This document shows positions 1 to 64,000 of a stretch of DNA of 64,000 bases, one piece after another. The notes under the pieces were generated by a model, which ran no database searches, had not been told where the DNA came from, and saw only the letters and a list, made by a program, of their open reading frames with translations. The position numbers and the translations under genes are program-made. Position 1 is the first letter of the stretch. Every line of letters starts with the position of its first letter. The DNA is from Candidatus Woesearchaeota archaeon (GTDB lineage: Archaea; Nanobdellota; Nanobdellia; Woesearchaeales; ARS49). Location of the stretch: the NCBI GenBank assembly GCA_016215315.1, contig JACRKG010000054.1:74305-138304 (forward strand), in the 5' to 3' direction.

Positions 1-3000
1 GATTATGGCTAAGTAAAGATCTTAAATTATCCGAAGTACTAGAAAAACTCAATAACCTAATCACTAATTTAAAATCAGAACCAAAAGATAAATTCAAGTT
101 GCCTACAGAATTGTATGATGCGGGTGAAGAAGGTGTTGGTTTAGAAACAGAAAAATTAATCGAAGTGTTCTTAGAAAGGCCTGAAAAATTAGTTATGTTT
201 GAAGAAATCTTTGAGAAATATTTTAAAACAGAAGGAAGAGCAATTCCTTACAAATTCTTTCCAGACATGCTAAAGTATTTCGTTGTTTCAAGTAAATACG
301 ACCCTAAACCCTTTGAGTTCTTCAACGATTTATTCTCAGAAGGAAAAGTATTTACTTGGATTAACGAAAAAGAAAGATTAGTGAGCAACTTTAACACTTA
401 CAAAGCAAACGAAGATACTTTACAGCAAATAACTTGGATTGTCATAAATAAGTACTACGCAAAAGGCTATGAAGGCAAAGCGAGAGAACAGAAAAGAGCT
501 GCAATAGAAGACCTTAACCAAAAGTTAGAGGATGTAAGCATAATAGTGCTAAACATGGGTAATGAGTTGTTGCCTAGAGATTTAAAAGTTAAAATCAGCC
601 AATTCTTAGATGAATTAGATCAAGAAAGGTATGATGTTGATTCGTTGGCTAAACTAACTGATGAATTGTCTCATTTAGAATCAATAGTTCTTTACGGTAT
701 TTTAACTCAGAAATTCCCTGTTTCAGAAAAGACTAGAGATGAAGAACTAACAAAACTAAAACATTTTTTTGAATCAAAACCTGAAGAATTTGGTATGTTG
801 GCGGAGTCAATTAAAGAATACTTAAGAGATAAAAAAGATCAAATATTTTTCAAAAACGTTCACGATGCATTATTTGCTCACATTGATGGAACATTCAAAG
901 ACTGGAAATATAAAAGCAAAGACTTAGAAGCATTACTTGAAGAAATAAGAAATAGCGATAAGGATAAAGATGAAAAAGAAAGAATAGGAAACACTTTAGC
1001 TAAAAGAGTTGAAGAATTATGGAAACAAAATAATTTATTTGAAACTTCTGGTGGTTTCACAGTGGAATTTACTGATGACTTTTTAACTTCATTAAGAATA
1101 GGACAAACACCATTAAGAACTTGTCAAAGATGTGCTGGAGGAAGTTATAATGAAGGACTAATGGCTTATGTTGCTAATGGATTAAACAAAGTGGCAGTGT
1201 TAAAAGATTCTACTGGAAAAATTGTGGCTAGAAGAATTGTTAGGTTAAGAATGACGGATAACAAACCAGTAATGATTGTGGAAAGAATGTACTATTCGGA
1301 AGGTACTCCAATTTCTGCTCTTGATGAAGCAATGATACTTAAAGCACAAGAAATGGGTGTTGATATTGTTGCCAATAATTTTTTAACAGGGTATATTCTA
1401 ACAACTCCAACCGAATTAAATATTAAAAGCTACGGAGGCAGAGCGCTTCATAATTATTATGACAGCAGAGGTATAGGAATTGTCAAGTTGGAAGAAGGGG
1501 AAACTGAAGAATTCTCACTTAAGAATTTGGAAATAATTACAACTTCAACAAAAAGCGAGGAAGAAATCAGGAAAGCAGTTAATGTTAAAGAAGTTAAAGC
1601 AGGAAAATCTAGAACAATATTGATAGATCAAATAATAAATTTAATGAAAGCGTCAGGAGCAGAATTATCCGATACTGCAAGAGCTGAATTGTTTGATTTG
1701 AAAGTTGAAGAATTAGAAAGCAAACTAAAAAAAATCCAAGCAAAAGCAAGAAAAATTTTAGGAGAAATCGTTCCCGAAGCAATAAAAATGCCTTTCGGAA
1801 ACATGCCGCCAATATTGGAAGAAGACTTAGAACCTGAAGAAACACCAAAAAAAGCCAAAGTTTCTCCGTTTGCTGATGAAGACAATTGTAGTGAGTGTGA
1901 ATGGCCTAAAGAAGGACAGACATCATTATATGGTGCGTTATGGTTATCTAATGAAAAGCAAGTTGAAATGATCTTGCCAGTGTTTGAAGAATGGTTGAAG
2001 AATAAAATAAAAACGGCAGAAATCGAATACGCCGGGAATACGGGTGTTTTGAGATTTAAAAAAATTCCTGAAGATCTTCACGAAGAAGTAGAAGGTGAAT
2101 TTGAAGAAAAATTTTTAAGACCTTGGACTAGTACAGAAGTCAGAAAATACAGACTAGATTCGATGAATTTGTGGCGGCGTAAGATTGAAGAAACAAATGA
2201 TCCGTCAAAGATCGATTATTATAAAAAACAAATACAGTATCTTGATTTTGTTCTTAAAGCGCAAGAAATTGATAATTTAAAAAAGCAAGGCTTGCAAGTT
2301 CGTGAAGAGAATGTTGAAGTAACAAGTTCAGAAAAAGAGCAGTTATTAACTCCTGGAAGAGATGCAATTGAATTTGTGGAAGAAGAGATGAGGCCGGGTA
2401 GATTGTCCGAGTCTGGTTTTTTAGGTCCAACAGAAAGTCTTAGAGATGTTATAGAAAAAGATGCAGAGACTCTTAAAAGAAGGGGAATTACGCATAAACA
2501 AATAGGAGACAGATTGAATTCTTTGATGGGGCAAGCTTTAGAGTATTGGGAGTTGCTGTCAGATTCAAAAGGTTATGACGCGGAAGTTATTTCGCAAAAA
2601 AAAGGAATGTTGATTGATGGATTTCTTCGCGTATCTGCGAAGCCGTTCCACGGTTCTCAAACAACTCCTTTTCTTTCAGATCAACGACGCAAAATTCCTG
2701 CACATCACGATTTTACTGTTGAGAATATAAGAACCGGAGAAAAAATTACTTTTTCTCAATTAATGTCATACCTCGTTGGAGAGTATGGTTTTTTTGAAGG
2801 AAAAGAAGTACAGTACAGGTTAGATCCTGAAAGTATTATTCGTATTCTTGAATTAAAGCCAGACGTTGATTACAGCCCAAAAACTATTAAAGTTAAGTAT
2901 GACTATTTTTTAAGTAGAGGTTTTTCAACTACAGATTACCCAATTCAAGAATCCTATACTGAAGTGTATAACAATCCCGATATAGTTATTGACCTTGCGC

Positions 3001-3695
3001 CGAAAGCTAAGATATATGTTAAGGGCGATAAACTTTTAATAAAAACCGAAAATGGTTTTGATCAATCAGATATCAATGAGCCAATAATAGTTGATGGCTC
3101 AGAGGTTGTAATTGAGCACTTAAGTGAGAAGGTTTATTCTTATCTTTCAAGAAATAGCGAGGGCTCTAAAGTATACGAGTTAGAAAGTAATTATCCTAAT
3201 CTAAAAAAAGACACAAAAGATCTTGAAATTTTTAATCCCGAAACTAGTAGGATGAGTTCATCTGAGTACTTGATTAAATATTTTCCTTTGATTGCTGAAG
3301 GGAAAGAAGAATTTAAATTTGAATTACTTCTTGCCTTGGGTGGGGGTTCTGTTCCAGTTAATTTTGAAGGGCAAAAAGTATCTTTCAGTGCTAATACTTT
3401 TGTTAAGAAGGTTGTTGATTTTGTTAAGATTGAAGGAGAACGCTTAGGATTGCAATTATTTGAGGATACAAAACAAGAAATGTTAGATAAAATTAAGTTG
3501 AGACAAAAAGAATTGAATAAAGAGATACAGGAATTGAATGGTGCTTGGTTTTGGCAAAAATGGTTTGGTGATGTTGAATTGAGAAATAGTAATAAAAAAT
3601 CTGAGCTAAGATTGTTAAAATCACTTAGTGATAGCCTTGAGAGAACGCAAGTGAAAGAAAAATCAAAAGAAGAATTTTTGACAGAATTTAAATAA
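1..3695 (+). CDS. Large hypothetical protein of at least 1198 aa with coiled-coil-rich stretches. The reading frame is open from position 3, so the gene probably starts upstream of the window.
   Basis: Long ORF ending with TAA at 3693-3695. The frame has no stop back to position 3, and the TTG at 99 used by the ORF track is probably not the true start. No recognisable catalytic motif. Confidence 0.5.
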   Translation, partial: LWLSKDLKLSEVLEKLNNLITNLKSEPKDKFKLPTELYDAGEEGVGLETEKLIEVFLERPEKLVMFEEIFEKYFKTEGRAIPYKFFPDMLKYFVVSSKYDPKPFEFFNDLFSEGKVFTWINEKERLVSNFNTYKANEDTLQQITWIVINKYYAKGYEGKAREQKRAAIEDLNQKLEDVSIIVLNMGNELLPRDLKVKISQFLDELDQERYDVDSLAKLTDELSHLESIVLYGILTQKFPVSEKTRDEELTKLKHFFESKPEEFGMLAESIKEYLRDKKDQIFFKNVHDALFAHIDGTFKDWKYKSKDLEALLEEIRNSDKDKDEKERIGNTLAKRVEELWKQNNLFETSGGFTVEFTDDFLTSLRIGQTPLRTCQRCAGGSYNEGLMAYVANGLNKVAVLKDSTGKIVARRIVRLRMTDNKPVMIVERMYYSEGTPISALDEAMILKAQEMGVDIVANNFLTGYILTTPTELNIKSYGGRALHNYYDSRGIGIVKLEEGETEEFSLKNLEIITTSTKSEEEIRKAVNVKEVKAGKSRTILIDQIINLMKASGAELSDTARAELFDLKVEELESKLKKIQAKARKILGEIVPEAIKMPFGNMPPILEEDLEPEETPKKAKVSPFADEDNCSECEWPKEGQTSLYGALWLSNEKQVEMILPVFEEWLKNKIKTAEIEYAGNTGVLRFKKIPEDLHEEVEGEFEEKFLRPWTSTEVRKYRLDSMNLWRRKIEETNDPSKIDYYKKQIQYLDFVLKAQEIDNLKKQGLQVREENVEVTSSEKEQLLTPGRDAIEFVEEEMRPGRLSESGFLGPTESLRDVIEKDAETLKRRGITHKQIGDRLNSLMGQALEYWELLSDSKGYDAEVISQKKGMLIDGFLRVSAKPFHGSQTTPFLSDQRRKIPAHHDFTVENIRTGEKITFSQLMSYLVGEYGFFEGKEVQYRLDPESIIRILELKPDVDYSPKTIKVKYDYFLSRGFSTTDYPIQESYTEVYNNPDIVIDLAPKAKIYVKGDKLLIKTENGFDQSDINEPIIVDGSEVVIEHLSEKVYSYLSRNSEGSKVYELESNYPNLKKDTKDLEIFNPETSRMSSSEYLIKYFPLIAEGKEEFKFELLLALGGGSVPVNFEGQKVSFSANTFVKKVVDFVKIEGERLGLQLFEDTKQEMLDKIKLRQKELNKEIQELNGAWFWQKWFGDVELRNSNKKSELRLLKSLSDSLERTQVKEKSKEEFLTEFK

Positions 3696-3761
3696 TTTCA
3701 CAAAAATATTTCTTTTAATATTTGCTTATTGCAATTTATTATATTCTACAAAATATATTTC

Positions 3762-3770
3762 GGGGGGGGG
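3762..3770 (+). repeat. G9 homopolymer tract immediately upstream of the TATA box of the Cys-rich surface protein gene
   Basis: cggggggggg followed by tgatatTTATAAAttag; the ATG is at 3817. Confidence 0.6.
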
Positions 3771-3775
3771 TGATA

Positions 3776-3783
3776 TTTATAAA
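3776..3783 (+). promoter_or_regulatory. Archaeal TATA-box-like element (TTTATAAA), about 26 nt upstream of a predicted transcription start site (TSS) near 3806
   Basis: A/T box followed by the RBS aaagagg and the ATG at 3817. Confidence 0.4.
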
Positions 3784-3816
3784 TTAGAAATGTAAAATAG
3801 AGTTAAAAGAGGTAAA

Positions 3817-5250
3817 ATGGCGTTAAAACTAGAATATTATGTTTTGGCAGTAGTTTTAGTGTTAGGTTTGTTTGGCGTTTTTGGTTTTTTAAATTCTTTT
3901 ACTGGTATGCAGGCTGCACAAATTCAGGTAACGCCACCAAGTACTTGTGGTAATGGTTTGTGTGAAGCTAAATATTGGGATAATGGTGATGAAGATAATG
4001 TTAATTGTCCTCAAGATTGTCCGCAATGCGGTAATGAGTTATGTGATTATTATTACGGGGAAGATTTTAATATTTGTCCTCAGGATTGTAGTATTTGTGG
4101 TGATGGAAAATGTTTTTTTCCAGAAGACGGGGTTTCTTGCCCCTCAGATTGTAAACCCGTGTGCGGGGATGGAAATTGCAACAAGCCGGAAAACCCAACT
4201 TCTTGTCCTCAGGATTGTCAACAATTACAGATAGTCCCTTCGGTAAGTGCTTTAGTTTGTGGTGATGGTGTTTGTGATCCTAGAGAAGCGGCGCCAACAC
4301 ATCCTACTCTTGCTCAATATGCTTGTCCTCAGGATTGTCCGGTAATGTGTGGTGATAAAGTTTGTGATAGTGCTAATGGTGAAAGTTGGCAGACTTGCAT
4401 AGAAGATTGTCCTAGAACAACTCAAGCTCAATGTTTTGGACAACAATGTGTTTATTGCGGTGACGGAGTGTGTGAACCACTAAATGAAGATGTAGTTAGA
4501 TGTCCTCAAGATTGCAAGCCAAAATCTTACTGTGGTGATTACCTTTGCGATGTAAATGTGGGAGAAAACTCACAAAATTGTATTAATGATTGTGTGTGTG
4601 GAGATAATGTTTGTGATAATTCAGAAGATGCTATTACTTGTCCACTAGATTGCAAAGTTGCAAGTCCATCACCCATAATTTTTCAACCTCAACAAGCATG
4701 TGCTAATAGTGGTGGAGTTTGGAAACAATTTCGAAACACCTGTGCGGATTCATGTAATTTGATTTACGCGTGCGCTCAAGTAATTGTTGATGATTGTGAC
4801 TGTGGACCTAATAATTGTTGGGATGGAAGTAATTGTGTTAGTAACCCGCCGGTCTGTGGCGATGGTACTTGTGATTTTTCAGAAACCTATATTAGTTGTC
4901 CTCAAGATTGTACTGCCAAAGTTGTTCCTCCAGTTTCTCAATTAGTTTGTGGTGATGGTGTCTGTGATCCTAGAGAAGCTGATGCGACAAATCCTAAACT
5001 TGCTCAATACTTATGTTCTCAAGATTGCCAAGTTATTTGTGGAGATCAAGTTTGTGATGGCGCGAATGGTGAAAGTTGGCAGACTTGTGTGGCTGATTGC
5101 CCAAAACCTTCTCCGCCTAGCTCTAGTTTCTGGAACTGGTTAAAAGGTTGGTTAAGATTATCTCCAGTTCCAGTATATTATTGTGGAGATGGAGTCTGCA
5201 ATCCAGGAATAGGAGAAGATATTAATACTTGTCCTGCAGATTGTCCTTGA
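3817..5250 (+). CDS. Secreted or surface-anchored cysteine-rich repeat protein with about 14 repeats of CGDGxCD...CPQDC
   Basis: N-terminal hydrophobic segment (VLAVVLVLGLFGVFGF). Regularly spaced Cys motifs: CGDGVCD, CPQDC, CGNELCD. An internal roughly 180-nt duplication (4243-4420 versus 4921-5100). A GGAGG-like ribosome-binding site (RBS) and TATA box lie upstream. Confidence 0.6.
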   Translation: MALKLEYYVLAVVLVLGLFGVFGFLNSFTGMQAAQIQVTPPSTCGNGLCEAKYWDNGDEDNVNCPQDCPQCGNELCDYYYGEDFNICPQDCSICGDGKCFFPEDGVSCPSDCKPVCGDGNCNKPENPTSCPQDCQQLQIVPSVSALVCGDGVCDPREAAPTHPTLAQYACPQDCPVMCGDKVCDSANGESWQTCIEDCPRTTQAQCFGQQCVYCGDGVCEPLNEDVVRCPQDCKPKSYCGDYLCDVNVGENSQNCINDCVCGDNVCDNSEDAITCPLDCKVASPSPIIFQPQQACANSGGVWKQFRNTCADSCNLIYACAQVIVDDCDCGPNNCWDGSNCVSNPPVCGDGTCDFSETYISCPQDCTAKVVPPVSQLVCGDGVCDPREADATNPKLAQYLCSQDCQVICGDQVCDGANGESWQTCVADCPKPSPPSSSFWNWLKGWLRLSPVPVYYCGDGVCNPGIGEDINTCPADCP

Positions 5251-5353
5251 AGTTGATGTTCAAGCGCAAGCTGAAATTTGATCTTTGATTCTTATTTTTT
5301 AGTATTTCTATCTATTATATTTTTAACTTCTTCCGTAAATATTTGTGCTCTTT

Positions 5354-5959
5354 TTATCCAACATTGTGTTTCTTTAATGCTTCTAAGAAAAATTCAGCTC
5401 CTTTTAAAATTATGTGTCCTTTCAATAATTCATTAGCTACATTGAGCTTTTTTGGGTTGCTCCACATTTCATGCAAACTTTCGTCAACAGCAATATTAAT
5501 ATCAGCATTTTCTGAAATAATAGAGTTCTTGATGTTTCTTTCGAACAAACCAAAGTCATAATCTTTAGGAATGACAAATAATAAATCAATATCTGAACCT
5601 TTCCTAGCTAAACCTTTAGCATAACTGCCAAAGATTATGCAAATGTATTGTAGTTTGTTAATTCTTTCTAAATCTTGAAAAACGCGTTTGAGAACGGGAT
5701 ATTTCTTAAAAAAATTATCTCTACGCATTAATTCAGTTAAGATATACTCTTTTTTTACTTCTTTAAAATCTATACTAATAAAAATAGCTTTACCGCCTTT
5801 ATCGCATTTTATTAAATCTTTTTTGAGAAGAGATTTTACTGTTTTGTGTGATTGGGCGTAAGGAATTTTTAAAACTTTAGCCAATTCGAGAATGGAATAT
5901 TCTTTACTTAAATCGTTGAATAATAATTCTAAAATCCTCAACTCGGTTTTTGATAACAT
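5354..5959 (-). CDS. Protein with a winged-helix HTH fused to a minimal nucleotidyltransferase (polymerase-beta superfamily, MNT-like)
   Basis: GSYAKGLARKGSDIDLLFVIP, which matches the nucleotidyltransferase (NTase) motif GS-x9-DxD. The N-terminal ELRILELL...LAKVLKIP looks like an HTH. Confidence 0.6.
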   Translation of the reverse strand: MLSKTELRILELLFNDLSKEYSILELAKVLKIPYAQSHKTVKSLLKKDLIKCDKGGKAIFISIDFKEVKKEYILTELMRRDNFFKKYPVLKRVFQDLERINKLQYICIIFGSYAKGLARKGSDIDLLFVIPKDYDFGLFERNIKNSIISENADINIAVDESLHEMWSNPKKLNVANELLKGHIILKGAEFFLEALKKHNVG

Positions 5960-6082
5960 GTATATCTAGCTGAATATAATGTTATATCTATACAGATATA
6001 TAAACCTTTCGGAAGTTAAAAGCAAATTGAGAAAGTAAATAGTATGTGCTTAATTCTAGAATGGCACAAAAAATATCTGAAT

Positions 6083-6320
6083 TCTTTTTATCCAACATTG
6101 TGTTTCTTTAATGCTTCTAAGAAAAATTCAGCTCCTTTTAAAATTATGTGTCCTTTTAATAATTCATTAGCTACGTTGAGCTTTTTTGGGTTGTTCCACA
6201 TTTCATGCAAACTTTCGTCAACAGCAATATTAATATCGGCATTTTCTGAAATAATGGAGTTCTTGATGTTTCTTTCGAACAAACCAAAGTCATAATCTTT
6301 AGGAATGACAAATAATAAAT
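6083..6320 (-). pseudogene. Truncated duplicate of the 3' end of the HTH-NTase gene, corresponding to the last roughly 64 codons (6088..6282)
   Basis: A 238-bp direct repeat of 5348..5586, about 97% identical. The encoded peptide is near-identical to the C-terminus of the 5354..5959 product. Confidence 0.5.
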
Positions 6321-6950
6321 TTATTCAAAAACAACAATTTCTTTCATTGAAAATTCTATTTTTTCTTTGATTAGTGTTTCTTTGATTCTTGTTTGTTCAT
6401 CTTTTGGAACTATGAACACGTTTGAGCTTAGTTTTGCTCCTTTAACTGATTGTATTAATCCTTTTTCTTTGTATTCTTCTTCAGTTCTTCCAAATAACAA
6501 TCTTTTTATTTTCATGTATTCTTTTTTTTCTTTAGGATGTTTTATCATAAAGATTGCTCTTCTTTCTCCTTCTTCCAAGATTTTTTTTTTACTGTACAAT
6601 AAAATTCCTTCGCTAGCTATGCTTGTTTTTAGTTCCCATTCGCTTAAATTTCCTGATTGGACAGAAAAAGGATGTTTGAACTTTAAAAGTTTCCATTTTT
6701 CAAAATCTTTTGATTGCTCAAATTTTACTGTGCCTGAATCAGCTAATCTTTTCACATGATCTTCGTCTTGTCTATCACAATCAAAAAATAGATCAATATC
6801 ACTTTCTTTAGTAAGTTCTGCTCTAACTGCTGAGCCAAACAAGTATATTGCTTTTGTTTTCTCTGCAATTTCTTTATTTTGAAATGCAAAGCTTAACATG
6901 TTGTAGCAGAAGGCTATTGTGGTTGCAGTTTCACTCTTCAATTTCTTCAC
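6321..6950 (-). CDS. Minimal nucleotidyltransferase (MNT-type, putative antitoxin-like)
   Basis: LFGSAVRAELTKESDIDLFFD NTase motif. Overlaps the upstream HEPN gene by 20 nt. Confidence 0.55.
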   Translation of the reverse strand: MKKLKSETATTIAFCYNMLSFAFQNKEIAEKTKAIYLFGSAVRAELTKESDIDLFFDCDRQDEDHVKRLADSGTVKFEQSKDFEKWKLLKFKHPFSVQSGNLSEWELKTSIASEGILLYSKKKILEEGERRAIFMIKHPKEKKEYMKIKRLLFGRTEEEYKEKGLIQSVKGAKLSSNVFIVPKDEQTRIKETLIKEKIEFSMKEIVVFE

Positions 6951-7365
6951 CGGCTTCTTTCAACATTTCTTTTAGTAATTTTTTATATTCTTCAAATATG
7001 TTGATGGTTTGTTCGATTTCTATTTTTGTAGAACTTCCGTAAATTAATTTGTTTCTTTTTTCTTCTAAATAATAAAGAAATTCCAATATTTTTTCTTTAT
7101 TTAGGAAATTGATTTTAAGTTTTCTTTCTACTAGGGGAATAATTTTTTGTCCCGGTTTTGGCCTTTTGAACCAATCATGTTTTATTTGCGCTCCTATTTC
7201 CAGAAGATTAACTTTGTGTAAGTAAAGTTCTAAAAGATCTATTGAGCAAGCAGATGTATGAAAGCCTATAGTTGCAGGTCTATTTTCTATTCCTAGTGTT
7301 TTAGCATCTTTTAGCTCTTGCAGATGTTCTTTTATTTTATTAAAGTGCACTTTTTGTCCAGCCAT
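6931..7365 (-). CDS. HEPN-domain protein, the putative toxin partner of the NTase
   Basis: An Rx4-6H-like motif (ENRPATIGFH), an all-alpha composition, and overlap with the downstream MNT gene. Confidence 0.45.
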   Translation of the reverse strand: MAGQKVHFNKIKEHLQELKDAKTLGIENRPATIGFHTSACSIDLLELYLHKVNLLEIGAQIKHDWFKRPKPGQKIIPLVERKLKINFLNKEKILEFLYYLEEKRNKLIYGSSTKIEIEQTINIFEEYKKLLKEMLKEAGEEIEE

Positions 7366-7447
7366 TTAGGTGGGAAAGTACCATTTATTTATAAATTTTT
7401 TGGTAGAAAAATGCCAAAAAATGGTGGAAAAGTACCGAGATGGTCTT

Positions 7448-7490
7448 ATGGGCACAAATGGCCGAAAAGTTTAAACATTTTTGTGCCCAT
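7448..7490. promoter_or_regulatory. Perfect 11-bp inverted repeat ATGGGCACAAA / TTTGTGCCCAT with a 21-nt loop, sitting between the divergent HEPN-MNT and MNT genes; candidate operator
   Basis: Read directly from the sequence. Flanked by the direct repeats GGTGGGAAAGTACC (7369-7383) and GGTGGAAAAGTACC (7423-7438). Confidence 0.35.
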
Positions 7491-7613
7491 ATATTTTTTT
7501 TCTGTGTTTTCATACGATTGTAAAAATTTTTAAGAACAGTAAAATACTTAGTTTATAGTGTTATAAACTCGAAAACGAATTATTTAAATATCAGTTTATG
7601 AATTGTATTATAT

Positions 7614-8015
7614 ATGAGTAAAGAACGTATTAAGTGGTTAGCTCAGGCTGAAGAAGATCTAAATAGTGCGGAGTATAACTTTTTAGGTAAAAAATTTGAT
7701 ATGGATCAGAAAACAAAACTAATAAAAGAACTAAAAATATTTAAGAACAAATTAAAAAAAAGTTATGATTTGAAGAAGTTAATACTTTTTGGAAGTTTTG
7801 CTAAGGGAAAACAAAAAAAGCATAGCGATGTAGATTTAGTGGTAGTTTCTCAAAAATTCAAAAAAAACCTACTTGAAAGGTCTCCACCACTTCACCTAAA
7901 ATGGGATTTAGATTATCCGGTTGATTTTCTTTGTTTTACTGAAGAAGAATTTGAAAGGAAGAAGAAATCTTTAGGCATAGTTAAAGAAGCAGCAAAAGAA
8001 GGAATTATTATTTAA
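7614..8015 (+). CDS. Minimal nucleotidyltransferase with an N-terminal helical extension
   Basis: LILFGSFAKGKQKKHSDVDLVVV NTase motif. Confidence 0.55.
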   Translation: MSKERIKWLAQAEEDLNSAEYNFLGKKFDMDQKTKLIKELKIFKNKLKKSYDLKKLILFGSFAKGKQKKHSDVDLVVVSQKFKKNLLERSPPLHLKWDLDYPVDFLCFTEEEFERKKKSLGIVKEAAKEGIII

Positions 8016-9006
8016 TCACCAAAGGAACATTGTAAAGTTTTATTTCTAAGTATTCTTTGTCAAAGAAGTCTGTTCTTAGGCCGTATTGTTGTGCTTCTTT
8101 TGGAAACACTTTTGATAGTGTTGCGAAGCCTTTTGCATCTTTTGTTTCATATATTTTTTTTAGTGTGTAATTAAACCAGTTTCCAAACATTTTTTGTTCT
8201 AGACTTAATGCAACGACTTTTCTGCCTTTAGGCAATGGTTGGCCGTTAATGCTGAATAATTCTGAAGCGTAAGTTGAAGGTGTGAATCCTGTGCCTGTAT
8301 TTATTAGCATGGCTAATATATTATTAATGAAGTGGTAAGTTTGTACTTTTAATGGATCTTCTTTGAAACTTTTATTGCTGTTAGTGTATGCACTCATGAA
8401 TTCTGTGAATGCTTTTATTCTTGGTTTTTTCGGTTCCAGTAATGGTTTTGTTTCTTTAACAAAAAATTCAAGACTTCCTTCATGAGCTCGTTTATTTTTT
8501 CCATTACTAGTTCTTACTCTTAATGTTAGATCTGCATTGTATGTTTTTCCATTTTTTGTGCAACGATCTATTACAACTCGTTCTATCTCGTAAACAAAAT
8601 CGTCAGCATTAATGGTATTTCTTTCATCGTGAAATGGCAGTAATGAGTTAGTTAAGTAATCTGTTGCTCTTTTAACTTCTGCATCAACACTAATATCTTT
8701 TGCATTTTCTGCAAGTAAAAATGGAGGAAACAATACTTTAGGATCTCTTTTTCCTTCTCTGTGTATTTCAAAATTTACTTCTTTTCTGCCTTCAAATTGC
8801 GGATCTATGCAGACATCAATTATTGCCACTAAATTACCGTTCTTTATTTCTCTATTAACGCGGTAATCGTTTAGCCAGCCATTTGTTTCTACTTGTTTTA
8901 AAAAGATTTTTATTTCTTCATCGGTTGGTGGAACTATTACTTTTTCTGATTGTCTAGGAATTATTATTTTTTTCCCTCTAACAAATACTTCACTAATTCT
9001 TTTCAT
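8008..9006 (-). CDS. Hypothetical protein, paralog A of a tandem pair
   Basis: Shares an N-terminal PxxxEI(K/E)IFLKQ(V/I)E.N.WL block and overall similarity with 8993..10060. Confidence 0.5.
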   Translation of the reverse strand: MKRISEVFVRGKKIIIPRQSEKVIVPPTDEEIKIFLKQVETNGWLNDYRVNREIKNGNLVAIIDVCIDPQFEGRKEVNFEIHREGKRDPKVLFPPFLLAENAKDISVDAEVKRATDYLTNSLLPFHDERNTINADDFVYEIERVVIDRCTKNGKTYNADLTLRVRTSNGKNKRAHEGSLEFFVKETKPLLEPKKPRIKAFTEFMSAYTNSNKSFKEDPLKVQTYHFINNILAMLINTGTGFTPSTYASELFSINGQPLPKGRKVVALSLEQKMFGNWFNYTLKKIYETKDAKGFATLSKVFPKEAQQYGLRTDFFDKEYLEIKLYNVPLVIK

Positions 9007-10060
9007 TCTTTATCCTCGAAACAATTCTCAATCTTAATGGTCTACCTAATTGATAATCCGTGTTTAGTTGGTCTATTTGTTTTTCATAGAATTTTCTATC
9101 TTCCTGACTCATTTCTTCAAGAAAGCTTTCTTTCTGAAGCTCTTGAACTTCAGGATGTTCTCCTGTAATTCCTAATTCATAGAAAGTTTTTATTCTATAT
9201 CTTGTTCTAGTTCTGAATAATTCTTTTTCTAAGTTAGTTAACTCAACATTTCCACTGAACAAACCTGTTTTGTCATCAATTAGGCTAGCAGAATAAACTT
9301 TGAATGTTTCTGGTTCACCGCTTCCTAACAATGCATTTGATAGGGTGTGTAAAGCGCGAGTAGCTTTTAATCTGTTAATATCTTCTTCGCTCATTTGTGT
9401 TGGTTTTTTTGTGAAACTTTCTGGATTTGTATTTGCAAACATTCTTATGAATTCTGTTAATACTTTAATTCTTGGACTTTGATAACCTCCAGCAAGTACT
9501 GGAACTGTTTCTTGAATAAAGTAATTGACATCACCCATCACGTGAGAATCGTTTTTTCTTTTTTTAGCTTCAACGATTAATTCTGCTTTATCATCTTTAA
9601 CTGAATTAATTGTTATTCTTTCAATTTGATATGTGTTTCTTCCAACATTGATTACTTTCAAAGGATCATTAACTTTAGCTAAATATTTGTGTAGAACATA
9701 ATCGCAAGTTCTTCTGATTTCATCATCTAAAGAAAGTCTTGCTTCTGAAGGACTTAATAAGAATCCCGGAAGAGCTAATGTGTTTTCTATTAATCCGAAT
9801 CCTTTATTATCGTATAATTTAAAGCTTACTTCCCTTTGTCCGGGTATTTCTTCACAATCATCTATTATTGTGCAAAGAACTTGTTCTGCAAACCTAACAT
9901 GATGGGAATACTTCAGTAGCCATTTATTTTTTTCTATTTGTTTTAGAAATATTTCTATTTCTTTTTGGCTCGGTGGGTTTTTTACTTCTGCCAATCCAGG
10001 CAAGCTTCGCTCTAATAATTTTACTTCGCCAGTAATCAAAGGCAGTTCTAAGCTTCTCAT
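8993..10060 (-). CDS. Hypothetical protein, paralog B of a tandem pair
   Basis: Paralogous to 8008..9006, with a 14-nt overlap suggesting an operon. Confidence 0.5.
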   Translation of the reverse strand: MRSLELPLITGEVKLLERSLPGLAEVKNPPSQKEIEIFLKQIEKNKWLLKYSHHVRFAEQVLCTIIDDCEEIPGQREVSFKLYDNKGFGLIENTLALPGFLLSPSEARLSLDDEIRRTCDYVLHKYLAKVNDPLKVINVGRNTYQIERITINSVKDDKAELIVEAKKRKNDSHVMGDVNYFIQETVPVLAGGYQSPRIKVLTEFIRMFANTNPESFTKKPTQMSEEDINRLKATRALHTLSNALLGSGEPETFKVYSASLIDDKTGLFSGNVELTNLEKELFRTRTRYRIKTFYELGITGEHPEVQELQKESFLEEMSQEDRKFYEKQIDQLNTDYQLGRPLRLRIVSRIKNEKN

Positions 10061-11294
10061 AAGTTAGTAATTGAGTAAACCATTTATAAATCTTTCGTTT
10101 TTTCACTACTGACAAGTAGTCTATTTTTCCATTTTTTAGGTTTTTTTCGTACTCTAGAATTCTTTTATGTTGTTTTTTGGCTGTTTCTTTTAAGTTTTTA
10201 ACTAATTCTTCAATTTTTAACATCAGCTTAAAGAATAATCTTGAATGCTTGTATTTGCCAACAGTCACTACTTCTATTACTTTTTTTAAAATTGCAGGAA
10301 TTACTCCATCCCAAGCGTTTTCTGGAGTTGTTAACATGGCGTGATAATCTCCTAAAGAAATAACCATTATTCTAGGTCTTGGAATATATGCTACTAATTT
10401 ATCCTTTTTTATTGATCTTAGTATGTTTTCTGCTATTGTTTGCCCATGATATTCTGCATTTTGGGCGCATTTTTCTTCAGGTAAATTTGTTATATCTCCG
10501 CCAACAAAAATATTTTTGAATCCTTGAAGGTTTAAGTTTAGTGTTGTGAGTAATCCTTTACTATCTTTTTTATTTTTCAAACCCGGACCTAAAAAAGATA
10601 AGTTTGGTTCTATTCCAGTACACCAAATTATTAAGTCTGTTGGAATTTTTTCTCTTCCGGATGTCAGTACATAATTATATGCATACTTTATTATTTCTTG
10701 CCCTAAGAAAATGTCAACGCATTTTTTTTGTAAGTAATTAAAAGCGACGCTAGATGCTTCTATGTTTTGTCTGGATAATAAACGATCGTGTTTTTCTATT
10801 AAGTTTATTCTTTTCTTTGTTTTATTTATTAATTCTCCAGCAACTTCCGTTCCAGTAAGTCCTCCACCAACTATTGTGACGTGATTTGCTTTTTTTAGTT
10901 CCTCATGAATTTCTTTTGCATCATTAACTGTTTTTAGTAAAAAAACATTCTTAGATTTATGTAAATCTTTTACGTGAGCTCCAGAACAAATCACTAAGTA
11001 ATCAAAAGGATAGTTTTTACTGCCTGCTTTTACTGAATTTTTGGTGACACTGCTTACGGGTTCTGTAATTACTCTAGTTCTTTTGAGAAAGTCGGTGTAA
11101 GGAACTTTTATTTTTCTTTCATAACTCAGTTTTGTTAATAGTTTATGTATTGACGGGGTGAATTGGAAATAGTCTTTATTGTCAAATAAGAGTAAGTTAT
11201 GATTATCTGGCAGTTTTCCATCAAGTATTTTAGCACACTGGGCACCGCAAAACCCTCCACCAATTATTATGATATTTTTACTCAAACAATACAC
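9924..11294 (-). CDS. ndh: Type II NADH dehydrogenase / FAD-dependent pyridine nucleotide-disulfide oxidoreductase with a long basic C-terminal tail
   Basis: Two Rossmann motifs: IIIIGGGFCGAQCA and VTIVGGGLTGTEVAGEL. Confidence 0.65.
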   Translation of the reverse strand: MYCLSKNIIIIGGGFCGAQCAKILDGKLPDNHNLLLFDNKDYFQFTPSIHKLLTKLSYERKIKVPYTDFLKRTRVITEPVSSVTKNSVKAGSKNYPFDYLVICSGAHVKDLHKSKNVFLLKTVNDAKEIHEELKKANHVTIVGGGLTGTEVAGELINKTKKRINLIEKHDRLLSRQNIEASSVAFNYLQKKCVDIFLGQEIIKYAYNYVLTSGREKIPTDLIIWCTGIEPNLSFLGPGLKNKKDSKGLLTTLNLNLQGFKNIFVGGDITNLPEEKCAQNAEYHGQTIAENILRSIKKDKLVAYIPRPRIMVISLGDYHAMLTTPENAWDGVIPAILKKVIEVVTVGKYKHSRLFFKLMLKIEELVKNLKETAKKQHKRILEYEKNLKNGKIDYLSVVKKRKIYKWFTQLLTYEKLRTAFDYWRSKIIRAKLAWIGRSKKPTEPKRNRNISKTNRKK

Positions 11295-11562
11295 CCCTTT
11301 TTTGTATTGTTATTGGTTTTATTGTTTATAAAGCTTTGCTCGTTGAAATCCTCATTGAGTACTTTGTGCGATTGCTTTCGATCGGTGTCGAGATTTTACT
11401 GGCGGTCGGAGGGTGGGTGAGTTCTTTGTGTGCTTTAATAGATTCTTTTTTTATTATTTGTCTATGCCGCAAGAGATAACTAGACTCTGTATGCACACAA
11501 TTGTTTGGCGGCTGAAACTGAGAAAGTTAAACAGGATCAAGAAAAAATTTGAATTCTAAGTA

Positions 11563-11967
11563 TTACACTAAATCAACATTTTCTGCAATCGCGAGTAATC
11601 CTTGCTTTAGTGTTGCTGTATCACAAATTATGTCATGTGTGTGGGGGTTTATCGCCCATTTAATATCTAATGAAGAATTTAGGTTTACAAAGAAAATTGT
11701 TAATTCTTTATTTTTTATTAATAAACTCCAATTTTTGACAACAAAGTCTATGTTTGATGTTTTGTTCAGAGTAACTATTGCTAAGTCTTCATTTATTTTT
11801 TCGCTAATTTTTTCTAAAACTAAATCAGGAAGTATTAGGACTATTTGGTCTTTGCTTTTTCTTTTGACTATTATTTCGTTTTCATTATTCTCTTTAAATT
11901 CAAGAATATCATTAGAAGAATAGTCTTTCATTTTCAAAAATCCCAGGATCCAATTCTTCAAGTCCAT
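11563..11967 (-). CDS. Hypothetical protein
   Basis: An ORF of plausible composition with no recognisable motif. Confidence 0.35.
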   Translation of the reverse strand: MDLKNWILGFLKMKDYSSNDILEFKENNENEIIVKRKSKDQIVLILPDLVLEKISEKINEDLAIVTLNKTSNIDFVVKNWSLLIKNKELTIFFVNLNSSLDIKWAINPHTHDIICDTATLKQGLLAIAENVDLV

Positions 11968-12146
11968 GTAATAAATTATTTTTATTTACTTATTAAATCT
12001 TTTGCTGGAAAAATATAATTTCCAAAAAAACAAATTTGGAAATCATATTTTTCCAGAAAAGAAATCTTTATAAAGAGAGCTATTCTTATTATACTTAGTC
12101 GTAAGAAAGTAATGTCTTTTTTGTTGAAGACAAAAAGAAGGTGTGA

Positions 12147-12872
12147 TTGATGAACGAAGAAGTTATGAGCAAAGTTTTAAGTAATGTTAACCAAGTCAAC
12201 AATTATACAACTCAGTTCTCTCAATTTAAGAATTTACTTCCAACATTATTAGAAAAAGGAATAGATAAAATTGATTTATCAATGTTTGATGATCAAACAA
12301 AAAGCCAGTTATTAAACGTTCTAGGTGAAGAATACTCGAGGAGAGGAAGACTTCATGAAGCTGTAAAAAGTTTTGTTCTTGCAGGAAATCAAGAAAAACT
12401 AAGCAGTATTGGACAAGATTATGAAAGAATTGGCCAAGTTTCTAATGCTGTTGAATGCTATGAATTATCCCAAGACACGCCAAGATTATCCAATTTAGGA
12501 AAAAAATGTTTGGCAGAAGGAAGATTCAGCGAAGCAATAAAGTGTTTTACACTACTAAATGATCATTTAATGCTAACAAGAGTTGGTGAAGAATGTGTTA
12601 AAAGAGCAAAATGGGAATACGCAATTGAAGTATTCAAAGCGATGGGTAATAGCGAAAAGCTAACTTTAGTTGGAGATGCATGTTTACAAGAAAGAAAATA
12701 TGCAGAATCATTTACTTCCTATGAATTAGCAAATAATACTAACAGACTTAATGAATTAGGAAATAATTGTTTAAAAGAAGGTTTATACTCTTTAGCTCTC
12801 AAAGCATACAAAGCAGCAAATAATACTGCAATGTTAACATTCATACAGGAGAACTTTAAACAGAAATTTTAA
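12147..12872 (+). CDS. Repeat protein with about six tandem 29-aa repeats (A.K.F.LAGN.EKL..LG..C...G.Y.E)
   Basis: Internal periodicity visible in the translation; first gene of a 3-gene operon. Confidence 0.5.
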   Translation: MMNEEVMSKVLSNVNQVNNYTTQFSQFKNLLPTLLEKGIDKIDLSMFDDQTKSQLLNVLGEEYSRRGRLHEAVKSFVLAGNQEKLSSIGQDYERIGQVSNAVECYELSQDTPRLSNLGKKCLAEGRFSEAIKCFTLLNDHLMLTRVGEECVKRAKWEYAIEVFKAMGNSEKLTLVGDACLQERKYAESFTSYELANNTNRLNELGNNCLKEGLYSLALKAYKAANNTAMLTFIQENFKQKF

Positions 12873-12873
12873 A

Positions 12874-13428
12874 ATGGACATAGAAAAAATTAAGAAAATC
12901 AATGAAATCTCAAAAAACTTAAGAGCACACCATTTTTCGATGAGCTCTGAAGAAGCAACCAACGAAGCAAAAAGCATTTTTGGAGAATTGGGTTCTCTAC
13001 AACAAGGTCAAGCTTTACAAACAATGCAAGAACCTCAGCCTTCTCAAAATTTACAACAAGCTTCACAAGTATTACAATCCCAATCAAACAACCAGAATGG
13101 ATCTAGTGTTTTGCTTCTTGAAAAGAAATTTCAAATAATTTTGTCACAATCAGTAAAAACTCTTAAAGACGACTTAACCAACTTGCAAGATACTGTTGAG
13201 TTCTTGCAGCAAGAACTATCTAAACTACACCAAAAAGTGGCTAAAATGCAGCAACCAACACAACCAATAGTGCAACAACCACAACAATTTCAACAACCAG
13301 TTCAACAAGCACAACCACAACAAAATAATGTTCAGAAACCAGAAGAACCAAAACAAACTCATCCTAGACAAGGCAACTTAACTTCTGATGACGTTAAAAT
13401 AGAAAAATTCTTTTATTACGGCAAATAA
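12874..13428 (+). CDS. Coiled-coil protein with a Gln/Pro-rich low-complexity C-terminus
   Basis: QQPQQFQQPVQQAQPQQ tract; start is translationally coupled to the upstream gene. Confidence 0.45.
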   Translation: MDIEKIKKINEISKNLRAHHFSMSSEEATNEAKSIFGELGSLQQGQALQTMQEPQPSQNLQQASQVLQSQSNNQNGSSVLLLEKKFQIILSQSVKTLKDDLTNLQDTVEFLQQELSKLHQKVAKMQQPTQPIVQQPQQFQQPVQQAQPQQNNVQKPEEPKQTHPRQGNLTSDDVKIEKFFYYGK

Positions 13429-13433
13429 TTTTT

Positions 13434-14309
13434 ATGAAAGAAAAAAAAGAGAGTTTTTTATTAACAATACTTTTTATTCTAATTCTGGTTGAAGGAATTT
13501 TTTTAGCAGTAACAAACAGTGAAATAAAAACATTAAATGTTCAACTAAAAGACCAATCAGATTATTTTGAGCTAAAGATTAAAACACTAGAAACACAACT
13601 AACAGAATTAAAAAATGTTTCTGATGAAAATTTTGGCAAATTACAAAAAAATCTCGATCTAATAAGTGAAGAAGTAAAAGGAGTGCAAAAAGAAAGTCTT
13701 GAAAAAATAAAAAAAGTCCAAGAAGAAGTAAGCACTAGCAATGGAGATTTTTCTAAACTAATACAAGAAACTCTTCCTGCAGTAGTAAGTATTAAAGCAA
13801 ACACTGGTGTTGGAAGCGGGGTAATAATTCATCCAGATGGTTATGTAATAACAAATTATCACGTGATTAAGGATGCAATGCTTGCAGACTTAACAACCTA
13901 TGACGGAAGCTCACACAAAATAAACATTGTAGCTACAGATGCAAATAGCGACTTGGCAATACTGCAAATAACTGCGGAAAACAAAAAATTTCATTACTTA
14001 GAATTCGCTGATAAAATCATTGCAGGAGAAAGAGTTTTAGCTTTAGGAAACCCTGGAGGACTGGAATTTAGTGTTGCAGAAGGAATAATAAGCGCAACAG
14101 AAAGACCAGGACCTAATGGAATATTATATATTCAAAGTGATGTTCCTATAAATCCTGGAAACAGTGGAGGACCACTAATTAACAAACAAGGACAAATAAT
14201 AGGAATAAATACTCTTAAAGTAAAAGGATTTGAAGGAGTTGGATTTGCAGTACATTACAAGGTTGCAAAAGAAATGGTCGACAAAACGCTTAAGGGCAAA
14301 CTAGTTTAG
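13434..14309 (+). CDS. Membrane-anchored trypsin-like (S1/HtrA-type) serine protease without PDZ domains
   Basis: N-terminal transmembrane (TM) helix. Catalytic-triad contexts ITNYHV (His), DLAILQI (Asp), GNSGGPLIN (Ser). Confidence 0.7.
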   Translation: MKEKKESFLLTILFILILVEGIFLAVTNSEIKTLNVQLKDQSDYFELKIKTLETQLTELKNVSDENFGKLQKNLDLISEEVKGVQKESLEKIKKVQEEVSTSNGDFSKLIQETLPAVVSIKANTGVGSGVIIHPDGYVITNYHVIKDAMLADLTTYDGSSHKINIVATDANSDLAILQITAENKKFHYLEFADKIIAGERVLALGNPGGLEFSVAEGIISATERPGPNGILYIQSDVPINPGNSGGPLINKQGQIIGINTLKVKGFEGVGFAVHYKVAKEMVDKTLKGKLV

Positions 14310-14553
14310 CTTTCAGCTTTGATCGTTTGCGATTTTCTAATTTTATTGATTTGTAATTTTTGAATTTCTTTTTGATTCACCATTATTTTAGGAGCTCAGG
14401 CCGCCGTGAGTTATGTGCAAGAAAAGTTTTTTAATGTGGGTGGCGGCAGCATCATGAGTCCAGAAAAAAATAAAAGAATTTTGTCAGTGCACATGAATAA
14501 TTCTTCTGTTATCAATTCCCGCAGCAGCGGGTGTCAATGTTCCGATCGCCTTC

Positions 14554-14622
14554 TGGTTTATAGTTTATGGTTTGTAGTTCATAGTACGTCCTGTAAACTA
14601 TAAACTGCGAACCATAAACTAA
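14554..14622. repeat. Heptad-palindrome element, copy 1 (imperfect inverted repeat of tandem YRGTTYR heptads around GTACGTCCTGT)
   Basis: ggtttatagtttatggtttgtagttcatagtacgtcctgtaaactataaactgcgaaccataaactaa. Confidence 0.8.
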
Positions 14623-14799
14623 TCTGCGGTCGGCAAGGAGAAAATTTAAGTATTCAAAAAGCTCAAGTAAGTCAGAGACAAATTAATTATTGCCTAACAT
14701 CAAAAAAATACTAATTTTAACTTTTTTTATAAGAATTTTTAAATGTTTTCAAAGCATTTGAATAATTTAAAATCTTGCTTTGTTTTTTAAAAGGGGCTT

Positions 14800-14831
14800 G
14801 TGGGATTCTTCGTTACCAGAGGGAATCCCAC
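14800..14831. terminator. Perfect 9-bp stem hairpin (GTGGGATTC / GAATCCCAC) flanked by T-runs on both strands; candidate terminator downstream of the zinc-ribbon gene
   Basis: A GC-rich stem in AT-rich context, 42 nt past the stop of 14873..15166. Confidence 0.3.
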
Positions 14832-14872
14832 TGCTACCCTTTTGTTCTCATCTGGAGGGCCTAATATCCAGA

Positions 14873-15166
14873 TTAGCGTGAATTGTTGAGTTCAAAATCG
14901 AATGTTCTTTTGAATTGTTCTGAGTGATTTTTTGGTACAAAATTTTTTGCTTCTTCACAATAACAATGAGCACATACGTTGAGTTCTTTCTTGCATACTA
15001 TGCAATTGACTCCTGTACTGAAGTGCTCAAATAATTGTGTTACTGCTTTAACTTCTTCAGGTTCTCCTGCTTGAAAGTCTGACAGCCATTGTGCTATTTC
15101 TAACTGCAGACACTCGCTGCATACCGGATTTGTTATTGCCTCATTGCATATGTTACAATTGCCCAT
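14873..15166 (-). CDS. Small zinc-ribbon protein with four CxxC pairs
   Basis: CNICN...CSEC...CIVC...CAHCYC. Confidence 0.5.
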   Translation of the reverse strand: MGNCNICNEAITNPVCSECLQLEIAQWLSDFQAGEPEEVKAVTQLFEHFSTGVNCIVCKKELNVCAHCYCEEAKNFVPKNHSEQFKRTFDFELNNSR

Positions 15167-15430
15167 ATTATACCTTGAGGCTCTTCAGCAAAGTAAGAAT
15201 TCGTCTTTGCCAAGAGCCTCACTTTAACTTGTTTGTTTATTGTGTGGCTCTTAGCGATAATCACACACAATAATATCTAATAATGTAAATGCACATTTTG
15301 TGACATTAGTTGTGTGATTACTCATAATGTATAGGTAAAAAGAACTTATTTATATATTTTGCGCAAAAATTGTACATATTAACACTCTTCTGACTTTTTG
15401 TTACTAATTGTGTCAAAATGAAAAACCTTT

Positions 15431-15505
15431 TAGTTCACTGTTTACGGTTTGCAGTTTACAGTCGATGCAGTTCTGTAAACTGTGAACTGCAAACGGTAAA
15501 CTAAG
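15431..15505. repeat. Heptad-palindrome element, copy 2
   Basis: tagttcactgtttacggtttgcagtttacagtcgatgcagttctgtaaactgtgaactgcaaacggtaaactaa. Confidence 0.8.
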
Positions 15506-15536
15506 ATTTATATACCTCCGTTCTTCCTCTGTCTTT

Positions 15537-16496
15537 ATGGGCGCATGCGGTATTCAATTATATCAGGAAAATGTAAGTTATGATCAGAATTTTATTGATA
15601 AAATAGATAGTACTGTAAAAAACACTATTGAACAATATCAACTTTTTAATAAGGATGATAAAATTCTTGTCGCAGTTAGTGGAGGTAAGGATAGTACTGT
15701 TTTAGTTCACATTTTGAAAAGTTTAGGTTATTCTTTTGAGTGCGTAACTGTTGATGCACACATTGGTTGTTATACTGAACAAAACTTGTTAAACATTAGA
15801 AAAATGTGCGCTAGTGTAAATGTTAAATTGCACGAAATTCCTTTTAGAGAAGTTTTTGGCGCTTCATTATGCTATATCAGAGATACTTTGAATGAGAATG
15901 GTTTGAACTTAAAATCTTGCACTGTTTGTGGAGTTCTTAGACGATCTTTATTAAATAAAAGAGCTCGTGAAGTTGGTGCAACTAAATTAGTTATGGGACA
16001 TAATTTAGATGACGCTGCTCAAGCATTCATGATGAATTTGTTAAAAAACAAAAATAATTTATCTGCACGAATGGGTGTTACAACTGGAGTTGTAAAAAAT
16101 TCTTTATTAGTTACTCGAGTAAAACCATTATACTTGGTTGCTGAAAAAGATATAGTTGATTATAGTAAAATGATGGATTTTCCAGTATATTACGGCAAGT
16201 GTCCTTGTTCAACTGAAGGATTTAGAAATCATATTAAGGATTTGCTCAATGAATTGGAAAAAGTACATCATAATGTTAAAGAAAACATTGTTAATTATTT
16301 CTTGAAAAAAATGCCTTTATTACAGGAGAAATGTAAGGGCGATATGATTAATAATTTTTGCATTCAATGTGGAGAAGTTACAACTGGAGAATTATGCAGG
16401 CCTTGTAGTTTGCTCCAGGACTTTAAAAGATTCACGCAACCTATTCAATTCTCTGCTGCTCAAGAAGCGCCAAGTGCCGAGCTTAACATTAGTTAA
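15537..16496 (+). CDS. PP-loop ATPase of the tRNA thiolation family (TtcA/NcsA/Ncs6-like) with a C-terminal Cys cluster
   Basis: SGGKDS PP-loop motif; C-terminal CIQCGEVTTGELCRPC. Confidence 0.65.
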   Translation: MGACGIQLYQENVSYDQNFIDKIDSTVKNTIEQYQLFNKDDKILVAVSGGKDSTVLVHILKSLGYSFECVTVDAHIGCYTEQNLLNIRKMCASVNVKLHEIPFREVFGASLCYIRDTLNENGLNLKSCTVCGVLRRSLLNKRAREVGATKLVMGHNLDDAAQAFMMNLLKNKNNLSARMGVTTGVVKNSLLVTRVKPLYLVAEKDIVDYSKMMDFPVYYGKCPCSTEGFRNHIKDLLNELEKVHHNVKENIVNYFLKKMPLLQEKCKGDMINNFCIQCGEVTTGELCRPCSLLQDFKRFTQPIQFSAAQEAPSAELNIS

Positions 16497-17111
16497 TTCT
16501 AAATTTGCTATTCTTATTCTTTTAAGTCTTAGAATTTTGTATTTTAATGTACTCAATGCATCTCTTATTATGTGCTTTCTTCCTTCGTGAAGTATTATTC
16601 TTAACCTTTTATCTGTTTCTAAAGTTATTCTTTTAATTCCTACTTTTCTACCTTCTATTCTCATTTTTTTTAATTTTGAAATATCTTCAATGTTAAATGG
16701 TTGTGCAGTCCAAACTAAGTATTCTTTTTCAGTACCAAAACTGGGATGGGTTAGTCTATTTGCTAATTCTCCGTCATTAGTTAATATCATTAATCCTTGA
16801 GAATTTTTATCCAATCTTCCAACGGGAAAAACTCTTTCTTTTATTCTAACTAAACGCATAATGGTTTTTTCGCCATGCTCAGTACTTACAGTTGATGAAA
16901 TGAATCCTTGAGGCTTGTTCAGCATTATGTAAACAGGACTTTGTAATTGTATTGGTTTACCGTCGACAGTTATTGAGTCTTTTGGTGTGGCTTTATCTCC
17001 CAATATTACAGTTCTTCCATTAATCTTGACTCTACCTTGAGCTATTAATGTCTCGCAAAGACGTCTACTTCCAATTCCCGCTCTAGCAATTATTTTTTGA
17101 ACTCGTTCCAT
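16392..17111 (-). CDS. Pseudouridine synthase of the RsuA/RluB family with an S4 RNA-binding domain
   Basis: An S4-like N-terminus (IARAGIGSRR...GRVKINGR) and the catalytic block VGRLDKNSQGLMILTNDG. Confidence 0.7.
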   Translation of the reverse strand: MERVQKIIARAGIGSRRLCETLIAQGRVKINGRTVILGDKATPKDSITVDGKPIQLQSPVYIMLNKPQGFISSTVSTEHGEKTIMRLVRIKERVFPVGRLDKNSQGLMILTNDGELANRLTHPSFGTEKEYLVWTAQPFNIEDISKLKKMRIEGRKVGIKRITLETDKRLRIILHEGRKHIIRDALSTLKYKILRLKRIRIANLELTNVKLGTWRFLSSRELNRLRESFKVLEQTTRPA

Positions 17112-17113
17112 TT

Positions 17114-17182
17114 TAGTTTGTAGTTCGTAGTTTACAGTTTATAGTACGTCCTGTAAACTGCAAACTGTAAACTGTGAACTAA
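17114..17182. repeat. Heptad-palindrome element, copy 3; starts 3 nt from the start codon of the minus-strand pseudouridine synthase gene
   Basis: tagtttgtagttcgtagtttacagtttatagtacgtcctgtaaactgcaaactgtaaactgtgaactaa. Confidence 0.8.
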
Positions 17183-17192
17183 GAGGGCAATG

Positions 17193-17200
17193 TTTATAAA
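17193..17200 (+). promoter_or_regulatory. TATA box (TTTATAAA) centred about 26 nt upstream of the ATG at 17222; implies a leaderless transcript
   Basis: Archaeal TATA consensus at the canonical spacing. Confidence 0.45.
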
Positions 17201-17221
17201 TCTAGTACCTACTTTCAGAGC

Positions 17222-17758
17222 ATGGACTTCGTCTTTCCAAACAATAATGAAGAGGAATTTGCAAAAACAGCCAAAAAATTAAGCATTGATAATCTGGTTT
17301 TTGTTTATACTGACATTAAGATGGTTAAAAAAATGGAAGGAGTCAAAACTGCATTATTAGCAAGTCCAAAACAAGTTAACAGTGCAAAAAGATTTGTTGA
17401 TTTTGTTATTGTTAAAAGTGGAGAAGATGATCGTTTTGCTTTAGAAAAAAGCAAGCCTGATTTCATGTTTGGTTTTGAGTTTGCAGGAAGAAAAGATTTC
17501 ATGCACCAAAGAGCTTCTGGTTTAAATCAAGTTCTTTGCAAAATAGCTAAGAAAAATAATATAAAGATTTTATTTCCTTTTTCGGACTTACTAAAACAAT
17601 TACCTGAGAATAAAAGTGTAATAATTGGCAGACTAATCCAAAACATTAAATTGTGCAGAAAATATGGAGTTAGTTTAAGCATCTGTTCTTTTGCAAAAAC
17701 TCCTTTTGAGATGAGAAAAATGAAAGATTTGGAAAGTTTTGTCCGAATTCTGAATTAA
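17222..17758 (+). CDS. Probable RNase P protein component 3 (Rpp30-like); assignment tentative
   Basis: A block pattern resembling archaeal Rpp30, recalled from memory: GRKDFMHQ...LCKIAKKNNIKILFPFSDLL...CRKYGVSLSICSFAKTPFEMR. Confidence 0.35.
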   Translation: MDFVFPNNNEEEFAKTAKKLSIDNLVFVYTDIKMVKKMEGVKTALLASPKQVNSAKRFVDFVIVKSGEDDRFALEKSKPDFMFGFEFAGRKDFMHQRASGLNQVLCKIAKKNNIKILFPFSDLLKQLPENKSVIIGRLIQNIKLCRKYGVSLSICSFAKTPFEMRKMKDLESFVRILN

Positions 17759-17836
17759 ATTCAATCAAAGAACTTATTTGCCATCCGATCCCCGTAATGT
17801 TTGATACCTGATTGAAGTCTTCTGATATCTCGCGAA

Positions 17837-18622
17837 TTAGTATTGTTTATTAAATAATCTTTTAATACAATCATCTGCAACGCGGGAGGGTCCGTTTTCT
17901 ATTGATGCGATTAATAATTCTGCTAAGCTTTTTGCGTTTTCATTATTTTTGGTTTTATCAAAAATAACTTCTCCTTTAAATTTAGAAAGATCAAAACAAG
18001 AATAGGTTAAATCTTTTTTTGAAATACTTCCTTCGTGTAATTCATCGCTTTTTCCATCAAAACCGTCATCAAAAACTAACAATACAGGTATTTGTGTATC
18101 TTCCGGTAAATTTTTCAAAAAGTTTTTATCAGTATATTCTTTAGGAATTATTTGGTATGCAGCAACATAAGGTCTGTTTAGTGATCTTAACAATATTTGA
18201 GTACAATGGAATGATTCGCTTTCTTGATTGTAAGTTGTTTCGTTTTCGTTCCATGCGCCGCTCCAAAAAACTATTGAGTTCTCATAATCTGTTTCATTGA
18301 AATCATTGTTTATTATGCTAATCAAATTTAAGCTGTCTTCTTTAGGGTTTGGTTTCAAATCATCTTTTCCTTGTGATTGAAGATATGTTCTTATTTTTTC
18401 TTCATTAATTGAGTTAGGATTAGTTGTAAGAATTTTTAGTAAAACTTCATTAAGCTTGATTACTTTGTATTCAACAATTTCAGAACTAGTTTCTTTTGGT
18501 AATTGAATTATTTCATGTGTTTCAGGCTCAAATTTGTGATTTTTGACTCTGTCAAGAGCATAATAGCCTCCAATACCCAAAATAGTACAAATCGCGGCAA
18601 TACTTACAATTCTTTTGAACAT
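17837..18622 (-). CDS. Membrane-anchored hypothetical protein
   Basis: An N-terminal TM helix; no recognisable motifs. Confidence 0.4.
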   Translation of the reverse strand: MFKRIVSIAAICTILGIGGYYALDRVKNHKFEPETHEIIQLPKETSSEIVEYKVIKLNEVLLKILTTNPNSINEEKIRTYLQSQGKDDLKPNPKEDSLNLISIINNDFNETDYENSIVFWSGAWNENETTYNQESESFHCTQILLRSLNRPYVAAYQIIPKEYTDKNFLKNLPEDTQIPVLLVFDDGFDGKSDELHEGSISKKDLTYSCFDLSKFKGEVIFDKTKNNENAKSLAELLIASIENGPSRVADDCIKRLFNKQY

Positions 18623-18676
18623 TTGTTTATTTAAGAAAGTAGATTTTATAAGCTTTTAATATTAACAATAACAAAC

Positions 18677-18746
18677 TAGTTCATAGTTTACGGTTTGCAG
18701 TTTACAGTACGTCCTGTAAACTGTGAACTACAAACCGTAAACTAAC
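18677..18746. repeat. Heptad-palindrome element, copy 4; its terminal CTA supplies the TAG stop of the minus-strand gene 18742..20181
   Basis: tagttcatagtttacggtttgcagtttacagtacgtcctgtaaactgtgaactacaaaccgtaaactaa. Confidence 0.8.
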
Positions 18747-20181
18747 TAATAATCCGATAAAAAAAAGCGGCAATCTTTGAGAAGAAACCAGTACTGCTGT
18801 TTTTGATTGTTCTAAATGATTGACCTGTAATTGGTGAGTAAGATCCTCTCAAACCTTCAGGAGTTATTCCTTCCATTCTTTCCGCACTTAAATCATAAGC
18901 ACGACTAACTTCATTACAATTAACTGACTTAAGCTGAGGAACCCAATCACCGCTTTCTGGATAAGAGCAAGTGAAACAGCCTTTAACACCGTTTTGATAA
19001 GTGTATCTTACTGATTCTTCTAAATTTATTGTAACTGCAGTACTTCCTGGCTCTCCAGTTATTGTTGGGCCAAATATGCATGCATTAGAAATTCCGAATC
19101 TGTAACGATCATTAGTTCTAACTCTTTCTTTATCCCAATCAAAACCTCTTAAGTCTGTTCTTCTACAATTAACTTCGTCTAACGAATTAAATGGTTCTCC
19201 TTTTGCACATTTAAAACATCTGGTTTCTGATGGTGGGCCTTCAAATTGATATCTGATTGTTTCTCCAATGTGAACTCTCAGAGTACTTATTGGTTCTGTA
19301 CTTGGTTTTTTATTATCTTTTGCAGAAGGATCAAAATCGCAAGTGTTAAGAGAGTTTTTCCCCGCTCCAAATTCTTCGTTGCAATAATCCAGAGAAGCAA
19401 CTTCGGTGCTTACTCCATTAATTGCTAAATTTTTGCAATTACTTAGAGTCATTTTTTCGTGTCTTGTATTCATTCCCGCTTGAGACGTAGTGACTTTGCA
19501 ACATACAGTAATATCAGTAAGGCCGGGTTGTAATTCATTTGTATACGAGTTACAAGATTCAACAGGAATGTCTATTTTTTCTCCACCATTTCTTTTGCAA
19601 GCAGTAGGACCTAAAGCACTAAGAATTTCCAAACCAGTTTTTGGACTTCTGTATTTACAACAAACATCATTACATGCTTCTTCGAGGAGAACTTCTCCAC
19701 CCATTTCTTGACACAATCCAATGCTGATTGGCTCGTCCCCAGAAACTTTATTATGCCATGCGGGGCCGTCAGGCGTATTAATTTTACAGCAAGAAGTTTT
19801 ACACATTTCTTCTGGATGACTGAAGAGTCCTTCTGCTCGGCAATTACCTGCTAAGCCCTTCTCCCATCTGCTCACACTCATTCCTTTAACTTGTTGCTGA
19901 CAACAAACTTGTGCACACATAGCATCAGAAGCAATATTTCCTCTTAATTCGCTAATACAATAATCTTGAAATACTTTTGCGTACCCATCTTTAGTATAAC
20001 AACATACCAATTCTTGAGGAATCAAAGGTTCAGTTTCTCTTTCCCTAGGAACACTTGTTTGCTGCATTAAAACTATTGGACATTGATTTTCTTCATCTTC
20101 ATAAACAAGTATTTTTGCGTTAACAATAGTTAGAATTAAGAGGAGCAAGGATAAAAGCAATAATAACCTCGTTTTTTGCAT
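18742..20181 (-). CDS. Secreted cysteine-rich protein with recurrent vicinal CC motifs
   Basis: A signal-peptide-like N-terminus (LLLLLSLLLLILTIVNA) and repeated motifs such as VCCYTKDG, VCCQQQV, SCCKINT, VCCKYRS, VCCKVTT. Confidence 0.5.
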   Translation of the reverse strand: MQKTRLLLLLSLLLLILTIVNAKILVYEDEENQCPIVLMQQTSVPRERETEPLIPQELVCCYTKDGYAKVFQDYCISELRGNIASDAMCAQVCCQQQVKGMSVSRWEKGLAGNCRAEGLFSHPEEMCKTSCCKINTPDGPAWHNKVSGDEPISIGLCQEMGGEVLLEEACNDVCCKYRSPKTGLEILSALGPTACKRNGGEKIDIPVESCNSYTNELQPGLTDITVCCKVTTSQAGMNTRHEKMTLSNCKNLAINGVSTEVASLDYCNEEFGAGKNSLNTCDFDPSAKDNKKPSTEPISTLRVHIGETIRYQFEGPPSETRCFKCAKGEPFNSLDEVNCRRTDLRGFDWDKERVRTNDRYRFGISNACIFGPTITGEPGSTAVTINLEESVRYTYQNGVKGCFTCSYPESGDWVPQLKSVNCNEVSRAYDLSAERMEGITPEGLRGSYSPITGQSFRTIKNSSTGFFSKIAAFFYRIIS

Positions 20182-20191
20182 TACTGTTCTT

Positions 20192-20293
20192 ATGCGGGTT
20201 TGTTATTTAAAAATATTGCTACAAAATATTATTTTTATCATCTTTTAGATTTTTCGCAGAAAAATCTAGAAAGATTTTTAAAACAACCCGCAT
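20192..20293 (+). promoter_or_regulatory. Nested inverted repeats upstream of the L34e gene. The outer pair is ATGCGGGTTTGTT / AACAACCCGCAT; the inner perfect 9-bp hairpin is TAGATTTTT-cgcag-AAAAATCTA.
   Basis: Read from the sequence. The element ends 12 nt before the L34e ATG. Confidence 0.35.
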
Positions 20294-20304
20294 TTTACCT
20301 TATT

Positions 20305-20568
20305 ATGGTTTCAGGAATAAGAAAATCAAGAACGTACAGGAGAATGAAAGTAAGAACTCCTGGTGGAGAATTAAAGATTCATTACGAGTTAAGACTTCCT
20401 AAAAAACCAAAATGCGCAAATTGCGGTCACCAATTACATGCAGTGCCTAGAAGAAGGCCTACTGAAATGCAGAATATGCCTAAAACAAAAAAAAGACCAG
20501 AAAGACCATACGGCGGAGTTTTGTGCTCCAAATGTATGAGACAAAAAATAATTGACAGTTTAGAATGA
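20305..20568 (+). CDS. rpl34e: Ribosomal protein L34e
   Basis: N-terminus MVSGIRKSRTYRRMKVRTPGGELKIHY and the zinc ribbon CANCGH...CSKC. The ORF-track start at 20176 is probably too far upstream. Confidence 0.75.
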   Translation: MVSGIRKSRTYRRMKVRTPGGELKIHYELRLPKKPKCANCGHQLHAVPRRRPTEMQNMPKTKKRPERPYGGVLCSKCMRQKIIDSLE

Positions 20569-20621
20569 TCTCGCGAGGAATCGGCGACGACCTCAAAAAT
20601 GTGAGATTGGAGGAATAAAAA

Positions 20622-20984
20622 ATGTTTAAAGTTGGAAGATTATGTGTTAAAACAGCAGGAAGAGATGCTGGAAAAAAATGTGTTGTTGTTGATGTTCTAG
20701 AAAATAATTTAGTTTTAGTTGATGGAGAAACAAGAAGAAGAAAATGCAACATTATGCATTTAGAACCATTAAAAGATGTTATTAGCATTAAAAAAGGCGC
20801 TTCTCACGATGAAGTAAAAAAAGTATTATCTCCTTTAGGCTTTAAAGTTCTTGAAACAAAACCAAAAAAGAAAACACAAAGGCCAAAGAAAAAACCCAGA
20901 GTTAAAAAACAAAGAACAACTCCGGCTAAAGCAAAACCTGCACCTAAGAAAGTAGAGAAAGCGCAAGAAAAAGCACAGGAATAA
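20622..20984 (+). CDS. rpl14e: Ribosomal protein L14e (KOW domain) with a Lys-rich tail
   Basis: MFKVGRLCVKTAGRDAGKKCVVVDVL...LVDGETRRRKCN. Confidence 0.75.
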   Translation: MFKVGRLCVKTAGRDAGKKCVVVDVLENNLVLVDGETRRRKCNIMHLEPLKDVISIKKGASHDEVKKVLSPLGFKVLETKPKKKTQRPKKKPRVKKQRTTPAKAKPAPKKVEKAQEKAQE

Positions 20985-21057
20985 ACTATTTCTCAATTTT
21001 TTTTATTGTTTTTTTTAAAAATTTTTTCCAGTTTTCAGTCCTACGGACATTTACTCT

Positions 21058-21101
21058 CAGACTGGCCGGCAAATTGATATGAACTTTGGCCGGCCAGTCT
21101 T
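21058..21101. repeat. Perfect 12-13-bp GC-rich hairpin (AGACTGGCCGGCC, 17-nt loop)
   Basis: agactggccggc aaattgatatgaacttt ggccggccagtct. Confidence 0.7.
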
Positions 21102-21128
21102 CGAAATAATAATCAATAATGATCTTGA

Positions 21129-21173
21129 AGACCGTCCGCCACAATGAAATTTTTATCAATCTGCGGACGGTCT
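21129..21173. repeat. Perfect 11-bp GC-rich hairpin (AGACCGTCCGC, 23-nt loop)
   Basis: agaccgtccgc cacaatgaaatttttatcaatct gcggacggtct. Confidence 0.7.
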
Positions 21174-21288
21174 GAAACTAACGTTAAACAGGAGAAACTT
21201 ACAAAGATTGATTTTTGCTTAACAAAAAAGCAAATTTTATAAACACCCCCGACAATAATGGCTTTAGCAATAAAAGGAGGAGATATTT

Positions 21289-21567
21289 TTGGGTGAAGAA
21301 AAACTTAACTGGAAACACGTTGTAGCATTGATTTTGAATATTGTTGTTTGGCCTGGTGCTGGCACTTGGTTGTTAGGCAAAGCAAAACTAGGACAATTAC
21401 AAATGATTGCTTACTTTGTAGGTGCAGTTTTAGTATTGTCTGAAGGTTTTGGTGTTACAGGATCTTTTGCAACAATTCTGGGCTTTGTAGGTATGGCAAG
21501 TTTAGTAGCTTCGTGGGTTTGGGGTAATTACACTCTTTTCAAAGGACTTCACGAAATGTACTCTTAA
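21289..21567 (+). CDS. Small membrane protein with two TM helices
   Basis: Hydrophobic segments such as VVALILNIVVWPGAG and IAYFVGAVLVL. Confidence 0.35.
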   Translation: MGEEKLNWKHVVALILNIVVWPGAGTWLLGKAKLGQLQMIAYFVGAVLVLSEGFGVTGSFATILGFVGMASLVASWVWGNYTLFKGLHEMYS

Positions 21568-22124
21568 AGACTTTGAGAGATAAAAAGCGTTCATAAAAGC
21601 TTTCTTTACTCTCAAGTAATTGTATTCTGCACTTTAGAAATATTTATAATTACCAGAATTAAAAATATAATTATCATTAAGACTTCTTAGTTGGGTGAGG
21701 GATGGTTAAAATGGACACTCGCCTCACAGATTATGGTTGTTTTGAAGATGATCGTTTTGAAGAATCAGAGCCAGAAAGCATAGAAATAACGATAACTGGA
21801 GCAAAACTCGAAAGACATGTAAGAATAGCTCCAGAAGAAGAAAGCATGCAAGTGTACCCCGTGAGATCAAGAAATTGCGTATCAAAGGTTTTCAATAGAA
21901 TAAAAACATACCTCGCTAATGCATGAGCGAGACGTCATTGGCTAACCACACCGAGCAGAAAAAATAAACCACAAAAAACAAACCCGAGGGGTGTCCTTTT
22001 TCACGAGACATCACGTGAGGTCGTTTTGGCATCGAAATATTACTGGGGATCAACGGTATCTATTATAAATAATTACGAGATAAGAAAGTAGGCAGTATTG
22101 TTTGATATTTGCTAATTTTTTTAA

Positions 22125-22156
22125 CTGTAAACTATAAACCGTAAACTACGAACTAG
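22125..22156. repeat. Heptad element half-copy
   Basis: ctgtaaactataaaccgtaaactacgaactag. Confidence 0.6.
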
Positions 22157-22164
22157 TAGGTTTA

Positions 22165-22491
22165 TTAACTAACGTTAACCAAATAATTTCCTGGTTTAAT
22201 AAGTCCTTTTCTACAAAGGTCATTGAGAATTACGCGAGTAGCATATTTGTATGATCCGTCTTTGATGAATTCCTCTAAATCACTTTTATCATACTCTTCA
22301 ATAACTCCGTCGATCTCATGAAACTCTTTAGAAACATCGTCACTAACCTCTTCTGCGTCGGTAAAATTAAACTCTTGATTATAAACTTGTTCAACAAAAT
22401 TTTCTAAGTGAGCTGATTCCACTTTAAATAAACTTATTTCCTCAACTTTCAATTGAGGTGTTTTCTGTTTTTTTTCAGTCATAACAATCAA
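22165..22491 (-). CDS. Acidic hypothetical protein
   Basis: ORF only. Confidence 0.35.
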   Translation of the reverse strand: MIVMTEKKQKTPQLKVEEISLFKVESAHLENFVEQVYNQEFNFTDAEEVSDDVSKEFHEIDGVIEEYDKSDLEEFIKDGSYKYATRVILNDLCRKGLIKPGNYLVNVS

Positions 22492-22545
22492 AGAAACAGT
22501 GATTCATTTTAAACTTTTCTCCTAATCAAAAGTAAGCTTTTTAAT

Positions 22546-23178
22546 ATGTTGTTTATTGCTAAATACGTGCTTAAAGAATTTATTGATCCAGAATATCTGC
22601 AACCAGAAAAATTCAAGAAAGAATTTCTAAACAACAAACCTTTCCCTTACTTAGAGCTAAAATGTTTTCTGAAAGAAAACAGGGCAATAGAATTACTCAA
22701 AGCATTAAGTCAAGAAAAGTTTTTCAACAAAGAAGCGGACTTATTCAAGTTTTCTCAAACAAATGATTTAGGAAAAACACAAAACAAAGTAATAAAAGAA
22801 TTTGTTCAATTCTTGTACTCGAAAGAATTCATTGATTTCATGCAAAAACTAACAGGATTCAAATTCAAAAACAAAGCAGACATTGCAGGAACACTATACC
22901 AAAACACAGACTACTTATTATGTCATGATGATGAATTAGAAGGAAGAAAAATAGCCTATCTTTTCTACTTAACAAACATGGAAGAAAAAAAAGGTGGAAG
23001 CCTAAACTTGCTGGAATCGGGTGTCGATGGAAATCCTTCAGGTATCCTGAAAAAAATAGTTCCAAAATTCTGCACGCTTGCATTTTTTGAAGTTTCGCCA
23101 ATATCCTTTCATGAAGTAGAAGAAGTGATTGTTGACGAACAAAGAATAGCTATCGGCGGATGGTTTTATAGTTTGTAG
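22546..23178 (+). CDS. 2OG-Fe(II) oxygenase (OGFOD1/Tpa1/prolyl-hydroxylase-like catalytic double-stranded beta-helix (DSBH) domain)
   Basis: HxD...H iron ligands (LCHDDE ... SFHEV); the terminal TAG stop lies inside a heptad element. Confidence 0.5.
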   Translation: MLFIAKYVLKEFIDPEYLQPEKFKKEFLNNKPFPYLELKCFLKENRAIELLKALSQEKFFNKEADLFKFSQTNDLGKTQNKVIKEFVQFLYSKEFIDFMQKLTGFKFKNKADIAGTLYQNTDYLLCHDDELEGRKIAYLFYLTNMEEKKGGSLNLLESGVDGNPSGILKKIVPKFCTLAFFEVSPISFHEVEEVIVDEQRIAIGGWFYSL

Positions 23179-23200
23179 TTTGTGGTTCGGGGTTTGAAGT
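23167..23200. repeat. Heptad element half-copy (variant with GGTTCGGGGTTTGAAGT); contains the stop codon of 22546..23178
   Basis: tatagtttgtagtttgtggttcggggtttgaagt. Confidence 0.6.
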
Positions 23201-23221
23201 CTCGGACGACGGATATATTAA

Positions 23222-23761
23222 ATGATAAACAAAACATATTTGACTAAAATAGAAGAAATAAAAAAAGCATTCCATACAAATAAATATTTTCCTAGTATAC
23301 AACTACATAATTTTTTAATTAATTTTGAGGAACTAAAGAAAAAAGTTGACAAATCAAAATTTGAAAAGGAAACTAACTTATTGAGCCACAGGCTTAGCAA
23401 GGCAGAACTAAAATTAGATATTCTCGAATTCAGAGAATTTTTATCAAAAATTCTCAACAAAAAAATAACAAACACAACATTCACAGTATACAAACTAGAA
23501 TGGAAAGACTTCAAAATACTAAATGATGATTGCGTTGAAAAACCGGGAATAGATATTATTCTTGATTTTACTGAAAACTGGAATACTGAAAGCGGCGGAC
23601 AAATAATTTATTCAGACGGATCTGGAGAAAACTACACTATGCCTGTACTGAAAAATTCTCTAACTATTGTAGAAAGAAAAAAAGGAGTACAAAAATTCTT
23701 CAAGTATGTGAATAATTTGGCAGGAAATGGAAAAAGGCAGTTTCTGCTGTTGAGTGTTTGA
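23222..23761 (+). CDS. DSBH-like domain protein paralogous to the C-terminal part of 22546..23178 but lacking the His ligand; resembles the non-catalytic second domain of OGFOD1/Tpa1
   Basis: DFKILNDDCVEKPGIDIILDF...GGQIIYSD aligns with DYLLCHDDELEGRKIAYLFYL...GGSLNLLES. Confidence 0.4.
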   Translation: MINKTYLTKIEEIKKAFHTNKYFPSIQLHNFLINFEELKKKVDKSKFEKETNLLSHRLSKAELKLDILEFREFLSKILNKKITNTTFTVYKLEWKDFKILNDDCVEKPGIDIILDFTENWNTESGGQIIYSDGSGENYTMPVLKNSLTIVERKKGVQKFFKYVNNLAGNGKRQFLLLSV

Positions 23762-24449
23762 AACTTCAAAAACGCAACATTTATATATTATTGTTATTTT
23801 ACAATCATATTATTGCAATAATACAATGATGTTAACTAAATTTCAGCAAAGTATTGTGGCTTTGCTTGCGAGTGATATTACTAGAGAATACACAATACGT
23901 GAAATCTCGCAAGTACTTAGAAAGAATTATAGAAATACCTATGAATCAGTCCAGGAACTAATTAAGAATAAAATAATTCACAAAAAAAGAGTTGGAAGGT
24001 CAGATATTTGTTCTTTAGACTTAAAACAAGAAGAAACTATAGATTCTCTTGTTGGGGCAGAGGAATTGAGGAAATTATCTTTTAAAAAAAAGCATAGTTC
24101 AATCAAAATATTGCTTTTTGAATTGATCTCTAAATTTAAAAAATATACTTCTTTTTTTTGCATGGTTGTTTTTGGTTCATATGCCTCAGGAACAGCCCGG
24201 GAAAGATCAGATTTGGATTTATTAATGATTTTGCCAGACATAAAACAAAAAAACAATTTTATTAAAGAGATGAACTTAATGCAAATAACAACAAATGTAA
24301 CTATTAGCCCCATAATCATCAGTGAAAATGAATTTAGAGATATGTTAAGTAGTAAACAAGAAATTAATGTTGGAAAGGAAACAATTAAAAAACACATACT
24401 GTTTTATAATTCACAAATCTTTTGGGAACTAGTAAAAAATGAAACTTAA
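23754..24449 (+). CDS. HTH plus minimal nucleotidyltransferase (MNT-like)
   Basis: VVFGSYASGTARERSDLDLLMILPD. Confidence 0.55.
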   Translation: MFETSKTQHLYIIVILQSYYCNNTMMLTKFQQSIVALLASDITREYTIREISQVLRKNYRNTYESVQELIKNKIIHKKRVGRSDICSLDLKQEETIDSLVGAEELRKLSFKKKHSSIKILLFELISKFKKYTSFFCMVVFGSYASGTARERSDLDLLMILPDIKQKNNFIKEMNLMQITTNVTISPIIISENEFRDMLSSKQEINVGKETIKKHILFYNSQIFWELVKNET

Positions 24450-24993
24450 ATTTGAAGTCAAACAAGCGGTTCAGCAACACGTTAAGAAAGGAGAAATAGT
24501 TGAGAATGATGTAGTTGTTAAGAGTCAGTGTAGACTATTCTTATCAAAGGCTGAGCGAAATTTAGCTACTGCCAATTTATTATTGACAATTACTGAACAA
24601 AAAAGATTGAAGGATATTCACGGGTTACCGAACGATTTTTCTGCCGCTGAATGGGGTATAATAATAAGTTATTATAGTATGTTTCATGCGGCAAAAGGAG
24701 CTTTAGCTAAACTTGGGATAAAAATAACTGAGGACAATCCGCATGAAGCAACACTAAATTCCATGTACTTTTATTATTTGTTTTCGGGAAAATTAGAGGA
24801 GAAATTATTTGATAAACTTCAAAATGCCAAAGAAGAAGCAATAAAATTAATTGAAAGCTTGGGAAGGGCAAGAACCTTGAGAAATGAAGTTAATTATGAA
24901 TTAAAAGAGTTGCCAAGAGTACAAACCGCTAAAGGTATTTTTGATGATGCTAAAGTTTTCGTAAGCAAAATGAAAGAAATTGTGTTTTTATAA
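24439..24993 (+). CDS. All-alpha protein, putative HEPN-like partner of the upstream NTase
   Basis: An 11-nt overlap with the NTase gene and a helical composition; the motif match is weak. Confidence 0.3.
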   Translation: MKLKFEVKQAVQQHVKKGEIVENDVVVKSQCRLFLSKAERNLATANLLLTITEQKRLKDIHGLPNDFSAAEWGIIISYYSMFHAAKGALAKLGIKITEDNPHEATLNSMYFYYLFSGKLEEKLFDKLQNAKEEAIKLIESLGRARTLRNEVNYELKELPRVQTAKGIFDDAKVFVSKMKEIVFL

Positions 24994-25027
24994 AAATTAT
25001 TTGCCTTTTGAAAACTTAAATATCTTT

Positions 25028-25070
25028 TAGTTCATTTACTATAAACTACAAACCGTAAACTATGAACTAC
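25028..25070. repeat. Heptad element half-copy that overlaps the stop of the minus-strand gene 25067..25807
   Basis: tagttcatttactataaactacaaaccgtaaactatgaactac. Confidence 0.6.
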
Positions 25071-25807
25071 TTTATCTCTTCGCTCTTCTCCCAAATAGTT
25101 AAGAAGTATTGATTAAGGAAGCTAGATAAGTCTTCATCTTTTATTAGTATGTTAAATCTTTCTTTTACTTCAGGACTTTTTAGTGTTATCTTGCAAGAAT
25201 TGCCGTCTTTTATTATTACTGAAAAATTTTGCAAAGGATAATATTTTACTTTTATTCCTATTCTTTTGTATGCCTTAATTAATTCTTGATTTACGGGAGT
25301 TCTAGTTATTATAATTCTAACATCGAATCCTTTTAATTTTTTTAATTCATCAATAAGAGTGTATTTGTGCCCGCTGCTAGCTCTCCAACCTAAAATGTAC
25401 AAAGATTTCCTGACTTTAGAAATGAATTCTTTTGTTATTGCTACGGAAGCATCAACGCCGTGAGAAAGACTAACAACTTGCGTTTTCTGCAAAACTTTAT
25501 GGTCGCACCTTAAATGGTCGAGTTCTGGAATGCCTACTTCTTCTAATTCTTTTAAATCATCAATTTTTTTCTCAATAAAATTCTTAACAGCAATAGAAGG
25601 CTTGATAGCTTCATACTCGCTAATTTCTCCTTCAAACTGCTGAATTAATCCTTTCTGAACTAAACTTTTAAGATTTGGGTAAACTGCTGTTGGAGGAACT
25701 TTTGAATGTTCGCTTAACTGTCTAGCATCACTCCTGCCATACTTGAGCAGTGCTTCGTAAATTGCACTTTCGTATCCATTTAATCCTAATTGCTTCAAAA
25801 CATCCAT
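25067..25807 (-). CDS. TrmB-family HTH transcriptional regulator
   Basis: N-terminal LGLNGYESAIYEALLKYG...ARQLSEHSKVPPTAVYPNLKSLVQKGLI. Confidence 0.5.
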   Translation of the reverse strand: MDVLKQLGLNGYESAIYEALLKYGRSDARQLSEHSKVPPTAVYPNLKSLVQKGLIQQFEGEISEYEAIKPSIAVKNFIEKKIDDLKELEEVGIPELDHLRCDHKVLQKTQVVSLSHGVDASVAITKEFISKVRKSLYILGWRASSGHKYTLIDELKKLKGFDVRIIITRTPVNQELIKAYKRIGIKVKYYPLQNFSVIIKDGNSCKITLKSPEVKERFNILIKDEDLSSFLNQYFLTIWEKSEEIK

Positions 25808-25856
25808 TAATAATAAAAAATTAATAGTAATATATAAATATTAGCCTATTCTTCTT

Positions 25857-26663
25857 GTGTTTATGGTATACGAAAAAGAATTACAAACGGCAGTTGGCCT
25901 AGCCCTAAAGGCAGGAGAACTAATAATGAAATATCACGATTCGCATGATGTTGGTATTGAAGTAAAAGCAGACAATACTCCAGTAACAATTGCGGACAAA
26001 GAATCGAACAAATTAATTCTAGCAGGAATAAGGAAAGAATTCCCCTTGGATGATATTGTTAGTGAGGAAGAAGAGAAAGTCAAAGGGAAAAATGGCGAAA
26101 GAAGCTGGTACATTGACCCAATTGATGGAACTAAAGGATTCATAAGAAAAAATGGAGATTTTGCAGTACACATTGGTTTAGTTGAAAATGGAAGTCCTGT
26201 TCTGGGAGTTGTTTACAAACCACTAACAAAAGAATATTATTACGGAGTTAAAGGTGTTGGAGCTTACAAAGTTGGTTTAGAATTCATGAGAGAGTTAAAA
26301 ATGAATCCAGAAAAACCAGGCCTAAGATTAATGGTTAGCTATAGTTATGATGAAAAAATAGATGTTGCTGATCTAATCGCAAGATTAAAACCAACTGAAG
26401 TGATAAAATCAGGTAGTGAAGGATTGAGACTTATGAGGCTTGTTGAAAATAAAGCAGACCTAAGAATTACTGAAAGAGATGACATGGTAAGTACTTGGGA
26501 CTTATGCGCACCTCATGCAGTAGTTGAAGCAGCTGGTGGAGTAGTTGAGTTCTTAGATGGAACAAGAATAGATTATCACGGCCAAGGAAAAATAGGAAAA
26601 CAATATCTTGCAGCAAGAAGTAGAGAGATTGCTGAGATTGCGAGGAAAAAATTACTGTGCTAA
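25857..26663 (+). CDS. Inositol monophosphatase / CysQ / SuhB-family phosphatase
   Basis: DPIDGT motif and the WDLCAP...AGG block. Confidence 0.7.
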   Translation: MFMVYEKELQTAVGLALKAGELIMKYHDSHDVGIEVKADNTPVTIADKESNKLILAGIRKEFPLDDIVSEEEEKVKGKNGERSWYIDPIDGTKGFIRKNGDFAVHIGLVENGSPVLGVVYKPLTKEYYYGVKGVGAYKVGLEFMRELKMNPEKPGLRLMVSYSYDEKIDVADLIARLKPTEVIKSGSEGLRLMRLVENKADLRITERDDMVSTWDLCAPHAVVEAAGGVVEFLDGTRIDYHGQGKIGKQYLAARSREIAEIARKKLLC

Positions 26664-26748
26664 TTTAGTGGGTAAGCGCAGCGCACCCGCTGTTTTGCTC
26701 AAACTTTGCTAAAGTTTGGGTAAAATTAATAAACTCTTATTTAATTAG

Positions 26749-28194
26749 TTGCTTGGGATGGAACTAAAAAAGGTCGATTGGTTATTGATAATCCAAGTAT
26801 TATCAACTCTTTTGAGAATGTATGGTGCTGCGTTAGCTATTCCTACAGTTGTTGCTTTATTATTGGGTGATATTAGTCAGGCAATTTCTTATTTTTTTAC
26901 GGGAATCATTATTTTTGCAGGTACTTCAGGAGTACTTTTTTTGTTAGAAGATATTTTAGAATTTCACGAAGTTAGATTAAAACACGCAATTATTTGTTTA
27001 GCACTTGCGTGGATTCTTGTTTCTTTAATTTCAACTATTCCTTTCCTTCAATCAGGAATGTCTTTCATTAATTCTTTCTTTGAATCTTTCTCAGGATGGA
27101 CTGGCACGGGTCTTTCAATGATTCCAGATCCTTCTAAAGTTCCCGCATCACTTAATTTTTTTAGAGGTTTTATACAATGGGTTGGAGGTTTTGGAATAAT
27201 TATTTTAGCGTTATTAGTTTATGCAAAGCCAACAACTGCAAAAAGATTATTCTCAGCAGAAGGAAGATCTGAAAACTTTCTTTTAGATTTTAAAAAAATT
27301 GCAAGAATTGTAGTGGCAATTTTTTCATTCTATACATTTCTAGGTATAATTGCTTTAACGATTTCAGGAGTTCCTTTTTTTGACGCAATAGTGCATACAA
27401 TGTCAACAATTTCAACAGGAGGATTTTCTTCTAATTCTGTTGGCATAGGACTTTATGGTGTTTGGCCTATGCTTATTGCGATTATTCTTATGATAATAGG
27501 TTCAACTAGTTTTAACAACCATTATGATATATTAAGAGGCAATTACAAAAAATTTTTTAAGAATCCTGAAGTTATATTCATGTTTTTTTTAATTTTTGTT
27601 TCTGCAATCATAATTTTTGGTGAAATTTGGTTTATGAAAGCAAAATTCTTTTATGATGCTTTTTTTTATATTTTTTCTGCAATGTCAGGAACTGGCGCGG
27701 GTACTCCTTTAGCAATGTCTACTTTCAATTCTGTATCTATCATAGTGCTAATTTTTTTAATGATTTCGGGAACTTGTTACGGTTCAACTTCAGGAGCAGT
27801 AAAATTATGGCGTATATTGATTGTAGGAAAAATTATTAGGAGAGAAATCGTTAGAAACTTTTTGCCAGAACACGCAATCATTCCAATAAAAATTGGTGAT
27901 CAAAATATAAGTGATGATCAAGCACTAAAAGTAACTGCATACACGTTATTATACATATCGGTCCTTTTTATTGGGAGTATGATTTTTATGCTTTCAGGAT
28001 ATAAAGCACTTCATTCAATTTTTATAGTTGCATCAGCACAGGGAAATGTTGGATTAAATATTTTACCCGATGCAGTTTATTATGGAATGAATCCTTTGCT
28101 AAAATTATTGCTTGCTTTTCACATGCTTTTAGGAAGAATAGAGATATTTCCTTTTTTAATACTGCTAAGAAGCGTTATGCCTGGTAATAAGTAA
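26749..28194 (+). CDS. trkH: TrkH/KtrB-family cation (K+) transporter
   Basis: A polytopic membrane protein with selectivity-filter-like motifs SGWTGTGLS and MSTISTGGFSS. Confidence 0.6.
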   Translation: MLGMELKKVDWLLIIQVLSTLLRMYGAALAIPTVVALLLGDISQAISYFFTGIIIFAGTSGVLFLLEDILEFHEVRLKHAIICLALAWILVSLISTIPFLQSGMSFINSFFESFSGWTGTGLSMIPDPSKVPASLNFFRGFIQWVGGFGIIILALLVYAKPTTAKRLFSAEGRSENFLLDFKKIARIVVAIFSFYTFLGIIALTISGVPFFDAIVHTMSTISTGGFSSNSVGIGLYGVWPMLIAIILMIIGSTSFNNHYDILRGNYKKFFKNPEVIFMFFLIFVSAIIIFGEIWFMKAKFFYDAFFYIFSAMSGTGAGTPLAMSTFNSVSIIVLIFLMISGTCYGSTSGAVKLWRILIVGKIIRREIVRNFLPEHAIIPIKIGDQNISDDQALKVTAYTLLYISVLFIGSMIFMLSGYKALHSIFIVASAQGNVGLNILPDAVYYGMNPLLKLLLAFHMLLGRIEIFPFLILLRSVMPGNK

Positions 28195-28266
28195 AAAGGC
28201 TAATCCCGAAGGGTTTCTTAAAGTTTTTTGGGAAATTTTTTAAATAGGTGCTAATTTAGATCAGTT

Positions 28267-28917
28267 ATGCATATAGTAATCTTAGGATCATCATTGTTTG
28301 CCAAAGAATTGGCAAAAGAATTAAGTGGAAATGAGCACAAAGTATTTATAGTTATAAAAGATAAAGACACAGCAGTAACAATGAGCACTGAAAATAGTAA
28401 TATTGTGGTTGTTAATGCCGATCCTTCAAAACAAGCAACTCTTGATGAGTTAGATTTACAAAATTGTGATGCGCTTGTTGCTGCAACTGAAAAAGAAGAA
28501 GTTAATGTTTTAGCTTGTTTGTATGCTAAAAATAAGGGCGTCAAAAAATTACATGCAAGAACTGTAAATCCCGATACTCTAGAATTATTAAATGCAATAG
28601 AAATTAAAGGTTTGAACCCCGAAATTACTGCAGCTCACGACATAACACTTCACTTGAATAAACCATTAGTTGCTGAATTAGTTGAGACTCATGCAGGGGA
28701 TTATAATATAATGCAAACTCCCGTTTCAGATTATAAAAACCTAGTCGGAAAAAAATTAAGTTTATTGCACGGAGATTTCTTTGTAGTATTAACATTCTAT
28801 TCAGGCAAAGACTTTATTTTTGGAGCAGATAAAGAAGTTAAAGAAGATTCAACGCTAATAATAATGTACAAAAAAAATAAAGAGAAAGAACTTTCTAAAG
28901 CACTAAAAAGCCTATAA
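28267..28917 (+). CDS. trkA: TrkA-N / RCK-domain regulatory subunit (putative)
   Basis: N-terminal IVILGSSLFAKELAKEL Rossmann-like motif; adjacent to trkH. Confidence 0.45.
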   Translation: MHIVILGSSLFAKELAKELSGNEHKVFIVIKDKDTAVTMSTENSNIVVVNADPSKQATLDELDLQNCDALVAATEKEEVNVLACLYAKNKGVKKLHARTVNPDTLELLNAIEIKGLNPEITAAHDITLHLNKPLVAELVETHAGDYNIMQTPVSDYKNLVGKKLSLLHGDFFVVLTFYSGKDFIFGADKEVKEDSTLIIMYKKNKEKELSKALKSL

Positions 28918-28987
28918 AAATTTTCTTTCAGAAAATTTCCACCAGAACAATATTTACTCCCGTTTTATAAACCTCCAGAGATTTAAT

Positions 28988-29530
28988 ATGATGATGCAGC
29001 TACCATTTAAGTTAGAAAATGTTTTTGAAAGAAAAATAGCCCGAGATACAGAGTGGGTAGAAGGAATTTTTTGGGGTGAGCCTAGAGAAGGACATCCTGA
29101 AGGAATAGTGGCAGCTCATGTTAAAGAAGTTCTAGATAACATAGATAAATTAGGTGTTGATAAAAAAATTCGTGAAGATCTGAGAATTATTGCATTAATT
29201 CATGATGCGTTTAAGTATAAAGTTGATGAAAGTAAAAAAAGAATTGGAGAAAACCATCACGGTACTATTGCTAGAAGGTTTGCAGAAAAATATGTTACAA
29301 ATCCAGAAATCTTGAATGTTGTTTCTTTACATGATGAAGCGTATCATGCTTGGATTAAAGGAAAAAGACATGATGATTGGAGACAAGCCGAAATAGACGC
29401 ACAAAAATTAATAAAATGCATAAAAAACATTAAACTTTATCTATTATTTTATGATTGCGATAATAATACTGGTGACAAAACAAGAGAAAGCTATGTTTGG
29501 TTTAAAGAACTTGTTGCAAATAATCATTAA
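28988..29530 (+). CDS. HD-domain phosphohydrolase
   Basis: H...HD pattern: GHPEGIVAAH and LIHDAF. Confidence 0.5.
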   Translation: MMMQLPFKLENVFERKIARDTEWVEGIFWGEPREGHPEGIVAAHVKEVLDNIDKLGVDKKIREDLRIIALIHDAFKYKVDESKKRIGENHHGTIARRFAEKYVTNPEILNVVSLHDEAYHAWIKGKRHDDWRQAEIDAQKLIKCIKNIKLYLLFYDCDNNTGDKTRESYVWFKELVANNH

Positions 29531-29551
29531 TTTCATTTTAATCAATCACTA

Positions 29552-29815
29552 TTATTTTTCTAAGTATGTTTTTCTTCTGTATCGTTCTAATAAATCAACT
29601 AGTAATTTATATCTGGGAGAATTGTATAATTCTCTCAAACTTTCTGATGTGAAATTTTTTCCTTGTTTTAAGGGTTGATCTATTCTACGCCAAACTTCAA
29701 AATAATCAACAGACTCGGCAATTAACTTTTCAACTTCACCAACATGTTCTTGTTCAGCATCAGATAAACTAGAAAAATCAATTTTTTCTCCAGATAACAA
29801 TTCATATTCTTTCAT
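29552..29815 (-). CDS. Small hypothetical protein
   Basis: ORF only. Confidence 0.3.
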   Translation of the reverse strand: MKEYELLSGEKIDFSSLSDAEQEHVGEVEKLIAESVDYFEVWRRIDQPLKQGKNFTSESLRELYNSPRYKLLVDLLERYRRKTYLEK

Positions 29816-29838
29816 CTTTCGAGAGAGATTTCAATTTT

Positions 29839-30585
29839 TTAATCGTTTTCTACTCTTGGAGCAAGAATAAAGCTTAGTAATAATTTGTCCATTACTTTAT
29901 ATTCTATCTTTAATGGATAATCTTGGTTTAAATAAATATGTACTTCGCTGCTTAGTTTGCTTGCATTCATCATTTTTTTTAGGTATTCTAAAGAAAATCT
30001 TGATTTTACGTCAGCTTTTGTTTCAGACTTTATTTTGGTTATGTCATCTGCAGGAATGCTAATGTGTGCATTACTTGTGTCTCCTGCTGCTGATACTGTG
30101 AATCTTTCAGGCTCGACAGATAATGTTACACTTTCTGAAATGATGCTTGAATCTTCTATTGCTTCGTTTAATACGTCGCTTCTTGTTGAAACAACTATTG
30201 GAAAACTAAGATTTGGAACTCTTTGTTCGCCCTCTCCTAAGTCTAACAATGGTAAGTGGAATGTTCTTGTTGCACCGGACTTTAATTGAACTTTTAACTT
30301 ATTATCTCCGCCCGCTTCAAGAACTAATTGATCATTTGCTTTAGCTCTTTTAAGTACTTGCTTGAGATTTGCTAAGTTTAAACAGAGCTCTTTTTTATCT
30401 CCGACTTTAAATTCAGAAAAATTACTGGCTAACAACTTAAAAATGACCATTGCAACGTTTGCTGGATCCATAGCCACCAATTCTAAACCTTCATCAGTAA
30501 CGCTGAATTTTGCCTCGTTGACTAAGTCAGAAATGACTGTAATACTGTCCTTTAAGTAAGTAGGATCATTTAATACTAACCTCAT
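29839..30585 (-). CDS. pcn: DNA polymerase sliding clamp PCNA
   Basis: DLVNEAKFSVTDEGLELVAMDPANVAMVIFKL matches the PCNA N-terminal pattern; the length is about 248 aa. Confidence 0.75.
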   Translation of the reverse strand: MRLVLNDPTYLKDSITVISDLVNEAKFSVTDEGLELVAMDPANVAMVIFKLLASNFSEFKVGDKKELCLNLANLKQVLKRAKANDQLVLEAGGDNKLKVQLKSGATRTFHLPLLDLGEGEQRVPNLSFPIVVSTRSDVLNEAIEDSSIISESVTLSVEPERFTVSAAGDTSNAHISIPADDITKIKSETKADVKSRFSLEYLKKMMNASKLSSEVHIYLNQDYPLKIEYKVMDKLLLSFILAPRVEND

Positions 30586-30635
30586 TTAAAACCCCTCCTA
30601 AACATAACAAATACGATCTAATATAAAAAGTTTAT

Positions 30636-30724
30636 TAGTTTACAGAACTGGTTTGAAGTTTAAAGTTTGTAGTTTATAGGACGTCCTATAAACTGTAAAC
30701 TACAAACTATGAACTATAAACTAG
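30636..30724. repeat. Heptad-palindrome element, copy 8 (long, 89 bp)
   Basis: tagtttacagaactggtttgaagtttaaagtttgtagtttataggacgtcctataaactgtaaactacaaactatgaactataaactag. Confidence 0.8.
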
Positions 30725-30772
30725 TTGTTTTGTATGGAAATGTTTATAAAAATAGTAAGTAAAAGCACATTA

Positions 30773-31240
30773 ATGAAAAGAAGGGGAGATATTAGTTTAG
30801 AATACTTAGTTGGGCTAGTAATGGTTTTACTTATTTTAGTTGCTTTAATAAGTTTTTATGATGACATAAAAACAGCAATACAAAGTACTTTCTTTAAAGA
30901 AAAATCAATAGCAGAACAAGACATGGAACGATTAATGAAAGAAATTGATACATTAAGCTCCAATGAAAGATTAGAAATTTATGCTAATGGAAATGATTAC
31001 ACAATAGCGTTATACGCTTCAACTGATGCTCCGAAAGAATGCGGAGGTTATTCTTGCGCTTGCATTAAAGAAAAAGAAAAATTACAAAAATGCGAACCAA
31101 TAACTAAAGAATGCCCACCAAACACTTTGTGCATTTTGGAGTCTAGTGTTTTTGAAGTAATTCACAAAGAAGGTGAAGGAAGAGTGGTAATTCCTTTATG
31201 CGCTGTTGGTAACTCTGTAAAGCTGGGTGGAGAATGCTAA
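30773..31240 (+). CDS. Type IV pilin-like protein with a class III signal peptide
   Basis: MKRRG|DISLEYLVGLVMVLLILVALI has a G at -1 and E at +5, followed by a hydrophobic stretch. The ORF-track start at 30725 is probably too long. Confidence 0.55.
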   Translation: MKRRGDISLEYLVGLVMVLLILVALISFYDDIKTAIQSTFFKEKSIAEQDMERLMKEIDTLSSNERLEIYANGNDYTIALYASTDAPKECGGYSCACIKEKEKLQKCEPITKECPPNTLCILESSVFEVIHKEGEGRVVIPLCAVGNSVKLGGEC

Positions 31241-32325
31241 ACAAAAAAGGCAGAGAAAATTCATTGCACAAATTTTCTGGTCTTTTTTTGAACTCAAAAA
31301 AAGGTGATGTTCCTAGCTTTGTACTAACACCAACTTTTCGAACATTACTTGCATTAGGAGTTGTACTTCTAACATTATTATATTTTGTCAACGGAATAGG
31401 CGGCAACACTAAATTCGAAAGACAATATTACTCGAGAGATATTGCATTACTAATCGATACTGTGCTTTCTTTACCAGGAAATTCAAATATTCTTTATTCT
31501 TATGACAAACCAGAATCAGAAACAAAATTTACATTAAAAGTAGACAAAGAAAAAGTTACTATGAAAGACGTAGGAGAAAATTATTTTCCTTATTTTTTAA
31601 AAAAAGACACTAATTTTGAACCAGTAACAATAGAACCTTCAGAACCAAATATCATAAAAATAATTAAGAGCGGAAATAATTTACTCATCAAAAATGTTTT
31701 GGAAAAAAGATTTCCAGACGAATTAAATTGCTACAAACCAAAAGAAAGCATTAATTCGGTAATAATTGATGCAATGCATTTATCAAATCCCAACTCAGAA
31801 TTTCACAATCCAGGAAATTCTTACGCGGGAATCTCTGAAGCAGACTTAACTTTAAAGTTAGGTAAAGCAATAAAAAATTCTGCAACAGATATAACAATAG
31901 AAGAGACAAGATTTCTAGAAAGAGCAACCGAAGGAAAACAAGCAAACATGGATGCACCAATAAGTTTGCTAGATAGAATTGCAAAAATTAAATCCTCAAA
32001 AGCACAACTACTATTATCTTTGAAATTTGGAGATTACGATGAAAAATTCTACTTAAAAGCCTATGTTAGCCCACAAAATTATGAAAAAAGTTATGCGATT
32101 GCTTGCCAAGTGCTTAATAGCATAGGAAAAAAGTTATACGAAAACGATAAAAAAATTGATGGGCTTGTCATAATTCCGTTAAACCCTGAACACACTAGCA
32201 GTGAAGATGATGCAGTTATTCAAGAAAAAGATGGATTAATACTTGAAGCAGGTAGTGTAAGAAATCCGCCTAATGACGCAGAAATGATCCTTATAGCACA
32301 AGCAATTGTTGAGGGACTAAAATGA
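31234..32325 (+). CDS. Pilin-like or secreted protein with a conserved extended N-terminal leader (...KFSGLFLNSKKG|DVPSF...)
   Basis: The ATG overlaps the upstream stop. The leader is shared with 33180..34109 at both protein and DNA level. Confidence 0.45.
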   Translation: MLNKKGRENSLHKFSGLFLNSKKGDVPSFVLTPTFRTLLALGVVLLTLLYFVNGIGGNTKFERQYYSRDIALLIDTVLSLPGNSNILYSYDKPESETKFTLKVDKEKVTMKDVGENYFPYFLKKDTNFEPVTIEPSEPNIIKIIKSGNNLLIKNVLEKRFPDELNCYKPKESINSVIIDAMHLSNPNSEFHNPGNSYAGISEADLTLKLGKAIKNSATDITIEETRFLERATEGKQANMDAPISLLDRIAKIKSSKAQLLLSLKFGDYDEKFYLKAYVSPQNYEKSYAIACQVLNSIGKKLYENDKKIDGLVIIPLNPEHTSSEDDAVIQEKDGLILEAGSVRNPPNDAEMILIAQAIVEGLK

Positions 32326-32792
32326 AATACGACCGTTTTAGTATTCTAAAATCAAAAAAAGGCGCACTAAGTGAAGAAGCAGTATATATTGTGGTTTGTT
32401 TTGTTGTAACCTCCTTAATATTTGCGGGAATTTACTTAATCCCAGAAAATACTTTAAAATATTCTTTAGAAACAAACAATTTAGAAAACCAAATTTATAA
32501 CGAAAGAATTTATAACGAAATAAGTAACACAGAATTGTACACGAAAAGACTGCAAAAAGGAATAATAACTAATTTTAATTCAGATGTCTTGCAAAATTCT
32601 TTCAACGAAAATAAAAAAATAGGTTTCCGGCTAGAAATTAGTGGTAATGAAATATTTTTTAATCAAGAATTTTTTGAGTACGCAAAACCACTAACCCCGA
32701 TAAGATTCAAAGCATTTGAACAAAAAAGAAACGTTGTTTTCAAAGGACAAAACGTTTTACAAATAGAACAGGTCTATGATGATCAACAATAA
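32322..32792 (+). CDS. Type IV pilin-like protein with a class III signal peptide
   Basis: KSKKG|ALSEEAVYIVVCFVVTSLIFAGIYLI has an E at +5. Confidence 0.5.
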   Translation: MKYDRFSILKSKKGALSEEAVYIVVCFVVTSLIFAGIYLIPENTLKYSLETNNLENQIYNERIYNEISNTELYTKRLQKGIITNFNSDVLQNSFNENKKIGFRLEISGNEIFFNQEFFEYAKPLTPIRFKAFEQKRNVVFKGQNVLQIEQVYDDQQ

Positions 32793-33183
32793 AAAAGCAG
32801 AAGTAGGATGGTTGTTTTCGTTTATAATAGTTGTATGTCTACTATTAATATTATTTTTAGGTGTTTATTTGGGTTTATCATCTGTTTTTGAAAGCAAAGG
32901 TAATAAAATAGAAGTTAAAACAATTAATTATGAGAATCAACAACAAATGCTTTCATTATTTACTGTTCCAACAGTAAGAGATCTACTTAATGATAGAACT
33001 CCTAGATTTAAAGAAGCAGTTAAAAGTGTTTACGGAAAAGACGCGCAATGCAAACTTACAATAGACGAGTTAGAAAAAGATGTTGGATGCCAGAAAATAA
33101 AAAAAATACCTCAAAAAATAGAATTAACATTTCCAAGAAATTATGGCGAAGATGCAAAAATAACTTTTGAGGTAGTTTCATGA
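32776..33183 (+). CDS. Small membrane-anchored, possibly pilin-like, protein
   Basis: NKKAEVGWLFSFIIVVCLLLILFLGV. Confidence 0.4.
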   Translation: MMINNKKAEVGWLFSFIIVVCLLLILFLGVYLGLSSVFESKGNKIEVKTINYENQQQMLSLFTVPTVRDLLNDRTPRFKEAVKSVYGKDAQCKLTIDELEKDVGCQKIKKIPQKIELTFPRNYGEDAKITFEVVS

Positions 33184-34109
33184 AAAACAGAAAATTGTCA
33201 CATTCAAGAAAAGGCAGCGAAAATTCACTTCGTAAATTTTCTGGTCTTTTTTTGTGCTCAAAAAAAGGAATAGAATACTTAACACTAATGATTCCAGTAT
33301 TAATGATAGTTACTGGATTCTTGATTTATGAAGTAATGATTAAAGTAAATGCACAAGACCTCACTATGGGAGAATATTCGGCAGCATTACTAAATATTAA
33401 TGATCAAGCAAGCAAAGACTTACTATCTTTAGATTTTATTGTGGAAAAAGCAGCTAGAAATGCACTTTACAGATTAGCACAAAATAACGGTTTACCTTTA
33501 GGAACTAGTTGTGGAACGGCAAAAGATTACAAATTATGGAATGATGAAAAAAATTCTAAAAAAATGTGCACTAAAAGCATTCACGAAAATTATGCAGAAT
33601 ACTTAAACATAGAAATAAACAAGTACTTACCTGAAGATAAAAAAACAAACTTTGAGTTTTACATAACTGATGACAGTATTCATGGAGTAGCACTAGAAAA
33701 TTGGAATTATCCATTATTCTTACCAGAAAAAAAAGTTAGCGCAACATTCATGGGCATAACTGTTTTTGACGAAAAAGTAGGAAGCCCGAAATTCGGAGAA
33801 TACACGATAAAACCATCATTCAAAGTAGATTTTCCTAATGAACTAAATAATTTAGAAAAATTAAGAACAAACATAGAAAAAATGGCAATATTCTGTTCAG
33901 ATAGAGAATACAAGACTACAGAATCATTAGAAAACTGCACAGAACAATTCCCGCTAGAATTCGGTAAAGTATCAGTGCAAAAATCAAGAAGCAACAACAT
34001 ATTCTATTTTGACGTAAACTCAGACATGAGCTCATTAAATGAAGAAATAAAAATAAACTTTAAATTCGCAATACAAATACCTTGGACAAAGAGCGAGGAT
34101 GAGAAATAA
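33180..34109 (+). CDS. Pilin-like or secreted protein with the conserved extended leader (...KFSGLFLCSKKG|IEYLTLMIPVLMIV)
   Basis: ATGA overlap with the upstream gene; leader conserved with 31234..32325. Confidence 0.45.
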   Translation: MKNRKLSHSRKGSENSLRKFSGLFLCSKKGIEYLTLMIPVLMIVTGFLIYEVMIKVNAQDLTMGEYSAALLNINDQASKDLLSLDFIVEKAARNALYRLAQNNGLPLGTSCGTAKDYKLWNDEKNSKKMCTKSIHENYAEYLNIEINKYLPEDKKTNFEFYITDDSIHGVALENWNYPLFLPEKKVSATFMGITVFDEKVGSPKFGEYTIKPSFKVDFPNELNNLEKLRTNIEKMAIFCSDREYKTTESLENCTEQFPLEFGKVSVQKSRSNNIFYFDVNSDMSSLNEEIKINFKFAIQIPWTKSEDEK

Positions 34110-34891
34110 TGTGGCCGTTTAAGACAGAAAAAACATTAAAAGATTATGTTGAACAAATAATAGCGCTAGCGAAGCAAGCAAAAACAGAAATAGAAAAAGC
34201 AGAAAATGGAGAAAAATACAGTTTAGAAGTTATTGATGGACTACTTGTAACAATAGAACAGTTTAGCGATGAAGAAATTGAACAAGCAAGAAAAGATGTT
34301 AGCACTGTTAGTTTATTAGAAAAATGCAAATCAGTGAAAGAACTAGCGAAACAAGCAAAAAAAGATATTGATGCAGATTATAATTTTGAAAAAGCAAAAC
34401 AATTAACAGACCAAATATTGATCTTGGAAAGCCAGATTCTAGAAGCACCGCAAATAAGATATATTCCCTCAAAACAATTAGGAAAAATATTAAAATATTC
34501 ACCTAAAGAAGCACTAGATAAAGGGATATTATTTAGAGGGGTTAATCAATTAATTTATAAAAAATTAATGAATGGAGAACCTTTGACTGCAAGAAATCCT
34601 GATGCAGAGCCCACCTCAGAAAGCTTACTAAAACACATAATGGGCCATGGAAGTTCTAATAGCCCATTCATTTCTCTTACTACTGATGTAATTGCTGCAA
34701 AGAGTTTCGGACAAGTGATTGTAATAAAGAAAGATGCTTTAAGAGGACACTTGATGGGTGCTGATGAGATTGAAAGAAAAATAGGGGGAGAAACAATAGC
34801 TAAAAGATTTATGAAAAAAAATACTGAGTTTATTCTAGCACCGACAAAAAAAGAAAAAGCAATGATACCTGTAGAAGCAATTATGAAGTAA
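34109..34891 (+). CDS. Hypothetical soluble protein, last gene of the pilin-like operon
   Basis: Translational coupling (TAATG at 34106-34111); no motif recognised. Confidence 0.4.
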   Translation: MWPFKTEKTLKDYVEQIIALAKQAKTEIEKAENGEKYSLEVIDGLLVTIEQFSDEEIEQARKDVSTVSLLEKCKSVKELAKQAKKDIDADYNFEKAKQLTDQILILESQILEAPQIRYIPSKQLGKILKYSPKEALDKGILFRGVNQLIYKKLMNGEPLTARNPDAEPTSESLLKHIMGHGSSNSPFISLTTDVIAAKSFGQVIVIKKDALRGHLMGADEIERKIGGETIAKRFMKKNTEFILAPTKKEKAMIPVEAIMK

Positions 34892-34916
34892 ATTTTAATT
34901 TGTATGATTGTTTAGT

Positions 34917-35330
34917 TTAATTATGTAATTCTTTAACCAATTCTTCAACACGACTTTCTAGTTCATCAGAAGATACATCAGGTCTAGAAGATGCAAGACT
35001 TTTACTTGTTCTGTACTCATTCAAAGCTAACTTTTTGAAAGTTCTATTTTTAGTACTTTTGTATTTAGTTGCATAACATTGCGCTAATAAAAAATGAACA
35101 TCAAAATGGGCATAAAAAAATTCCAATGCTTTTGTTGCATGTTGAATCGCCAAATCAAGCTTGTGAATTCTTTTATCACTTAAAAATTCATTAAACTGAC
35201 AAACAGCAAGACCATATCGTATATTAAAACCATCTTCAAATTCCAAACAATGAACTAATTTGCCTTTAGCACTAAGATAATCTTCATTACTTATGGCCTC
35301 ATAAGCTTGTTCAATATAATCAGATAACAT
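34917..35330 (-). CDS. Hypothetical helical protein
   Basis: ORF only. Confidence 0.35.
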   Translation of the reverse strand: MLSDYIEQAYEAISNEDYLSAKGKLVHCLEFEDGFNIRYGLAVCQFNEFLSDKRIHKLDLAIQHATKALEFFYAHFDVHFLLAQCYATKYKSTKNRTFKKLALNEYRTSKSLASSRPDVSSDELESRVEELVKELHN

Positions 35331-35386
35331 AAAATAATTAAAAGAACTAGTTTTAAATATCTATGTGTCGAATAATATTACTAACT

Positions 35387-35454
35387 TAGTTTACAGTTTG
35401 TAGTTTGAGGTTTACGGGAAGTACTGTGAACTGCAAACCGTAAACTGTAAACTA
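35387..35454. repeat. Heptad-palindrome element, copy 9
   Basis: tagtttacagtttgtagtttgaggtttacgggaagtactgtgaactgcaaaccgtaaactgtaaactaa. Confidence 0.8.
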
Positions 35455-35514
35455 ATAATGTTGTTTTTAATCACATAAATTTTTATAAATCAATCAGAGC
35501 TTTAGCTTTTCGGG

Positions 35515-36516
35515 GTGGTAGTTTTGTTAAATCAAGATTTACAAGCAGTAATTAGTAAGATCAAAGAACAATCAGGACTTCCAGAGAAAGAAGTACTTCA
35601 AAAAATAGAAGAAAAACTAAACCAATTATCAGGACTAATTTCTAAAGAAGGAGCAGCAAACATTGTTGCAAATGAATTAGGCGTTAAACTCTTTGAAAAT
35701 TCAGGAAAAATAAAAGACATAAGCACAGGCCTAAGAAGCGTAGAAGTGCTAGGAAAAGTAACTGCCCTCTATAACATAACTGAATTTCCAAGACAAGACG
35801 GAACTAACGGAAAAGTAGGCAGTTTCATGATTGGTGACGAAACAGGAACAATGAGAATAGTCTGTTGGGGAACACAAGCAGACGTAATAAAACAATTAAG
35901 CGAAGGAAGTATAGTAAAAATAAAAGGCGGATACGTTAAAGAAAATAACAGAGGGTTCTTAGAAGTTCACATGAATGAAAGAGCAAAAATAGTCGTAGAT
36001 CCAAAAGGAGAAAAAGTAGAAACAGTAAGCAAAACTACTATCCCTGCAGTAGCAGAAAGAAAAAAACTCAACGAAATAACAGAAAACGATGCAAAAGTAG
36101 AAGTCTTCGGAACAGTAAGACAAGTATTTGACCCAGTATTCTTTGAAGTATGCCCAAAATGCGGCAAAAGAACCAAAGCAACAGAAGCAGGATACAACTG
36201 CCAAGAACACGGAAGCATAACTCCAGAATACAGATACGTAATGAACGTTTACTTAGATGACGGCCACGGAACAATAAGAGTAGTATTATTCCACGAACAA
36301 GCGCAAAAATTACTCAAAAAAACCAACCCAGAAATACTAGAGTACAGAACAAACCCAATGAACTTTGAAACAATAAAAAACGATTTATTGGGCGAACAAT
36401 ACAAATTCACGGGAAAAGTAAAAAAGAACGAAGTAATGAACAGAATAGAACTAGTAGCATACGACTTAAAACCAGGAAACCCAGAAGAAGAACTGGCAAA
36501 GTTGCAAAGTAGTTAG
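35515..36516 (+). CDS. rpa: Replication protein A-like ssDNA-binding protein (OB folds plus a zinc ribbon)
   Basis: Tandem OB-fold-like segments and CPKCGKRT...CQEHG. The stop codon TAG is the first triplet of a heptad element. Confidence 0.65.
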   Translation: MVVLLNQDLQAVISKIKEQSGLPEKEVLQKIEEKLNQLSGLISKEGAANIVANELGVKLFENSGKIKDISTGLRSVEVLGKVTALYNITEFPRQDGTNGKVGSFMIGDETGTMRIVCWGTQADVIKQLSEGSIVKIKGGYVKENNRGFLEVHMNERAKIVVDPKGEKVETVSKTTIPAVAERKKLNEITENDAKVEVFGTVRQVFDPVFFEVCPKCGKRTKATEAGYNCQEHGSITPEYRYVMNVYLDDGHGTIRVVLFHEQAQKLLKKTNPEILEYRTNPMNFETIKNDLLGEQYKFTGKVKKNEVMNRIELVAYDLKPGNPEEELAKLQSS

Positions 36517-36557
36517 TAGTTTACAGTTTACAGTTCATGGCTTGCAGTTTAAAGTTG
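36514..36557. repeat. Heptad element half-copy that overlaps the RPA stop codon
   Basis: tagttagtagtttacagtttacagttcatggcttgcagtttaaagttgg. Confidence 0.6.
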
Positions 36558-36568
36558 GAGTTTTCAGA

Positions 36569-36718
36569 TGAAAAAAATATTAAGCATTTTTTTAACAATT
36601 CTGTTAGTGATTAATATTCTATTATTCAGTTTCGGAAAAATAACTCCCTTCTATTTCTGGACAACAATAATAATTTGCGCAATAGCAGCTTATGTTGTTC
36701 TGCCGAAGATGAAGTAGA
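36569..36718 (+). CDS. Small membrane peptide (49 aa), speculative
   Basis: MKKILSIFLTILLVINILLFSFGK...; below the ORF-track size cutoff. Confidence 0.25.
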
Positions 36719-36746
36719 TAATTTCCGGATGTCTAAATGTTGCTGA

Positions 36747-37004
36747 GTTTTTCGAGTGTCTTAAAAAATTATTTGCCTTTTTTATGGACTGTCAATGTCG
36801 CCAAAACCGGCAAGAAACTATGCAAACACACTCTGCGTGGCGACCCAAGCTCTGAAAAAACTAGCAGTTCTTAACAATAATTTGAGAAAATCTGGCAATA
36901 TCGAGCTTTAGCTTTTGTAGCCACTGAACAGTGGTTAAAAATAGAAACATTTAAATATTAGTGTCTATTAGTATTACTAAAATTAATATTTTGGAGGAAT
37001 TAAA
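36747..37004 (+). promoter_or_regulatory. Conserved upstream element, copy A (about 240 nt, relatively GC-rich, three conserved stems), ending in a promoter/RBS for 37005
   Basis: Very high identity to 38297..38533. Stems GTCGCCA/TGGCGAC, AAGCTC/GAGCTT and CCACTG/CAGTGG. Confidence 0.6.
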
Positions 37005-37331
37005 ATGGATTTTATTCATAAATATGAGGCATTTAAAGGTCAATTAGTTGAAGCTTGCACTCTTGTTATGGAGGGTGATGAACCAGTTAGTTTTGTTGGG
37101 ACAGTTAATCCTGTGCAACTTAATCCTGCTTCTTTACATCTTCTTGGAGCTGTAAGAGTAGACCAGCTTGAGGACATTATAGTTGATGATTCAGATAATG
37201 AAAATGAACATCTCAAAATGGTATTAGCTACAAAAGGAGAAGGTCATATTCTATCAACCGAACATGTTTGGGGAATGAGATCAATTGATCAAAAAACAGT
37301 AGGAGATTATAAAACAGAAAAAGATTGGTGA
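37005..37331 (+). CDS. Acidic hypothetical protein (108 aa)
   Basis: The RBS ggagg 8 nt upstream; ORF. Confidence 0.4.
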   Translation: MDFIHKYEAFKGQLVEACTLVMEGDEPVSFVGTVNPVQLNPASLHLLGAVRVDQLEDIIVDDSDNENEHLKMVLATKGEGHILSTEHVWGMRSIDQKTVGDYKTEKDW

Positions 37332-37415
37332 ACAAAATGACAAATAAAATACTTAACAAATTATTAGATTACAAAACTGAAATAGTTTTAACATTATTAG
37401 TTTTAGGGGTGCGAT

Positions 37416-37574
37416 ATGCTTGATACAATGGATGCATTATTTTTCATGGACAAATACAAGAAAGAAATAACTGCAGGAGTAATTGCACTATTTGTAGGTT
37501 ATCAATTAATTAGCGATCTTTATTTTACAAATGATAAAGAAACTAGTAAAGCTAAATCACAGGAGAACAAATAA
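37416..37574 (+). CDS. Small membrane protein (52 aa)
   Basis: MLDTMDALFFMDKYKKEITAGVIALFVGYQLI...; ATG inside gcgatATGcttga. Confidence 0.3.
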   Translation: MLDTMDALFFMDKYKKEITAGVIALFVGYQLISDLYFTNDKETSKAKSQENK

Positions 37575-37575
37575 A

Positions 37576-37986
37576 ATGGCTAATGAATTACTTTGTAAAG
37601 CAACTTATCCTTTACTTGGCAATTTGTCAAGTGGTGTTAAAGAAGAAGTAGAAAACTTTCTTGGCAGCGAAAATTTTAGTGCAAGAAATGCAACAGAAGC
37701 ATCTTACTGGACTAATGCAGTGATTTATGCCGGTCTAGGAGTTCACTTAGGAATGGGCACTGATATTAGTGGCATGGGCGCAGTATGTGGTGGTCTTGCA
37801 GGAGCAATGCTTGCAACACTAGAAGGATTTTGCAGAGAAGCGTCTTACAATCATGACATTCAAACTTGGGGTTTAAGCGAAACTGGTGGAAAAACAGCTT
37901 CATTAGTTGGAAAAGTTGTTTCTTTACCTTTAGATGCAATAATGATATTAAATGAAAAAATAAAAGAAAATAAGCGAGGTAAATAA
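37576..37986 (+). CDS. Glycine-zipper small protein (136 aa)
   Basis: GLGVHLGMGTDISGMGAVCGGLAGAMLA. The RBS aggag lies upstream; the ORF-track start at 37531 is less likely. Confidence 0.4.
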   Translation: MANELLCKATYPLLGNLSSGVKEEVENFLGSENFSARNATEASYWTNAVIYAGLGVHLGMGTDISGMGAVCGGLAGAMLATLEGFCREASYNHDIQTWGLSETGGKTASLVGKVVSLPLDAIMILNEKIKENKRGK

Positions 37987-37988
37987 AA

Positions 37989-38192
37989 ATGTATAAACAA
38001 AACGAAAGTCCTTATGTTAGGCCTTCATTTTTGGCTATGTTTTTTGGGGATGTTTTAGGTGGTTTGGAAGCTACTGTAGACAAAGAATCTGTGGAACAAC
38101 CAACTGGAAAAGTGGACGAAAGACAGAATCAAATGAAGATAAAAGGAAACCAAATAAGAAAAGTTCATGTAAGCTATCATAAGAAAGGCTGA
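37989..38192 (+). CDS. Small hypothetical protein (67 aa)
   Basis: Tightly coupled to the upstream gene. Confidence 0.3.
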   Translation: MYKQNESPYVRPSFLAMFFGDVLGGLEATVDKESVEQPTGKVDERQNQMKIKGNQIRKVHVSYHKKG

Positions 38193-38296
38193 TTTTTTTA
38201 TTTCTTTTTGCTAATTATTGTAAAAATCAGGTTTTTAAATTTCTTAGTATGTTGAAAGGTCGTACTTATTGATTTATTGTCCTTTCTAAAGGTCAT

Positions 38297-38533
38297 GTTT
38301 TTGAAGTGCCTTAAAAAAATCATTTGCCTCTTTTTTATGGACTGTTAATGTCGCCAAAACCAGCAAGAAACTCTGCAAACACACTCTGCGTGGCGACCCA
38401 AGCTCTGAAAGTACTAGAAGTTCTTGATATCTATTCAAAAACATTTGGCAATATCAAGCTTTAGCTTTTGTAGCCACTTATCAGTGGTAAATAAACGAAA
38501 CATTTATATACTAGTACATACTAATATTACTAC
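38297..38533 (+). promoter_or_regulatory. Conserved upstream element, copy B; its 3' end carries TTTATATA at -31..-24 of the ATG at 38534, implying a leaderless promoter
   Basis: High identity to 36747..37004. Confidence 0.6.
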
Positions 38534-39049
38534 ATGCAAGTGGTAAAAATAGGTTTAGGATTAGTAATTGCTTTCCTGTTCTTTTTTGCAGGATGGCAAC
38601 TGAATGATTCTTCTAGTGGTGTTTACGCTCAAGAAATAGCACAACCACAAAACATTCAAAAAATCACATTAACAGATAGAGAAAAACCTTCACCACAAGA
38701 CTGGATTAAAGAAGACCAAATACATGTTTATTCTGACAAAATAGTAATTGATTTACCTAACGCTAGATGGGCTAAATTTACTGACACAAATTCAATGGAC
38801 CCAGTATTTGATGCTGGAAGCAATGCAATACAAGTAATTCCAGAAAAAGCAGAACAATTAGCTGTTGGAGACATAATTACTTACCAATCAAAATACTTGA
38901 AAGAAGGAGTAATCCATAGAATTGTAGAAATCAATGAAGACGAACAAGGCTGGTATGCAATAGTAAAAGGAGACAATAACGATGCTCAAGATCCAGAAAG
39001 AGTAAGATTTGAACAAATAAAAAAAGTACTTGTTGGAGTGTTGTACTAA
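38534..39049 (+). CDS. Secreted or membrane-anchored hypothetical protein, first gene of a long operon
   Basis: Signal-peptide-like KIGLGLVIAFLFFFAGWQL. Confidence 0.45.
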   Translation: MQVVKIGLGLVIAFLFFFAGWQLNDSSSGVYAQEIAQPQNIQKITLTDREKPSPQDWIKEDQIHVYSDKIVIDLPNARWAKFTDTNSMDPVFDAGSNAIQVIPEKAEQLAVGDIITYQSKYLKEGVIHRIVEINEDEQGWYAIVKGDNNDAQDPERVRFEQIKKVLVGVLY

Positions 39050-39398
39050 AATGAAACTATGCAGCAGAGATCTAGATTTTTATGCAAGATTGTATGAACA
39101 GCTTAAACCTTCATCTGAAAATATTGCACAATCTGTTGCTGAATTAAATGTTAAATCTTTTTTGGAAAATCTGTTAACGCAAGCTAGCTTAACAACTCCT
39201 GAAGGAAAAGTTGTTCTTGATTTAGTTGTTCCTAAAGAAAATTTAGAAGATGAATTAACCGTATTGTCTCGCAAAAATTATCAAAATTTAACGTTCAAAG
39301 AATTAAAAGAAAAAGATCCAGAAATGTACTACAAACTTATGTTTGATTTATGGTACATAAAAGAATCTGGAGAAATAAAAGAAATAATGAGGTTTTAG
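39030..39398 (+). CDS. Hypothetical protein
   Basis: Overlapping and translationally coupled. Confidence 0.4.
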   Translation: MLECCTKMKLCSRDLDFYARLYEQLKPSSENIAQSVAELNVKSFLENLLTQASLTTPEGKVVLDLVVPKENLEDELTVLSRKNYQNLTFKELKEKDPEMYYKLMFDLWYIKESGEIKEIMRF

Positions 39399-39409
39399 GA
39401 GGTTAGTAA

Positions 39410-40015
39410 ATGAATAAGTCCTTACTAGAAAAATTAAGTAATGATGCGCTAGTAGATCGAGCCATCCAAATTGGAGACAGAACAGGTTATATGGCTTCTT
39501 TTTTTACTGGAGGTTTATTTAGTTTAGAACAATTGCATAATTTATTTGAAGAAATAAAGATTTCAGGACAAGCTCACGAAAAATCCAAATTCTTAGAGTT
39601 AGGTTCTGGTAATGGTGTTGTAGCGATACTGGCAGCAAGTGCAGGATTTGAGTCATACGGAATAGATATTAATAAAGACTTAGTTGGTTTATCCGGAGAA
39701 TTTTTAGAACAGCTCAAAAGAGAAGGAGCAGTTCCAGATGGTCTTCTTTGTAGGTTTGTTGCGGGTGATTATTCTGCAGAAAGAAGAGCAGCTTATGATG
39801 AGCTAGGAATAAAATTTTCTGAAATAGATGTTTTTTACGCTTTCAATACTTTTGAAGAATTAAAGAAAATTTATGAAATGTTTGAAAAACACTCAAAAAA
39901 TTCAGCAAGACTAATACATCCAGGAATCGGAGTTTTAGATTTCATTAGATCGAATTTTGAAAACTTAGAAGCAACAGAAACTGGAAATTTTACAGTTATT
40001 AATAAAAAAGGATAA
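39410..40015 (+). CDS. Class I SAM-dependent methyltransferase
   Basis: Motif I LELGSGNGVVAILAA and an acidic residue after beta-2 (YGIDIN). Confidence 0.55.
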   Translation: MNKSLLEKLSNDALVDRAIQIGDRTGYMASFFTGGLFSLEQLHNLFEEIKISGQAHEKSKFLELGSGNGVVAILAASAGFESYGIDINKDLVGLSGEFLEQLKREGAVPDGLLCRFVAGDYSAERRAAYDELGIKFSEIDVFYAFNTFEELKKIYEMFEKHSKNSARLIHPGIGVLDFIRSNFENLEATETGNFTVINKKG

Positions 40016-40020
40016 AGAAA

Positions 40021-40686
40021 ATGAACGAACAAACACTTGATACGAGAATGGTGAAAGATTGGAAAGAGGTTCTACCTGTTGTAAGACCGTTCTATGAGGG
40101 TTTTTTTGGTGAGAAAGTTCCTGAAGATTTGAGTATTGAGATGGTTCCTTTTGAGGAATTAGTTGCTCATGGTATGAGTAATATTTTAACTGGTGAAATG
40201 AAGCTTGCAATTCAAAGTATGCGTGAAGTGGCCAAGACATTTTTTCATGAAAGAGCACATTACTTATTCGAACAAAATTCTGGACTCGGTGTAAAACACA
40301 GACAAAATAGTGTTAGTGCTCGTACAGGCACGCCTGAAGAGTTATCTTTTTTTGACAATCTCACACTAAAACCTTTTTGGCGTCATTTATTCTTAGAAGA
40401 ATGTGTTGCTTATACTGTTGAGGCAGTATTTGCATTTCAAAATTCTGCAAAAAGCATGCCTGAAGAAGATAAAATATCATTAAAGTCAGATTCAAATTTT
40501 GTTATTGATAATTATGTGAATAAATACAGTGTTAAAAAATTACGAGAAGGAGTAGAAGAGCGTCATGAATGCATAATCATTGGTGCTTACTTAGGAGACA
40601 AATACAAAAACGATCCACAATTATGGTCAAAACTAAAACAATTACGAACTTTAGATGACTTGAGGAGGTTAGTGAATGACTCTTAA
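40021..40686 (+). CDS. HExxH-motif protein (putative minimal zinc metallopeptidase), module 1
   Basis: FFHERAHYLFE, with a downstream glutamate (FLEECVAY). Paralogous to 42468..43166. Confidence 0.5.
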   Translation: MNEQTLDTRMVKDWKEVLPVVRPFYEGFFGEKVPEDLSIEMVPFEELVAHGMSNILTGEMKLAIQSMREVAKTFFHERAHYLFEQNSGLGVKHRQNSVSARTGTPEELSFFDNLTLKPFWRHLFLEECVAYTVEAVFAFQNSAKSMPEEDKISLKSDSNFVIDNYVNKYSVKKLREGVEERHECIIIGAYLGDKYKNDPQLWSKLKQLRTLDDLRRLVNDS

Positions 40687-41176
40687 AACAAGACTAAAAT
40701 GTATTGCAGCAAATAAATTCACATTAATAGGTTATGCTGCGCCAGTTGTTACTTTTGGAATGATGTGCAATACGGATAGTTATTTATTGATTGCCATTGA
40801 AGCAATTGTTGGAAGTGTTATGGGAGTATATGCAGTAGACGCCACAGTTGGGGGAAGAGTAACACAAACAGTATATGAAGAAACAAAAAAATTAATTCAA
40901 GAGACCGGGAAAATTGATGATAACTTTCAGAGATATCAAGGAAGAGCTTATTGTGAAGAAACAGGAATGTACTTGGCAGCAAGAGAATTAGGTGTTCGAG
41001 ATCAGTTAGAGAAAAGAAATGGATTAGAAGCATTTACCCGAGCTTTATTTTGGCATTTTGGTTTTATCAGATATTATGATGAGCCTAGAAGAGAAAAAAT
41101 AAGACAACAATTGAACGAATCAGATAATCTTGATTTACCAAATGGAATAGCACAAATGGTGGAGGATTCACAATGA
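40676..41176 (+). CDS. Hypothetical protein
   Basis: Coupled ORF. Confidence 0.4.
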   Translation: MTLKTRLKCIAANKFTLIGYAAPVVTFGMMCNTDSYLLIAIEAIVGSVMGVYAVDATVGGRVTQTVYEETKKLIQETGKIDDNFQRYQGRAYCEETGMYLAARELGVRDQLEKRNGLEAFTRALFWHFGFIRYYDEPRREKIRQQLNESDNLDLPNGIAQMVEDSQ

Positions 41177-41721
41177 ACGCAGATGTTGAATCAATCCAAG
41201 AATTATGCAGAACATACAAACCATTATGGGAGAAAACATTAATTGAAAGACACTTTCAAGGACAAAATCCTTTACGATCAAAAGGAGTTTGCGGACTAGC
41301 TACGCACATTTTAGGAAATCAGTTATCAAAACATTATTTAATTATGGATCAAGTAAGTAGGGGTGAAAAAATAACTGGAGATAATAGTGGAATAATTATT
41401 TGGGGTTTAGATTATCCTGGTTTTTTTAATCAACACACTTTTTTAGTAATAAGCGACATTATAGTTGATGGAGCATTCCACCAGTACATGGATGCATTTA
41501 ATTTAGCTCACGAAGAACCGAATGATATCTTAGTAGTTCCTTATTCAAGACTTGATGAAAAAGTTGAAGAAATGGTTTCTAAATCAAGAGGAGAATTACC
41601 TCAAGGAGTTAGAGATTTAGAACACTTAAAGCGCGGCCTAAGAAGTATTTGGGATTACAAAATACCTCATTCATATGTTAGAGAATTTCATGGTAAAAGA
41701 GGCTCTCGAAATGAATCCTAA
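41173..41721 (+). CDS. Hypothetical protein with a Cys...His...Asp arrangement reminiscent of transglutaminase-like or papain-like peptidases (weak)
   Basis: KGVCGLATH ... HTFLVISD ... DGAFH. Confidence 0.3.
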   Translation: MNADVESIQELCRTYKPLWEKTLIERHFQGQNPLRSKGVCGLATHILGNQLSKHYLIMDQVSRGEKITGDNSGIIIWGLDYPGFFNQHTFLVISDIIVDGAFHQYMDAFNLAHEEPNDILVVPYSRLDEKVEEMVSKSRGELPQGVRDLEHLKRGLRSIWDYKIPHSYVREFHGKRGSRNES

Positions 41722-42484
41722 TACTGAAGAACTTATAACAGCATTAACTGACTCAGTTTATTTAGAGCGCTCAATGATTGCTGGCACACTTAGTACTGGT
41801 TTTCATCCTTCAATTGTGGGTTTTGACAGAAAATTAGGAAGTCGGGGAAATACTTGCAGACACTTCAAATTAGGATGTCAATGCAGAGCAGTCAGAGAAA
41901 TGCGCAACGAACTACAACACTTAATCAGTCAAGGAATACTAAAACAAGGAAATAAAATTTTGGAATTAGGATCAGCAAATGGATTAATGACGATGCTTTT
42001 TGCAAGTGTTGGATTAAACGCTTACGGGATTGAAATAAATGAAAAATTAGTTAGATTAGCTCACGAAAAATTAGAAGAGTTAAGAAGTAAAGGTTTAATG
42101 CCAGAAAATGTTTATTGCAAATTTGGTAAAGGAAGTTATTACTTAGAAGACTTAGTTAGTGAAAAAGAAAAAAAAGAATTAGTTGAAGGCTTAGGAAGAC
42201 AAGATCCTGCAGTAATATTTCCATTCAGAGAAGGAAACCCATACCAACAATTAGGAATAAATTTTGGAGATTTAGATGTAATTTACGGATTTTTATGGGA
42301 CGAAGATGAAATGAACGTTTGGAAATTATTCGCCAAACACGCAAAACAAAATGCAAAATTATTACACTTAAAAGTAGGAAGAGTAAACGCGTTAGACTTA
42401 ATGGACTTAGGACTAACAACAAGATATGTAGAACTTCCTGCATACTCGAAAACGAATCTTTATTTAATTGAGAAGAGGATATAA
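41711..42484 (+). CDS. Class I SAM-dependent methyltransferase, paralog of 39410..40015
   Basis: ILELGSANGLMTMLFA ... YGIEIN; start chosen at ATG 41711 (the ORF track gives 41675). Confidence 0.55.
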   Translation: MNPNTEELITALTDSVYLERSMIAGTLSTGFHPSIVGFDRKLGSRGNTCRHFKLGCQCRAVREMRNELQHLISQGILKQGNKILELGSANGLMTMLFASVGLNAYGIEINEKLVRLAHEKLEELRSKGLMPENVYCKFGKGSYYLEDLVSEKEKKELVEGLGRQDPAVIFPFREGNPYQQLGINFGDLDVIYGFLWDEDEMNVWKLFAKHAKQNAKLLHLKVGRVNALDLMDLGLTTRYVELPAYSKTNLYLIEKRI

Positions 42485-43166
42485 AATGATAAATCGAACA
42501 ACAAATACGGAAGTAGTGAAAGACTGGAGAGAAGTTGTACCTATTGTTGAGCCTTTTTATGAAAGATTTACTGGAGAAGAAATACCTAACTTGGAAAACA
42601 TTGTTGGGTTGTTCTCTGAACAAGAGCGATCTGATCACCCTGAAATTTTAGGAATTTGTAAGTTTAATTCGGAATCTAAAAATATAAAACTAGCATTATG
42701 TAGTTTTGAAATAACTGCACACAATTTATTTCATGAATTACTACATAGAGCTTATGAACTTGAACATGAATTGACTTTAAAATACAAATCGGCAGCCTCA
42801 AAGAATAATAATTGTAGTAAAGATGAGAGAAAAAAGGCAAAAAAAGAATTTCATAAAATAATCTTTTTGCATGAATGTGTTGCTTACGCAGGATCTTTTG
42901 TTTTTAACTCACTTTTTTTAAACAATAAAGGAGAATATGAAGATCCAAAATACCAAGTTTTTCCTTCAATAGGAAGCGCAAGACAAGCGTTTCTTTTAGC
43001 TGAACTGGAATTGGAAAAAGAACTACCCGGTTTCGAAACTAGAGTTATGTATACTAGGCAAATAGGTGTGTATATTTCAGCAAAATACCAAAACGATCCA
43101 CAATTATGGTCTAAACTAAAACAATTACGAACTCTTAATGATTTAAGGAGGTTAGTCGATGGCTAA
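42468..43166 (+). CDS. HExxH-motif protein, module 2
   Basis: LFHELLHRAYELEHE and FLHECVAYAG. The last 70 nt are about 90% identical to the 3' end of 40021..40686. Confidence 0.5.
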   Translation: MRRGYKMINRTTNTEVVKDWREVVPIVEPFYERFTGEEIPNLENIVGLFSEQERSDHPEILGICKFNSESKNIKLALCSFEITAHNLFHELLHRAYELEHELTLKYKSAASKNNNCSKDERKKAKKEFHKIIFLHECVAYAGSFVFNSLFLNNKGEYEDPKYQVFPSIGSARQAFLLAELELEKELPGFETRVMYTRQIGVYISAKYQNDPQLWSKLKQLRTLNDLRRLVDG

Positions 43167-44133
43167 AATAAACATTCCTGAATTTGCCAGATATGTAGAA
43201 AATTATATTGCCTATTCTTTTGATAGAGAAAATTTTTTGATGAGACTTGTTGAAGAATCTTTAAGCACTCCTTACCAAAAAGAAGGTGTTTGTTTTTGTC
43301 ATAACACTGAATTAGCTTTACGCTTACTAAAAACAGGTTATGACTCGTTGCGTGATGTAAGATCAAGAGATTATTCGATAGCAGTTGCTAAAGCAATGCA
43401 AGAATTCGCAGAACCATTTCCTAGCGGAGATTATAATTTGTGTTATCCGCACTTCTTACTACATGGACTTGAACTAGGAACTTTAGAAGGAGTTGTTGGC
43501 AAGATCAGAAATAATTCTAGAATAATTCATGAAACTTTAGCAATAAGAGCTAAAGTTGCTCACGAGTATGATGTTAAAGAATTTGTTCCAGTTAAAGGAG
43601 TTGAAATGCCTGTAGACCCAAATAATGGCGCGCATTTTGTTGAAGGGTTTCATACCGCTTTAAGCACGGCATTTTGTTACGGTTTGTGTGAAGACTTTTT
43701 TGGAATTACTTTAGCATTAGGAAAACAATGCTCAGGTCATCCACGTGGGTCAAATTATATTGTGAAAGTTAGCTTTTTTTTAGACACAACAAAAAAAGAA
43801 ATTTACATAATAACAATTCAAGGGAAACAATTTAGCGAAGGAATGAACAACGAAGTCGTGAGAGTTAAAAATGAAAAATTCTGGGGAATGTTAACGACAA
43901 GATTAGGAACAAGTCCCAGAACTTTCTTACTGAAAAAAGTAATGGAGTGGGGAAAACAAAACGGTTATGAAAGAATCAAAGTAATAAGAGCTAAAGATCA
44001 CCCGTTAACAATAGAACAACACAAAGGATTCTTAGCAAATTACGAACCAGTAGTAATCAAGGCAGGAATAAATCAAGAAAATGGATGTTATTTAGAAGCA
44101 AAACTAGAGAATATGGTGAACGAAAATGAATGA
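43159..44133 (+). CDS. Hypothetical protein (324 aa)
   Basis: Coupled ORF. Confidence 0.4.
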   Translation: MAKINIPEFARYVENYIAYSFDRENFLMRLVEESLSTPYQKEGVCFCHNTELALRLLKTGYDSLRDVRSRDYSIAVAKAMQEFAEPFPSGDYNLCYPHFLLHGLELGTLEGVVGKIRNNSRIIHETLAIRAKVAHEYDVKEFVPVKGVEMPVDPNNGAHFVEGFHTALSTAFCYGLCEDFFGITLALGKQCSGHPRGSNYIVKVSFFLDTTKKEIYIITIQGKQFSEGMNNEVVRVKNEKFWGMLTTRLGTSPRTFLLKKVMEWGKQNGYERIKVIRAKDHPLTIEQHKGFLANYEPVVIKAGINQENGCYLEAKLENMVNENE

Positions 44134-44476
44134 CCTAGAACTCTACAATCAATCAAAAACTGAAATAAAGAATTTAGAAAAATACATTCCTTTAGCTCAC
44201 GATCTCTTAGAAACCAGATTGACGCCCAACGATAGACGGGCGGTTGAGGAAGGTTTGTTAATTATGGAAATGGATTTAAAACATGAACAAAGCACTATTG
44301 AACGATTAACGCAAGAAATGTTTGAACAAATAGCAACAGAAACAGTTATTGATCAAGAAGAAATCAATACAGAAGAAATTGATGACTGGCTAAAGCAAGA
44401 CGCTGAAACTTTCCAAAAGTTATTGCAAGAAATTTATTTAGAATTAGAAGATTTAAGAGGGAAATACAAAAAATGA
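44126..44476 (+). CDS. Acidic helical hypothetical protein
   Basis: Coupled ORF. Confidence 0.4.
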   Translation: MNDLELYNQSKTEIKNLEKYIPLAHDLLETRLTPNDRRAVEEGLLIMEMDLKHEQSTIERLTQEMFEQIATETVIDQEEINTEEIDDWLKQDAETFQKLLQEIYLELEDLRGKYKK

Positions 44477-45123
44477 AACTCCCTGATTTTATGGAAGCGA
44501 AAGCGGAAGTGAAAAGAATAAATCGTTATATTACATTAGGTGAAAGTCTTTTAGAAAAAAGTTTGAGTGATGAAGAACATTCTTATGTTACCAATAATAT
44601 TGAGTTTTTAAGAGAAAAATTGGTTTGCTATGAAGAAGTAGTTGAATGTTCTAGAGATAAATTTTTTATAGATGCACAAATAGTCGGTGAAGGAGACAAT
44701 CCTTTAAGCATAGAAAACCTAGTTAAAGAAGATGTTAGTTCTTTAGAATGGAGAGTGAGAATTTCCTCTTCAATGAAAAAATTCTTTTCAGGAATAGCCT
44801 ATTTACACATTCCTTTCTTAGGAAAAAAAGCAGAAAATTTAGCAAACTTTTACGAAGAAAGAAAACAACTCTATGAAATAAGATTGCGAAGTGTTAAAAG
44901 CGCAAAATCACTTCAAAAATTACAAGAAGAAAGAAAAAAAGAAAATTATGAAACCATAAAAAAAGAATGCAAAGAAAAAAACATTAAGACTGATGAAGAA
45001 TCATTAGAAAGATTCTCAGAAAATCCTTTACTGTTGATTTATTCTGCTTTTGAATCACTGAATGAATTATACCAAGATCCTTTGAGTGGAGAATATGATT
45101 ATTTGAGGCCTGAAGATGACTAA
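44473..45123 (+). CDS. Hypothetical protein
   Basis: Coupled ORF. Confidence 0.4.
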   Translation: MKLPDFMEAKAEVKRINRYITLGESLLEKSLSDEEHSYVTNNIEFLREKLVCYEEVVECSRDKFFIDAQIVGEGDNPLSIENLVKEDVSSLEWRVRISSSMKKFFSGIAYLHIPFLGKKAENLANFYEERKQLYEIRLRSVKSAKSLQKLQEERKKENYETIKKECKEKNIKTDEESLERFSENPLLLIYSAFESLNELYQDPLSGEYDYLRPEDD

Positions 45124-45820
45124 GCTTTACAAAACAAAATATACTTTAGGAAGTTATGCTGACTTATTTATGAGCGCACCTATTGGTGTTGCTAGAGGTG
45201 TTTCTAAGGCTACTGGTTGTTTATGTGACAAACTTAATTATGAAACTCCTGAATTCTTTAATTGGGAAAAAACAACACAAAACAGTCCAACATACAAAGC
45301 AAGACAATCTTTAAGAGAAAAATTAGATACTGAACCAGGAGTTAAATTCTTACAAAGCAATTTGTTGTCAGTTCCTCCATTTTTTTTAATAGGAATGCCT
45401 GCAGCAGAAGGAATGCATGTTTTAATACAAAAACACATGGGGCAAACACCAGAAATAGTTCAGTATGTAACAAACTCTTTAGGAACATTACTGGCACAAA
45501 TGATTACAGGATATCTTACTTTTATGATTGGAGAAGTTTACTCAAACAAACAAAAATACGTTAATGAAAACGGTAAATTAAGTGCCAAAAAAATAGGTAA
45601 AGGAGTTTTGACTGCACTTAAAACATTTTTAACATTTGATTTATCTTATATCGGAATGAAAACAGCAGGACAATCAACAATGCTTGCTTTAGGAAAATCT
45701 CCCGCAATGGCATCAGCACTAACAGACTTAATGGCATTTCCCGCATATTGGAGCATAGCAATACCTTTAGGACTAAAAAAAGGATTGATTCAAGCGAGAA
45801 AACCAAAGGAGGAAAAATGA
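45116..45820 (+). CDS. Membrane protein
   Basis: Several hydrophobic helices. Confidence 0.4.
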   Translation: MTKLYKTKYTLGSYADLFMSAPIGVARGVSKATGCLCDKLNYETPEFFNWEKTTQNSPTYKARQSLREKLDTEPGVKFLQSNLLSVPPFFLIGMPAAEGMHVLIQKHMGQTPEIVQYVTNSLGTLLAQMITGYLTFMIGEVYSNKQKYVNENGKLSAKKIGKGVLTALKTFLTFDLSYIGMKTAGQSTMLALGKSPAMASALTDLMAFPAYWSIAIPLGLKKGLIQARKPKEEK

Positions 45821-46359
45821 AAATTCCCGATTACAGAAAAGAAATATTGAACAAGAAAATTCAAGAATTAAAAGAAAAATATGGAGAAATTAATTTGGAT
45901 TCTTTAGACAGAATCGGAAGAGATTCTGGTTTTAGCGAAGTTATTCACGTTCCTTACTTAAGATTATGGGGGGCAGTTGGGGAGGATAAGGATAGTAATG
46001 GGGTAGTTCTATACTCTGGAATTTTACCACTTGCAAAAAAACTAGACTTAGCCTACCAATTAGCACCCACACTTTTAGAAGAAGAACAAAAATACCAAAA
46101 TGAAAAAGAAAGAGTGATAGAAATATATTATTTTGTAAAAAAATTATTAGGAACGAATTGGATTGCTTCAAGATCTTTAACCTTGCTCGATGAAATACCT
46201 TCATTAGCAGTTTACATGAGTTACCCTTGGATCAATGTTTTCCTTGGCCTTCCTGTAAAGAAATTACGAGAATCAAAAGAATTATTCAAGGCCAAGGAAA
46301 ACAGAATAAAAGAATTAGGACTGGAACATTTGATTAATGAAGAGGTAATGCCTGAATGA
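45817..46359 (+). CDS. Hypothetical protein
   Basis: ATGA overlap with the upstream stop and the RBS aaggagg; the ORF-track start at 45748 is less likely. Confidence 0.4.
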   Translation: MKIPDYRKEILNKKIQELKEKYGEINLDSLDRIGRDSGFSEVIHVPYLRLWGAVGEDKDSNGVVLYSGILPLAKKLDLAYQLAPTLLEEEQKYQNEKERVIEIYYFVKKLLGTNWIASRSLTLLDEIPSLAVYMSYPWINVFLGLPVKKLRESKELFKAKENRIKELGLEHLINEEVMPE

Positions 46360-47096
46360 AGGATCAAATTTTAGAAAAAAGGTTGGAAGAATTTTGGCAG
46401 CTTCACAACGAATTAAGTCGTACTGCTTTCATTAAAAGAACTGGATTGAAAGGTTTTGATAAAGTAAGATCTGTTTATGCCGATGGAGAGCTTGTTTACA
46501 AATTTAATTTTGGTCAATCAGAAGTAAATGCTTTGGAAAGAATTAAAGGCATAGAAAATGTTCAACAATTAGTTGTTTATGATGGACATGTTTTAGTTAC
46601 AGAGCTTATTAAAGCAAAACATTTCAAAAAAGGCACTCAACCGAAAAGAGAGCATTTAGAAAAATTATTAATAACTCTTTTAGCTTTACGAGATAAAAGT
46701 GTTGGATTCTCAGACATTTATGAAGGTAATTTATTGCACTCACAAGAACTCGGTTTTTTTCCAATAGATCTTTATTATTTAGGTTTGCCCCAAAAACCAG
46801 ATATTGAAGTGCCACGTTTAGCGTCTTGTATGAGTTGTAGTGGTCCTAAATTTTTAGACAGGTATTTAACTTTGTTAGATTTATTTTATGATTTAAATCC
46901 TAAAGTCGCTAGAGATCTTTTGAAAGATTGTGTTTCATTTTCAGAGAATTCGTTTTTTCCTGAATTTTGCGGTCTTAGCGCAACTCAAATAGATTTTAAA
47001 AAAATAAGAACAGTTTTAGAAAAATATCGCCTTTTTTGTGATCATGCACATTCATGTAAGTATACTCTTGGAGGCTATTTTAGACTAATCAAATGA
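46356..47096 (+). CDS. Protein-kinase-like-fold protein (APH/Kdo-kinase-like)
   Basis: VYKF (beta-3 Lys), catalytic-loop-like FSDIYEGNLLH (DxxxxN), and PIDL. Paralogous to 48513..49241. Confidence 0.4.
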   Translation: MKDQILEKRLEEFWQLHNELSRTAFIKRTGLKGFDKVRSVYADGELVYKFNFGQSEVNALERIKGIENVQQLVVYDGHVLVTELIKAKHFKKGTQPKREHLEKLLITLLALRDKSVGFSDIYEGNLLHSQELGFFPIDLYYLGLPQKPDIEVPRLASCMSCSGPKFLDRYLTLLDLFYDLNPKVARDLLKDCVSFSENSFFPEFCGLSATQIDFKKIRTVLEKYRLFCDHAHSCKYTLGGYFRLIK

Positions 47097-47140
47097 AAAA
47101 TGAATAAACTTTATAAACAAATAAATTGGAAGGATAAAAA

Positions 47141-48013
47141 ATGTTAGAAAGATTATTATTGGCGGCAGCAATAGCAATAAGTCCTGTTTGTGCTTTAGCA
47201 CAACAAAATAATAATGAAGCAGTTGTTGAGCACCAAAGAAGTACTTATAGAAATCACGATTATTCTTTAAAGTATTTAGGTTTTAAAGTTGGAGATGTTA
47301 ATGTTAATGCTAAAAATTTTGAAATGAATGATTTTCCTAATTCTGAAGAAGAATTAATGCAAATATTGCAACATTATGATGCTTCACAATTAGAAACAAT
47401 GAGTTTCAATTTTCAAGTAAGAGATGTAGGCAAAGTAGCTAACGCAGTTTCTAGTTTTTGGGATCAAGCTGCTTTCAAAACAATATTAGTAAACGAAAAC
47501 GGAACAAAAAGACCGGTATTATCGATAGCAGACCTGCATGATGGGAATCACACTGAAAGATGGATAACAAAATATGATAGACAAAACTTTACTGTAGAAC
47601 AAACAGTAACGAGAACTGGACAAGAAACCGAACATCACATAAGTACTTACGAAGAAAGTGTTTTCAGAAACATTCTAGATCCTTTAGCAATAATCCATGA
47701 ATTAATGACTCAACAACCATCAGTTAATGATAATTCTTTATTTGCAGGATATTTTTACAGCCCAGGAAATAGTGATACCAATTTCGAAAATTTATTCAGA
47801 GTATCACTGGGTATTGTTCAAGATGGTGAATGGAATGGAGAAATATTATTGCCTGCAGGAGTATTCTTAAAAGAAAACAGTGTTAGAGTAAGAGTACAAT
47901 ATGATAAAGAAGGAACTGCATTAATCCCGTCATACAATAATAAGCTATACTTAAAACCCGGAGACGGTCCTTTCAGTTATACGCCTAGCTGGGCATACAC
48001 TAAACCGAATTAA
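47141..48013 (+). CDS. Secreted hypothetical protein
   Basis: Signal peptide LLLAAAIAISPVCALAQQ. Confidence 0.45.
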   Translation: MLERLLLAAAIAISPVCALAQQNNNEAVVEHQRSTYRNHDYSLKYLGFKVGDVNVNAKNFEMNDFPNSEEELMQILQHYDASQLETMSFNFQVRDVGKVANAVSSFWDQAAFKTILVNENGTKRPVLSIADLHDGNHTERWITKYDRQNFTVEQTVTRTGQETEHHISTYEESVFRNILDPLAIIHELMTQQPSVNDNSLFAGYFYSPGNSDTNFENLFRVSLGIVQDGEWNGEILLPAGVFLKENSVRVRVQYDKEGTALIPSYNNKLYLKPGDGPFSYTPSWAYTKPN

Positions 48014-48015
48014 TG

Positions 48016-48486
48016 TCAAAACAAATAATAAATTCTGAACAAAATCAGAACTATTATTGAATAAAATATTATTTTCTCAGTAAAACTACCAGTAACAAGT
48101 AAGCCGTGAATTTTGAAGTTAGAAAACGGTTGAAAGAATGCAATCCCTTGAATGGTTAATGCATCACCTAACAAATGAGAAAAGTAGCCAACAAAAAAAG
48201 GCAAAGCATAAAATTCTTTCAAGAAATAAAACAATCCTCCACTTAAAATGATTGGAGGAAAAATAGAATGAAAAATACCTCTATGAGAGAATATTAAAGG
48301 AATAATTTTTGATACAAAAATCTTTTTATGAACTTTGGCTTTTGGATGGTCAAGGTCAGGAAATAAAACACCCAACTCAATAAAAATAAAGTAAATAAAA
48401 TAATCAAAAAGATTGCCAAATTTTAGCAAAGGCAAGAAAATAACTCCAAAAAGCAGTCCAAAAACAAAATGAGTTCTTGCAAGCAT
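48016..48486 (-). CDS. Membrane-bound metal-dependent hydrolase-like protein (DUF457/YdjM-like)
   Basis: A polytopic membrane protein with FPDLDH and HS...GD motifs. Confidence 0.4.
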   Translation of the reverse strand: MLARTHFVFGLLFGVIFLPLLKFGNLFDYFIYFIFIELGVLFPDLDHPKAKVHKKIFVSKIIPLIFSHRGIFHSIFPPIILSGGLFYFLKEFYALPFFVGYFSHLLGDALTIQGIAFFQPFSNFKIHGLLVTGSFTEKIIFYSIIVLILFRIYYLF

Positions 48487-48512
48487 GTAATTAACTTGGC
48501 CAAATCAAGTAT

Positions 48513-49241
48513 TTAAAGAATTCTGAAAGTTCCGGCATACCTGTTATAACTAATGTTATCTACTCTGATTCCTCCCAATTCAAAGATGTTTCTTAATTGA
48601 GAATATCCGCAAGAATTTTTTCCTAATTTTTTAAAAGAAAACAAATATTCAATATCATCACGATTAATAAAATAGTTCAGAGTTTTCTCAAATGCTTTCT
48701 TTTCAACATGATAAAGTGTTTTTAACAAACGTGCGTAAGTTTTCAAGAAATATTCGTCTGCTCTTTTTTCTTCCATGAAAAAAGCTAAATTATGAATTGG
48801 CAAAAAAGGATCATTTAATTTCTCATCCTCATTACAAAAATCAATAAGCGTAAAACCCTCTTTTTTAGAATACAACAAATTTTTTCTATGACAATCTCTG
48901 AAAGAAATGTTTTTCTTTCTTAATTTTAACAAAGTCTCGATCAAACTCTCAAGATGTTTATTTGGAACATCAGTTCCTACAACAAATTTTTTTTTATTCA
49001 CGAATTCAGAGACTAGCACGCCTTTTTCGTAAGCAACAAATTGTTGCGCTCCATTAATTCCTTTAGCTCGCTCGAGAGCTTCAGGTTCAGAAGTATCTGG
49101 TTCGAACTTGTAAACAAATTTTTTATCAGTATAAACTCCTAAACCTAATTTGTTTAAACCACTTCCAGCAATAAAATCTTTTTCAGTATTGCTGATGTAA
49201 AGAGAGCTTAATTCGAGAATCTTCTTATCTAAATCCTGCAT
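48513..49241 (-). CDS. Protein-kinase-like-fold protein, paralog of 46356..47096
   Basis: VYKF, FRDCHRKNLLY (DxxxxN), LIDFCNED. Confidence 0.4.
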   Translation of the reverse strand: MQDLDKKILELSSLYISNTEKDFIAGSGLNKLGLGVYTDKKFVYKFEPDTSEPEALERAKGINGAQQFVAYEKGVLVSEFVNKKKFVVGTDVPNKHLESLIETLLKLRKKNISFRDCHRKNLLYSKKEGFTLIDFCNEDEKLNDPFLPIHNLAFFMEEKRADEYFLKTYARLLKTLYHVEKKAFEKTLNYFINRDDIEYLFSFKKLGKNSCGYSQLRNIFELGGIRVDNISYNRYAGTFRIL

Positions 49242-49380
49242 TTTAATAAAAAATAAATTTTTAAGTTTAAATAAATGATGACAAAAAACACAATCAACTA
49301 GTAATCACTAGGCATCATTATGGTGTCGAAATATTACTTGCTATCGCAGGGCATATGAATCCTTTGATGGCTTATCACTT

Positions 49381-49411
49381 ACTTCAAACCCCGAACCACA
49401 AACTATGAACC
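49381..49411. repeat. Heptad element half-copy (reverse orientation; GGTTCGGGGTTTGAAGT variant)
   Basis: acttcaaaccccgaaccacaaactatgaacc is the reverse complement of the variant at 23167..23200. Confidence 0.6.
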
Positions 49412-49728
49412 TTTTCACTGGACACGGCTTAAACGCAAAATTTTAGCTTTATACGCCTTCAAACCCCGAAAATGGCGTTCACTGGACACTGGACATTTAC
49501 GCGTAGCCTATTTAAATAACTCTTGAACTTAGTATGTTAAGGTTAAAGGATAAGGAAAACAGCAATGAAGTGCCCTCATTTGCTGAAAACCTGATTCCTG
49601 CCTTTTTGATCACACCTCATTTAGGCCCTAAAAAACACACACCTCGACCGCGCTACCTCACCCCCTCCCTCTCCAAGGATCTCAGGAGAGATGAAATAAA
49701 AACCGAATAGGAACGGAGGAAACAAAAA

Positions 49729-49986
49729 ATGGAAAATATACAACCCGAAAAAAAGTTAAGAGCAGGCGCAATAAGCGCAACAGTTTGGAAAAATAGCCAA
49801 GTTGGCAAAGAAGGAAAAGCTTACGAAGCTTACTCTGTAAGCTTAGATAGGTCGTATAAGGATCCTAGTGGAAACTGGAAGCATGCTAGTTCGTTCAGAC
49901 TTGCAGACTTACCAAAAGCAAGACTCTTAATAGACAAAGTCTATGAAGAGTTTTCAATGAAACGAGACTCACTAGTAGAACAATAA
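49729..49986 (+). CDS. Small protein, possibly a PC4/Sub1-like ssDNA-binding fold (weak)
   Basis: Pattern ISATVWKN...YSVSLDRSYKDPSGNW...SFRLADL. Confidence 0.3.
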   Translation: MENIQPEKKLRAGAISATVWKNSQVGKEGKAYEAYSVSLDRSYKDPSGNWKHASSFRLADLPKARLLIDKVYEEFSMKRDSLVEQ

Positions 49987-50047
49987 TAAAAAAAATAAAT
50001 TTTTTTTATTTTTTTTTAAAACATAAAACATAAAAAGGTGATTAACC

Positions 50048-51109
50048 ATGGCAAACGCTAGATTGGAAGAAAAACAAAAAGAAGAACTATTAATGGAAGA
50101 AGCAGAAGCTGAAGAAGAGTTAGATACAGATGTAAAAGAAGTGTCTGCAGTGCAAAGTACAACCAAAGTTAATGTTGTTGACGACTTACCTGGAGTGGGC
50201 GCAGCAACAATTGACAAACTAAAAAAAGCCGGATTCATCGATTTAATGAGCTTAGCGCTAGCAAAACCAGGAGAATTAATTGGAGCTTGCGAAATAAGCG
50301 AAGTTACAGCAAACAAAGTAATTCATATTGCACGAGCAAACATGGAAATGTGCTTCCTAAGTGGAGCAGAATTATTAGAAAAAAGACAACAAGTACTAAG
50401 AATAACTACGGGGAGTAAAGAATTAGATAAATTATTAGGCGGGGGTATAGAAACTGCTGCGATTACAGAATTTTTTGGAAAGTATGGTTCAGGAAAAAGC
50501 CAATTAGCTCACGTTCTAGCAGTAAGAGCACAATTGCCTGTAGAAAAAGGAGGGGCTGGTGGAGTAGTTGTTTTCGTGGATACAGAAAGTACTTTCAGAC
50601 CTGAAAGAATAATACAAATAGCAAAAGGACTAAATTTGAATCCTGATGAGGTATTAAAAAATATCAAAGTTGCAAGAGCATTCAATTCAGAACACCAAAT
50701 TTTGTTATCAGAAAAAGTCGAAGATTTAATAAAAAAACAAGAACAGCCAGTAAGAATGCTAATTATTGATTCTCTGGTAGCTCATTTCAGAGCAGAATTT
50801 GTTGGTAGAGGAACACTCGCTGACAGACAACAAAAAATAAACCGACACATGCACACACTAATGAAGTTAGCAGATACGTACAATCTTGCAGTTTACGTAA
50901 CAAACCAAGTAATGGCAAAACCAGACATGTTCTTTGGCGACCCAACAGAAGCAGTAGGAGGACACATTGTAGCCCACAACTCAACATACAGAGTTTACTT
51001 GAGAAGAGGAAAAAAGGACACTAGAGTAGCTAAAATGGTTGACTCACCTAACTTACCAGAAGGTGAAGCAATATTCGGAGTAAGCGAAAAAGGAATTATT
51101 GATGTTTAA
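50048..51109 (+). CDS. radA: DNA repair and recombination protein RadA
   Basis: An N-terminal HhH ([15 protein letters not shown]), Walker [13 protein letters not shown], and a RecA-fold length typical for RadA. Confidence 0.85.
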
Positions 51110-51134
51110 CTTGAGAATACTTAAATATCAACAA

Positions 51135-51169
51135 CTGAGCATTGCTCAGATTTTTTTATTCTTTTTTTT
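51135..51169 (+). terminator. Hairpin CTGAGCA-tt-GCTCAG followed by a T-tract, downstream of radA
   Basis: A perfect 7-bp stem plus tttttttattctttttttt. Confidence 0.45.
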
Positions 51170-51277
51170 CAGTAAACTTTAAATACTAAAACCGAAATCA
51201 TCGTTTTTACACGGCATTCTAAGAATTCTTAGAAGAAAGCTGTAAAAAAAAATAAAGTATTGTGAGGATAGAAAAGT

Positions 51278-51691
51278 ATGTACGGAAGCGGAAGAAGTAG
51301 AGGAGGTTATGGTGGCGGACGTGGCGGAGGCGATAGATTTCCCCCTAAAGCACCATTCAATATTGGTGACGAATTTGAAGTCACTGTAGAATCTGTTGGA
51401 GAAAAAGGCGACGGTGTCGCAAAGAAGAATGGTTTTGTATTATTTGTACCAAATACAAAGCAAGGAGATACTGTAAAAGTAAGAGTAACAAAGTTGTTCA
51501 AAAAGTTTGCTTTTGCTGAAGTTGTTGGCGCAGGTCAACCTAGTGAATCTTCAGAAGCGAGCGAAGCTCCAGAAGCAAGCGAAGAGCAAAGTGAAAAACC
51601 AGAAGCTTCTGAAGAATCAGACGATTACGAAGAAGATACTTCTGAAGAATCAACTGAAGACTCTGAAGATTTTGGCGAAGATGATTCTTAA
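51278..51691 (+). CDS. TRAM-domain RNA-binding protein with a Gly/Arg-rich N-terminus and an acidic tail
   Basis: FNIGDEFEVTVESVGEKGDGVAKKNGFVLFVPNTKQGDTVKVRVTKL. Confidence 0.6.
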   Translation: MYGSGRSRGGYGGGRGGGDRFPPKAPFNIGDEFEVTVESVGEKGDGVAKKNGFVLFVPNTKQGDTVKVRVTKLFKKFAFAEVVGAGQPSESSEASEAPEASEEQSEKPEASEESDDYEEDTSEESTEDSEDFGEDDS

Positions 51692-51730
51692 ACCAAAACA
51701 TTATTAACTCTTTCTTTTTTTTCTTTTTTT

Positions 51731-52273
51731 ATGAGATTATTTGTAGCCATAGACATTCCCGAAGAAATAAAAAAGCAAATTTCTGAAGTTCAGAATAAAT
51801 TAAAATTTACTGAAGAACAAGCTAAATGCACACCATCAAAAGAACAGCACATAACGCTAAAATTTCTTGGAGAAGTTTCGAGCGCGAAACTTCAGGAAGT
51901 AAAAGACGCACTCAAGAAAATAAATTTTAGACAGTTTATTGCAAAAATTAATACTAGTGCAAGTTTTGCTAACGAACTGTATTTGAGAGTTGCTTGGTTT
52001 GTTGCTGAACCACAAAAAGAATTCAATGTGTTATATGCTCATGTCGATCAACAACTAAAATTTATTGAAACAAAAGAAGTAGAACAATTCATACCTCACG
52101 TAACACTTGCGAGATTTAAATATGTAAATGATAAAGCAGAAATATTAAAACTAGTTAAGTCTTTAAGATTGAATGCAGAATGGCCTGTGAATTCTTTTAA
52201 ATTAATCGAAAGCAATTTGACGCCTCAAGGGCCAATCTATAAAGTGATTGAGGAATATGAGTTAAGCACGTAA
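51731..52273 (+). CDS. thpR: RNA 2',3'-cyclic phosphodiesterase (LigT/ThpR, 2H phosphoesterase)
   Basis: Two HxT motifs: HITLKF and HVTLAR. Confidence 0.65.
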   Translation: MRLFVAIDIPEEIKKQISEVQNKLKFTEEQAKCTPSKEQHITLKFLGEVSSAKLQEVKDALKKINFRQFIAKINTSASFANELYLRVAWFVAEPQKEFNVLYAHVDQQLKFIETKEVEQFIPHVTLARFKYVNDKAEILKLVKSLRLNAEWPVNSFKLIESNLTPQGPIYKVIEEYELST

Positions 52274-52288
52274 AATTTCGAAGAAATT

Positions 52289-53032
52289 TTATTCAAATAG
52301 CTTTTTATAAATTTCATATCTAGGTATTTCTTTTATTTCGCAGGGTTTTAAGTTTCCTAATTCTAGTTTTCCTATTTTTGTTCTTTTTAAGTTTAGAACT
52401 TCATAGCCTAATGCTTCTACCATTCGTCTTACTTGTCTTTTTTTTCCTTCCATTATTTTTATTTCTATTTTAGTAATAACTTTATCGCTGCTTAAAACTT
52501 TTACGTCTGCAGGTAAAGTTTGGTAATCGGTTACTATGCCATTTTCTTCTAATTCTATAACAACTCCAAACTCTAAATCTTCAAGGGCTTCTGGATGTAC
52601 TTGTCCTTTAATTGTAACTTCGTAAGTTTTTGGTATTTTTTGTTTTGGGTTCAAAACTTTATCACCAAAACGACCATCATTAGTGAGTATTAGCAACCCC
52701 GTAGTTTCTTTATCTAACCTTCCAACAGGATAAAATGAATAAAGTTCTTCTTTTCCAACAAAATCTTTCAAAAACTCAAGCATGTTTTCTTTAGTAGTAA
52801 TGACTCCTTCCGGTTTGTTGATAACAAAATATTTTCTTCTATCTTCTAAATTGATTTCTTTATCATCTAATGTTATTTTTTTCTTTCTAGGATTAAGCTG
52901 AAAATGTAATGAAGTAACAATTTTATCTTCTACTTTTATTCTTTCACTTCTAACAATATCAAGTGCTTCCTTTTTTGACTTAACCAAACCCGCTTCAACG
53001 AGAATTTGGTAAATTGTTCTTTTCTTATACAT
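52289..53032 (-). CDS. Pseudouridine synthase of the RsuA/RluB family with an S4 domain (second copy in the window)
   Basis: S4-like N-terminus and VGRLDKETTGLLILTNDG. Confidence 0.7.
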   Translation of the reverse strand: MYKKRTIYQILVEAGLVKSKKEALDIVRSERIKVEDKIVTSLHFQLNPRKKKITLDDKEINLEDRRKYFVINKPEGVITTKENMLEFLKDFVGKEELYSFYPVGRLDKETTGLLILTNDGRFGDKVLNPKQKIPKTYEVTIKGQVHPEALEDLEFGVVIELEENGIVTDYQTLPADVKVLSSDKVITKIEIKIMEGKKRQVRRMVEALGYEVLNLKRTKIGKLELGNLKPCEIKEIPRYEIYKKLFE

Positions 53033-53181
53033 AGAATTTTCTTCGAAAATTCTCTAGATAAAAAGGTATTGCAAAGCTTTATAAATGATCCCTCTCTCTG
53101 GGGGTTATTACCCTTAGATTAGTTCGACTACGGGCTAGTCATTTGCTGCGGGGGTTATAATGACGCAGAAGGAGGATTAAT

Positions 53182-53775
53182 ATGGCAGATGAACAATTAT
53201 TAATAGATCAGGACACGTACTTAAAGTCTGGAATTCACATAGGTACAAAATTCAGATCAAAGTATATGGAGAAATTCATTTACAAAACAAGACCAGACGG
53301 TTTAAGCGTTCTTAACTTGCAAAAAATTGACGAAAGAATAAAGTATGCAGGAAGATTGATTGCACAATACAACCCTCAAGATGTATTAATCGTTTGTAGA
53401 AGAGAAAGCGGCTGGAAATCAGTTAAAGCATTCTCAAAATACACTGGATGCAAAGTATTTGCAGGAAGATATCCTCCAGGCATATTAACAAATCCTTTCC
53501 TAGATAATTTCATGGAAACAAAAGTAATGCTAGTAACTGACAGTTGGCCTGATAGAAACGCAATAAAAGACGCAATAGCAGTAGGAATACCAGTAATAGG
53601 ATTGTGTGATACAAACAACCAAGCAAATAATTTAGACTTGATTATTCCATGCAACAACAAAGGGAAAAAAAGTCTAGGAATAATATTCTATTTATTGGCT
53701 AGAGAATACTTAAGAAACAAAGGATTGCTAAAAGGCGAACCAGAATTTAAACTTGAAGAATTTACAGAAGAATAA
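53182..53775 (+). CDS. rps2: Ribosomal protein S2
   Basis: YLKSGIHIGTKFRSKYMEKFIYKTRPDGLSVLNL matches the archaeal uS2 N-terminal pattern; RBS ggagg. Confidence 0.8.
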   Translation: MADEQLLIDQDTYLKSGIHIGTKFRSKYMEKFIYKTRPDGLSVLNLQKIDERIKYAGRLIAQYNPQDVLIVCRRESGWKSVKAFSKYTGCKVFAGRYPPGILTNPFLDNFMETKVMLVTDSWPDRNAIKDAIAVGIPVIGLCDTNNQANNLDLIIPCNNKGKKSLGIIFYLLAREYLRNKGLLKGEPEFKLEEFTEE

Positions 53776-53785
53776 AAATTAATTT

Positions 53786-54193
53786 TTATTTTTTCTTCTT
53801 TTTATTTTTGTTATCCGTATTTTCTTTTTTCTGTCTTTTTCTTATGGTTAATAATATTAAGGTTAAGATTAACCCAATCAAGTTAATACCAATTAAGTAT
53901 TTTATTCCACCACTAGTTACGTAAAAAGAAAAATACAAAGTAAGCACTTGTTGCATGTTAAACAAGAGCGAAGTTCCGCTTGAAAAAACTAATTGCAAGA
54001 TTGGAATTTGCAAAACACTCCAGAGCAATGAAACAGCAAAACCTTCTTTTCTGTCACAAAAAACAAGAATTGCACCAACAATACCAATGATTGAATTAAT
54101 TAATATAACCCAATTTGACAAACCGTTTATTACTGCAAGCAAACTAATCAGTAGTTCGTAAATAGCAAAATAAAACAATCCTCCTTTTTTCAT
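53786..54193 (-). CDS. Membrane protein with a Lys-rich C-terminal tail
   Basis: Four TM helices; ends NKNKKKKK. Confidence 0.4.
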   Translation of the reverse strand: MKKGGLFYFAIYELLISLLAVINGLSNWVILINSIIGIVGAILVFCDRKEGFAVSLLWSVLQIPILQLVFSSGTSLLFNMQQVLTLYFSFYVTSGGIKYLIGINLIGLILTLILLTIRKRQKKENTDNKNKKKKK

Positions 54194-54265
54194 AACAAAT
54201 AATTTGCTAAAGCATTATTTAAATCTTTCTAAAGCATTAAATAAAATGTCAAGATTAAAAAAATC

Positions 54266-54913
54266 ATGACATTAATTTGCGGGCTTGAAGAAGCGGGTAG
54301 AGGTCCACTACTAGGACCGCTAGTAATGGTGGGTTTAGTAGTTGAAAAATCAAAAGAAGAAAATTTGAGAAACATAGGAGTAAAAGACAGCAAACAATTA
54401 TCTCCATTGCAAAGAGAAAGATTATTTGATAAAATTTTAGACATTGCAGAAAAACATAAAATAATAATGCTAACACCTCAAGAAATAGATGATGCATTAA
54501 ATTCTGATGATACAAACTTAAACTGGCTTGAAGCGCAGACAGGAGCAAAAATAATCAATGAATTAAAACCGGATGAAGTAATAGTTGATTGTCCAAGTAC
54601 AAACATCCCCGCATACCAAAAATATCTTTCAGATAGACTTAATAAAAAGATTCCAGTGCTTTGCGCGCATCATGCAGACGTAAATTTTCCAGTAGTAAGC
54701 GCAGCATCAATAATAGCAAAAGTAACAAGAGACCGAGAAATAGAAAAAATAAAACAAAAATACAAAATAGATTTTGGCAGCGGTTATCCTGCTGACGAAA
54801 AAACAGTCAAGTTCGCTAAAGAAAATTATGATAAATACCCTGAAATATTCAGAAAGACGTGGGCGACATACAAAAAGATTTTAAGCGACAAAGGACAGAA
54901 AAAACTTATGTAA
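54266..54913 (+). CDS. rnhB: Ribonuclease HII
   Basis: GLEEAGRGPLLGPLV catalytic N-terminal motif. Confidence 0.8.
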   Translation: MTLICGLEEAGRGPLLGPLVMVGLVVEKSKEENLRNIGVKDSKQLSPLQRERLFDKILDIAEKHKIIMLTPQEIDDALNSDDTNLNWLEAQTGAKIINELKPDEVIVDCPSTNIPAYQKYLSDRLNKKIPVLCAHHADVNFPVVSAASIIAKVTRDREIEKIKQKYKIDFGSGYPADEKTVKFAKENYDKYPEIFRKTWATYKKILSDKGQKKLM

Positions 54914-56453
54914 AATTTCTTTTTTGTAGTTCTTCTTTTAGTATTTTCGCCGTTAAGTTTGTTGCTTTAGGAGACCAATGATTGCCGTGAGTGTTGTAGA
55001 GACCTTCTTTAACTTCTAAGAATTTATCTTTTAAAGAAAAAATGCTGCTTTCTTCTTTGGAATTTTCTACAAAACAAGTTTTTATTTCTTTTATTGGGCG
55101 ATCAAAATTTGCCTCTTCCAAAGGTAAGTCATAATATTGATTGAACGTAGCAGCAATACTTTTATTCTCAATTTCAATTCTGGCAGGAATATAAAAAAAT
55201 ACATAATCGATATTTTTTTCTTTAAAGAAAGAAACAAATAACTTTAGAATTTCGCATTCAGTGGAGAAAGCGTAATCGATTATTTTGTTTTTTTTATTTG
55301 AAAAAACGAATACGTCCCCCGTATAAGACTCGTCTTTAATTGCCAAAAATCTTAAGCGATCTTTGTAAACAAAGTTAAACGCCTGAGAATATCTCAACAA
55401 GAAATCTTTAGGTTTTTCAAAAATTTTATTAAGAATGTCAAATATTTTTCTAATTATAGGAGTCACTCTTTTTGATTCTCTTTTGTATTGTTCATCGATT
55501 AATTTTATGACATCAGAATTCAAAGAAACATATGGTTTTTTTGTCCCAGATAATGAAGGAAAAATGTTGTGTCTTAAGTCATTGTAAAAAATACTCACTG
55601 CAACAAAATCTGGTTTTGTCGCATCATATGATCTTTTTAAAAGCATGTACTCTTGTAAGGTATAATACCCCGAAACTCCTGAGTTTATTACTTCATAAGT
55701 ATCATTTAGTTCTTTTTTCAAAAAATAATCCAACGTTTCATTCTGATCAAGACCTTCACCATAAATAAAACTATCTCCAATTAACAAAATTCTTTTTTTA
55801 GTTTTATTGATCAACTCAGTTTCAGAACGTAGTCCTAAACTGTTATGATTTGATTTTACAATGTATGCATTTTCTCCGGTTTTCATCAAAGAATAATTGG
55901 GCTTATTTATCCAACCAATTATATCATCAGGCATCACCGGGTTAAGTGATTCCTGAGAAAATTCACCCTTTAATTGAACCCCCTGTGGAAGATATGATCT
56001 GGTGAATACTTCCAAAATAATAACACAAATTAGTATTGAAAAAATAAGTAAAAAAACATTCAAAAGAGTTTGCTTATTTGGAATTAGGTTTATTCTTAAC
56101 AAAAACTCTCTTCTTAAAAAAGCATTAGTAAATTTAGCAAACCGGGTTCTTAATAAAGTGTTAATTAAAAAATTACTGGCTAAAATTCCAAAAATGAATT
56201 CAAATAGTATAATGTAAATGTGTGGATAAAGCAGAGGATACCATTCAAGAATGAGTATTTGGAAAAAAACTTCAAAAAGATGAATTCCAACAAAAAAACC
56301 TAAAAAAGTGTGTTCTTTTGGGCATTCTTCGAGATGCAATAAGTATTGGCAGTGAACTTTGTGTTGAATAGGAATAAAAAACGCAAGAATTAGTAAAATT
56401 AAAAATAAGCAAGATATTTTGATTTCAATGTGTTTTGGTATTGTTATCTTCAC
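54906..56453 (-). CDS. Membrane protein with a C-terminal SGNH/GDSL-like hydrolase domain
   Basis: N-terminal TM helices and LIGDSFIYGEG (GDSx block I). Confidence 0.4.
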   Translation of the reverse strand: MKITIPKHIEIKISCLFLILLILAFFIPIQHKVHCQYLLHLEECPKEHTFLGFFVGIHLFEVFFQILILEWYPLLYPHIYIILFEFIFGILASNFLINTLLRTRFAKFTNAFLRREFLLRINLIPNKQTLLNVFLLIFSILICVIILEVFTRSYLPQGVQLKGEFSQESLNPVMPDDIIGWINKPNYSLMKTGENAYIVKSNHNSLGLRSETELINKTKKRILLIGDSFIYGEGLDQNETLDYFLKKELNDTYEVINSGVSGYYTLQEYMLLKRSYDATKPDFVAVSIFYNDLRHNIFPSLSGTKKPYVSLNSDVIKLIDEQYKRESKRVTPIIRKIFDILNKIFEKPKDFLLRYSQAFNFVYKDRLRFLAIKDESYTGDVFVFSNKKNKIIDYAFSTECEILKLFVSFFKEKNIDYVFFYIPARIEIENKSIAATFNQYYDLPLEEANFDRPIKEIKTCFVENSKEESSIFSLKDKFLEVKEGLYNTHGNHWSPKATNLTAKILKEELQKRNFT

Positions 56454-56485
56454 AGAAATGGAGTAAATTGCAGTTATATAAAAAT

Positions 56486-57055
56486 TTATTTGAGTTTTAT
56501 CTTCAAACTTAAATCTTCCAACTTCTCGAGCGAGTATTTTACTGCATCGTATTTTCTTCTTAATGGACTATTTCTGAAGTCGAATTGAAGTAACTCTTCA
56601 TATAATGCACTAATGAATTCTTTGATTTCAATGACGGATTTATTATTTCCATTAATTACATCATTAACTGCTTTTCTTGTCAGTTCTCCTGTTAAGTCGC
56701 AAAGTCCTTGCAAATAAATTTCGATAGGCACTTCTAGTGTTTCGTGTGAAGGTATCTTTTTTGCTTGCAAAAAAGAATAAAAACATTCTGCTTCTACATA
56801 TTCTTCTAAAGCTTCGCCGTGTAAACCCATCATTAAATCATGATTGTTATCAATTAATCCTTCCATTTGCTTAATGACTTTTTTTGCTTCATCTAAAAGT
56901 TTTCTTGAATCTTTATTATCATTTCTGTGTAATGCAAATATTGCTTTTTTAGAATTCTTTAAAATAACGCGAGCTAACTTAATGACTTCTTCGCGTTTGC
57001 CATCAAATTCTTCAGTTTTCTTACGCAAGCTTTCAAAGTATTTTTTATCTAACAT
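56486..57055 (-). CDS. Translin-family protein (tentative)
   Basis: EEYVEAECFYSFL and CDLTGELTRKA resemble conserved translin blocks. Confidence 0.4.
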   Translation of the reverse strand: MLDKKYFESLRKKTEEFDGKREEVIKLARVILKNSKKAIFALHRNDNKDSRKLLDEAKKVIKQMEGLIDNNHDLMMGLHGEALEEYVEAECFYSFLQAKKIPSHETLEVPIEIYLQGLCDLTGELTRKAVNDVINGNNKSVIEIKEFISALYEELLQFDFRNSPLRRKYDAVKYSLEKLEDLSLKIKLK

Positions 57056-57092
57056 AAAAAATACAAAACACAGGTTATTTAAATAAGTTTGT

Positions 57093-57123
57093 CCTGGATT
57101 TTTTGCAAAGCAAAAAATCAGGG
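57093..57123. promoter_or_regulatory. Near-perfect palindrome CCTGGATTTTTTGC-aaa-GCAAAAAATCAGGG in a divergent intergenic region
   Basis: Read from the sequence. Confidence 0.3.
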
Positions 57124-57208
57124 AAACCTTTATATAATTAACTAGCTATTTTTACTATATTGTTGACTTTTTTTGCAAACAAAAAAAGAAAAAAAGGTGA
57201 ATTAAAGA

Positions 57209-57817
57209 ATGCCTGAATCATTGTTAGGAGGAGTTATAACGTTTTTAGAAAAATTGGGCGTTTATGATGTAGTGTTACCTTTCTTGTTGGTTTTTACTAT
57301 TGTTTTTGCAATTCTTGAAAAAACTAGAGTTTTTGGTGAAGAAAAAGTCGGTGATAAATCGTACTCGAGAAAGAATCTTAACGCAATGGCGGCTTTCATA
57401 ATAGGTTTTCTCGTCATAGCTTCTTCACAATTAGTTCAAGCAATCTCACAAATTTCTGCTCACGTGTTTGTAATACTTTTATTAATTGTATTCTTCTTGT
57501 TATTAGTTGGTTCTTTTTATGGCGAAGGAAAAATTGGCAAAGAAGGTTTACAGGAAGAATGGGCTAAAAATATTTTTATTGTAGTTATTTTTTTAGCAAT
57601 TGCATTTGTTTTTCTTAATGCTTTACCTGCAGGGCAAGGAAAGACTTGGCTTGAATGGATCTTTCAAGGTTCAGGAAAAGCAGTCAGTAGTCCAGCAACT
57701 GCATCGATAGTTTTAATAATCCTAATAGTAATATTTATAAGATACGTTTCCAAATCAGATAATAGTGGAGGCTCAGGTGGCTCTACTGAAGAAAAGAAGG
57801 ATAAAAAAGATGGATAA
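57209..57817 (+). CDS. Membrane protein, tandem paralog 1 of 3
   Basis: Three similar ~200-aa polytopic proteins in a row. Confidence 0.45.
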   Translation: MPESLLGGVITFLEKLGVYDVVLPFLLVFTIVFAILEKTRVFGEEKVGDKSYSRKNLNAMAAFIIGFLVIASSQLVQAISQISAHVFVILLLIVFFLLLVGSFYGEGKIGKEGLQEEWAKNIFIVVIFLAIAFVFLNALPAGQGKTWLEWIFQGSGKAVSSPATASIVLIILIVIFIRYVSKSDNSGGSGGSTEEKKDKKDG

Positions 57818-57827
57818 ATGAGGTGAA

Positions 57828-58439
57828 ATGATGCTATTTCAATATGGTGGTTTTGTATTTCAAGACGCATTAAGACAATTACAATACTGGGGAGTCTGGG
57901 ATGTACTAATTCCTTTTGCATTAATATTTGCAATAATTTTTTCAATTCTAAAAAAAACAGAAATTTTTCATAACGATGGAGTAAACATAGTTGTAGCATT
58001 ATCAACATCTTTATTGGCAATAATTCCTCATGTTTCTGGAGGATATCCACAAGGATTTGATGTTGTATTAATAATCAATCAGTTCTTTCCTCAAATAGCA
58101 TTAGTTCTTATTTCAGTAGTAATGGTTTTAATAATGACTGGATTGTTAGTTGATAAAGCAAATTATAAATTAGCAACAACTTTAGGTAAATGGGCTGCTT
58201 TAGGTTCAGCATTAATAGTTGGATTTTTGATGATTAAAGCAATCAACCCTGATCTTGGTGGTGCAAGTACAAGTTTCTTAAATGATCCTCAATTACAAGC
58301 ATTTGTTGTAGCAATATTAGCATTCGGATTAGTAGTTCTGTTTATTACAAAAGGATTTGGCGGAGGAGATGCTGCTGCTAAAGCAAAAGCTGCTGCCGCT
58401 GCAGCTCCAACATTTACCTGGGTTCCACCTAAACAATAA
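57828..58439 (+). CDS. Membrane protein, tandem paralog 2 of 3
   Basis: Paralogy with its neighbours. Confidence 0.45.
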   Translation: MMLFQYGGFVFQDALRQLQYWGVWDVLIPFALIFAIIFSILKKTEIFHNDGVNIVVALSTSLLAIIPHVSGGYPQGFDVVLIINQFFPQIALVLISVVMVLIMTGLLVDKANYKLATTLGKWAALGSALIVGFLMIKAINPDLGGASTSFLNDPQLQAFVVAILAFGLVVLFITKGFGGGDAAAKAKAAAAAAPTFTWVPPKQ

Positions 58440-58442
58440 ATT

Positions 58443-59051
58443 ATGGCAACATTCCTCGACTTTGGATTATTGAAGCCTTTTGAGCAAATATTTCCATTCT
58501 TGTTCTTAATGGTATTCTTGTATGCTGTGTTTTCAAGATTTGATATTTTTAAAGAGAGGCCTGCATTTTCTGCCATTGTTGCATTTGTATTATCAATCAT
58601 GGCAATGCTTTCACCAATACTAGTAAGAACGATTAATTTAATGGCGCCATGGTTAGTATTATTCATTATTTTGATAGTTATTCTAATGCTCGTTTATCAA
58701 ACGTTCGGAATCAAGCAGGATTCAATTGTTAATGTTATTACCGGAGATAAAGTTGGTGAAACATTCTCTTGGGTGATACTTATCATTGTTGCTTTAATTT
58801 TTATTGGAAGCTTAACGTCAGCAATAAGTGAACAAGAAGGTTTTCAAAAATTACAAACAGGAGGAAAAGTAAGTCCGGTTCCAGGACAAACTCCTAGTGT
58901 ATCTCCTATTGATGCATCAAAATTAGTTGAGCCAGGTTCAGAAAAAGAAGATTTCTTTAAAACAATATTCCATCCAAAAGTATTAGGAATAATTGTTATA
59001 ATGTTAATAGCAGTATTTGCAATACAAAGACTAAGCGCAGAAGCAAGTTAA
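58443..59051 (+). CDS. Membrane protein, tandem paralog 3 of 3
   Basis: Paralogy with its neighbours; the stop abuts a heptad element. Confidence 0.45.
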   Translation: MATFLDFGLLKPFEQIFPFLFLMVFLYAVFSRFDIFKERPAFSAIVAFVLSIMAMLSPILVRTINLMAPWLVLFIILIVILMLVYQTFGIKQDSIVNVITGDKVGETFSWVILIIVALIFIGSLTSAISEQEGFQKLQTGGKVSPVPGQTPSVSPIDASKLVEPGSEKEDFFKTIFHPKVLGIIVIMLIAVFAIQRLSAEAS

Positions 59052-59052
59052 A

Positions 59053-59102
59053 TAGTTTGTAGTTTGTGGTTTGGAGTTCACAGTACGTCCTGTAAACTAC
59101 AA
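59053..59102. repeat. Heptad-palindrome element, copy 12
   Basis: tagtttgtagtttgtggtttggagttcacagtacgtcctgtaaactacaa. Confidence 0.75.
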
Positions 59103-59331
59103 CAAGTACAAATGATAAAAAGAAAGTAGATGAGTTTTGTAAGTGCACTCGCTAAACTTTTCTATTATCAATTTCCGCAGCGCGGCGTCAATGTTCCGAA
59201 CGCAAAACCGGGAAAATATAATTCAGGCACGATGATATTGCGTTCGGGCTAGGGGAAAAAGTTCAACATACATAGAAAGAATCAAAGTTTTTAACACTGA
59301 CATTTTAACATAAGCTGCAAATCAGGAACAA

Positions 59332-59892
59332 TCAAGAAACTTGTTTCTTCTTCGTTCCTATCTTTAATGCGCTTATTGCTTTTGTTAGTTCTGGAATGCT
59401 ATCTTTGAAAACTTTTTGCATTGCTTTCATTTCAGTACCAACTTCCATCATTTGTTCTTCTCCTTTCTCAATCTTTGTGATTAATGCTTTGTTTAGACTA
59501 TCGAGTCTTTCTTTTAAGTCGTCCATGCTTTGTTCTAACTTATCAAGTCTTGTTGTTGTTTTTTCTTTCCAACCCTCGAATTCACCAACGTTTTTAGTTA
59601 CGTTTCTAACTTTATCTTCAACAATTGATTCAATAAGTTCTTCATCAACTTCAGCTTTTTCCATTTGAACTGGTTCTGGCATTGGCGGCGGAGCACTAAC
59701 TGGAGGAGGTAATGGTCTAGGCTCTTTATAATAAAGTCCTTCATCATCACTCCTTTCAGCTCTAGTTAAGTGTTCTTCAATTTCTAGCGGAGTATAGCCT
59801 TGACTACTCATAGCTCGAATAATTTCACTTCTACTATAGCCCTCTTTTTTCATCTCTAAAATGGCATCCACCAATTCTTGAGATATTACCAA
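59332..59892 (-). CDS. Coiled-coil protein with a Pro-rich linker
   Basis: PLPPPVSAPPPMPEP linker and heptad-rich C-terminal half. Confidence 0.4.
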   Translation of the reverse strand: MVISQELVDAILEMKKEGYSRSEIIRAMSSQGYTPLEIEEHLTRAERSDDEGLYYKEPRPLPPPVSAPPPMPEPVQMEKAEVDEELIESIVEDKVRNVTKNVGEFEGWKEKTTTRLDKLEQSMDDLKERLDSLNKALITKIEKGEEQMMEVGTEMKAMQKVFKDSIPELTKAISALKIGTKKKQVS

Positions 59893-59998
59893 AAACCTTT
59901 CACCTCGCTATTTTTGTTGCATAAAAATATATAATTGTTGCGTTTTTGAACTGAACTTCCAGAATTCGCTATGCTCATTCGGGAAGTTCTGAACTAAA

Positions 59999-60373
59999 TT
60001 ACTTTTTAATCTTCTTTTCTGATTTTAAATCAGCTAATATTTCATCCAACTGATCGATTGTTACAAAATTTGTAGGATTCCAATAATCAAGATATTTCTT
60101 AAGCACATCAAAATCTTCTTTAGGCGCTCTAAGAGTAACTTCGTTTTTTAAAACTTCTAAAGATCTTTCAAAATCATCCAAACGCCTCTCAACAGTTCTA
60201 ACTTCACTACCTGCATCCTTGCTAATTTCATTCAAAGACTTTCTTAAATCTTGAATATTGCTTCTCAAAAAATTAATCAATTCTCTAAAATCACCAAAAC
60301 GACTTTCTAGGGTGCGAAGTCTAGCATTCAGATTAAGAAGTAAATCCCTATCCAAAAACTGATTCTCCACCAT
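59999..60373 (-). CDS. Coiled-coil protein
   Basis: ORF with helical periodicity. Confidence 0.4.
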   Translation of the reverse strand: MVENQFLDRDLLLNLNARLRTLESRFGDFRELINFLRSNIQDLRKSLNEISKDAGSEVRTVERRLDDFERSLEVLKNEVTLRAPKEDFDVLKKYLDYWNPTNFVTIDQLDEILADLKSEKKIKK

Positions 60374-60577
60374 CTTTATACAAATAACTTTATATACTAT
60401 TATTTATAAATATATCCTAAGCGCGCCCAAGCGCGCGGTACCAGATATTACCTGATGTCGATGGTATCTGTTTGGTGTCGAAATATTACTTGGTGTCGAG
60501 AGGGCTGCAGAGTTCATTGCAAGTTACTGAATTTAGTACTGCAAACCAAAAGAGGGGAGAAAAAAGGAGGTTTAAGA

Positions 60578-63500
60578 ATGTCTAGTAATGAGTGTGGTAG
60601 TTACGAAGTAAATAGAGAAGGAGAAGAAATAATAATTAGAATAAACTGTGAATCATGCCCTTTCTTTCCATCAATAGAAGACAATCCTAGAGTGATGGCA
60701 TTAGTAATTGACATTCTTGCAGAAGCAGGCAGTGCGACGAAAATAGTTCTTGCACAAAAAAGAGACTATGAATATGACTATACACAAACATTAATGTTAT
60801 TAGAAGTAGCAAAATTATACCGAAAACTAAACAGACAAAAAAAAGCATACAATTTATTTGAAAAAGAAGCATGCAGAAGATATGTAGAACCCAGATTTGC
60901 AGAAATACAAGACATCTTATTCAACCACTTAAAAAGCGATCCCGTGCAAGCGTATATGTTGTTGATACGAATCAGTGAAAGAGAAAACCAATTAATAAAA
61001 ACAAAAGCAATAAGCACAGAAGGAATAGGATGTTTGCAAACTTATTACAGGATGATTGAAAATACCGTCGGAGAATTACAACAATCACAATTAATCCAAC
61101 AATCACTTCCATTCTTAAGAGAATACAAAATAGGTGATAGAATAATTTACAGGAAAGTATTTTCTCCATCAATAAAGCCAAATTTCATGTACACAAAATT
61201 AATGGCAGAATTTCCTTCAGAAGGAGAAGAACTAGACAGTTACACAGTAAATGATACTGAAGTAACAATATTCAAATTACCAAATCAAGTACAACCATTA
61301 TACCACATAATACCTCCCGAACTAAAATTAGACGAAGACAGGTATGAAATATTAGAATTAGCAAGAACAGGACTAGAAAAGTTTGAACCAAAAAAAGGAG
61401 AATTCACAGACCCAGAAAGAATAAGAGAAGTCTTCTACAACATAAGTCAAGACTCACTAGATCATTTAGCACAAGCAAAAGGAATAACTCTAAGAAGCAA
61501 AGAATTAGAACAATTATCAGAAATACTAGTAAGATACACAGTAGGATTCGGACTAATAGAAGTATTATTACAAGACGAAAAAATACAAGACGTAACAATC
61601 AACTCACCACTAGGAAGAAACCCAGTATTCATTGTTCATTCAGAATTTGATGCATGCTCAACAAACATAGTCCCAACATACAGAGAAAGCGAAAGCTGGG
61701 CATCAAAATTAAGAATACTCAGCGGAAGACCACTAGACGAAGCAAACCCTGTATTAGATACTGAATTATCATTTCCAAATGCAAGAGCAAGAATTGCAGC
61801 AATAACTTCTCCACTAAATCCTTCAGGAATAGCATTTGCACTAAGAAGGCACAGAGACAAACCATGGACATTAAATCTTTTTGCGCAACAACAAAAAGAA
61901 TTACACAACATAAAAAGATCAGGAGCAAAATACATGACAACACTAGCAGCAGGACTACTCGGTTTCTTAGTTGATGGAAGCAGAACAATGCTAGTTGCAG
62001 GAACAAGAAGCTCAGGAAAAACATCACTACTAGGAGCACTAATGACAGAACTAACACGAAAAGGAAGAATAATAACAATTGAGGATAGCGTAACTGGTGA
62101 TTCTGAAGTATTAATTAAAAAAGCGGGAATTATACAAAAAGTGCAAATTGGAAATTTAATAGATGACATAGTCACGGATAGTTGTTGGTATAATTTAAGC
62201 GGACATGAAGTTGCAGGGAATAAACAAGATATAGAAATTTGCTGCCTAAATAAGCAAGGAAAAATAACTTTTTCAAAAGTAACAAAATTTATCAGACATA
62301 AAGTAAACAAACCAATATATGAATTAACCACTAGAACAGGAAGGAAAATAAAAGTAACCGGAGATCATTCATTATTCACACTCGATGAAGAAGCGGAAAT
62401 AAAAGAAGCAAAAGTGAGCGAATTAAAAGAAAAAGATTTCCTAGTAACCCCGAGGAAGATTGAAAATTCCAATTTAGAAAAAAAATATTTAAATTTATTT
62501 GATAAAATATGCAAAAATCAAAAAGCTTACTTTAAAGGAGAGTCTATAAAAGAAGCACTAAAAAATTACGAGCCTCAAATAAAACAATTGGCAAAAGAAC
62601 ATGACTTTCACAAATCTTCAGTTCAGCATTGGAATAGATCAAAGATTTTACCGGCAGTAATAATTGATGATCTTGTCTGTTTAGGTCATAAAATAAGTAA
62701 AGAAAATATTTTCTTTAAAATAGGGTCGAATTCCCTTAAATGGCTACCTGTAAATATTGAACTGGATGAAACCTTACTAACGCTTGCAGGATTGTGGTTG
62801 GCAGATGGAACATATGACAAATGTTCTGTTCTAATCTCATCTACAAATGTTGAGGATAGAAAAATAATACATAATTTTGCAGAAAAATATAACTTCAATG
62901 TAAAACTTCACTCAGACAAATGGACTTTAATGTTAAACTCAAAAACATTAAAATGGCTGATGAGAGAAGGACTAGAACTTAAAGGTAATGCGTATACAAA
63001 AAGAATTCCTTCACTTGTATATGGATTGTCGTTAGAACAAATTTCGTATGTGATTAAAGGAATTTACAGTGGAGACGGGTGTATATCCAATTCTGAAATA
63101 CTTTTACATTTATCTTCAAGAAAATTATTGGAAGACATACAAACATTAATGCTTAATTTTGGAATAATAATGAGAATAGGCAAAAAAAGAAAAGATAATA
63201 CTCATGCCTCGTCAATAAGTGCTTTAATTTCAATAAAAAGCTTCCAGAAGCAAATAGGCGTACTTCAAGAATACAAAAAACATAAACTAAACATACTAGC
63301 AAACAAGTTTTCAACACATGATAGTACAGATATAATACCTTTGAAAAAAGAAACAAAACAAAAATTATCAAAAATCATTAAAAATTTTAACTCACAAGAT
63401 TATATTTCCAGAAATAACAACATAGGAAGAACAAAAATGACTTATTTATTACAACAAACAGCAGTGGAAAATAAATTGTTATATAACTTACGGTTGCTTT

Positions 63501-64000
63501 CCGAGTCAGACATTTTCTTTGATGAAATAAAAGAAATAAAAATTATTCAAGATTATGCAGATTATGTTTATGATGTTTCAGTTCCAGAATGCGAAAATTT
63601 TGTTTGCAATAATATATTAGCGCATAATACTCTTGAACTACCTTGCGAAGCACTAAGAAATTTAGGATACAACATTCAACAATTAAAAGTAGCAAGTGCA
63701 CTAACAAAAGGAACAAATGAAGTAAGCGCTGACGAAGGAATAAGAACAACGCTAAGAATGGGAGATTCAAGTTTGATTGTGGGAGAAATAAGAAGTACAG
63801 AAGCAACAGCATTATACGAAGCAATGAGAGTTGGTGCATTAGCAAACTTAGTAGCAGGAACAATTCACGGCGACAGTCCTTACGGTGTATTTGATCGTGT
63901 TGTAAACGACTTAAAAGTACCAAGAACTAGTTTCAAAGCAACAGACATAATTGTGATTGCAAAACCAATCAAAACAGTTGGAGGACTTTACAGAGAAAAA
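60578..64000 (+). CDS. Secretion-superfamily ATPase (FlaI/PilB/GspE/VirB11-like) with a long N-terminal domain, interrupted by an intein; the 3' end runs off the window
   Basis: RBS GGAGG 8 nt upstream. Walker A AGTRSSGKTS. The Asp box RIITIED is split from TLELP by the intein. The frame is open to position 64000. Confidence 0.75.
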   Translation, partial: MSSNECGSYEVNREGEEIIIRINCESCPFFPSIEDNPRVMALVIDILAEAGSATKIVLAQKRDYEYDYTQTLMLLEVAKLYRKLNRQKKAYNLFEKEACRRYVEPRFAEIQDILFNHLKSDPVQAYMLLIRISERENQLIKTKAISTEGIGCLQTYYRMIENTVGELQQSQLIQQSLPFLREYKIGDRIIYRKVFSPSIKPNFMYTKLMAEFPSEGEELDSYTVNDTEVTIFKLPNQVQPLYHIIPPELKLDEDRYEILELARTGLEKFEPKKGEFTDPERIREVFYNISQDSLDHLAQAKGITLRSKELEQLSEILVRYTVGFGLIEVLLQDEKIQDVTINSPLGRNPVFIVHSEFDACSTNIVPTYRESESWASKLRILSGRPLDEANPVLDTELSFPNARARIAAITSPLNPSGIAFALRRHRDKPWTLNLFAQQQKELHNIKRSGAKYMTTLAAGLLGFLVDGSRTMLVAGTRSSGKTSLLGALMTELTRKGRIITIEDSVTGDSEVLIKKAGIIQKVQIGNLIDDIVTDSCWYNLSGHEVAGNKQDIEICCLNKQGKITFSKVTKFIRHKVNKPIYELTTRTGRKIKVTGDHSLFTLDEEAEIKEAKVSELKEKDFLVTPRKIENSNLEKKYLNLFDKICKNQKAYFKGESIKEALKNYEPQIKQLAKEHDFHKSSVQHWNRSKILPAVIIDDLVCLGHKISKENIFFKIGSNSLKWLPVNIELDETLLTLAGLWLADGTYDKCSVLISSTNVEDRKIIHNFAEKYNFNVKLHSDKWTLMLNSKTLKWLMREGLELKGNAYTKRIPSLVYGLSLEQISYVIKGIYSGDGCISNSEILLHLSSRKLLEDIQTLMLNFGIIMRIGKKRKDNTHASSISALISIKSFQKQIGVLQEYKKHKLNILANKFSTHDSTDIIPLKKETKQKLSKIIKNFNSQDYISRNNNIGRTKMTYLLQQTAVENKLLYNLRLLSESDIFFDEIKEIKIIQDYADYVYDVSVPECENFVCNNILAHNTLELPCEALRNLGYNIQQLKVASALTKGTNEVSADEGIRTTLRMGDSSLIVGEIRSTEATALYEAMRVGALANLVAGTIHGDSPYGVFDRVVNDLKVPRTSFKATDIIVIAKPIKTVGGLYREK
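62087..63628 (+). mobile_element. Intein of 514 aa with a LAGLIDADG homing-endonuclease domain, inserted in the Asp box (IED|TxEL) of the ATPase
   Basis: N-terminal SVTGDSEVL (block A-like). Two LAGLIDADG motifs: LAGLWLADGTY and IKGIYSGDGCI. C-terminal ...NNILAHN followed by a +1 Thr. Joining the exteins restores RIITIEDTLELP. Confidence 0.7.

Follow-up and report, generated by a model that had tools for sequence, protein, structure and literature searches.

Dispersed palindromes in the window

The DNA that was analyzed, a stretch of 64 kb (the window), derives from an archaeon labelled Candidatus Woesearchaeota, a small, uncultured member of DPANN. Between its genes, which include those for a PP-loop ATPase, a pseudouridine synthase, RNase P p30, PCNA, RPA and TrmB, it carries 12 loci with palindromic elements: seven full or near-full palindromes (E1 to E7) and five half copies that consist of solo or deleted arms (H1 to H5). 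All 12 loci are intergenic (p=1.6e-11, at a coding density of 87.4%).

An nhmmer profile, made from six full copies and run across the window, returned exactly these 12 loci and no others. Seven had an E value <= 4e-13, three ranged from 1.5e-5 to 1.2e-3 and two were weak (49377-49410, E 0.085; 23169-23195, E 0.46). The palindromes form a genuine family, well beyond what chance would give: a strict pattern with an 8-16 nt core between two heptads in forward and two in reverse orientation matched five elements as against none in 100 shuffles, and the core GTACGTCCTGT occurs four times in the window where 0.15 occurrences are expected. The initial annotation had listed 12 copies of a dispersed family; every locus was indeed found, within a few bases of where it had been placed, and a common consensus is supported.

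Heptads, cores and ends

A complete copy measures ~66-75 bp and comprises TA, four R-GTT-Y-R-Y units, a core of 10-15 nt (most commonly AGTACGTCCT), four inverted units and again TA. The 4+4 arrangement is found in six of the seven full copies; arms nearly always count four heptads, and not four to six as had been described. TRF reported period-7 arrays at all elements. Within the 72 heptads that were tabulated, GTT is invariant at 215 of 216 bases, and the positions outside GTT keep their purine/pyrimidine class, with 92 transitions and 9 transversions relative to AGTTTAC.

Four copies have an identical, non-repetitive core of 11-17 nt in common. The GTACGTCCTGT core, around which the heptads of the whole family had been supposed to lie, is present in no more than four of the seven copies, E1, E3, E4 and E7; E5 has GGACGTCCTAT, and E2 and E6 have cores of other sequence.

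The elements have defined ends, since TA stands at 17 of the 20 termini (TA-GTT…AAC-TA) versus 0.31 expected from internal junctions (p=8e-7), and inverted ends of the form 5' TAGTTYRY… …RYRAACTA 3' bound nearly all copies. A target-site duplication could not be identified unambiguously: flanking TA is enriched, but this dinucleotide is palindromic and fits heptad positions 7 and 1, and the empty orthologous sites in relatives are too diverged for reconstruction of the target site.

Genomic sites of the copies

E1 (14555-14620, plus strand; E 4e-20) is a full palindrome with four forward heptads, the core AGTACGTCCT and four reverse heptads (predicted DNA fold, dG -15.8, z -7.0). It lies in a convergent spacer, where it occupies the apical loop of the hairpin of a paralogous non-coding unit; the stem of the paralogue is without the element. 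The full palindrome E2 (15432-15502, plus strand; z -7.7) has a longer core, AGTCGATGCAGTTCT, and is located in a divergent spacer beside the gene for the PP-loop ATPase (start 15537), whose TATA box follows 4 nt after the end of the element. E3 (17115-17180, plus strand; z -6.2), also full, is flanked by the pseudouridine synthase gene (16392-17111, minus strand), whose ATG is 3 nt away from the start of the element, and by the TATA box of RNase P p30, which follows 10 nt downstream of the element's end. Another full palindrome, E4 (18678-18743, plus strand; z -9.2, E 2e-22), lies in a tandem spacer, its terminal AACTA overlapping the TAG stop codon of an ORF at 18742-20181 (minus strand). 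The longest copy, E5 (30629-30722, no strand assigned; z -5.5), has a perfect central palindrome, TATAGGACGTCCTATA, with five reverse heptads and additional degenerate forward heptads; it is flanked on one side by the PCNA promoter and on the other by a 168-aa gene that starts at 30734. E6 (35388-35453, minus strand; z -8.2) is a full palindrome in the divergent spacer upstream of RPA; its core, GGGAAGTACT, is similar to the common core when the latter is read as reverse complement, and its leave-one-out score is 59.3 on the minus strand and 48.4 on the plus strand. A distance of 2 nt separates the start of E7 (59054-59100, plus strand; E 4e-13, covering model positions 3-52 only) from the stop codon before it, and the second copy of the paralogous non-coding unit follows ~15 nt downstream of the element. 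E7 has a forward arm, the core and one reverse heptad, its reverse arm being truncated or decayed. The loci originally classed as full or half copies all exist, but the one at 59053-59102 is not full.

No strand was assigned to the half copies. H1 (22127-22154; E 2e-5) is a solo reverse arm of four heptads, 10 nt from the stop of an ORF at 22165-22491 (minus strand). The solo forward arm H2 (23170-23200) ends at the arm/core junction (…AGT) and overlaps the TAG stop of an OGFOD1-like oxygenase gene. H3 (25030-25068; E 1.5e-5) is internally deleted, with one terminal forward heptad and a complete reverse arm; there is an overlap between its end and the TAG stop codon of TrmB. H4 (36517-36565; E 1e-3) is unidirectional and has 6-7 decaying forward heptads directly 3' of the RPA stop codon. 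H5 (49384-49411; E 0.085), in a divergent spacer, is a solo reverse arm. In reverse complement it equals H2, 26 kb away, over 24 nt (AGTTTGTGGTTCGGGGTTTGAAGT, the exact 24-mer common to the two weak nhmmer loci), and both break at the same arm/core junction.

The loci occur in divergent, convergent and tandem spacers, roughly in proportion to the available spacer length; that all three types are occupied agrees with the initial annotation, also in its view that the elements are not simple terminators. Divergent genes flank four or five of the copies, and around half sit right on stop codons or in spacers of the convergent or tandem type. Several end 0-30 nt upstream of BRE/TATA boxes, namely those of PCNA, RPA, RNase P p30, the PP-loop ATPase and the pseudouridine synthase. 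Copies fall on or beside core promoters and stop codons because spacers are short in this compact genome.

TATA-like heptads beside start codons had been remarked upon earlier, and given that the host is an archaeon this remark gains weight. The AT-variant heptads (GTTTATA/TATAAAC) resemble TATA boxes, and the innermost forward heptad of E3 indeed gives TATAAAC at -32..-26 of the pseudouridine synthase ATG. In at least two cases the promoter of a gene has room solely inside the element.

Folding and the unit of conservation

The proposed long imperfect hairpins, able to form in shifted registers, are supported by folding (predicted DNA hairpins, z -5.5 to -9.2; RNA, dG -25 to -36 kcal/mol). 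As RNA, the plus strand gives better pairing than the minus strand (28 G.U versus 9 A.C cells). Nevertheless, comparison of own arms with those of other elements and partner shuffles gave no compensatory arm covariation. The arms of one element differ by 1.10 mismatches per heptad and arms of different elements by 1.14, 58 of 120 arm permutations were as good as the true arm pairs, and arm pairing was 93.3% versus 93.1% under partner shuffles. Considering that the arms fold well yet do not covary, the heptad, and not the hairpin structure of each copy, looks like the conserved unit. That GTT is invariant while the arms do not covary suggests the heptad as putative recognition unit. Rfam 15 gave no match at gathering score anywhere in the window; E1 matched generic miRNA hairpins only, below threshold.

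Absence from relatives and relatedness of the copies

The three closest available relatives have no copies, and this includes orthologous spacers with a conserved flanking gene pair (97aa/ATPase, pseudoU/p30 and PCNA/168aa). Filled sites could be set against empty ones, on moderate evidence, both for the relatives and for the paralogue of the unit that holds E1. At two orthologous spacers the relatives show heptad-like vestiges (L002, TAAACTACGAACCATATACC; L005, AGTTTAT…GTAAACT), which could be seeds for local growth or the remains of an older family.

E2 and E4 differ by 2+2 nt over 56 nt of arms and have the same unusual heptad order, while their spacers are unrelated. Moreover, a one-heptad register offset is identical in four of five copies. 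This likeness and the common offset argue for one common source and not for independent local expansion. On the basis of the absence from relatives, the near-identical copies at unrelated sites and the position of E1 in the hairpin loop, the sequences point to a transfer of copies between sites. Neither the GTDB representative genomes nor the JGI metagenomes contained a match to the exact-core pattern, so that a single organism is known to carry the family.

A possible foldback element of the REPIN/MITE kind

The palindromes resemble a novel variety of the REP/MITE-type repeats, small and parasitic, that are known from bacteria. As best explanation we tentatively regard them as a lineage-specific family of small, non-autonomous foldback repeats that multiplied in the intergenic DNA of a Woesearchaeota-type archaeon. 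Such an element could quite possibly be REPIN/MITE-like and mobilized in trans, and its copies may sometimes carry or displace archaeal promoters. A protein encoded outside the window would recognize the heptads, with GTT/AAC as specificity determinant and possibly on a folded single strand, and would copy or move the element into AT-rich (TA) intergenic sites. With short spacers, the copies would land at archaeal core promoters and stop codons, where some might donate a promoter, and later decay, often by a break at the palindrome center, would leave solo arms. A short-read contig of the same organism has its two ends within E1 and E4, which also counts for this reading. Pfam identified no transposase, HUH/RAYT, integrase, RHH protein or other candidate enzyme among the ~85 ORFs of the window.

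The REP, BIME and REPIN elements of bacteria are mobilized by RAYT, an IS200/IS605-like Y1 HUH transposase whose gene the repeats typically flank; what replicates in a REPIN is a hairpin-forming inverted doublet, of which singlets are the remnants. Like these, the palindromes are short, extragenic and multi-copy, occur in all spacer types and have a lineage-specific sequence, and the seven full doublets and five solo or deleted arms, together with the hairpin folding, mirror the doublet/singlet pattern. In contrast, a REP unit is an imperfect palindrome of 20-40 nt with a conserved GTAG/CGTC head, whereas each arm described here strings together four degenerate heptads in tandem, is not self-complementary and lacks a fixed tetranucleotide head; in addition, no RAYT was found within the 64 kb and the host is a DPANN archaeon. 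With MITEs (Neisseria Correia elements, archaeal MITEs/PATEs) the elements have in common a non-coding sequence of ~70-150 bp bounded by inverted repeats with TA at both ends, insertion beside genes, a presumed ability to supply or displace promoters and absence at the orthologous sites of relatives. This likeness is limited in that the TA may be part of the element rather than a duplication, the inverted repeats constitute the whole, internally periodic element and no cognate insertion sequence is known, nor is there one in the window. Eukaryotic foldback (FB) transposons, which also have inverted terminal arms of short tandem repeats that fold back in several registers, offer an analogy in architecture only, as their length runs from hundreds to thousands of bp and they come with transposase partners of their own.

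Alternative explanations

Alternatively, although we deem it unlikely, the copies could be functional site arrays of the host, in which a heptad-reading protein polymerizes on 4+4 convergent units, in the manner of the omega repressor on its 7-bp units, and fulfils an upstream regulatory, insulating or chromosome-organizing role. The best precedent for the reading of a heptad array is provided by ribbon-helix-helix (RHH) proteins (the omega repressor of pSM19035; the ParG boxes of TP228), the arrays of which consist of contiguous 7-bp units, direct and inverted, each a recognition site. The invariant GTT with conserved purine/pyrimidine class elsewhere, the lack of arm covariation, the nearly constant unit number and the copies just upstream of the BRE/TATA boxes of information-processing genes are all consistent with such arrays. 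However, the orthologous promoters in the three relatives do without them, around half of the copies are not in divergent spacers or lie on stop codons, the window yielded neither an RHH protein nor another candidate binder, and the occurrence of solo and decayed arms speaks for turnover instead of maintenance. Furthermore, RHH arrays are plasmid-borne, precede a small number of specific promoters and adjoin the gene of the binding protein, whereas here 12 loci are spread over 64 kb of chromosome with no such gene close by, and the unit of the RHH arrays (WATCACW) is unrelated in sequence. The initial annotation had proposed either REP/MITE-like elements or site arrays of a heptad-recognizing protein; both fit the data, and they may be two sides of one thing.

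It is rather improbable that the palindromes are immobile microsatellites, grown in place from inverted heptad seeds by replication slippage and hairpin templating and then subjected to inter-locus gene conversion. Heptameric simple repeats, such as the cyanobacterial STRR, GGGGAYT of Nostoc and GGGAATC of Xanthomonas, are over-represented in prokaryotic intergenic DNA, where some of them form inverted pairs; slippage of the polymerase has been suggested for them (PMC4692102). They too have seven-base units with some positions fixed and others degenerate, are intergenic at many loci and can in part form stem-loops as inverted pairs. The isolated heptads or short heptad runs that relatives have at two of the orthologous spacers and the arm offsets of whole heptads fit in-place growth as well, as do the similar heptad palindromes that occur sporadically, singly and not expanded, in many bacteria. 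Nevertheless, the known repeats have 2-26 units and are mostly unidirectional and G-rich, in contrast to a nearly fixed 4+4 palindrome around a common unique core with defined ends. Free slippage would not yield an almost fixed four units per arm, and the identical core of four copies, the shared heptad order of E2 and E4, the TA ends and the position of E1 within the hairpin loop likewise argue against it. The same holds for the density in the window (6-7 copies per 64 kb), which is far above that of the outside loci, where a second copy is found at only 2 of 229.

A role as RNA hairpin, in the protection or processing of transcript 3' ends or as small RNA precursor, seems very unlikely. The predicted hairpins are highly stable, the variation, being nearly all transitions, keeps G.U pairing, the plus strand pairs better as RNA, and the bacterial look-alikes are mostly found at gene 3' ends (33 convergent versus 8 divergent; median 18 nt after the stop). 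However, the G.U excess matches the positive GC skew of the window, compensatory covariation and Rfam matches are absent, the orientation toward flanking genes is inconsistent and mixed in the leave-one-out scores, and the copies between divergent genes are located where transcripts need not cross. Transcription termination in archaea is not known to depend on hairpins.

Integrons exist in archaea and imperfect palindromes of 60-90 bp with GTT…AAC motifs recall attC-like folded sites or other recombinase targets, but site-specific recombination is extremely improbable: the polarity is opposite (attC, 5' RYYYAAC…GTTRRRY 3'; in these elements GTT belongs to the 5' arm and AAC to the 3' arm), the arms have many units instead of one, no integrase was found in the window, and the neighbors are housekeeping genes in mixed orientation without a cassette array. 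CRISPR, already dismissed at the outset, was rejected because the TRF/repeat output contained no regularly spaced array and the copies are kilobases apart and internally inverted.

A dispersed family of heptad palindromes

Six full copies of the palindrome (four forward units of the 7-bp heptad R-GTT-Y-R-Y, a core and four reverse units) were used to build a profile, which was searched against the window with nhmmer. Its complete output consisted of the twelve loci that had been listed in the initial annotation; all twelve are present in the sequence, and the shared consensus and dispersed nature claimed for them are borne out by this recovery. The set comprises seven larger copies (E1, 14555-14620; E2, 15432-15502; E3, 17115-17180; E4, 18678-18743; E5, 30629-30722; E6, 35388-35453; E7, 59054-59100) and five solo, deleted or decayed arms (H1, 22127-22154; H2, 23170-23200; H3, 25030-25068; H4, 36517-36565; H5, 49384-49411). 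E values were at most 4e-13 for seven loci and 1.5e-5 to 1.2e-3 for three, and the two weak loci, H2 and H5, have an exact 24-mer in common. The strict pattern of two forward heptads, a core of 8-16 nt and two reverse heptads recovered five elements, versus none in 100 shuffles, and the 11-mer core GTACGTCCTGT occurs four times, versus 0.15 expected. Some details of the first description had to be amended. The core GTACGTCCTGT, proposed as the centre of the family, is found in four of the larger copies and is absent from the other three of the seven; E7, counted as a full copy, misses most of its reverse arm; and the arms, said to consist of 4-6 heptads, contain four in nearly every case. The heptad palindromes in the window are a real, well-defined repeat family.

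In 72 heptads read in fixed phase, the GTT is invariant, with 215 of its 216 bases conserved. At position 1 the base is A or G (53 and 17 heptads, respectively), at position 5 T or C (55 and 17), at position 6 A or G (45 and 27) and at position 7 C or T (35 and 30), and the departures from AGTTTAC amount to 92 transitions and 9 transversions. The element boundaries are likewise characteristic, with TA/GTT...AAC/TA at 17 of the 20 termini, where internal junctions predict 0.31 (p=8e-7). The family is best filed with elements of the REP/REPIN/MITE kind, outside any defined family. It falls outside the definition of a REP unit, and compared to REP/MITE-type elements it is unusual in its arms of 7-bp units, its invariant GTT, its near-pure transitions and its lack of compensatory pairing. 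This anatomy provides a handle for finding a protein that reads the heptads.

The host sequence has a G+C content of ~32% and encodes archaeal-type products (PCNA, RPA, RadA, RNase P p30, TrmB, RNase HII and ribosomal proteins). The PCNA (29839-30585) is identical to a protein at NCBI that carries the label Candidatus Woesearchaeota archaeon. The host sequence was also recovered in the short-read assemblies of run SRR12113407, of which one Logan contig (L001, 4163 bp, corresponding to ~14571-18733) has its start within E1 and its end within E4, a pattern to be expected should repeats or palindromes disrupt the assembly graph. In L358 the assembly runs through E5, which is the most divergent copy.

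Probable copying between sites

Three relatives (L002, L005 and L006; PCNA identity 80-82% and 70%) contain zero copies, and this holds for the spacers between conserved gene pairs as well. Two of these spacers hold heptad-like words (one to three), possible vestiges or seeds. Within the window, E1 is situated between the stem halves CCGATCGC…GCGGTCGG of a structured non-coding unit of ~150 nt, and in the other copy of this unit, at 59.1 kb, the same stem closes an ordinary 36-nt loop with no element. The 5' parts of the two unit copies align strongly; the alignment of the 3' part by itself is marginal (27 of 500 shuffles were as good), but the 3' part is collinear and complementary to the stem. 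The break in the solo arms H1, H2 and H5 occurs at the junction of arm and core, and H3 carries an internal deletion, which would agree with decay of copies through breaks in the centre of the palindrome.

The reading that we tentatively favour, at somewhat less than even confidence, is that of a non-autonomous foldback element that is mobilised in trans, the heptads being the units that the mobilising protein recognises. Such a protein would read the heptads and move the foldback element. Among the about 85 ORFs of the window, Pfam recovered neither a transposase, HUH enzyme or integrase nor a ribbon-helix-helix protein.

Position of the elements relative to genes

All twelve loci are intergenic at a coding density of 87.4% (p=1.6e-11). 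The copies are distributed over divergent, convergent and tandem spacers approximately in proportion to spacer length (5, 4 and 3, respectively, by manual count), roughly one in eight of the spacers in the window has a family member, and the occupied spacers are largely filled by their elements. E3 begins at a distance of 3 nt from a pseudouridine synthase gene's ATG, and 12 nt lie between the end of E5 and the ATG of a gene encoding 168 aa, with TATAAAC heptads 26-32 nt (E3) and about 44 nt (E5) upstream of these start codons. The elements are so near to the ATGs that the promoters of both genes would have to fall within them. Further copies have their end 0-30 nt ahead of a conserved TATA box, and in three elements the terminal TAGTT supplies or overlaps a TAG stop codon. 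An array of binding sites that functions for the host, and is read like the heptads of the omega repressor, would be an alternative to the mobile foldback element; considering this proximity to promoters on the one hand, and the distribution over all spacer types and the copy-free spacers of the relatives on the other, we regard it as unlikely. The genomes of DPANN archaea are tiny and compact, and their selfish DNA is little known. A family often located on promoters and stop codons would there be a significant influence on how genes are expressed and on the stability of the genome.

Similarity between arms and folding potential

The one-heptad register offset is identical in four of five copies, and the arms of E2 and E4 differ at only 2+2 bases, with the heptad variants in the same order. 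This common register and the likeness of E2 and E4 imply that the copies descend from a common source. Mismatches per heptad number 1.10 between the arms within an element and 1.14 between arms of different elements, 58 of 120 permutations being as good. Growth of the elements in place by slippage, accompanied by gene conversion, is an improbable explanation in our estimate; the heptad-like words in the relatives' spacers are the observation to set beside it.

As DNA, the full copies form hairpins of -14.6 to -21.6 kcal/mol (z -5.5 to -9.2), and a function of the hairpin as RNA could be envisaged, which we consider very doubtful. In a consensus structure of 30 pairs, 93.3% of the cells pair versus 93.1% after partners were shuffled among sequences, and the covariation term contributes -0.75 of -33.65 kcal/mol. 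RNA-structure covariation was rejected on the basis of the arm permutations, the partner shuffles and the consensus structure, none of which revealed any. Given this lack of covariation between arms, the hairpin potential follows from the shared heptad consensus rather than from selection on the structure of each copy. The non-Watson-Crick cells of the consensus hairpin in E1-E6 comprise 28 G.U versus 9 A.C on the plus strand, and the plus-strand RNA would pair better in five of these six copies. The G.U excess parallels the positive GC skew of the window and could be due to mutational skew or to strand-specific selection. A bias in strand or orientation was not significant (five copies favour plus, one minus, one is ambiguous). 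Recombination sites of the attC type are scarcely credible, polarity and context both being against them, and replication-origin boxes were dropped, as the loci are too numerous, there is no AT-rich unwinding element and an Orc1/Cdc6 gene is not adjacent.

Heptad palindromes in other genomes

The exact-core pattern GTTYRYAGTACGTCCTGTAAACT gave no match in GTDB representative genomes or JGI metagenomes, no Rfam family or tRNA was found at the elements or in the window, and blastn yielded no match in annotated plasmids and phages, to which the low-complexity filter may contribute. A pattern of four heptads in one orientation was discarded as unspecific (at least 120 viral loci, mostly plain microsatellites). 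The architecture pattern retrieved 1 locus in IMG/VR, at least 108 in the genome collection, where about 4 (uniform composition) or about 20 (35% G+C) chance matches were estimated, and at least 120 in metagenomes. Among the matches listed, about 70% extend past the required heptads, and the unconstrained outer heptads keep R-GTT-Y-R-Y at 75-91% per position. The hosts of the matches listed are mostly Bacteroidota, with Patescibacteria, Bdellovibrionota and several other bacterial phyla; the sole archaeal match listed (L225, a Nanoarchaeota MAG) consists of one short palindrome on a 47% GC contig and is unconvincing as a relative. The bacterial look-alikes listed are intergenic except for 6 of 116 located in ORFs, and lie mainly at gene 3' ends (33 convergent versus 8 divergent; median 18 nt after the stop). 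Several Segatella copri genomes share a copy at one and the same locus, and the Bacteroidota MAG JAYVUK01 has matches on six contigs; example loci of the bacterial look-alikes are L145, L183, L195 and L129/L135/L184.

A second copy was present in 2 of the 229 outside loci listed, versus six to seven copies plus solo arms in the window. The heptad-palindrome architecture is thus widespread but sporadic elsewhere and has become an expanded family in this archaeon. PMC4692102 treats heptameric repeats and the question of their function, and PMC12306157 reports predictions of generic REP-like palindromes in archaea; the R-GTT-Y-R-Y unit is described in neither. A full-text literature search with heptad strings returned unrelated primer matches only, and no description of the architecture was found in the open literature searched. 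Heptad palindromes could be a general, overlooked class. That they form one cross-domain class, shared by bacterial phyla and a DPANN archaeon through a single undescribed mechanism, is a speculative and rather improbable extension; the mechanism may be a conserved protein that reads the heptad, or slippage combined with hairpin formation as a universal process with a preference for the unit. If true, the archaeal genome would be the one in which the class escaped into a burst of proliferation.

Other features of the region

The two paralogous copies of the ~150-nt unit (14463-14650 and 59118-59262) are GC-richer than their surroundings, have no Rfam match and contain a hairpin around GTGCAC, a hairpin CCGCAGC(A)GCGG and a stem CCGAWCGC/GCGKTCGG. 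E1 lies in the last loop of copy 1 and E7 about 15 nt upstream of copy 2. In L002, the GC-rich spacer of 370 nt on the downstream side of TrmB has a similar motif. The unit is a candidate lineage-specific small RNA. A conserved non-coding block without Rfam match, kept in two relatives (window ~15170-15280, L002 4070-4248, L005 15215-15504), is located between a 97-aa zinc-finger-like gene and a PP-loop ATPase gene, and comprises a hairpin GAGGCTCTT…AAGAGCCTC followed by GGCTCTTAGCGATAATCACACACAAT. Directly downstream of the stop of the 97-aa gene, all three genomes have the hairpin TCTGGAWATTAGGCCCTCCAGA and then a GC-rich hairpin, again without Rfam match (window 14795-14872, minus strand; L002 4540-4620; L005 14720-14930).

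The 97aa-ATPase-pseudoU-p30 block, together with two genes absent from the relatives (~14.6-20.2 kb), is inverted relative to L34e-KOW, which it directly adjoins in L002 and L005. An inversion bracketed by two elements was rejected, as E1 adjoins the left breakpoint and none is present at the right (20.18-20.27 kb). This right breakpoint (20181-20265) has, just upstream of the L34e gene, an inverted repeat of 17-20 bp, GCGGGTTTGTTATTTAAAAA / TTTTTAAAACAACCCGC, at 20193-20212 and 20272-20291 around about 60 nt.

A homologue of OGFOD1/Ofd1, the eukaryotic ribosomal prolyl 3-hydroxylase, is encoded by two adjacent genes (22546-23178 and 23222-23761), a catalytic domain of 210 aa and a separate C-terminal domain; the closest prokaryotic homologues are stand-alone proteins of ~215 aa. 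The idea that H2 split this gene was rejected, the nearest homologues being stand-alone N-domain proteins of 213-220 aa. Several nucleotidyltransferase genes and one NTase/HEPN pair, resembling toxin-antitoxin modules, are found at 5354-8015 and 23754-24993. The block 22165-24993, which includes one such module, is missing from L002 and is bounded by the solo arms H1 and H3. Finally, a block of about 8 kb (~39030-47096) consists of co-oriented ORFs that often overlap, of which Pfam recognized only two as methyltransferase-like. It is missing in L005 from the syntenic region and may be an inserted gene cluster.

Follow-up and report, generated by a model that had tools for sequence, protein, structure and literature searches.

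Bacterial genomes carry several kinds of interspersed structured repeats, among them the REP/BIME, pneumococcal BOX, ERIC and Neisseria Correia elements. Compared from general knowledge, these families share many features with the element described here: copies are intergenic and numerous, mix several modules with stable stem-loops, sit at gene ends in either orientation, and are linked to rearrangement breakpoints and strain differences. The present element differs from them in its archaeal (DPANN) host, in the absence of sequence similarity and in the divergence of its copies, which are only 55-75% identical within one genome. Moreover, a pseudoknot and conserved unpaired blocks make up its core in place of a simple palindrome, and no RAYT-type or other transposase was seen among the ORFs analysed or in the loci of relatives. 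MITEs and PATEs, which are non-autonomous IS derivatives, offer a second comparison. They too are short, non-coding and dispersed, with truncated copies, strain-variable presence and hairpins near their ends, and the TnpB-associated RNAs of IS200/IS605-type elements, which form the TnpB guide-RNA scaffold, likewise contain a pseudoknot. Unlike MITEs and PATEs, the present element has undefined ends that showed neither terminal inverted repeats nor target-site duplications, and a TnpA or TnpB gene was found neither in the 64 kb nor in the loci of relatives.

The genomes of DPANN archaea are small and gene-dense, the organisms cannot yet be grown alone, and to our knowledge almost nothing is known about their non-coding RNAs and repeat elements. 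The DNA analysed comes from a Candidatus Woesearchaeota archaeon (DPANN; assembly GCA_016215315.1, contig JACRKG010000054.1, positions 74,305-138,304 of the forward strand). This whole stretch of 64,000 nt is called the window, with position 1 as its first letter, and element coordinates are given on the strand used in an earlier sequence-only reading of the same DNA.

Copies A and B and a dispersed family

That reading had pointed to two highly similar stretches in front of unrelated genes, and the similarity is borne out by three methods. Copy A (36747-36985) and copy B (38297-38533) show 84% mean column identity in a MAFFT alignment, a repeat search of the window returned the pair as 203 nt at 85% identity, and self-BLAST aligned 36747-36979 to 38297-38532 at 84.3% identity (E = 1.7e-67). 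Copies of this exact type number two in the window against none expected by chance, and they form direct repeats 1.55 kb apart. The gene after A encodes a 108-aa ORFan whose only database matches are the source itself and a 1.6-kb contig of the same strain, and the gene after B encodes a signal-peptidase-I-like protein. Local GC content is above background, as had been claimed (38% in the whole element and 44-45% in its 91-nt core, versus 32% in the window). The folding energy of single copies is not unusual when the MFE is compared with shuffles (z from -0.4 to -1.5). Divergence between A and B is patchy along their length (P = 1.2e-4, chi-square test), with identities of 91% in the core segment, 68% in the middle segment, 96% in the 3' block and 72% in the hairpin plus promoter. 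In a short-read assembly of this strain, the break falls exactly within the core common to A and B.

Each copy is made of two parts, an upstream element of ~175 nt and a promoter module of ~60 nt. Element copy A spans 36747..36920 and is 5'-truncated, without the modules H0 and H1 described below; it rests on the A/B alignment and on a score of 99.6 bits at 36779-36869 with covariance model R1, and its 3' limit was inferred from the point where B ceases to match the relative L002. Element copy B spans 38297..38473 (103 bits with the same model), and homology to L002 begins only at 38474.

A and B are not alone. A profile built from these two copies (nhmmer) recovered 14497..14380 on the minus strand (E = 8.5e-5) and 11422..11527 on the plus strand (E = 0.03). 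The earlier reading had proposed a covariance-model search, and when run on the window and on relatives it brought out further copies, with compensatory changes in two helices, P1 and P2. Model R1 scores four window copies at 84-103 bits and everything else in the window at 15 bits or less. Together with one partial copy in the window and three further copies (L10a, L10b and L10c; 73, 60 and 41 bits) in 13 kb of the closest relative, L010 (sister genome GCA_053530895.1), the family counts 8 or more copies across ~81 kb from two genomes, a density of about one copy per 10-15 kb. In ~75 kb from relatives with 59-71% amino-acid identity no clear family copy was found; a look-alike in L003 (~19000-19100, E = 0.07) is borderline and has a different topology, and was left out of the family.

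A full-length member of ~300 nt consists, in order, of the long-loop hairpin H0, the small GC hairpin H1, AATTGATAA, a GTG box, a T-run, the hairpin P1 with a CAC box in its loop, and an A-rich tail bearing small hairpins. H0 and H1 were placed by inspection only, and RNAalifold on the 5' module was not used because H0 was mis-aligned. The full-length member c14 (14300..14633, minus strand; nhmmer E as given above, 84 bits with R1) has H0 arms at 14626-14633 and 14542-14549 with a heptamer palindrome within the H0 loop, H1 at 14518-14531, AATTGATAA at 14509-14517, P2 strands at 14488-14494 and 14413-14419, and P1 arms at 14441-14447 and 14400-14406, and its A-rich tail extends to the stop codon of a protease gene. 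The 5' modules are absent from A, B, c11 and L10b. Of these, c11 (11410..11552, plus strand), also found by nhmmer and scored at 84 bits with R1, has P2 strands at 11427-11433 and 11493-11499 and P1 arms at 11466-11472 and 11505-11512. The partial member (59107..59254, minus strand; E = 5e-41 to the 5'-module profile) holds the 5' half only, namely H0 (arms 59238-59247 and 59196-59205), H1 (59175-59185), AATTGATAA and the GTG box, and a heptamer palindrome (59052-59121) stands at the place of the 3' half. A second repeat family is nested in some element copies, and the modules H0, H1, P2-P1 and tail occur in different combinations among copies. The family is multi-copy, intergenic and modular, with stable stem-loops, as are elements of the REP/BIME/BOX type.

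The earlier impression that the element belongs to no recognised RNA family agrees with the searches. Rfam 15 gave no match at gathering score in the window, and at E values up to 5-10 (36500-38700, 11200-14800 and all of L010) only unrelated chance matches outside or across the element appeared. An exact core 20-mer had one chance match only, in a betaproteobacterial MAG, among genome, metagenome and viral collections. A gapped 5'-module pattern gave 5 matches (3 distinct sequences) in the metagenome collection, none with the hairpins or a covariance-model match, and none in the viral collection; BLAST against phages and plasmids gave no match.

The promoter module

The last ~60 nt of each copy are a separate promoter module that is found in relatives without the upstream part, so that the 240-nt stretch is not the single unit it had been taken for. 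The native signal-peptidase promoter (38474..38536, plus strand) comprises a palindrome at 38474-38487, CGAAAC at 38496-38501 and TTTATATA at 38503-38510, and these last two form an archaeal BRE/TATA at -38..-24 of the leaderless ATG at 38534. The A/T box had been placed at -31..-24 of this ATG and read as a sign of a leaderless mRNA; its position is confirmed, with CGAAAC just upstream of it. The corresponding module of the cassette operon behind A (36921..36957, plus strand) has the palindrome CCACTgaacAGTGG at 36921-36934, a BRE-like AGAAAC and the TATA box TTTAAATA at 36950-36957, followed by GGAGG at 36993-36997 and an ATG at 37005. It had also been claimed that the conserved part lies upstream of the promoter, and this holds for the ~175 nt, which stand upstream of an archaeal BRE/TATA conserved in five genomes.

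The module is kept in 8 loci of 5 genomes (alignment A12), with or without the element. In four other Woesearchaeota genomes it precedes the signal-peptidase gene and neighbouring cassettes, and the rest of the element is absent; the signal-peptidase promoter without the element is seen in L002, L003, L005 and L006. L002 matches the window only from 38474 onward, at 91% identity, and the signal-peptidase protein it encodes likewise shares 91% identity. From these comparisons, the promoter module is to be regarded as older than the upstream element and independent of it. The palindrome had been reported as a third stem with CCACTG-aa-CAGTGG in one copy and CCACT-tatc-AGTGG in the other. It is present in both, but in each a stem of 5 bp around a 4-nt loop is the more accurate description. 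Its ACT-N4-AGT core is invariant and its outer positions are often non-complementary, and a DNA site fits better than an RNA stem. For genome scans the lesson is that an "upstream element" common to two operons can combine an old promoter module with an unrelated dispersed repeat.

Helices of the core

The stem GTCGCCA...TGGCGAC, reported with a loop of about 35 nt, is confirmed in both copies with a loop of 34 nt. Its arms, here called P1, lie at 36797-36803 and 36838-36844 in A and at 38350-38356 and 38391-38397 in B, and across the family P1 is a 7-bp GC-rich helix with a loop of 33-34 nt. A further helix, P2, had been missed: the GTG box ~40 nt upstream pairs with the CAC box in the P1 loop (GAGTGT at 36754-36759 with ACACTC at 36828-36833 in A; 38304-38309 with 38381-38386 in B). 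Because the 3' strand of P2 lies within the P1 loop, the two helices cross and form an H-type pseudoknot.

Both helices vary in a compensatory manner. P1 occurs as GUCGCCA/UGGCGAC, GCCGCC/GGCGGC, GUCACCA/UGGUGAC and the G.U intermediate GUCGCCA/UGGUGAC, and P2 as GAGUGU/ACACUC, AUGUGCA/UGCACAU, UGUGUGC/GCACACA, GUGUGCGU/ACGCACAC and GUGCAC/GUGCAC. In alignment A9, 83.9% of the cells are standard pairs, compared with 76.5 ± 1.6% in shuffles (0/500 as high), 7 pairs are changed on both sides (2.9 in shuffles), and the covariation score is 0.232 versus 0.122 (0/500 as high); when partners were slid, only 21-46% of the cells were paired. These statistics are modest because A9 holds only seven core copies from two close genomes. 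The positional orthologs c14 and L10b, which are 74% identical in the element and 85% in the flanking genes, differ by two compensatory changes in P2. Apart from P2, no helix of 6 bp or more stays at the same position across A, c14 and c11, and a helix kept in this way arose in 11/1000 column shuffles. Within a single sequence, P2 does not exceed chance helices in length (helix-length shuffles, not significant) because the loops are U- and A-rich.

Judged from this covariation, P1 is a selected helix with compensatory changes, so that a structured nucleic acid, probably RNA, is a fair reading. The second reported stem is not clearly kept outside A and B. That stem pairs AAGCTC (36847-36852) with GAGCTT (36903-36908) over 6 bp in A, enclosing the poorly conserved middle region, and is reduced in B, where the 3' arm reads AAGCTT, to 5 bp and a C.A mismatch. 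As to strand, P1 and P2 together contain 8 A.C cells (G.U if the other strand is read) versus 3 G.U cells on the strand read here. This strand is favoured by GNRA tetraloops in the tail hairpins (GCAA, GCGA and GUAA) and by A-rich loops. A reverse-strand RNA, argued from five A.C mismatches, was dropped when new copies gave G.U pairs and GNRA loops on the strand read here. The sequence blocks left unpaired around the helices are also conserved, which suggests a role more specific than that of a generic stabilising hairpin.

HDV-like ribozymes, pistol and some riboswitches resemble the core in that one strand of a second helix lies within the hairpin of a 7-bp P1 and the other strand beyond it. 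The core differs from them in its far longer loops and its first P1 pair, which is G-C and not G.U, and they gave no Rfam match at the relaxed E values; on inspection, neither a P3 adjoining P1 nor a P1.1 nor a catalytic-C arrangement could be placed. Among guide RNAs, a C/D-box type was rejected with CUGA after P1 in 3/7 copies and no conserved C box, and an H/ACA type with no ACA after P1 (both in alignment A9) and no Rfam snoRNA match on the element. A tRNA-like minihelix, split-tRNA, RNase P, group II intron and type I and type III toxin-antitoxin systems were dropped on inspection.

Placement, competing readings and the cassette site

Family copies are found at gene 3' ends and between convergent genes, in either orientation relative to the genes. 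Both c14 and L10b abut the stop codon of a gene, and the two genes around c11 are both on the minus strand, opposite to c11. When the window is compared with L010, the block 11573-14300 stands inverted with respect to its two flanks, and element copies occur at both of its ends; a one-step inversion was rejected, as the element orientations do not fit it. For L10c, the orthologous site of the window (21029-21224) has a different GC-hairpin variant, and close strains differ in copies gained, lost and truncated. Mobility is inferred only from such differences between strains, because inspection of the ends of A, B, L10a and L10c and comparisons with L002 and L010 showed neither terminal inverted repeats nor target-site duplications, where exact ends are undefined and no empty site was recovered. 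Among ~40 window ORFs scanned with Pfam there was no transposase, integrase, tyrosine recombinase, reverse transcriptase or TnpB, and the gene tables of the relatives' loci contain no recombinase or transposase gene.

Our tentative reading, to which we give somewhat less than an even chance, is that A and B, the most similar pair among the copies, belong to a lineage-specific, interspersed family of modular, GC-rich structured elements that probably act as RNA. An alternative that we find possible but distinctly less probable is that the copies are independently transcribed small-RNA genes with their own promoters, that a protein or target is bound in trans by the pseudoknotted core, and that A and B are recent paralogs. 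The covariation of both helices, the conserved unpaired blocks and the GNRA-capped tail hairpins are all in its favour, as are, in A and B, a TTAAAAAA box ~30 nt before P1 and, after the last small hairpin, a T4 run, and the fold kept in the orthologous copies c14 and L10b. However, L10a, L10c and c14 do not keep the putative TATA position, the pair tally does not settle the strand, and truncated or chimeric copies, turnover between strains and such a high copy density would be unusual for a trans-acting family; T-runs are uninformative as terminators because 72 runs of T6 or longer occur on the sense strand of genes in the window. It is rather doubtful, in our estimation, that the full unit of ~300 nt (H0, H1, the P1/P2 pseudoknot and GNRA-capped tail hairpins) is a structured non-coding RNA with a specific biochemical role, found so far in one Woesearchaeota lineage; it may, for example, process itself or be mobile, or it may partner a protein that drives cassette capture and inversions in these reduced genomes. 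Slightly more doubtful still is that the helices act in DNA, as a recombination or attachment site or as ends of a non-autonomous transposon (IS200/IS605-type PATE or MITE), the sequence between A and B being a cassette captured by site-specific recombination. The direct repeats around a strain-specific cassette, the copies at both ends of the inverted block, the pair tally without a clear strand preference and the gain, loss and truncation among close strains would suit such a site, and integron attC sites in cassette arrays are likewise folded repeats flanking promoter-proximal, strain-variable cassettes. But compensatory changes in helices that cross are a mark of RNA and not of recombinase sites, no gene for a recombinase, integrase or transposase was found among the window ORFs scanned or in the relatives' loci, no terminal repeats or target duplications were seen, A and B lack attC-type R''/R' core sites (RYYYAAC / GTTRRRY), and cassettes of relatives are bounded by the promoter module, not by the upstream element.

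The remaining explanations have very little probability. A plain recent segmental duplication of the signal-peptidase upstream region, with a functionless conserved part, would explain why A and B are direct repeats bracketing a strain-specific insertion and why the short-read assembly breaks in their core, but is contradicted by five more members at unrelated sites in two genomes, by covariation in both helices and by the strongly non-uniform divergence of A from B, and L002 has the promoter without the upstream element. The sequence-only reading would itself have yielded to such a duplication if only two flanking copies without covariation had been found; instead, at least 8 copies exist in two genomes and the copies covary. 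We consider it just as improbable that A and B, each of which is followed at once by a promoter of the same orientation, are a shared cis-regulatory region or leader (operator array or riboswitch) governing both operons, as that reading had offered as its second option. Operon starts are not the rule for the upstream part: the other members do not precede genes of their own orientation, as the placement of c14, L10b and c11 makes plain, the signal-peptidase promoter lacks the element in the four relatives named above, and no riboswitch in Rfam matches. Least credible of all is that the element encodes a small protein from a 38-codon ORF (36795-36911 and 38348-38464, MSPKPARN...). Start, stop and frame are the same in A and B, the middle diverges without indels, the TTAAAAAA box lies ~30 nt upstream of the ATG, and an ATG is found at the foot of P1 in 6/7 members. 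Yet pN/pS is ~1 (0.14/0.15 for A versus B; 0.31/0.33 for B versus L10a), ORF length ranges from 13 to 48 codons, the frame is lost in c14, c11 and L10b, L10c has ACG for ATG, no homolog exists among 1.84 billion representative proteins, and by our estimate a 38-codon open frame occurs by chance in ~8% of such AT-rich stretches.

If the copies are indeed members of an interspersed family of structured elements, the element would act as a folded single strand, most likely RNA, and would be transcribed together with the genes around it or next to them, as are REP/BIME, BOX and Correia elements in bacteria. Plausible effects would be on transcript ends or stability and, as dispersed homology, on recombination, and the element could have spread by copying through recombination or by a factor acting in trans. 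A dense family of covarying, pseudoknotted intergenic elements marks an inversion and a cassette hot spot in this lineage, and the association suggests a mechanism of genome plasticity, and possibly RNA-level regulation, in a DPANN lineage.

The insertion hot spot for cassettes lies between the RPA/small-ORF genes on one side and the signal-peptidase gene on the other, and incoming cassettes bring with them a copy of the signal-peptidase-type promoter. Both operons carry the element because, in this strain, an element copy adjoins each promoter copy. In relatives, different cassettes occupy the site of 37005..38192, including toxin-antitoxin cassettes in neighbouring strains. The strain-specific cassette between A and B (37005..38192, plus strand) itself consists of four to five small ORFs, with those called encoding 108, 52, 136 and 67 aa.

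Copies A and B and the promoter module

Copies A and B with their promoter parts (36747-36985 and 38297-38533) share 84% identity (E = 1.7e-67) and precede unrelated genes, an ORFan and a gene for a signal-peptidase-I-like protein; the repeat noticed in the sequence-only reading is real. The 108-aa protein 3' of copy A is identical to MBI5066554.1 (Candidatus Woesearchaeota). The three inverted repeats and both A/T boxes of that reading were all found where it had placed them, stem 2 being imperfect in copy B. Divergence between A and B is patchy along the length (P = 1.2e-4), with 91% identity in the core, 68% in the middle, 96% in the 3' block and 72% in the hairpin plus promoter.

For comparison, the signal-peptidase locus was retrieved from four related Woesearchaeota genomes (L002, L003, L005 and L006), and the gene order in all four is RPA, small membrane ORF, variable insert and signal peptidase. 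The insert consists of ORFans in the window, of a PIN toxin-antitoxin pair and further genes in L003 and L006, and of a YafQ-type pair in L002. Only the last ~60 nt of the A/B sequence recur in these relatives, comprising an ACT-N4-AGT palindrome, CGAAAC, TTTATATA and the start codon, often twice per locus, once ahead of the insert and once ahead of the signal peptidase. The L002 signal peptidase is 91% identical to that of the window at the protein level, and L002 and the window are homologous from precisely 38474 onward, the position at which the palindrome begins. Since the homology is limited in this way, the third stem and the A/T box are part of an older promoter module. The element had been proposed as one unit of 240 nt; its copies are real, but the last ~60 nt are a separate promoter module that recurs alone in relatives. 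In the alignment A12 of this module (window copies at 36921-36957 and 38474-38510, with those of the four relatives), the palindrome is unvarying in its ACT/AGT core alone, and many of the outer positions do not complement each other, a pattern that suits a DNA binding site better than an RNA stem.

It is also observed that the promoter module is duplicated on both flanks of strain-specific cassettes, which sit between the RPA/small-ORF genes and the signal-peptidase gene and in relatives include the PIN and YafQ-type pairs. Judged from these arrangements, the site looks like an insertion hot spot for cassettes with the promoter as the repeated unit; A and B each adjoin one copy of the module there.

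A dispersed family with crossing helices

A search of the window with an A+B profile yielded two diverged copies, c14 (~14300-14633, minus strand) and c11 (~11410-11552, plus strand). Under a four-copy covariance model, A, B, c14 and c11 score 84-103 bits, and the next window match 15 bits. Sequence surrounding the orthologue of the c14-adjacent protease was retrieved from relatives, and in the 12.9 kb from the sister genome GCA_053530895.1 the same model found three copies (L10a, L10b and L10c), L10b being the positional orthologue of c14. Nothing clear was found in relatives with 59-71% amino-acid identity, and sequence-collection scans and BLAST against phages and plasmids gave no further members. 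A 5' module (hairpin H0, a small GC hairpin H1 and AATTGATAA) lies ahead of the core in c14, L10a and L10c, is absent from A, B, c11 and L10b, and occurs without a core at 59107-59254. A possible remote member of the family is an intergenic segment of the more distant relative L003 (~18996-19117, minus strand), a borderline profile match (E = 0.07). A GTG box, T-run, CAC box and 7-bp GC stem all occur there, as does a small GC hairpin with AATTGATAAAAC after it, but these parts are arranged differently.

Stem 1 (P1) is present in all seven core copies, with a loop of 33-34 nt and with compensatory changes among the forms GUCGCCA/UGGCGAC, GCCGCC/GGCGGC and GUCACCA/UGGUGAC, L10c bearing a G.U intermediate. 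A second helix, P2, pairs a GTG box ~40 nt upstream of P1 with a CAC box; because the latter lies inside the P1 loop, the two helices cross. The P2 sequence differs in nearly every copy while complementarity is retained, and two compensatory changes separate c14 from its orthologue L10b. The covariation that had been put forward as a check on relatives is borne out for P1 and P2 in seven copies from two close genomes only: standard pairs occupy 83.9% of cells in the 7-sequence alignment versus 76.5 ± 1.6% in shuffles (0/500 as high), 7 pairs are changed on both sides versus 2.9 in shuffles, and 21-46% of cells are paired in the control with slid partners. Among helices of 6 bp or more, P2 alone holds its position across three lineages (column shuffling gave a comparable helix 11 times in 1000); in single sequences it is no longer than chance, and in A, B and L10a it pairs best in a register displaced by 2 nt. 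Single-sequence folding of the copies is unremarkable.

As to the strand, A.C outnumbers G.U by 8 to 3 among the P1 and P2 cells, and A.C would be G.U on the opposite strand. The strand as given is favored by the G.U that L10c has in P1, by three tail hairpins with GNRA caps and by loops rich in A. T-runs say nothing either way, since window genes contain 72 stretches of T6 or longer on their sense strands.

Competing explanations

The best interpretation of A and B is that they are two copies of a structured element of modular build, interspersed and lineage-specific, which probably acts as RNA. Its closest analogues are the REP/BIME, BOX and Correia elements of bacteria; no test that was run placed it in any described family. 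An Rfam search of the element gave nothing, in agreement with the first impression of no recognised RNA family, and no Rfam family reached its gathering score across the whole 64-kb window. No tRNA genes were found in this window, which is archaeal, has ~32% GC and encodes PCNA, an RPA-type OB-fold protein, RadA, TrkH and a TrmB-family regulator.

Plain duplication of A and B, the scenario of only two copies, is disfavored by c14, c11 and the three sister-genome copies and by the covariation of P1 and P2. Joint control of the two operons by a shared upstream region, as first suggested, is likewise disfavored, as the last ~60 nt are separate and the upstream ~175 nt are dispersed in either orientation relative to adjacent genes. 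The element might encode a small protein, since a 38-codon ORF is intact in both A and B; however, pN/pS is ~1, neither frame nor length is maintained in the remaining copies, and a search of 1.84 billion representative proteins gave no homologue, all of which disfavor this explanation. Two rivals are live: an independent sRNA gene family, and a site of recombination at the DNA level. Between the window and the sister genome (8157-10867 and flanks of its locus L010; ~85% nucleotide identity), the block 11573-14300, which spans ORF134 through the protease, is flipped with respect to the flanks on either side and has element copies at both ends. In a more distant relative, the oxidoreductase comes immediately after the protease. 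L010 alone carries a Fic-domain gene as an insertion in this region.

Neighboring repeats

At the site orthologous to L10c, the window bears two long GC-rich hairpins, GACCGTCCGC...GCGGACGGTC and GACTGGCCGGC...GCCGGCCAGTC (21029-21224), followed by the same A-rich tail as in L10c; the pair differs from that of L10c and could represent another variant within this element family. The window ORFs that were scanned revealed no transposase, integrase or reverse transcriptase.

A second, more abundant repeat family consists of ~70-nt palindromes of 7-nt periodic units (AGTTTAC, AGTTTGT and similar) at 14553-14622, 15426-15505, 17113-17182, 18676-18745, 30648-30717, 35386-35455 and 59052-59121, with half copies at 22121-22163, 25035-25073 and 36510-36555. 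They lie mostly just past gene ends and are inserted in or adjoin some element copies, one within the H0 loop of c14 and another in place of the 3' half of the copy at 59107-59254.

Other repeats are also evident in the window. A methyltransferase gene and the next unknown gene are present twice as diverged paralogous pairs (39410-40686 and 41675-43166), whose C-terminal ends (40579-40681 and 43062-43164) are 81-88% identical in DNA. A 250-nt direct repeat of 96% identity (5337-5586 and 6071-6320) lies beside a gene (3817-5250) for a 477-aa protein with internal cysteine-rich repeats of periodic ...TGTCCTCAAGATTG... units. The 5' ends of two nearby genes share a 60-nt stretch of 88% identity (31245-31304 and 33209-33268) encoding the same N-terminal motif (..ENSL.KFSGLFL..KKG), possibly a signal or pilin-like leader.

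Follow-up and report, generated by a model that had tools for sequence, protein, structure and literature searches.

Our results reveal an unbroken run of 14 genes (g01 to g14, Table 1) in a member of the Woesearchaeota, and establish how the genes of the cluster to which it belongs are laid out, several of their folds, the motifs that they conserve, the purifying selection acting on them, and their synteny. We tentatively read this cluster as a clade-restricted accessory operon of a few Woesearchaeota (DPANN) whose enzymes would modify proteins for the envelope or cell surface, a reading in which our confidence falls a little short of even.

Table 1. Features of the cluster and its surroundings, with the basis for each assignment.
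Feature	Position	Strand	Description	Basis
Sister element	36747..36979	+	Second copy of the 236-nt upstream element, ahead of the u1-u3 gene set	
u1, u2, u3	37005..38192 (37005-37331, 37531-37986, 37989-38192)	+	Small genes	ORFs
Upstream element	38297..38533	+	Carries the operon promoter	TATA TTTATATA at 38503-38510, 23 nt 5' of ATG 38534
g01	38534..39049	+	Archaeal/ER-type signal peptidase I, N-terminal membrane anchor	TIGR02228
g02	39051..39398	+	115-aa protein	L014 orthologue 65% identical; no family matches
g03	39410..40015	+	Class I SAM methyltransferase, paralogue of g07	Pfam, motifs
g04	40021..40686	+	Minimal gluzincin-like HExxH protein	HExxH
g05	40676..41176	+	Small membrane protein, TM ~35-56, soluble C-terminal part	Hydropathy
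g06	41173..41721	+	Conserved Cys/His/Asp protein	C40, H89, D99
g07	41711..42484	+	Class I SAM methyltransferase	PCMT, structure profile
g08	42486..43166	+	Second gluzincin-like HExxH protein, paralogue of g04	Same invariant residues as g04
g09	43159..44133	+	Helical N-terminal domain plus predicted GNAT-fold domain, distantly VirK/YbjX (DUF535)-like	GNAT fold
g10	44126..44476	+	Acidic helical 116-aa protein	Orthologues 78%; no family matches
g11	44473..45123	+	Acidic helical 216-aa protein	Orthologues 61-62%
g12	45116..45820	+	234 aa, moderately hydrophobic, highly conserved	Orthologues
g13	45817..46359	+	180-aa protein	Orthologues 66-69%; no family matches
g14	46356..47096	+	RIO/OspG-like minimal protein-kinase-like protein	Profile, invariant residues
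TATA-like box	47110..47117	+	TTTATAAA, separate g15 promoter	23 nt 5' of g15 ATG
g15	47141..48013	+	Secreted beta-rich protein with signal peptide	Hydrophobic N-terminus, ALA-QQ site
g16	48016..48486	-	YdjM-family membrane-bound metal-dependent hydrolase	PF04307; convergent with g15; own TATA at -31
g17	48513..49241	-	Kinase-like paralogue of g14	Paralogy

The 14 plus-strand open reading frames between 38534 and 47096 are packed end to end, as a preliminary description proposing an operon of at least 14 coupled genes had claimed. With the starts of g02 (39051), g07 (41711), g08 (42486), and g13 (45817) backed by orthologues or existing gene calls, the successive gaps from g01 to g14 are +1, +11, +5, -11, -4, -11, +1, -8, -8, -4, -8, -4, and -4 nt. 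Four of these junctions are ATGA overlaps, and a Shine-Dalgarno-like GGAGG or GAGG precedes the majority of the starts. The tight coupling described earlier stands, but its range of -47 to +6 nt is slightly off: the gap between g02 and g03 is 11 nt, and the -47 value holds only if an upstream ATG at 41675 is taken as the start of g07. TATA-like boxes lie exactly 31 nt 5' of the ATG of g01, g15, and g16, and none was found ahead of g02 to g14. This arrangement is consistent with a single leaderless-type promoter at g01, in agreement with the geometry previously suggested near 38534, and with a separate promoter for g15. Against their L007 orthologues, all genes tested have dN/dS values of 0.11 to 0.33, which indicates purifying selection and hence that the region holds real genes.

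Tight packing is open to a plainer explanation. Unrelated lineage-specific genes may have accumulated behind the promoter of a housekeeping signal peptidase, to be co-transcribed without sharing a pathway. We regard such an operon of convenience as rather unlikely, yet a serious rival. Short junctions are common in the window (the entire 64,000-nt stretch analyzed), where 12 of the 39 other same-strand junctions (31%) measure 15 nt or less and another tight run, the second longest, comprises six genes. However, the unbroken 14-gene run far exceeds any other there; assuming that junctions are independent, the chance of 13 successive junctions of this kind is 0.31^13, or about 2e-7.

Comparison with relatives bears on the same question. 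In three related genomes (L014 with L006 and L018; L007; and L002) the cluster lies between RPA and RadA with its genes in the same order. The genes g01, g05, g06, g12, g15, and g16 and an HExxH gene are present in L002, and in the other two genomes wherever their shorter contigs reach. Conservation of gene order, which had been proposed as a check, thus holds among close relatives with syntenic flanks and not beyond them. Because the flanking genes are syntenic as well, synteny at this range may need no cause other than common descent, and this counts against an envelope operon. So do the gain and loss of enzyme genes among genomes whose housekeeping proteins are 84 to 96% identical, and the lone homologues in more distant genomes, where HExxH, kinase-like, g09, and g15 relatives each occur without other cluster genes. 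Independent gain or loss of members and the finding of every tested family alone elsewhere are what an operon of convenience would predict, as is the failure of PADLOC and PHROG searches to match any known multi-gene system. Against it, several families are confined to the same tiny clade and duplicated in place, and enzymes of protein-modifying type together with membrane and secreted proteins form a coherent theme. The families are extremely small, at 8, 6, and 5 members or clusters; with their duplication in place, this suggests innovation within the clade.

The first gene, previously described as encoding a signal-peptide protein, instead encodes the signal peptidase I enzyme, as its TIGR02228 score of 56.7 bits, above the curated cutoff of 51.85, shows. 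Signal peptidase I of the S26B type is characterized by a Ser in an SMxP box, a His in HR[IV], and a GDNN Asp box; g01 carries NSMDP, IHRIV, and KGDNND, and its residues 1 to 24 are hydrophobic, so that both the catalytic boxes and the N-terminal anchor of the archaeal/ER type are present. The L014 and L002 versions are 88% and 71% identical, respectively. Still, g01 may be a plain housekeeping enzyme, which would weaken the case for an envelope operon. Transmembrane segments occur in g01, g05, and g16. Orthologues of g05 are 54% identical in L002 and 56% in L014, with a short form at 27% in L007. The g12 protein, probably located in the membrane, is 83 to 85% identical in L006 and L007 and 67% in L002; it gave weak CrcB-like matches and no other family match, and relatives were absent from GTDB representative genomes and JGI metagenome contigs. 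The hydrophobic N-terminus and ALA-QQ site of g15 bear out the secreted protein that had been placed at 47141. This protein has orthologues of 83% (L007) and 61% (L002) identity, falls into only five clusters among 1.84 billion representatives, and shows weak likeness to FN3 repeats over its C-terminal 50 aa. The membrane hydrolase-like protein noted at 48016 (g16) was likewise recovered, as a YdjM-family member (PF04307, E 2e-21; score 76.7 bits, cutoff 29) that L002, L007, and L018 also possess. The presence in one gene cluster of a secreted beta-rich protein and an ER/archaeal-type signal peptidase I (g01, which matches both TIGR02228 and the SipW model) recalls SipW-type operons, for which we take Bacillus tapA-sipW-tasA and archaeal TasA-like pilus loci as the relevant comparison. 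Unlike in those operons, however, g15 has no Pfam similarity (E up to 0.1) to TasA/camelysin-type models and lies 8 kb from g01 behind its own promoter, with twelve unrelated genes between.

Among the cytoplasmic products are three pairs of paralogues, as had been noticed before: g03/g07 (29% identity, E 2e-27), g04/g08 (35%, E 2e-32), and g14/g17 (32%, E 1e-28). Class I methyltransferases are defined by motif I (E/D-x-G-x-G-x-G) and an acidic residue ending strand 2. Both are present in g03 (ELGSGNG, GIDIN), and ELGSGNG/ELGSANG and YGIDIN/YGIEIN are invariant in the family alignment, which, with a profile match of g07 to SAM-methyltransferase structures (E 2e-4), upholds the earlier identification of two such enzymes at 39410 and 41711. 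The g03 matches to Pfam methyltransferases are below threshold (best E 3e-5), and g07 passes PCMT (22.7 bits against 20.3) over the SAM-binding region alone; every other specific curated model scored far below its cutoff for either protein. In L006 and L007, g07 orthologues are 77 to 81% identical.

The two HExxH proteins, reported before at about 225 aa (40021 and 42468), are predicted to be metallopeptidase-like. H76, E77, H80, and E127 are invariant and fall on predicted helices 67 to 87 and 105 to 140, His80 and Glu127, the candidate third zinc ligand, being 47 residues apart. Besides this spacing, what separates the family from described gluzincins (the M1 aminopeptidase catalytic domain, M3 oligopeptidase F, and M4 thermolysin) is that it is a free-standing 221-aa domain without Pfam membership and that it has motifs of its own, VxDWxEVxPxxxPFYExF at the N-terminus and LWxKLKQLRTLxDL at the C-terminus. 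In Pfam, g04 had no match and other members reached only SprT-like, Zincin_1, or DUF6782 (E at least 0.06), so that g04 and g08 were placed in no described peptidase family; Foldseek returned nothing for the HExxH protein. Methyltransferase and HExxH genes had been proposed to form a duplicated module. Both pairs are indeed present here, but pairing is not obligate across relatives: g03 is missing between g02 and g04 in L014, the closest relative; L007 has the methyltransferase and no HExxH gene between it and g09 (the g08 position); and in L002 and L004 the HExxH genes have no methyltransferase beside them.

Kinase-like proteins had been recognized at 46356 and on the opposite strand, and g14 and g17 fit this description. 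The g14 family profile matches Rio2 kinase (1tqi; E 4.1e-6 over 114 positions, chain residues 126-238 in the kinase domain), while matches to OspG and NleH are weak (E 0.04-0.9). In all six members of the kinase-like family K49, E56, D120, N125, and D138 are invariant, and the catalytic residues line up with the HGDLSQYN and IDF motifs of Rio2. Together, these residues and the match to a solved kinase would place both proteins in the protein-kinase-like superfamily. Small proteins of about 245 aa, they share with RIO, OspG, and NleH kinases the conserved Lys, Glu, D-x4-N loop, and metal-binding Asp; among solved structures, A. fulgidus Rio2 matches best. They differ in forming a six-member family that reaches no Pfam or NCBIfam kinase cutoff (APH, OspG, ABC1, and Pkinase all below threshold) and in matching Rio2 over the kinase domain alone; Pfam RIO1 did not match either protein, which leaves them outside the RIO kinase family proper. 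The L018 orthologue of g17 is 75% identical, and in L007 the gene has shrunk to a 67-aa remnant.

Left unclassified in the preliminary description, g09 is a GNAT-fold protein as predicted here. Where the canonical acyl-CoA pyrophosphate loop of GNAT enzymes reads Q/R-x-x-G-x-G/A, g09 has RLGTSPRTF, a departure that also speaks against an envelope operon. Unlike GNAT and VirK/YbjX (DUF535) proteins, g09 has no Acetyltransf/GNAT match in Pfam and bears an additional helical domain at the N-terminus, which has its own set of invariant residues (His, Arg, and Glu). It scores 14 bits on PF04393 against a cutoff of 27, outside DUF535 membership; within its family, 5 of 48 members match that model (best E 5e-4). 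Elsewhere g09 stands alone. The g06 residues C40, H89, and D99, candidates for the triad of a transglutaminase/papain-like hydrolase, are shared with its L002 homologue (48% identity), and the protein had no match in Pfam or the PDB. Paralogy of g10 and g11 is weak (E 0.004). A protein that occupies the g11 position in L002 may be the counterpart of g11.

These enzyme types resemble the tailoring sets of RiPPs, and a kinase-like protein, methyltransferase, acyltransferase, and peptidase together recall class III/IV lanthipeptide clusters. It is nevertheless very improbable that the kinase, methyltransferase, N-acyltransferase, and a leader peptidase mature a small precursor peptide exported by g12. 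The weak matches of g17 to the LanKC kinase region (E 0.003) and of g07 to a daptide methyltransferase (E 0.03) are far under curated cutoffs and involve generic motifs only. Furthermore, Pfam and NCBIfam scans of all products found no lyase, cyclase, YcaO, radical-SAM, ATP-grasp, recognizable precursor, or ABC exporter, and the cluster differs from lanthipeptide clusters in having no dedicated exporter.

Variable gene content at a fixed chromosomal site might also suggest a mobile element integrated there or an island of anti-virus defense genes, and L002 has an inserted VapBC-like PIN pair close by. We give this idea hardly any credence: there are no tRNA genes, no integrase-type family match among the scanned products of the cluster, u1-u3, and RPA, and no IMG/VR relatives; GC content is that of the flanks; and the position between RPA and RadA is fixed. 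PADLOC matches were sub-threshold and confined to generic SAM motifs and kinase loops (mad2, E 2e-7 over 55 aa; PD-T4-6, E 0.0015), and PHROG gave nothing meaningful. The element ahead of g01 is 76% conserved in L014 and 84% identical to its sister copy, with no further copy in the window. As a structured RNA it is unconvincing (z-scores -0.66 and -0.95; 3 of 49 pairs compensatory). Through this duplication u1-u3 may be co-regulated with the operon. They had no match in family searches; u2 and u3 are conserved in L014 (87% and 78%), and u3 in L002 (52%).

An outward-facing role is a further alternative. Kinases, gluzincins, acyltransferase, methyltransferases, and the Cys/His/Asp protein could be effectors that target proteins of a host or competitor at the interface between DPANN cells and their hosts, with attachment or delivery provided by the membrane and secreted proteins. 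The cluster evolves faster than its flanks, with identities to L007 of 55% (g14), 62% (g11), and 66% (g13) against 96% for RadA and 95% for S2, and dN/dS of up to 0.33 against 0.05-0.08. Its gene content turns over among close relatives, the kinase profile extends to the effector kinases OspG and NleH, and the C-terminus of g15 bears a faint likeness to the FN3 repeats in a giant protein of surface type. Yet the enzymes lack export signals, no secretion ATPase or channel was found, dN/dS is well under 1 in every gene, and the effector-kinase matches are weak; we consider this toolkit doubtful. We are equally hesitant about a new DPANN-specific protein-modification system, in which kinases, gluzincins, g09, methyltransferases, and a Cys/His/Asp hydrolase would act jointly at the symbiont-host contact, on surface proteins of the cell itself or on host proteins, with g05, g12, and g15 as envelope-side apparatus.

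For the clade-restricted accessory operon that we favor, the joint function, substrates, and envelope role that we infer are as follows. One leaderless-type promoter would drive 14 translationally coupled genes, with g15 and g16 on promoters of their own. The stable part would be envelope-like machinery, comprising g01, g05, g06, g12, g15, g16, and one minimal gluzincin. The changeable part would consist of cytoplasmic enzymes with intact catalytic motifs, namely the methyltransferases, the second gluzincin, g09, and the RIO/OspG-like kinases. On the cytoplasmic side of the membrane, the enzymes would cleave and covalently modify proteins, or possibly membrane-linked molecules, by methylation, acylation, or phosphorylation, and g01 would mature one or more exported components such as g15. 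Through such modification, these archaea may build or remodel their envelope or cell surface.

The spacing of genes g01 to g14 marks them as one long unit that is predicted to be co-transcribed and translationally coupled, in keeping with the preliminary description, which had read a coupled operon here. With the gene starts that are backed by orthologues and independent gene calls, the 13 successive junctions measure +1, +11, +5, -11, -4, -11, +1, -8, -8, -4, -8, -4, and -4 nt, four of them being ATGA overlaps, and GGAGG or GAGG is found upstream of most starts. Such a run is exceptional in the window, because elsewhere 12 of the 39 same-strand junctions are ≤15 nt by a crude whole-window gene call, and the second-longest tight run comprises six genes. 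By our own arithmetic, which assumes that junctions are independent, the chance of 13 tight junctions in succession is ~2e-7. A leaderless-type promoter had been proposed at 38534, and a TATA-like box does lie exactly 31 nt upstream of the g01 ATG. Boxes at exactly this distance also precede the ATGs of g15 and g16, and none was found when the regions upstream of g02 to g14 were inspected; g15 is probably under a promoter of its own.

Features of the locus and its surroundings in window coordinates (source contig, 142 kb; NCBI locus tags HZA97_101xx)
Feature	Position	Strand	Description
RPA-type ssDNA-binding gene	35515-36516		one flank of block
236-nt element, second copy	36747-36979		upstream of u1
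u1-u3	37005-38192		small genes
236-nt element	38297-38533		upstream of g01
g01 TATA-like box	38503-38510		TTTATATA
g01	38534-39049	+	predicted archaeal/ER-type signal peptidase I
g02	39051-39398	+	no detectable relatives
g03	39410-40015	+	class I SAM-binding motifs, paralogue of g07
g04	40021-40686	+	gluzincin-like HExxH, paralogue of g08
g04 conserved 3' end	40600-40690		LWSKLKQLRTLDDLRRLV
g05	40676-41176	+	TM segment
g06	41173-41721	+	Cys/His/Asp shared with L002 homologue
g07	41711-42484	+	class I SAM-binding motifs, paralogue of g03
g08	42486-43166	+	gluzincin-like HExxH, paralogue of g04
g08 conserved 3' end	43080-43170		LWSKLKQLRTLDDLRRLV
g09	43159-44133	+	GNAT/VirK-like protein
g10	44126-44476	+	no detectable relatives
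g11	44473-45123	+	no detectable relatives
g12	45116-45820	+	moderately hydrophobic, very conserved
g13	45817-46359	+	no detectable relatives
g14	46356-47096	+	RIO-like kinase family, paralogue of g17
g15 TATA-like box	47110-47117		TTTATAAA
g15	47141-48013	+	signal peptide
g16	48016-48486	-	YdjM-family membrane hydrolase
g17	48513-49241	-	RIO-like kinase family, paralogue of g14
Noncoding spacer	49414-49725		between g17 and 85-aa ORF
RadA	50048-51109		other flank of block
Three tandem membrane-protein genes	57209-59051		~202 aa each

Several noncoding features accompany the genes. The 236 nt upstream of g01, TATA box included, are duplicated upstream of u1 at 84% identity; the window has no third copy, and the element also lies upstream of g01 in the related contig L014 (76%). 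Although hairpins occur in it (GTCGCCA...TGGCGAC and CCACT...AGTGG), its folding signal was not significant, and a structured-RNA reading was not supported. Regulation through this element may be common to u1-u3 and the operon and so tie them together. The spacer beyond g17 has a GC content of ~0.42, compared with 0.32 for the genome, is 91% identical to positions 6587-6896 of the related contig L007, and is partially conserved in the more distant relative L002. No Rfam match was obtained for it at E up to 1, and the window as a whole was empty of tRNA and Rfam hits; the spacer may represent either an undescribed small RNA or a long 5' leader. Finally, the last ~25 codons of every HExxH gene are near-invariant, including the equivalents in L002, L004, L006, and L014. 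These 3' ends are highly similar in DNA as well, leading into a AGGAGGTTAGTnnATG junction that supplies the SD sequence and start for the following gene, and an identical GGAGGTTAGT is found ahead of g03.

Three suspected paralogue pairs were borne out by sequence comparison: g03/g07 (29% identity, E 2e-27), g04/g08 (35%, E 2e-32), and g14/g17 (32%, E 1e-28); paralogy of g10 and g11 is weak (E 0.004). The methyltransferase, HExxH, and kinase-like assignments were likewise upheld, and catalytic motifs appear intact in four enzyme types. Class I SAM-binding motifs in g03 and g07, which matched many methyltransferases over the SAM-binding region only, support a predicted methyltransferase fold and indicate no substrate class. 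The family of g04 and g08 comprises eight proteins among 5.8 billion, in which H76, E77, H80, E84, and E127 are invariant and the N- and C-terminal motifs are very conserved. Because a Foldseek search of the PDB with the confident AlphaFold model of g04 (pLDDT 84.3, pTM 0.86) gave no significant match, and the family reached no Pfam family threshold, we call these proteins gluzincin-like and place them outside any described peptidase family. The best PDB match of the HExxH profile was spurious (E 0.22). The kinase-like family has six members, with Lys, Glu, D-x4-N, and Asp invariant; its profile recovered the Archaeoglobus Rio2 kinase at E 4e-6 and, weakly, OspG and NleH, and several members had APH, OspG, ABC1, and Pkinase matches, all sub-threshold.

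The g09 protein has 49 relatives, among them Nanoarchaeota and Desulfobulbales bacteria. Its predicted structure (pLDDT 79.6) is helical in the N-terminal half and beta-rich in the C-terminal half, and the sole PDB match of its profile was at chance level (E 0.59). A few relatives have sub-threshold matches to DUF535 (VirK/YbjX), a family whose biochemistry is itself unsettled (PMC13109725). The g06 profile had no match in the PDB. For g02, g10, g11, and g13, no relatives were detected in the databases covered, which were Pfam, NCBIfam, PHROGs, PADLOC, and the PDB, and a phmmer search of the PDB with 12 concatenated products returned nothing. Apart from signal peptidase I and YdjM, only a partial PCMT match reached a curated family threshold. 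Each enzyme is a very divergent, free-standing variant of the gluzincin, RIO-like kinase, GNAT/VirK-like, or class I methyltransferase superfamilies.

Envelope components are predicted at both ends of the block. The opening gene had been taken for a signal-peptide protein; its N-terminal hydrophobic anchor stands, but the product is evidently the signal peptidase itself, scoring 56.7 bits against TIGR02228 (cutoff, 51.85), matching the SipW model, and carrying Ser, His, and Asp boxes. At the other end, g16 matches the YdjM family at E 2e-21. The g15 family, with five clusters among 1.84 billion representatives, had no profile match in the PDB and differs from TasA/camelysin in lacking Pfam similarity to any model of that type at E up to 0.1. 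Over its final 50 residues, g15 weakly resembles FN3, with ten repeats matched in P0068, a giant representative-library protein of 3592 aa with >20 fibronectin type III domains. Within the operon, g05 has a TM segment by hydropathy, and searches with the g12 profile were empty both for GTDB representative genomes and for JGI metagenome contigs. Outside the block, the tandem membrane-protein genes at 57209-59051 include a distantly paralogous pair, the first and second genes (24% identity, E 2e-7); an Acyl_transf_3 match of the first gene is weak, and L007 has genes of comparable size at the equivalent relative position.

We tentatively favor a clade-specific operon for envelope or surface maturation, in which membrane and secreted proteins would form a stable core and cytoplasmic modifying enzymes would be an exchangeable set around it. 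Gene order in relatives, which had been put forward as a check, is kept in part: the block is conserved within the clade, at an identical site between RPA and RadA in three related genomes, whereas enzyme genes turn over and the families are separate in distant genomes. In sample SRR22388050, whose contigs L014, L006, and L018 are treated as a single genome by inference, the order is that of the window minus g03 (u2, u3, g01, g02, g04, g05; g06, g07, HExxH, g09-g15; and g15, g16, g17, 85-aa ORF, RadA). Contig L007 starts in a g07-like methyltransferase gene, followed directly by g09, with the intervening HExxH gene absent, and then by a short g05-like gene, g10-g15, g16, a 67-aa remnant (6395-6598) that is all that survives of g17, and RadA; the remnant and the missing gene represent recent decay inside the cluster. 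L002, whose RadA is 84% identical, has g01, one HExxH gene, a g06 homologue, g12, g05, two acidic helical proteins, g15, and g16 between RPA and RadA; methyltransferase, kinase-like, g09, and g13 genes are all missing there. Its g06 homologue (10680-11399) opens with the HExxH N-terminal motif (58% identity over 26 residues), which suggests that past recombination or deletion joined the start of an HExxH gene to g06. We left g10 and g11 out of the shared core because the 155-aa and 219-aa L002 proteins at their positions gave hhalign probabilities of 17% and 2%. Common to every genome covering the region are g01, HExxH, g06, g05, g12, g15, and g16; the enzymes g03, g07, g08, g09, g14, and g17, plus g13, vary. 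L002 also carries an inserted VapBC-like pair (8735-9365), in which a small gene precedes one for a PIN-domain protein; the pair lies just upstream of the signal peptidase gene and is absent from the window.

Relative to L007, cluster proteins are 55-83% identical, compared with 85-96% for flanking housekeeping proteins, and dN/dS is 0.11-0.33 for cluster genes versus 0.05-0.08 for RadA and ribosomal protein S2. Cluster genes are under purifying selection. This faster evolution than the flanks, together with gene turnover between relatives and the likeness of the kinase-like proteins to OspG/NleH-type kinases, would suit a host-interaction toolkit, yet the enzymes carry no export signal and no delivery machine was identified, and we consider that role unlikely.

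An operon of convenience, which is doubtful but nearly as likely as envelope or surface maturation, would account for the fact that every traceable family is also found on its own in some genome. The g09 homologue stands without other cluster genes in three loci (L010, L012, and L017), as does that of g15 in L015, and a g17-like gene is located elsewhere in L009. Two tandem HExxH genes have a different context in L004/L016 (CAYHXI010000020.1, labelled uncultured Methanosarcinales archaeon), the only GTDB representative in which the profile found this family. Those copies come after unannotated proteins of 798 and 195 aa, and an AbiEii gene and a DNA polymerase B that contains an intein are nearby. 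Moreover, the block is known from a handful of metagenome-derived genomes, and synteny among relatives so close is weak evidence of joint function. We nevertheless infer, under the maturation reading, that the products of the operon cooperate.

As had been supposed, no single described pathway fits. No PADLOC defense system or phage module was matched at system level; product matches in PHROGs and PADLOC were generic or by chance, and IMG/VR had no relatives for the profiles of the HExxH, kinase-like, and g09 families. A RiPP-type maturation cluster is very improbable, its defining features being absent along with RiPP core enzymes, and a mobile element or defense island, similarly lacking its defining features, is more improbable still. 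A mobile element was rejected given no tRNAs in the window, no integrase-type match among cluster products, a fixed chromosomal position, and GC that stays at ~0.32 throughout the window, unshifted at the operon. We do not rate the locus as categorically new because its coherence as a system is unproven.

DPANN archaea have many genes without known function, and how they build their surfaces and deal with hosts is largely open. The locus gives fold-level handles on orphan gluzincin, RIO-like kinase, and GNAT/VirK-like families, which sit in one predicted co-transcribed, fast-evolving, and content-variable block beside envelope components. The g09 family, held in common with Desulfobulbales bacteria, may help to define VirK/YbjX-like biochemistry. 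Should the enzymes act together, they would represent a protein-modification module of a new kind; otherwise, the locus would exemplify how compact genomes pile unrelated lineage-specific genes into long operons.
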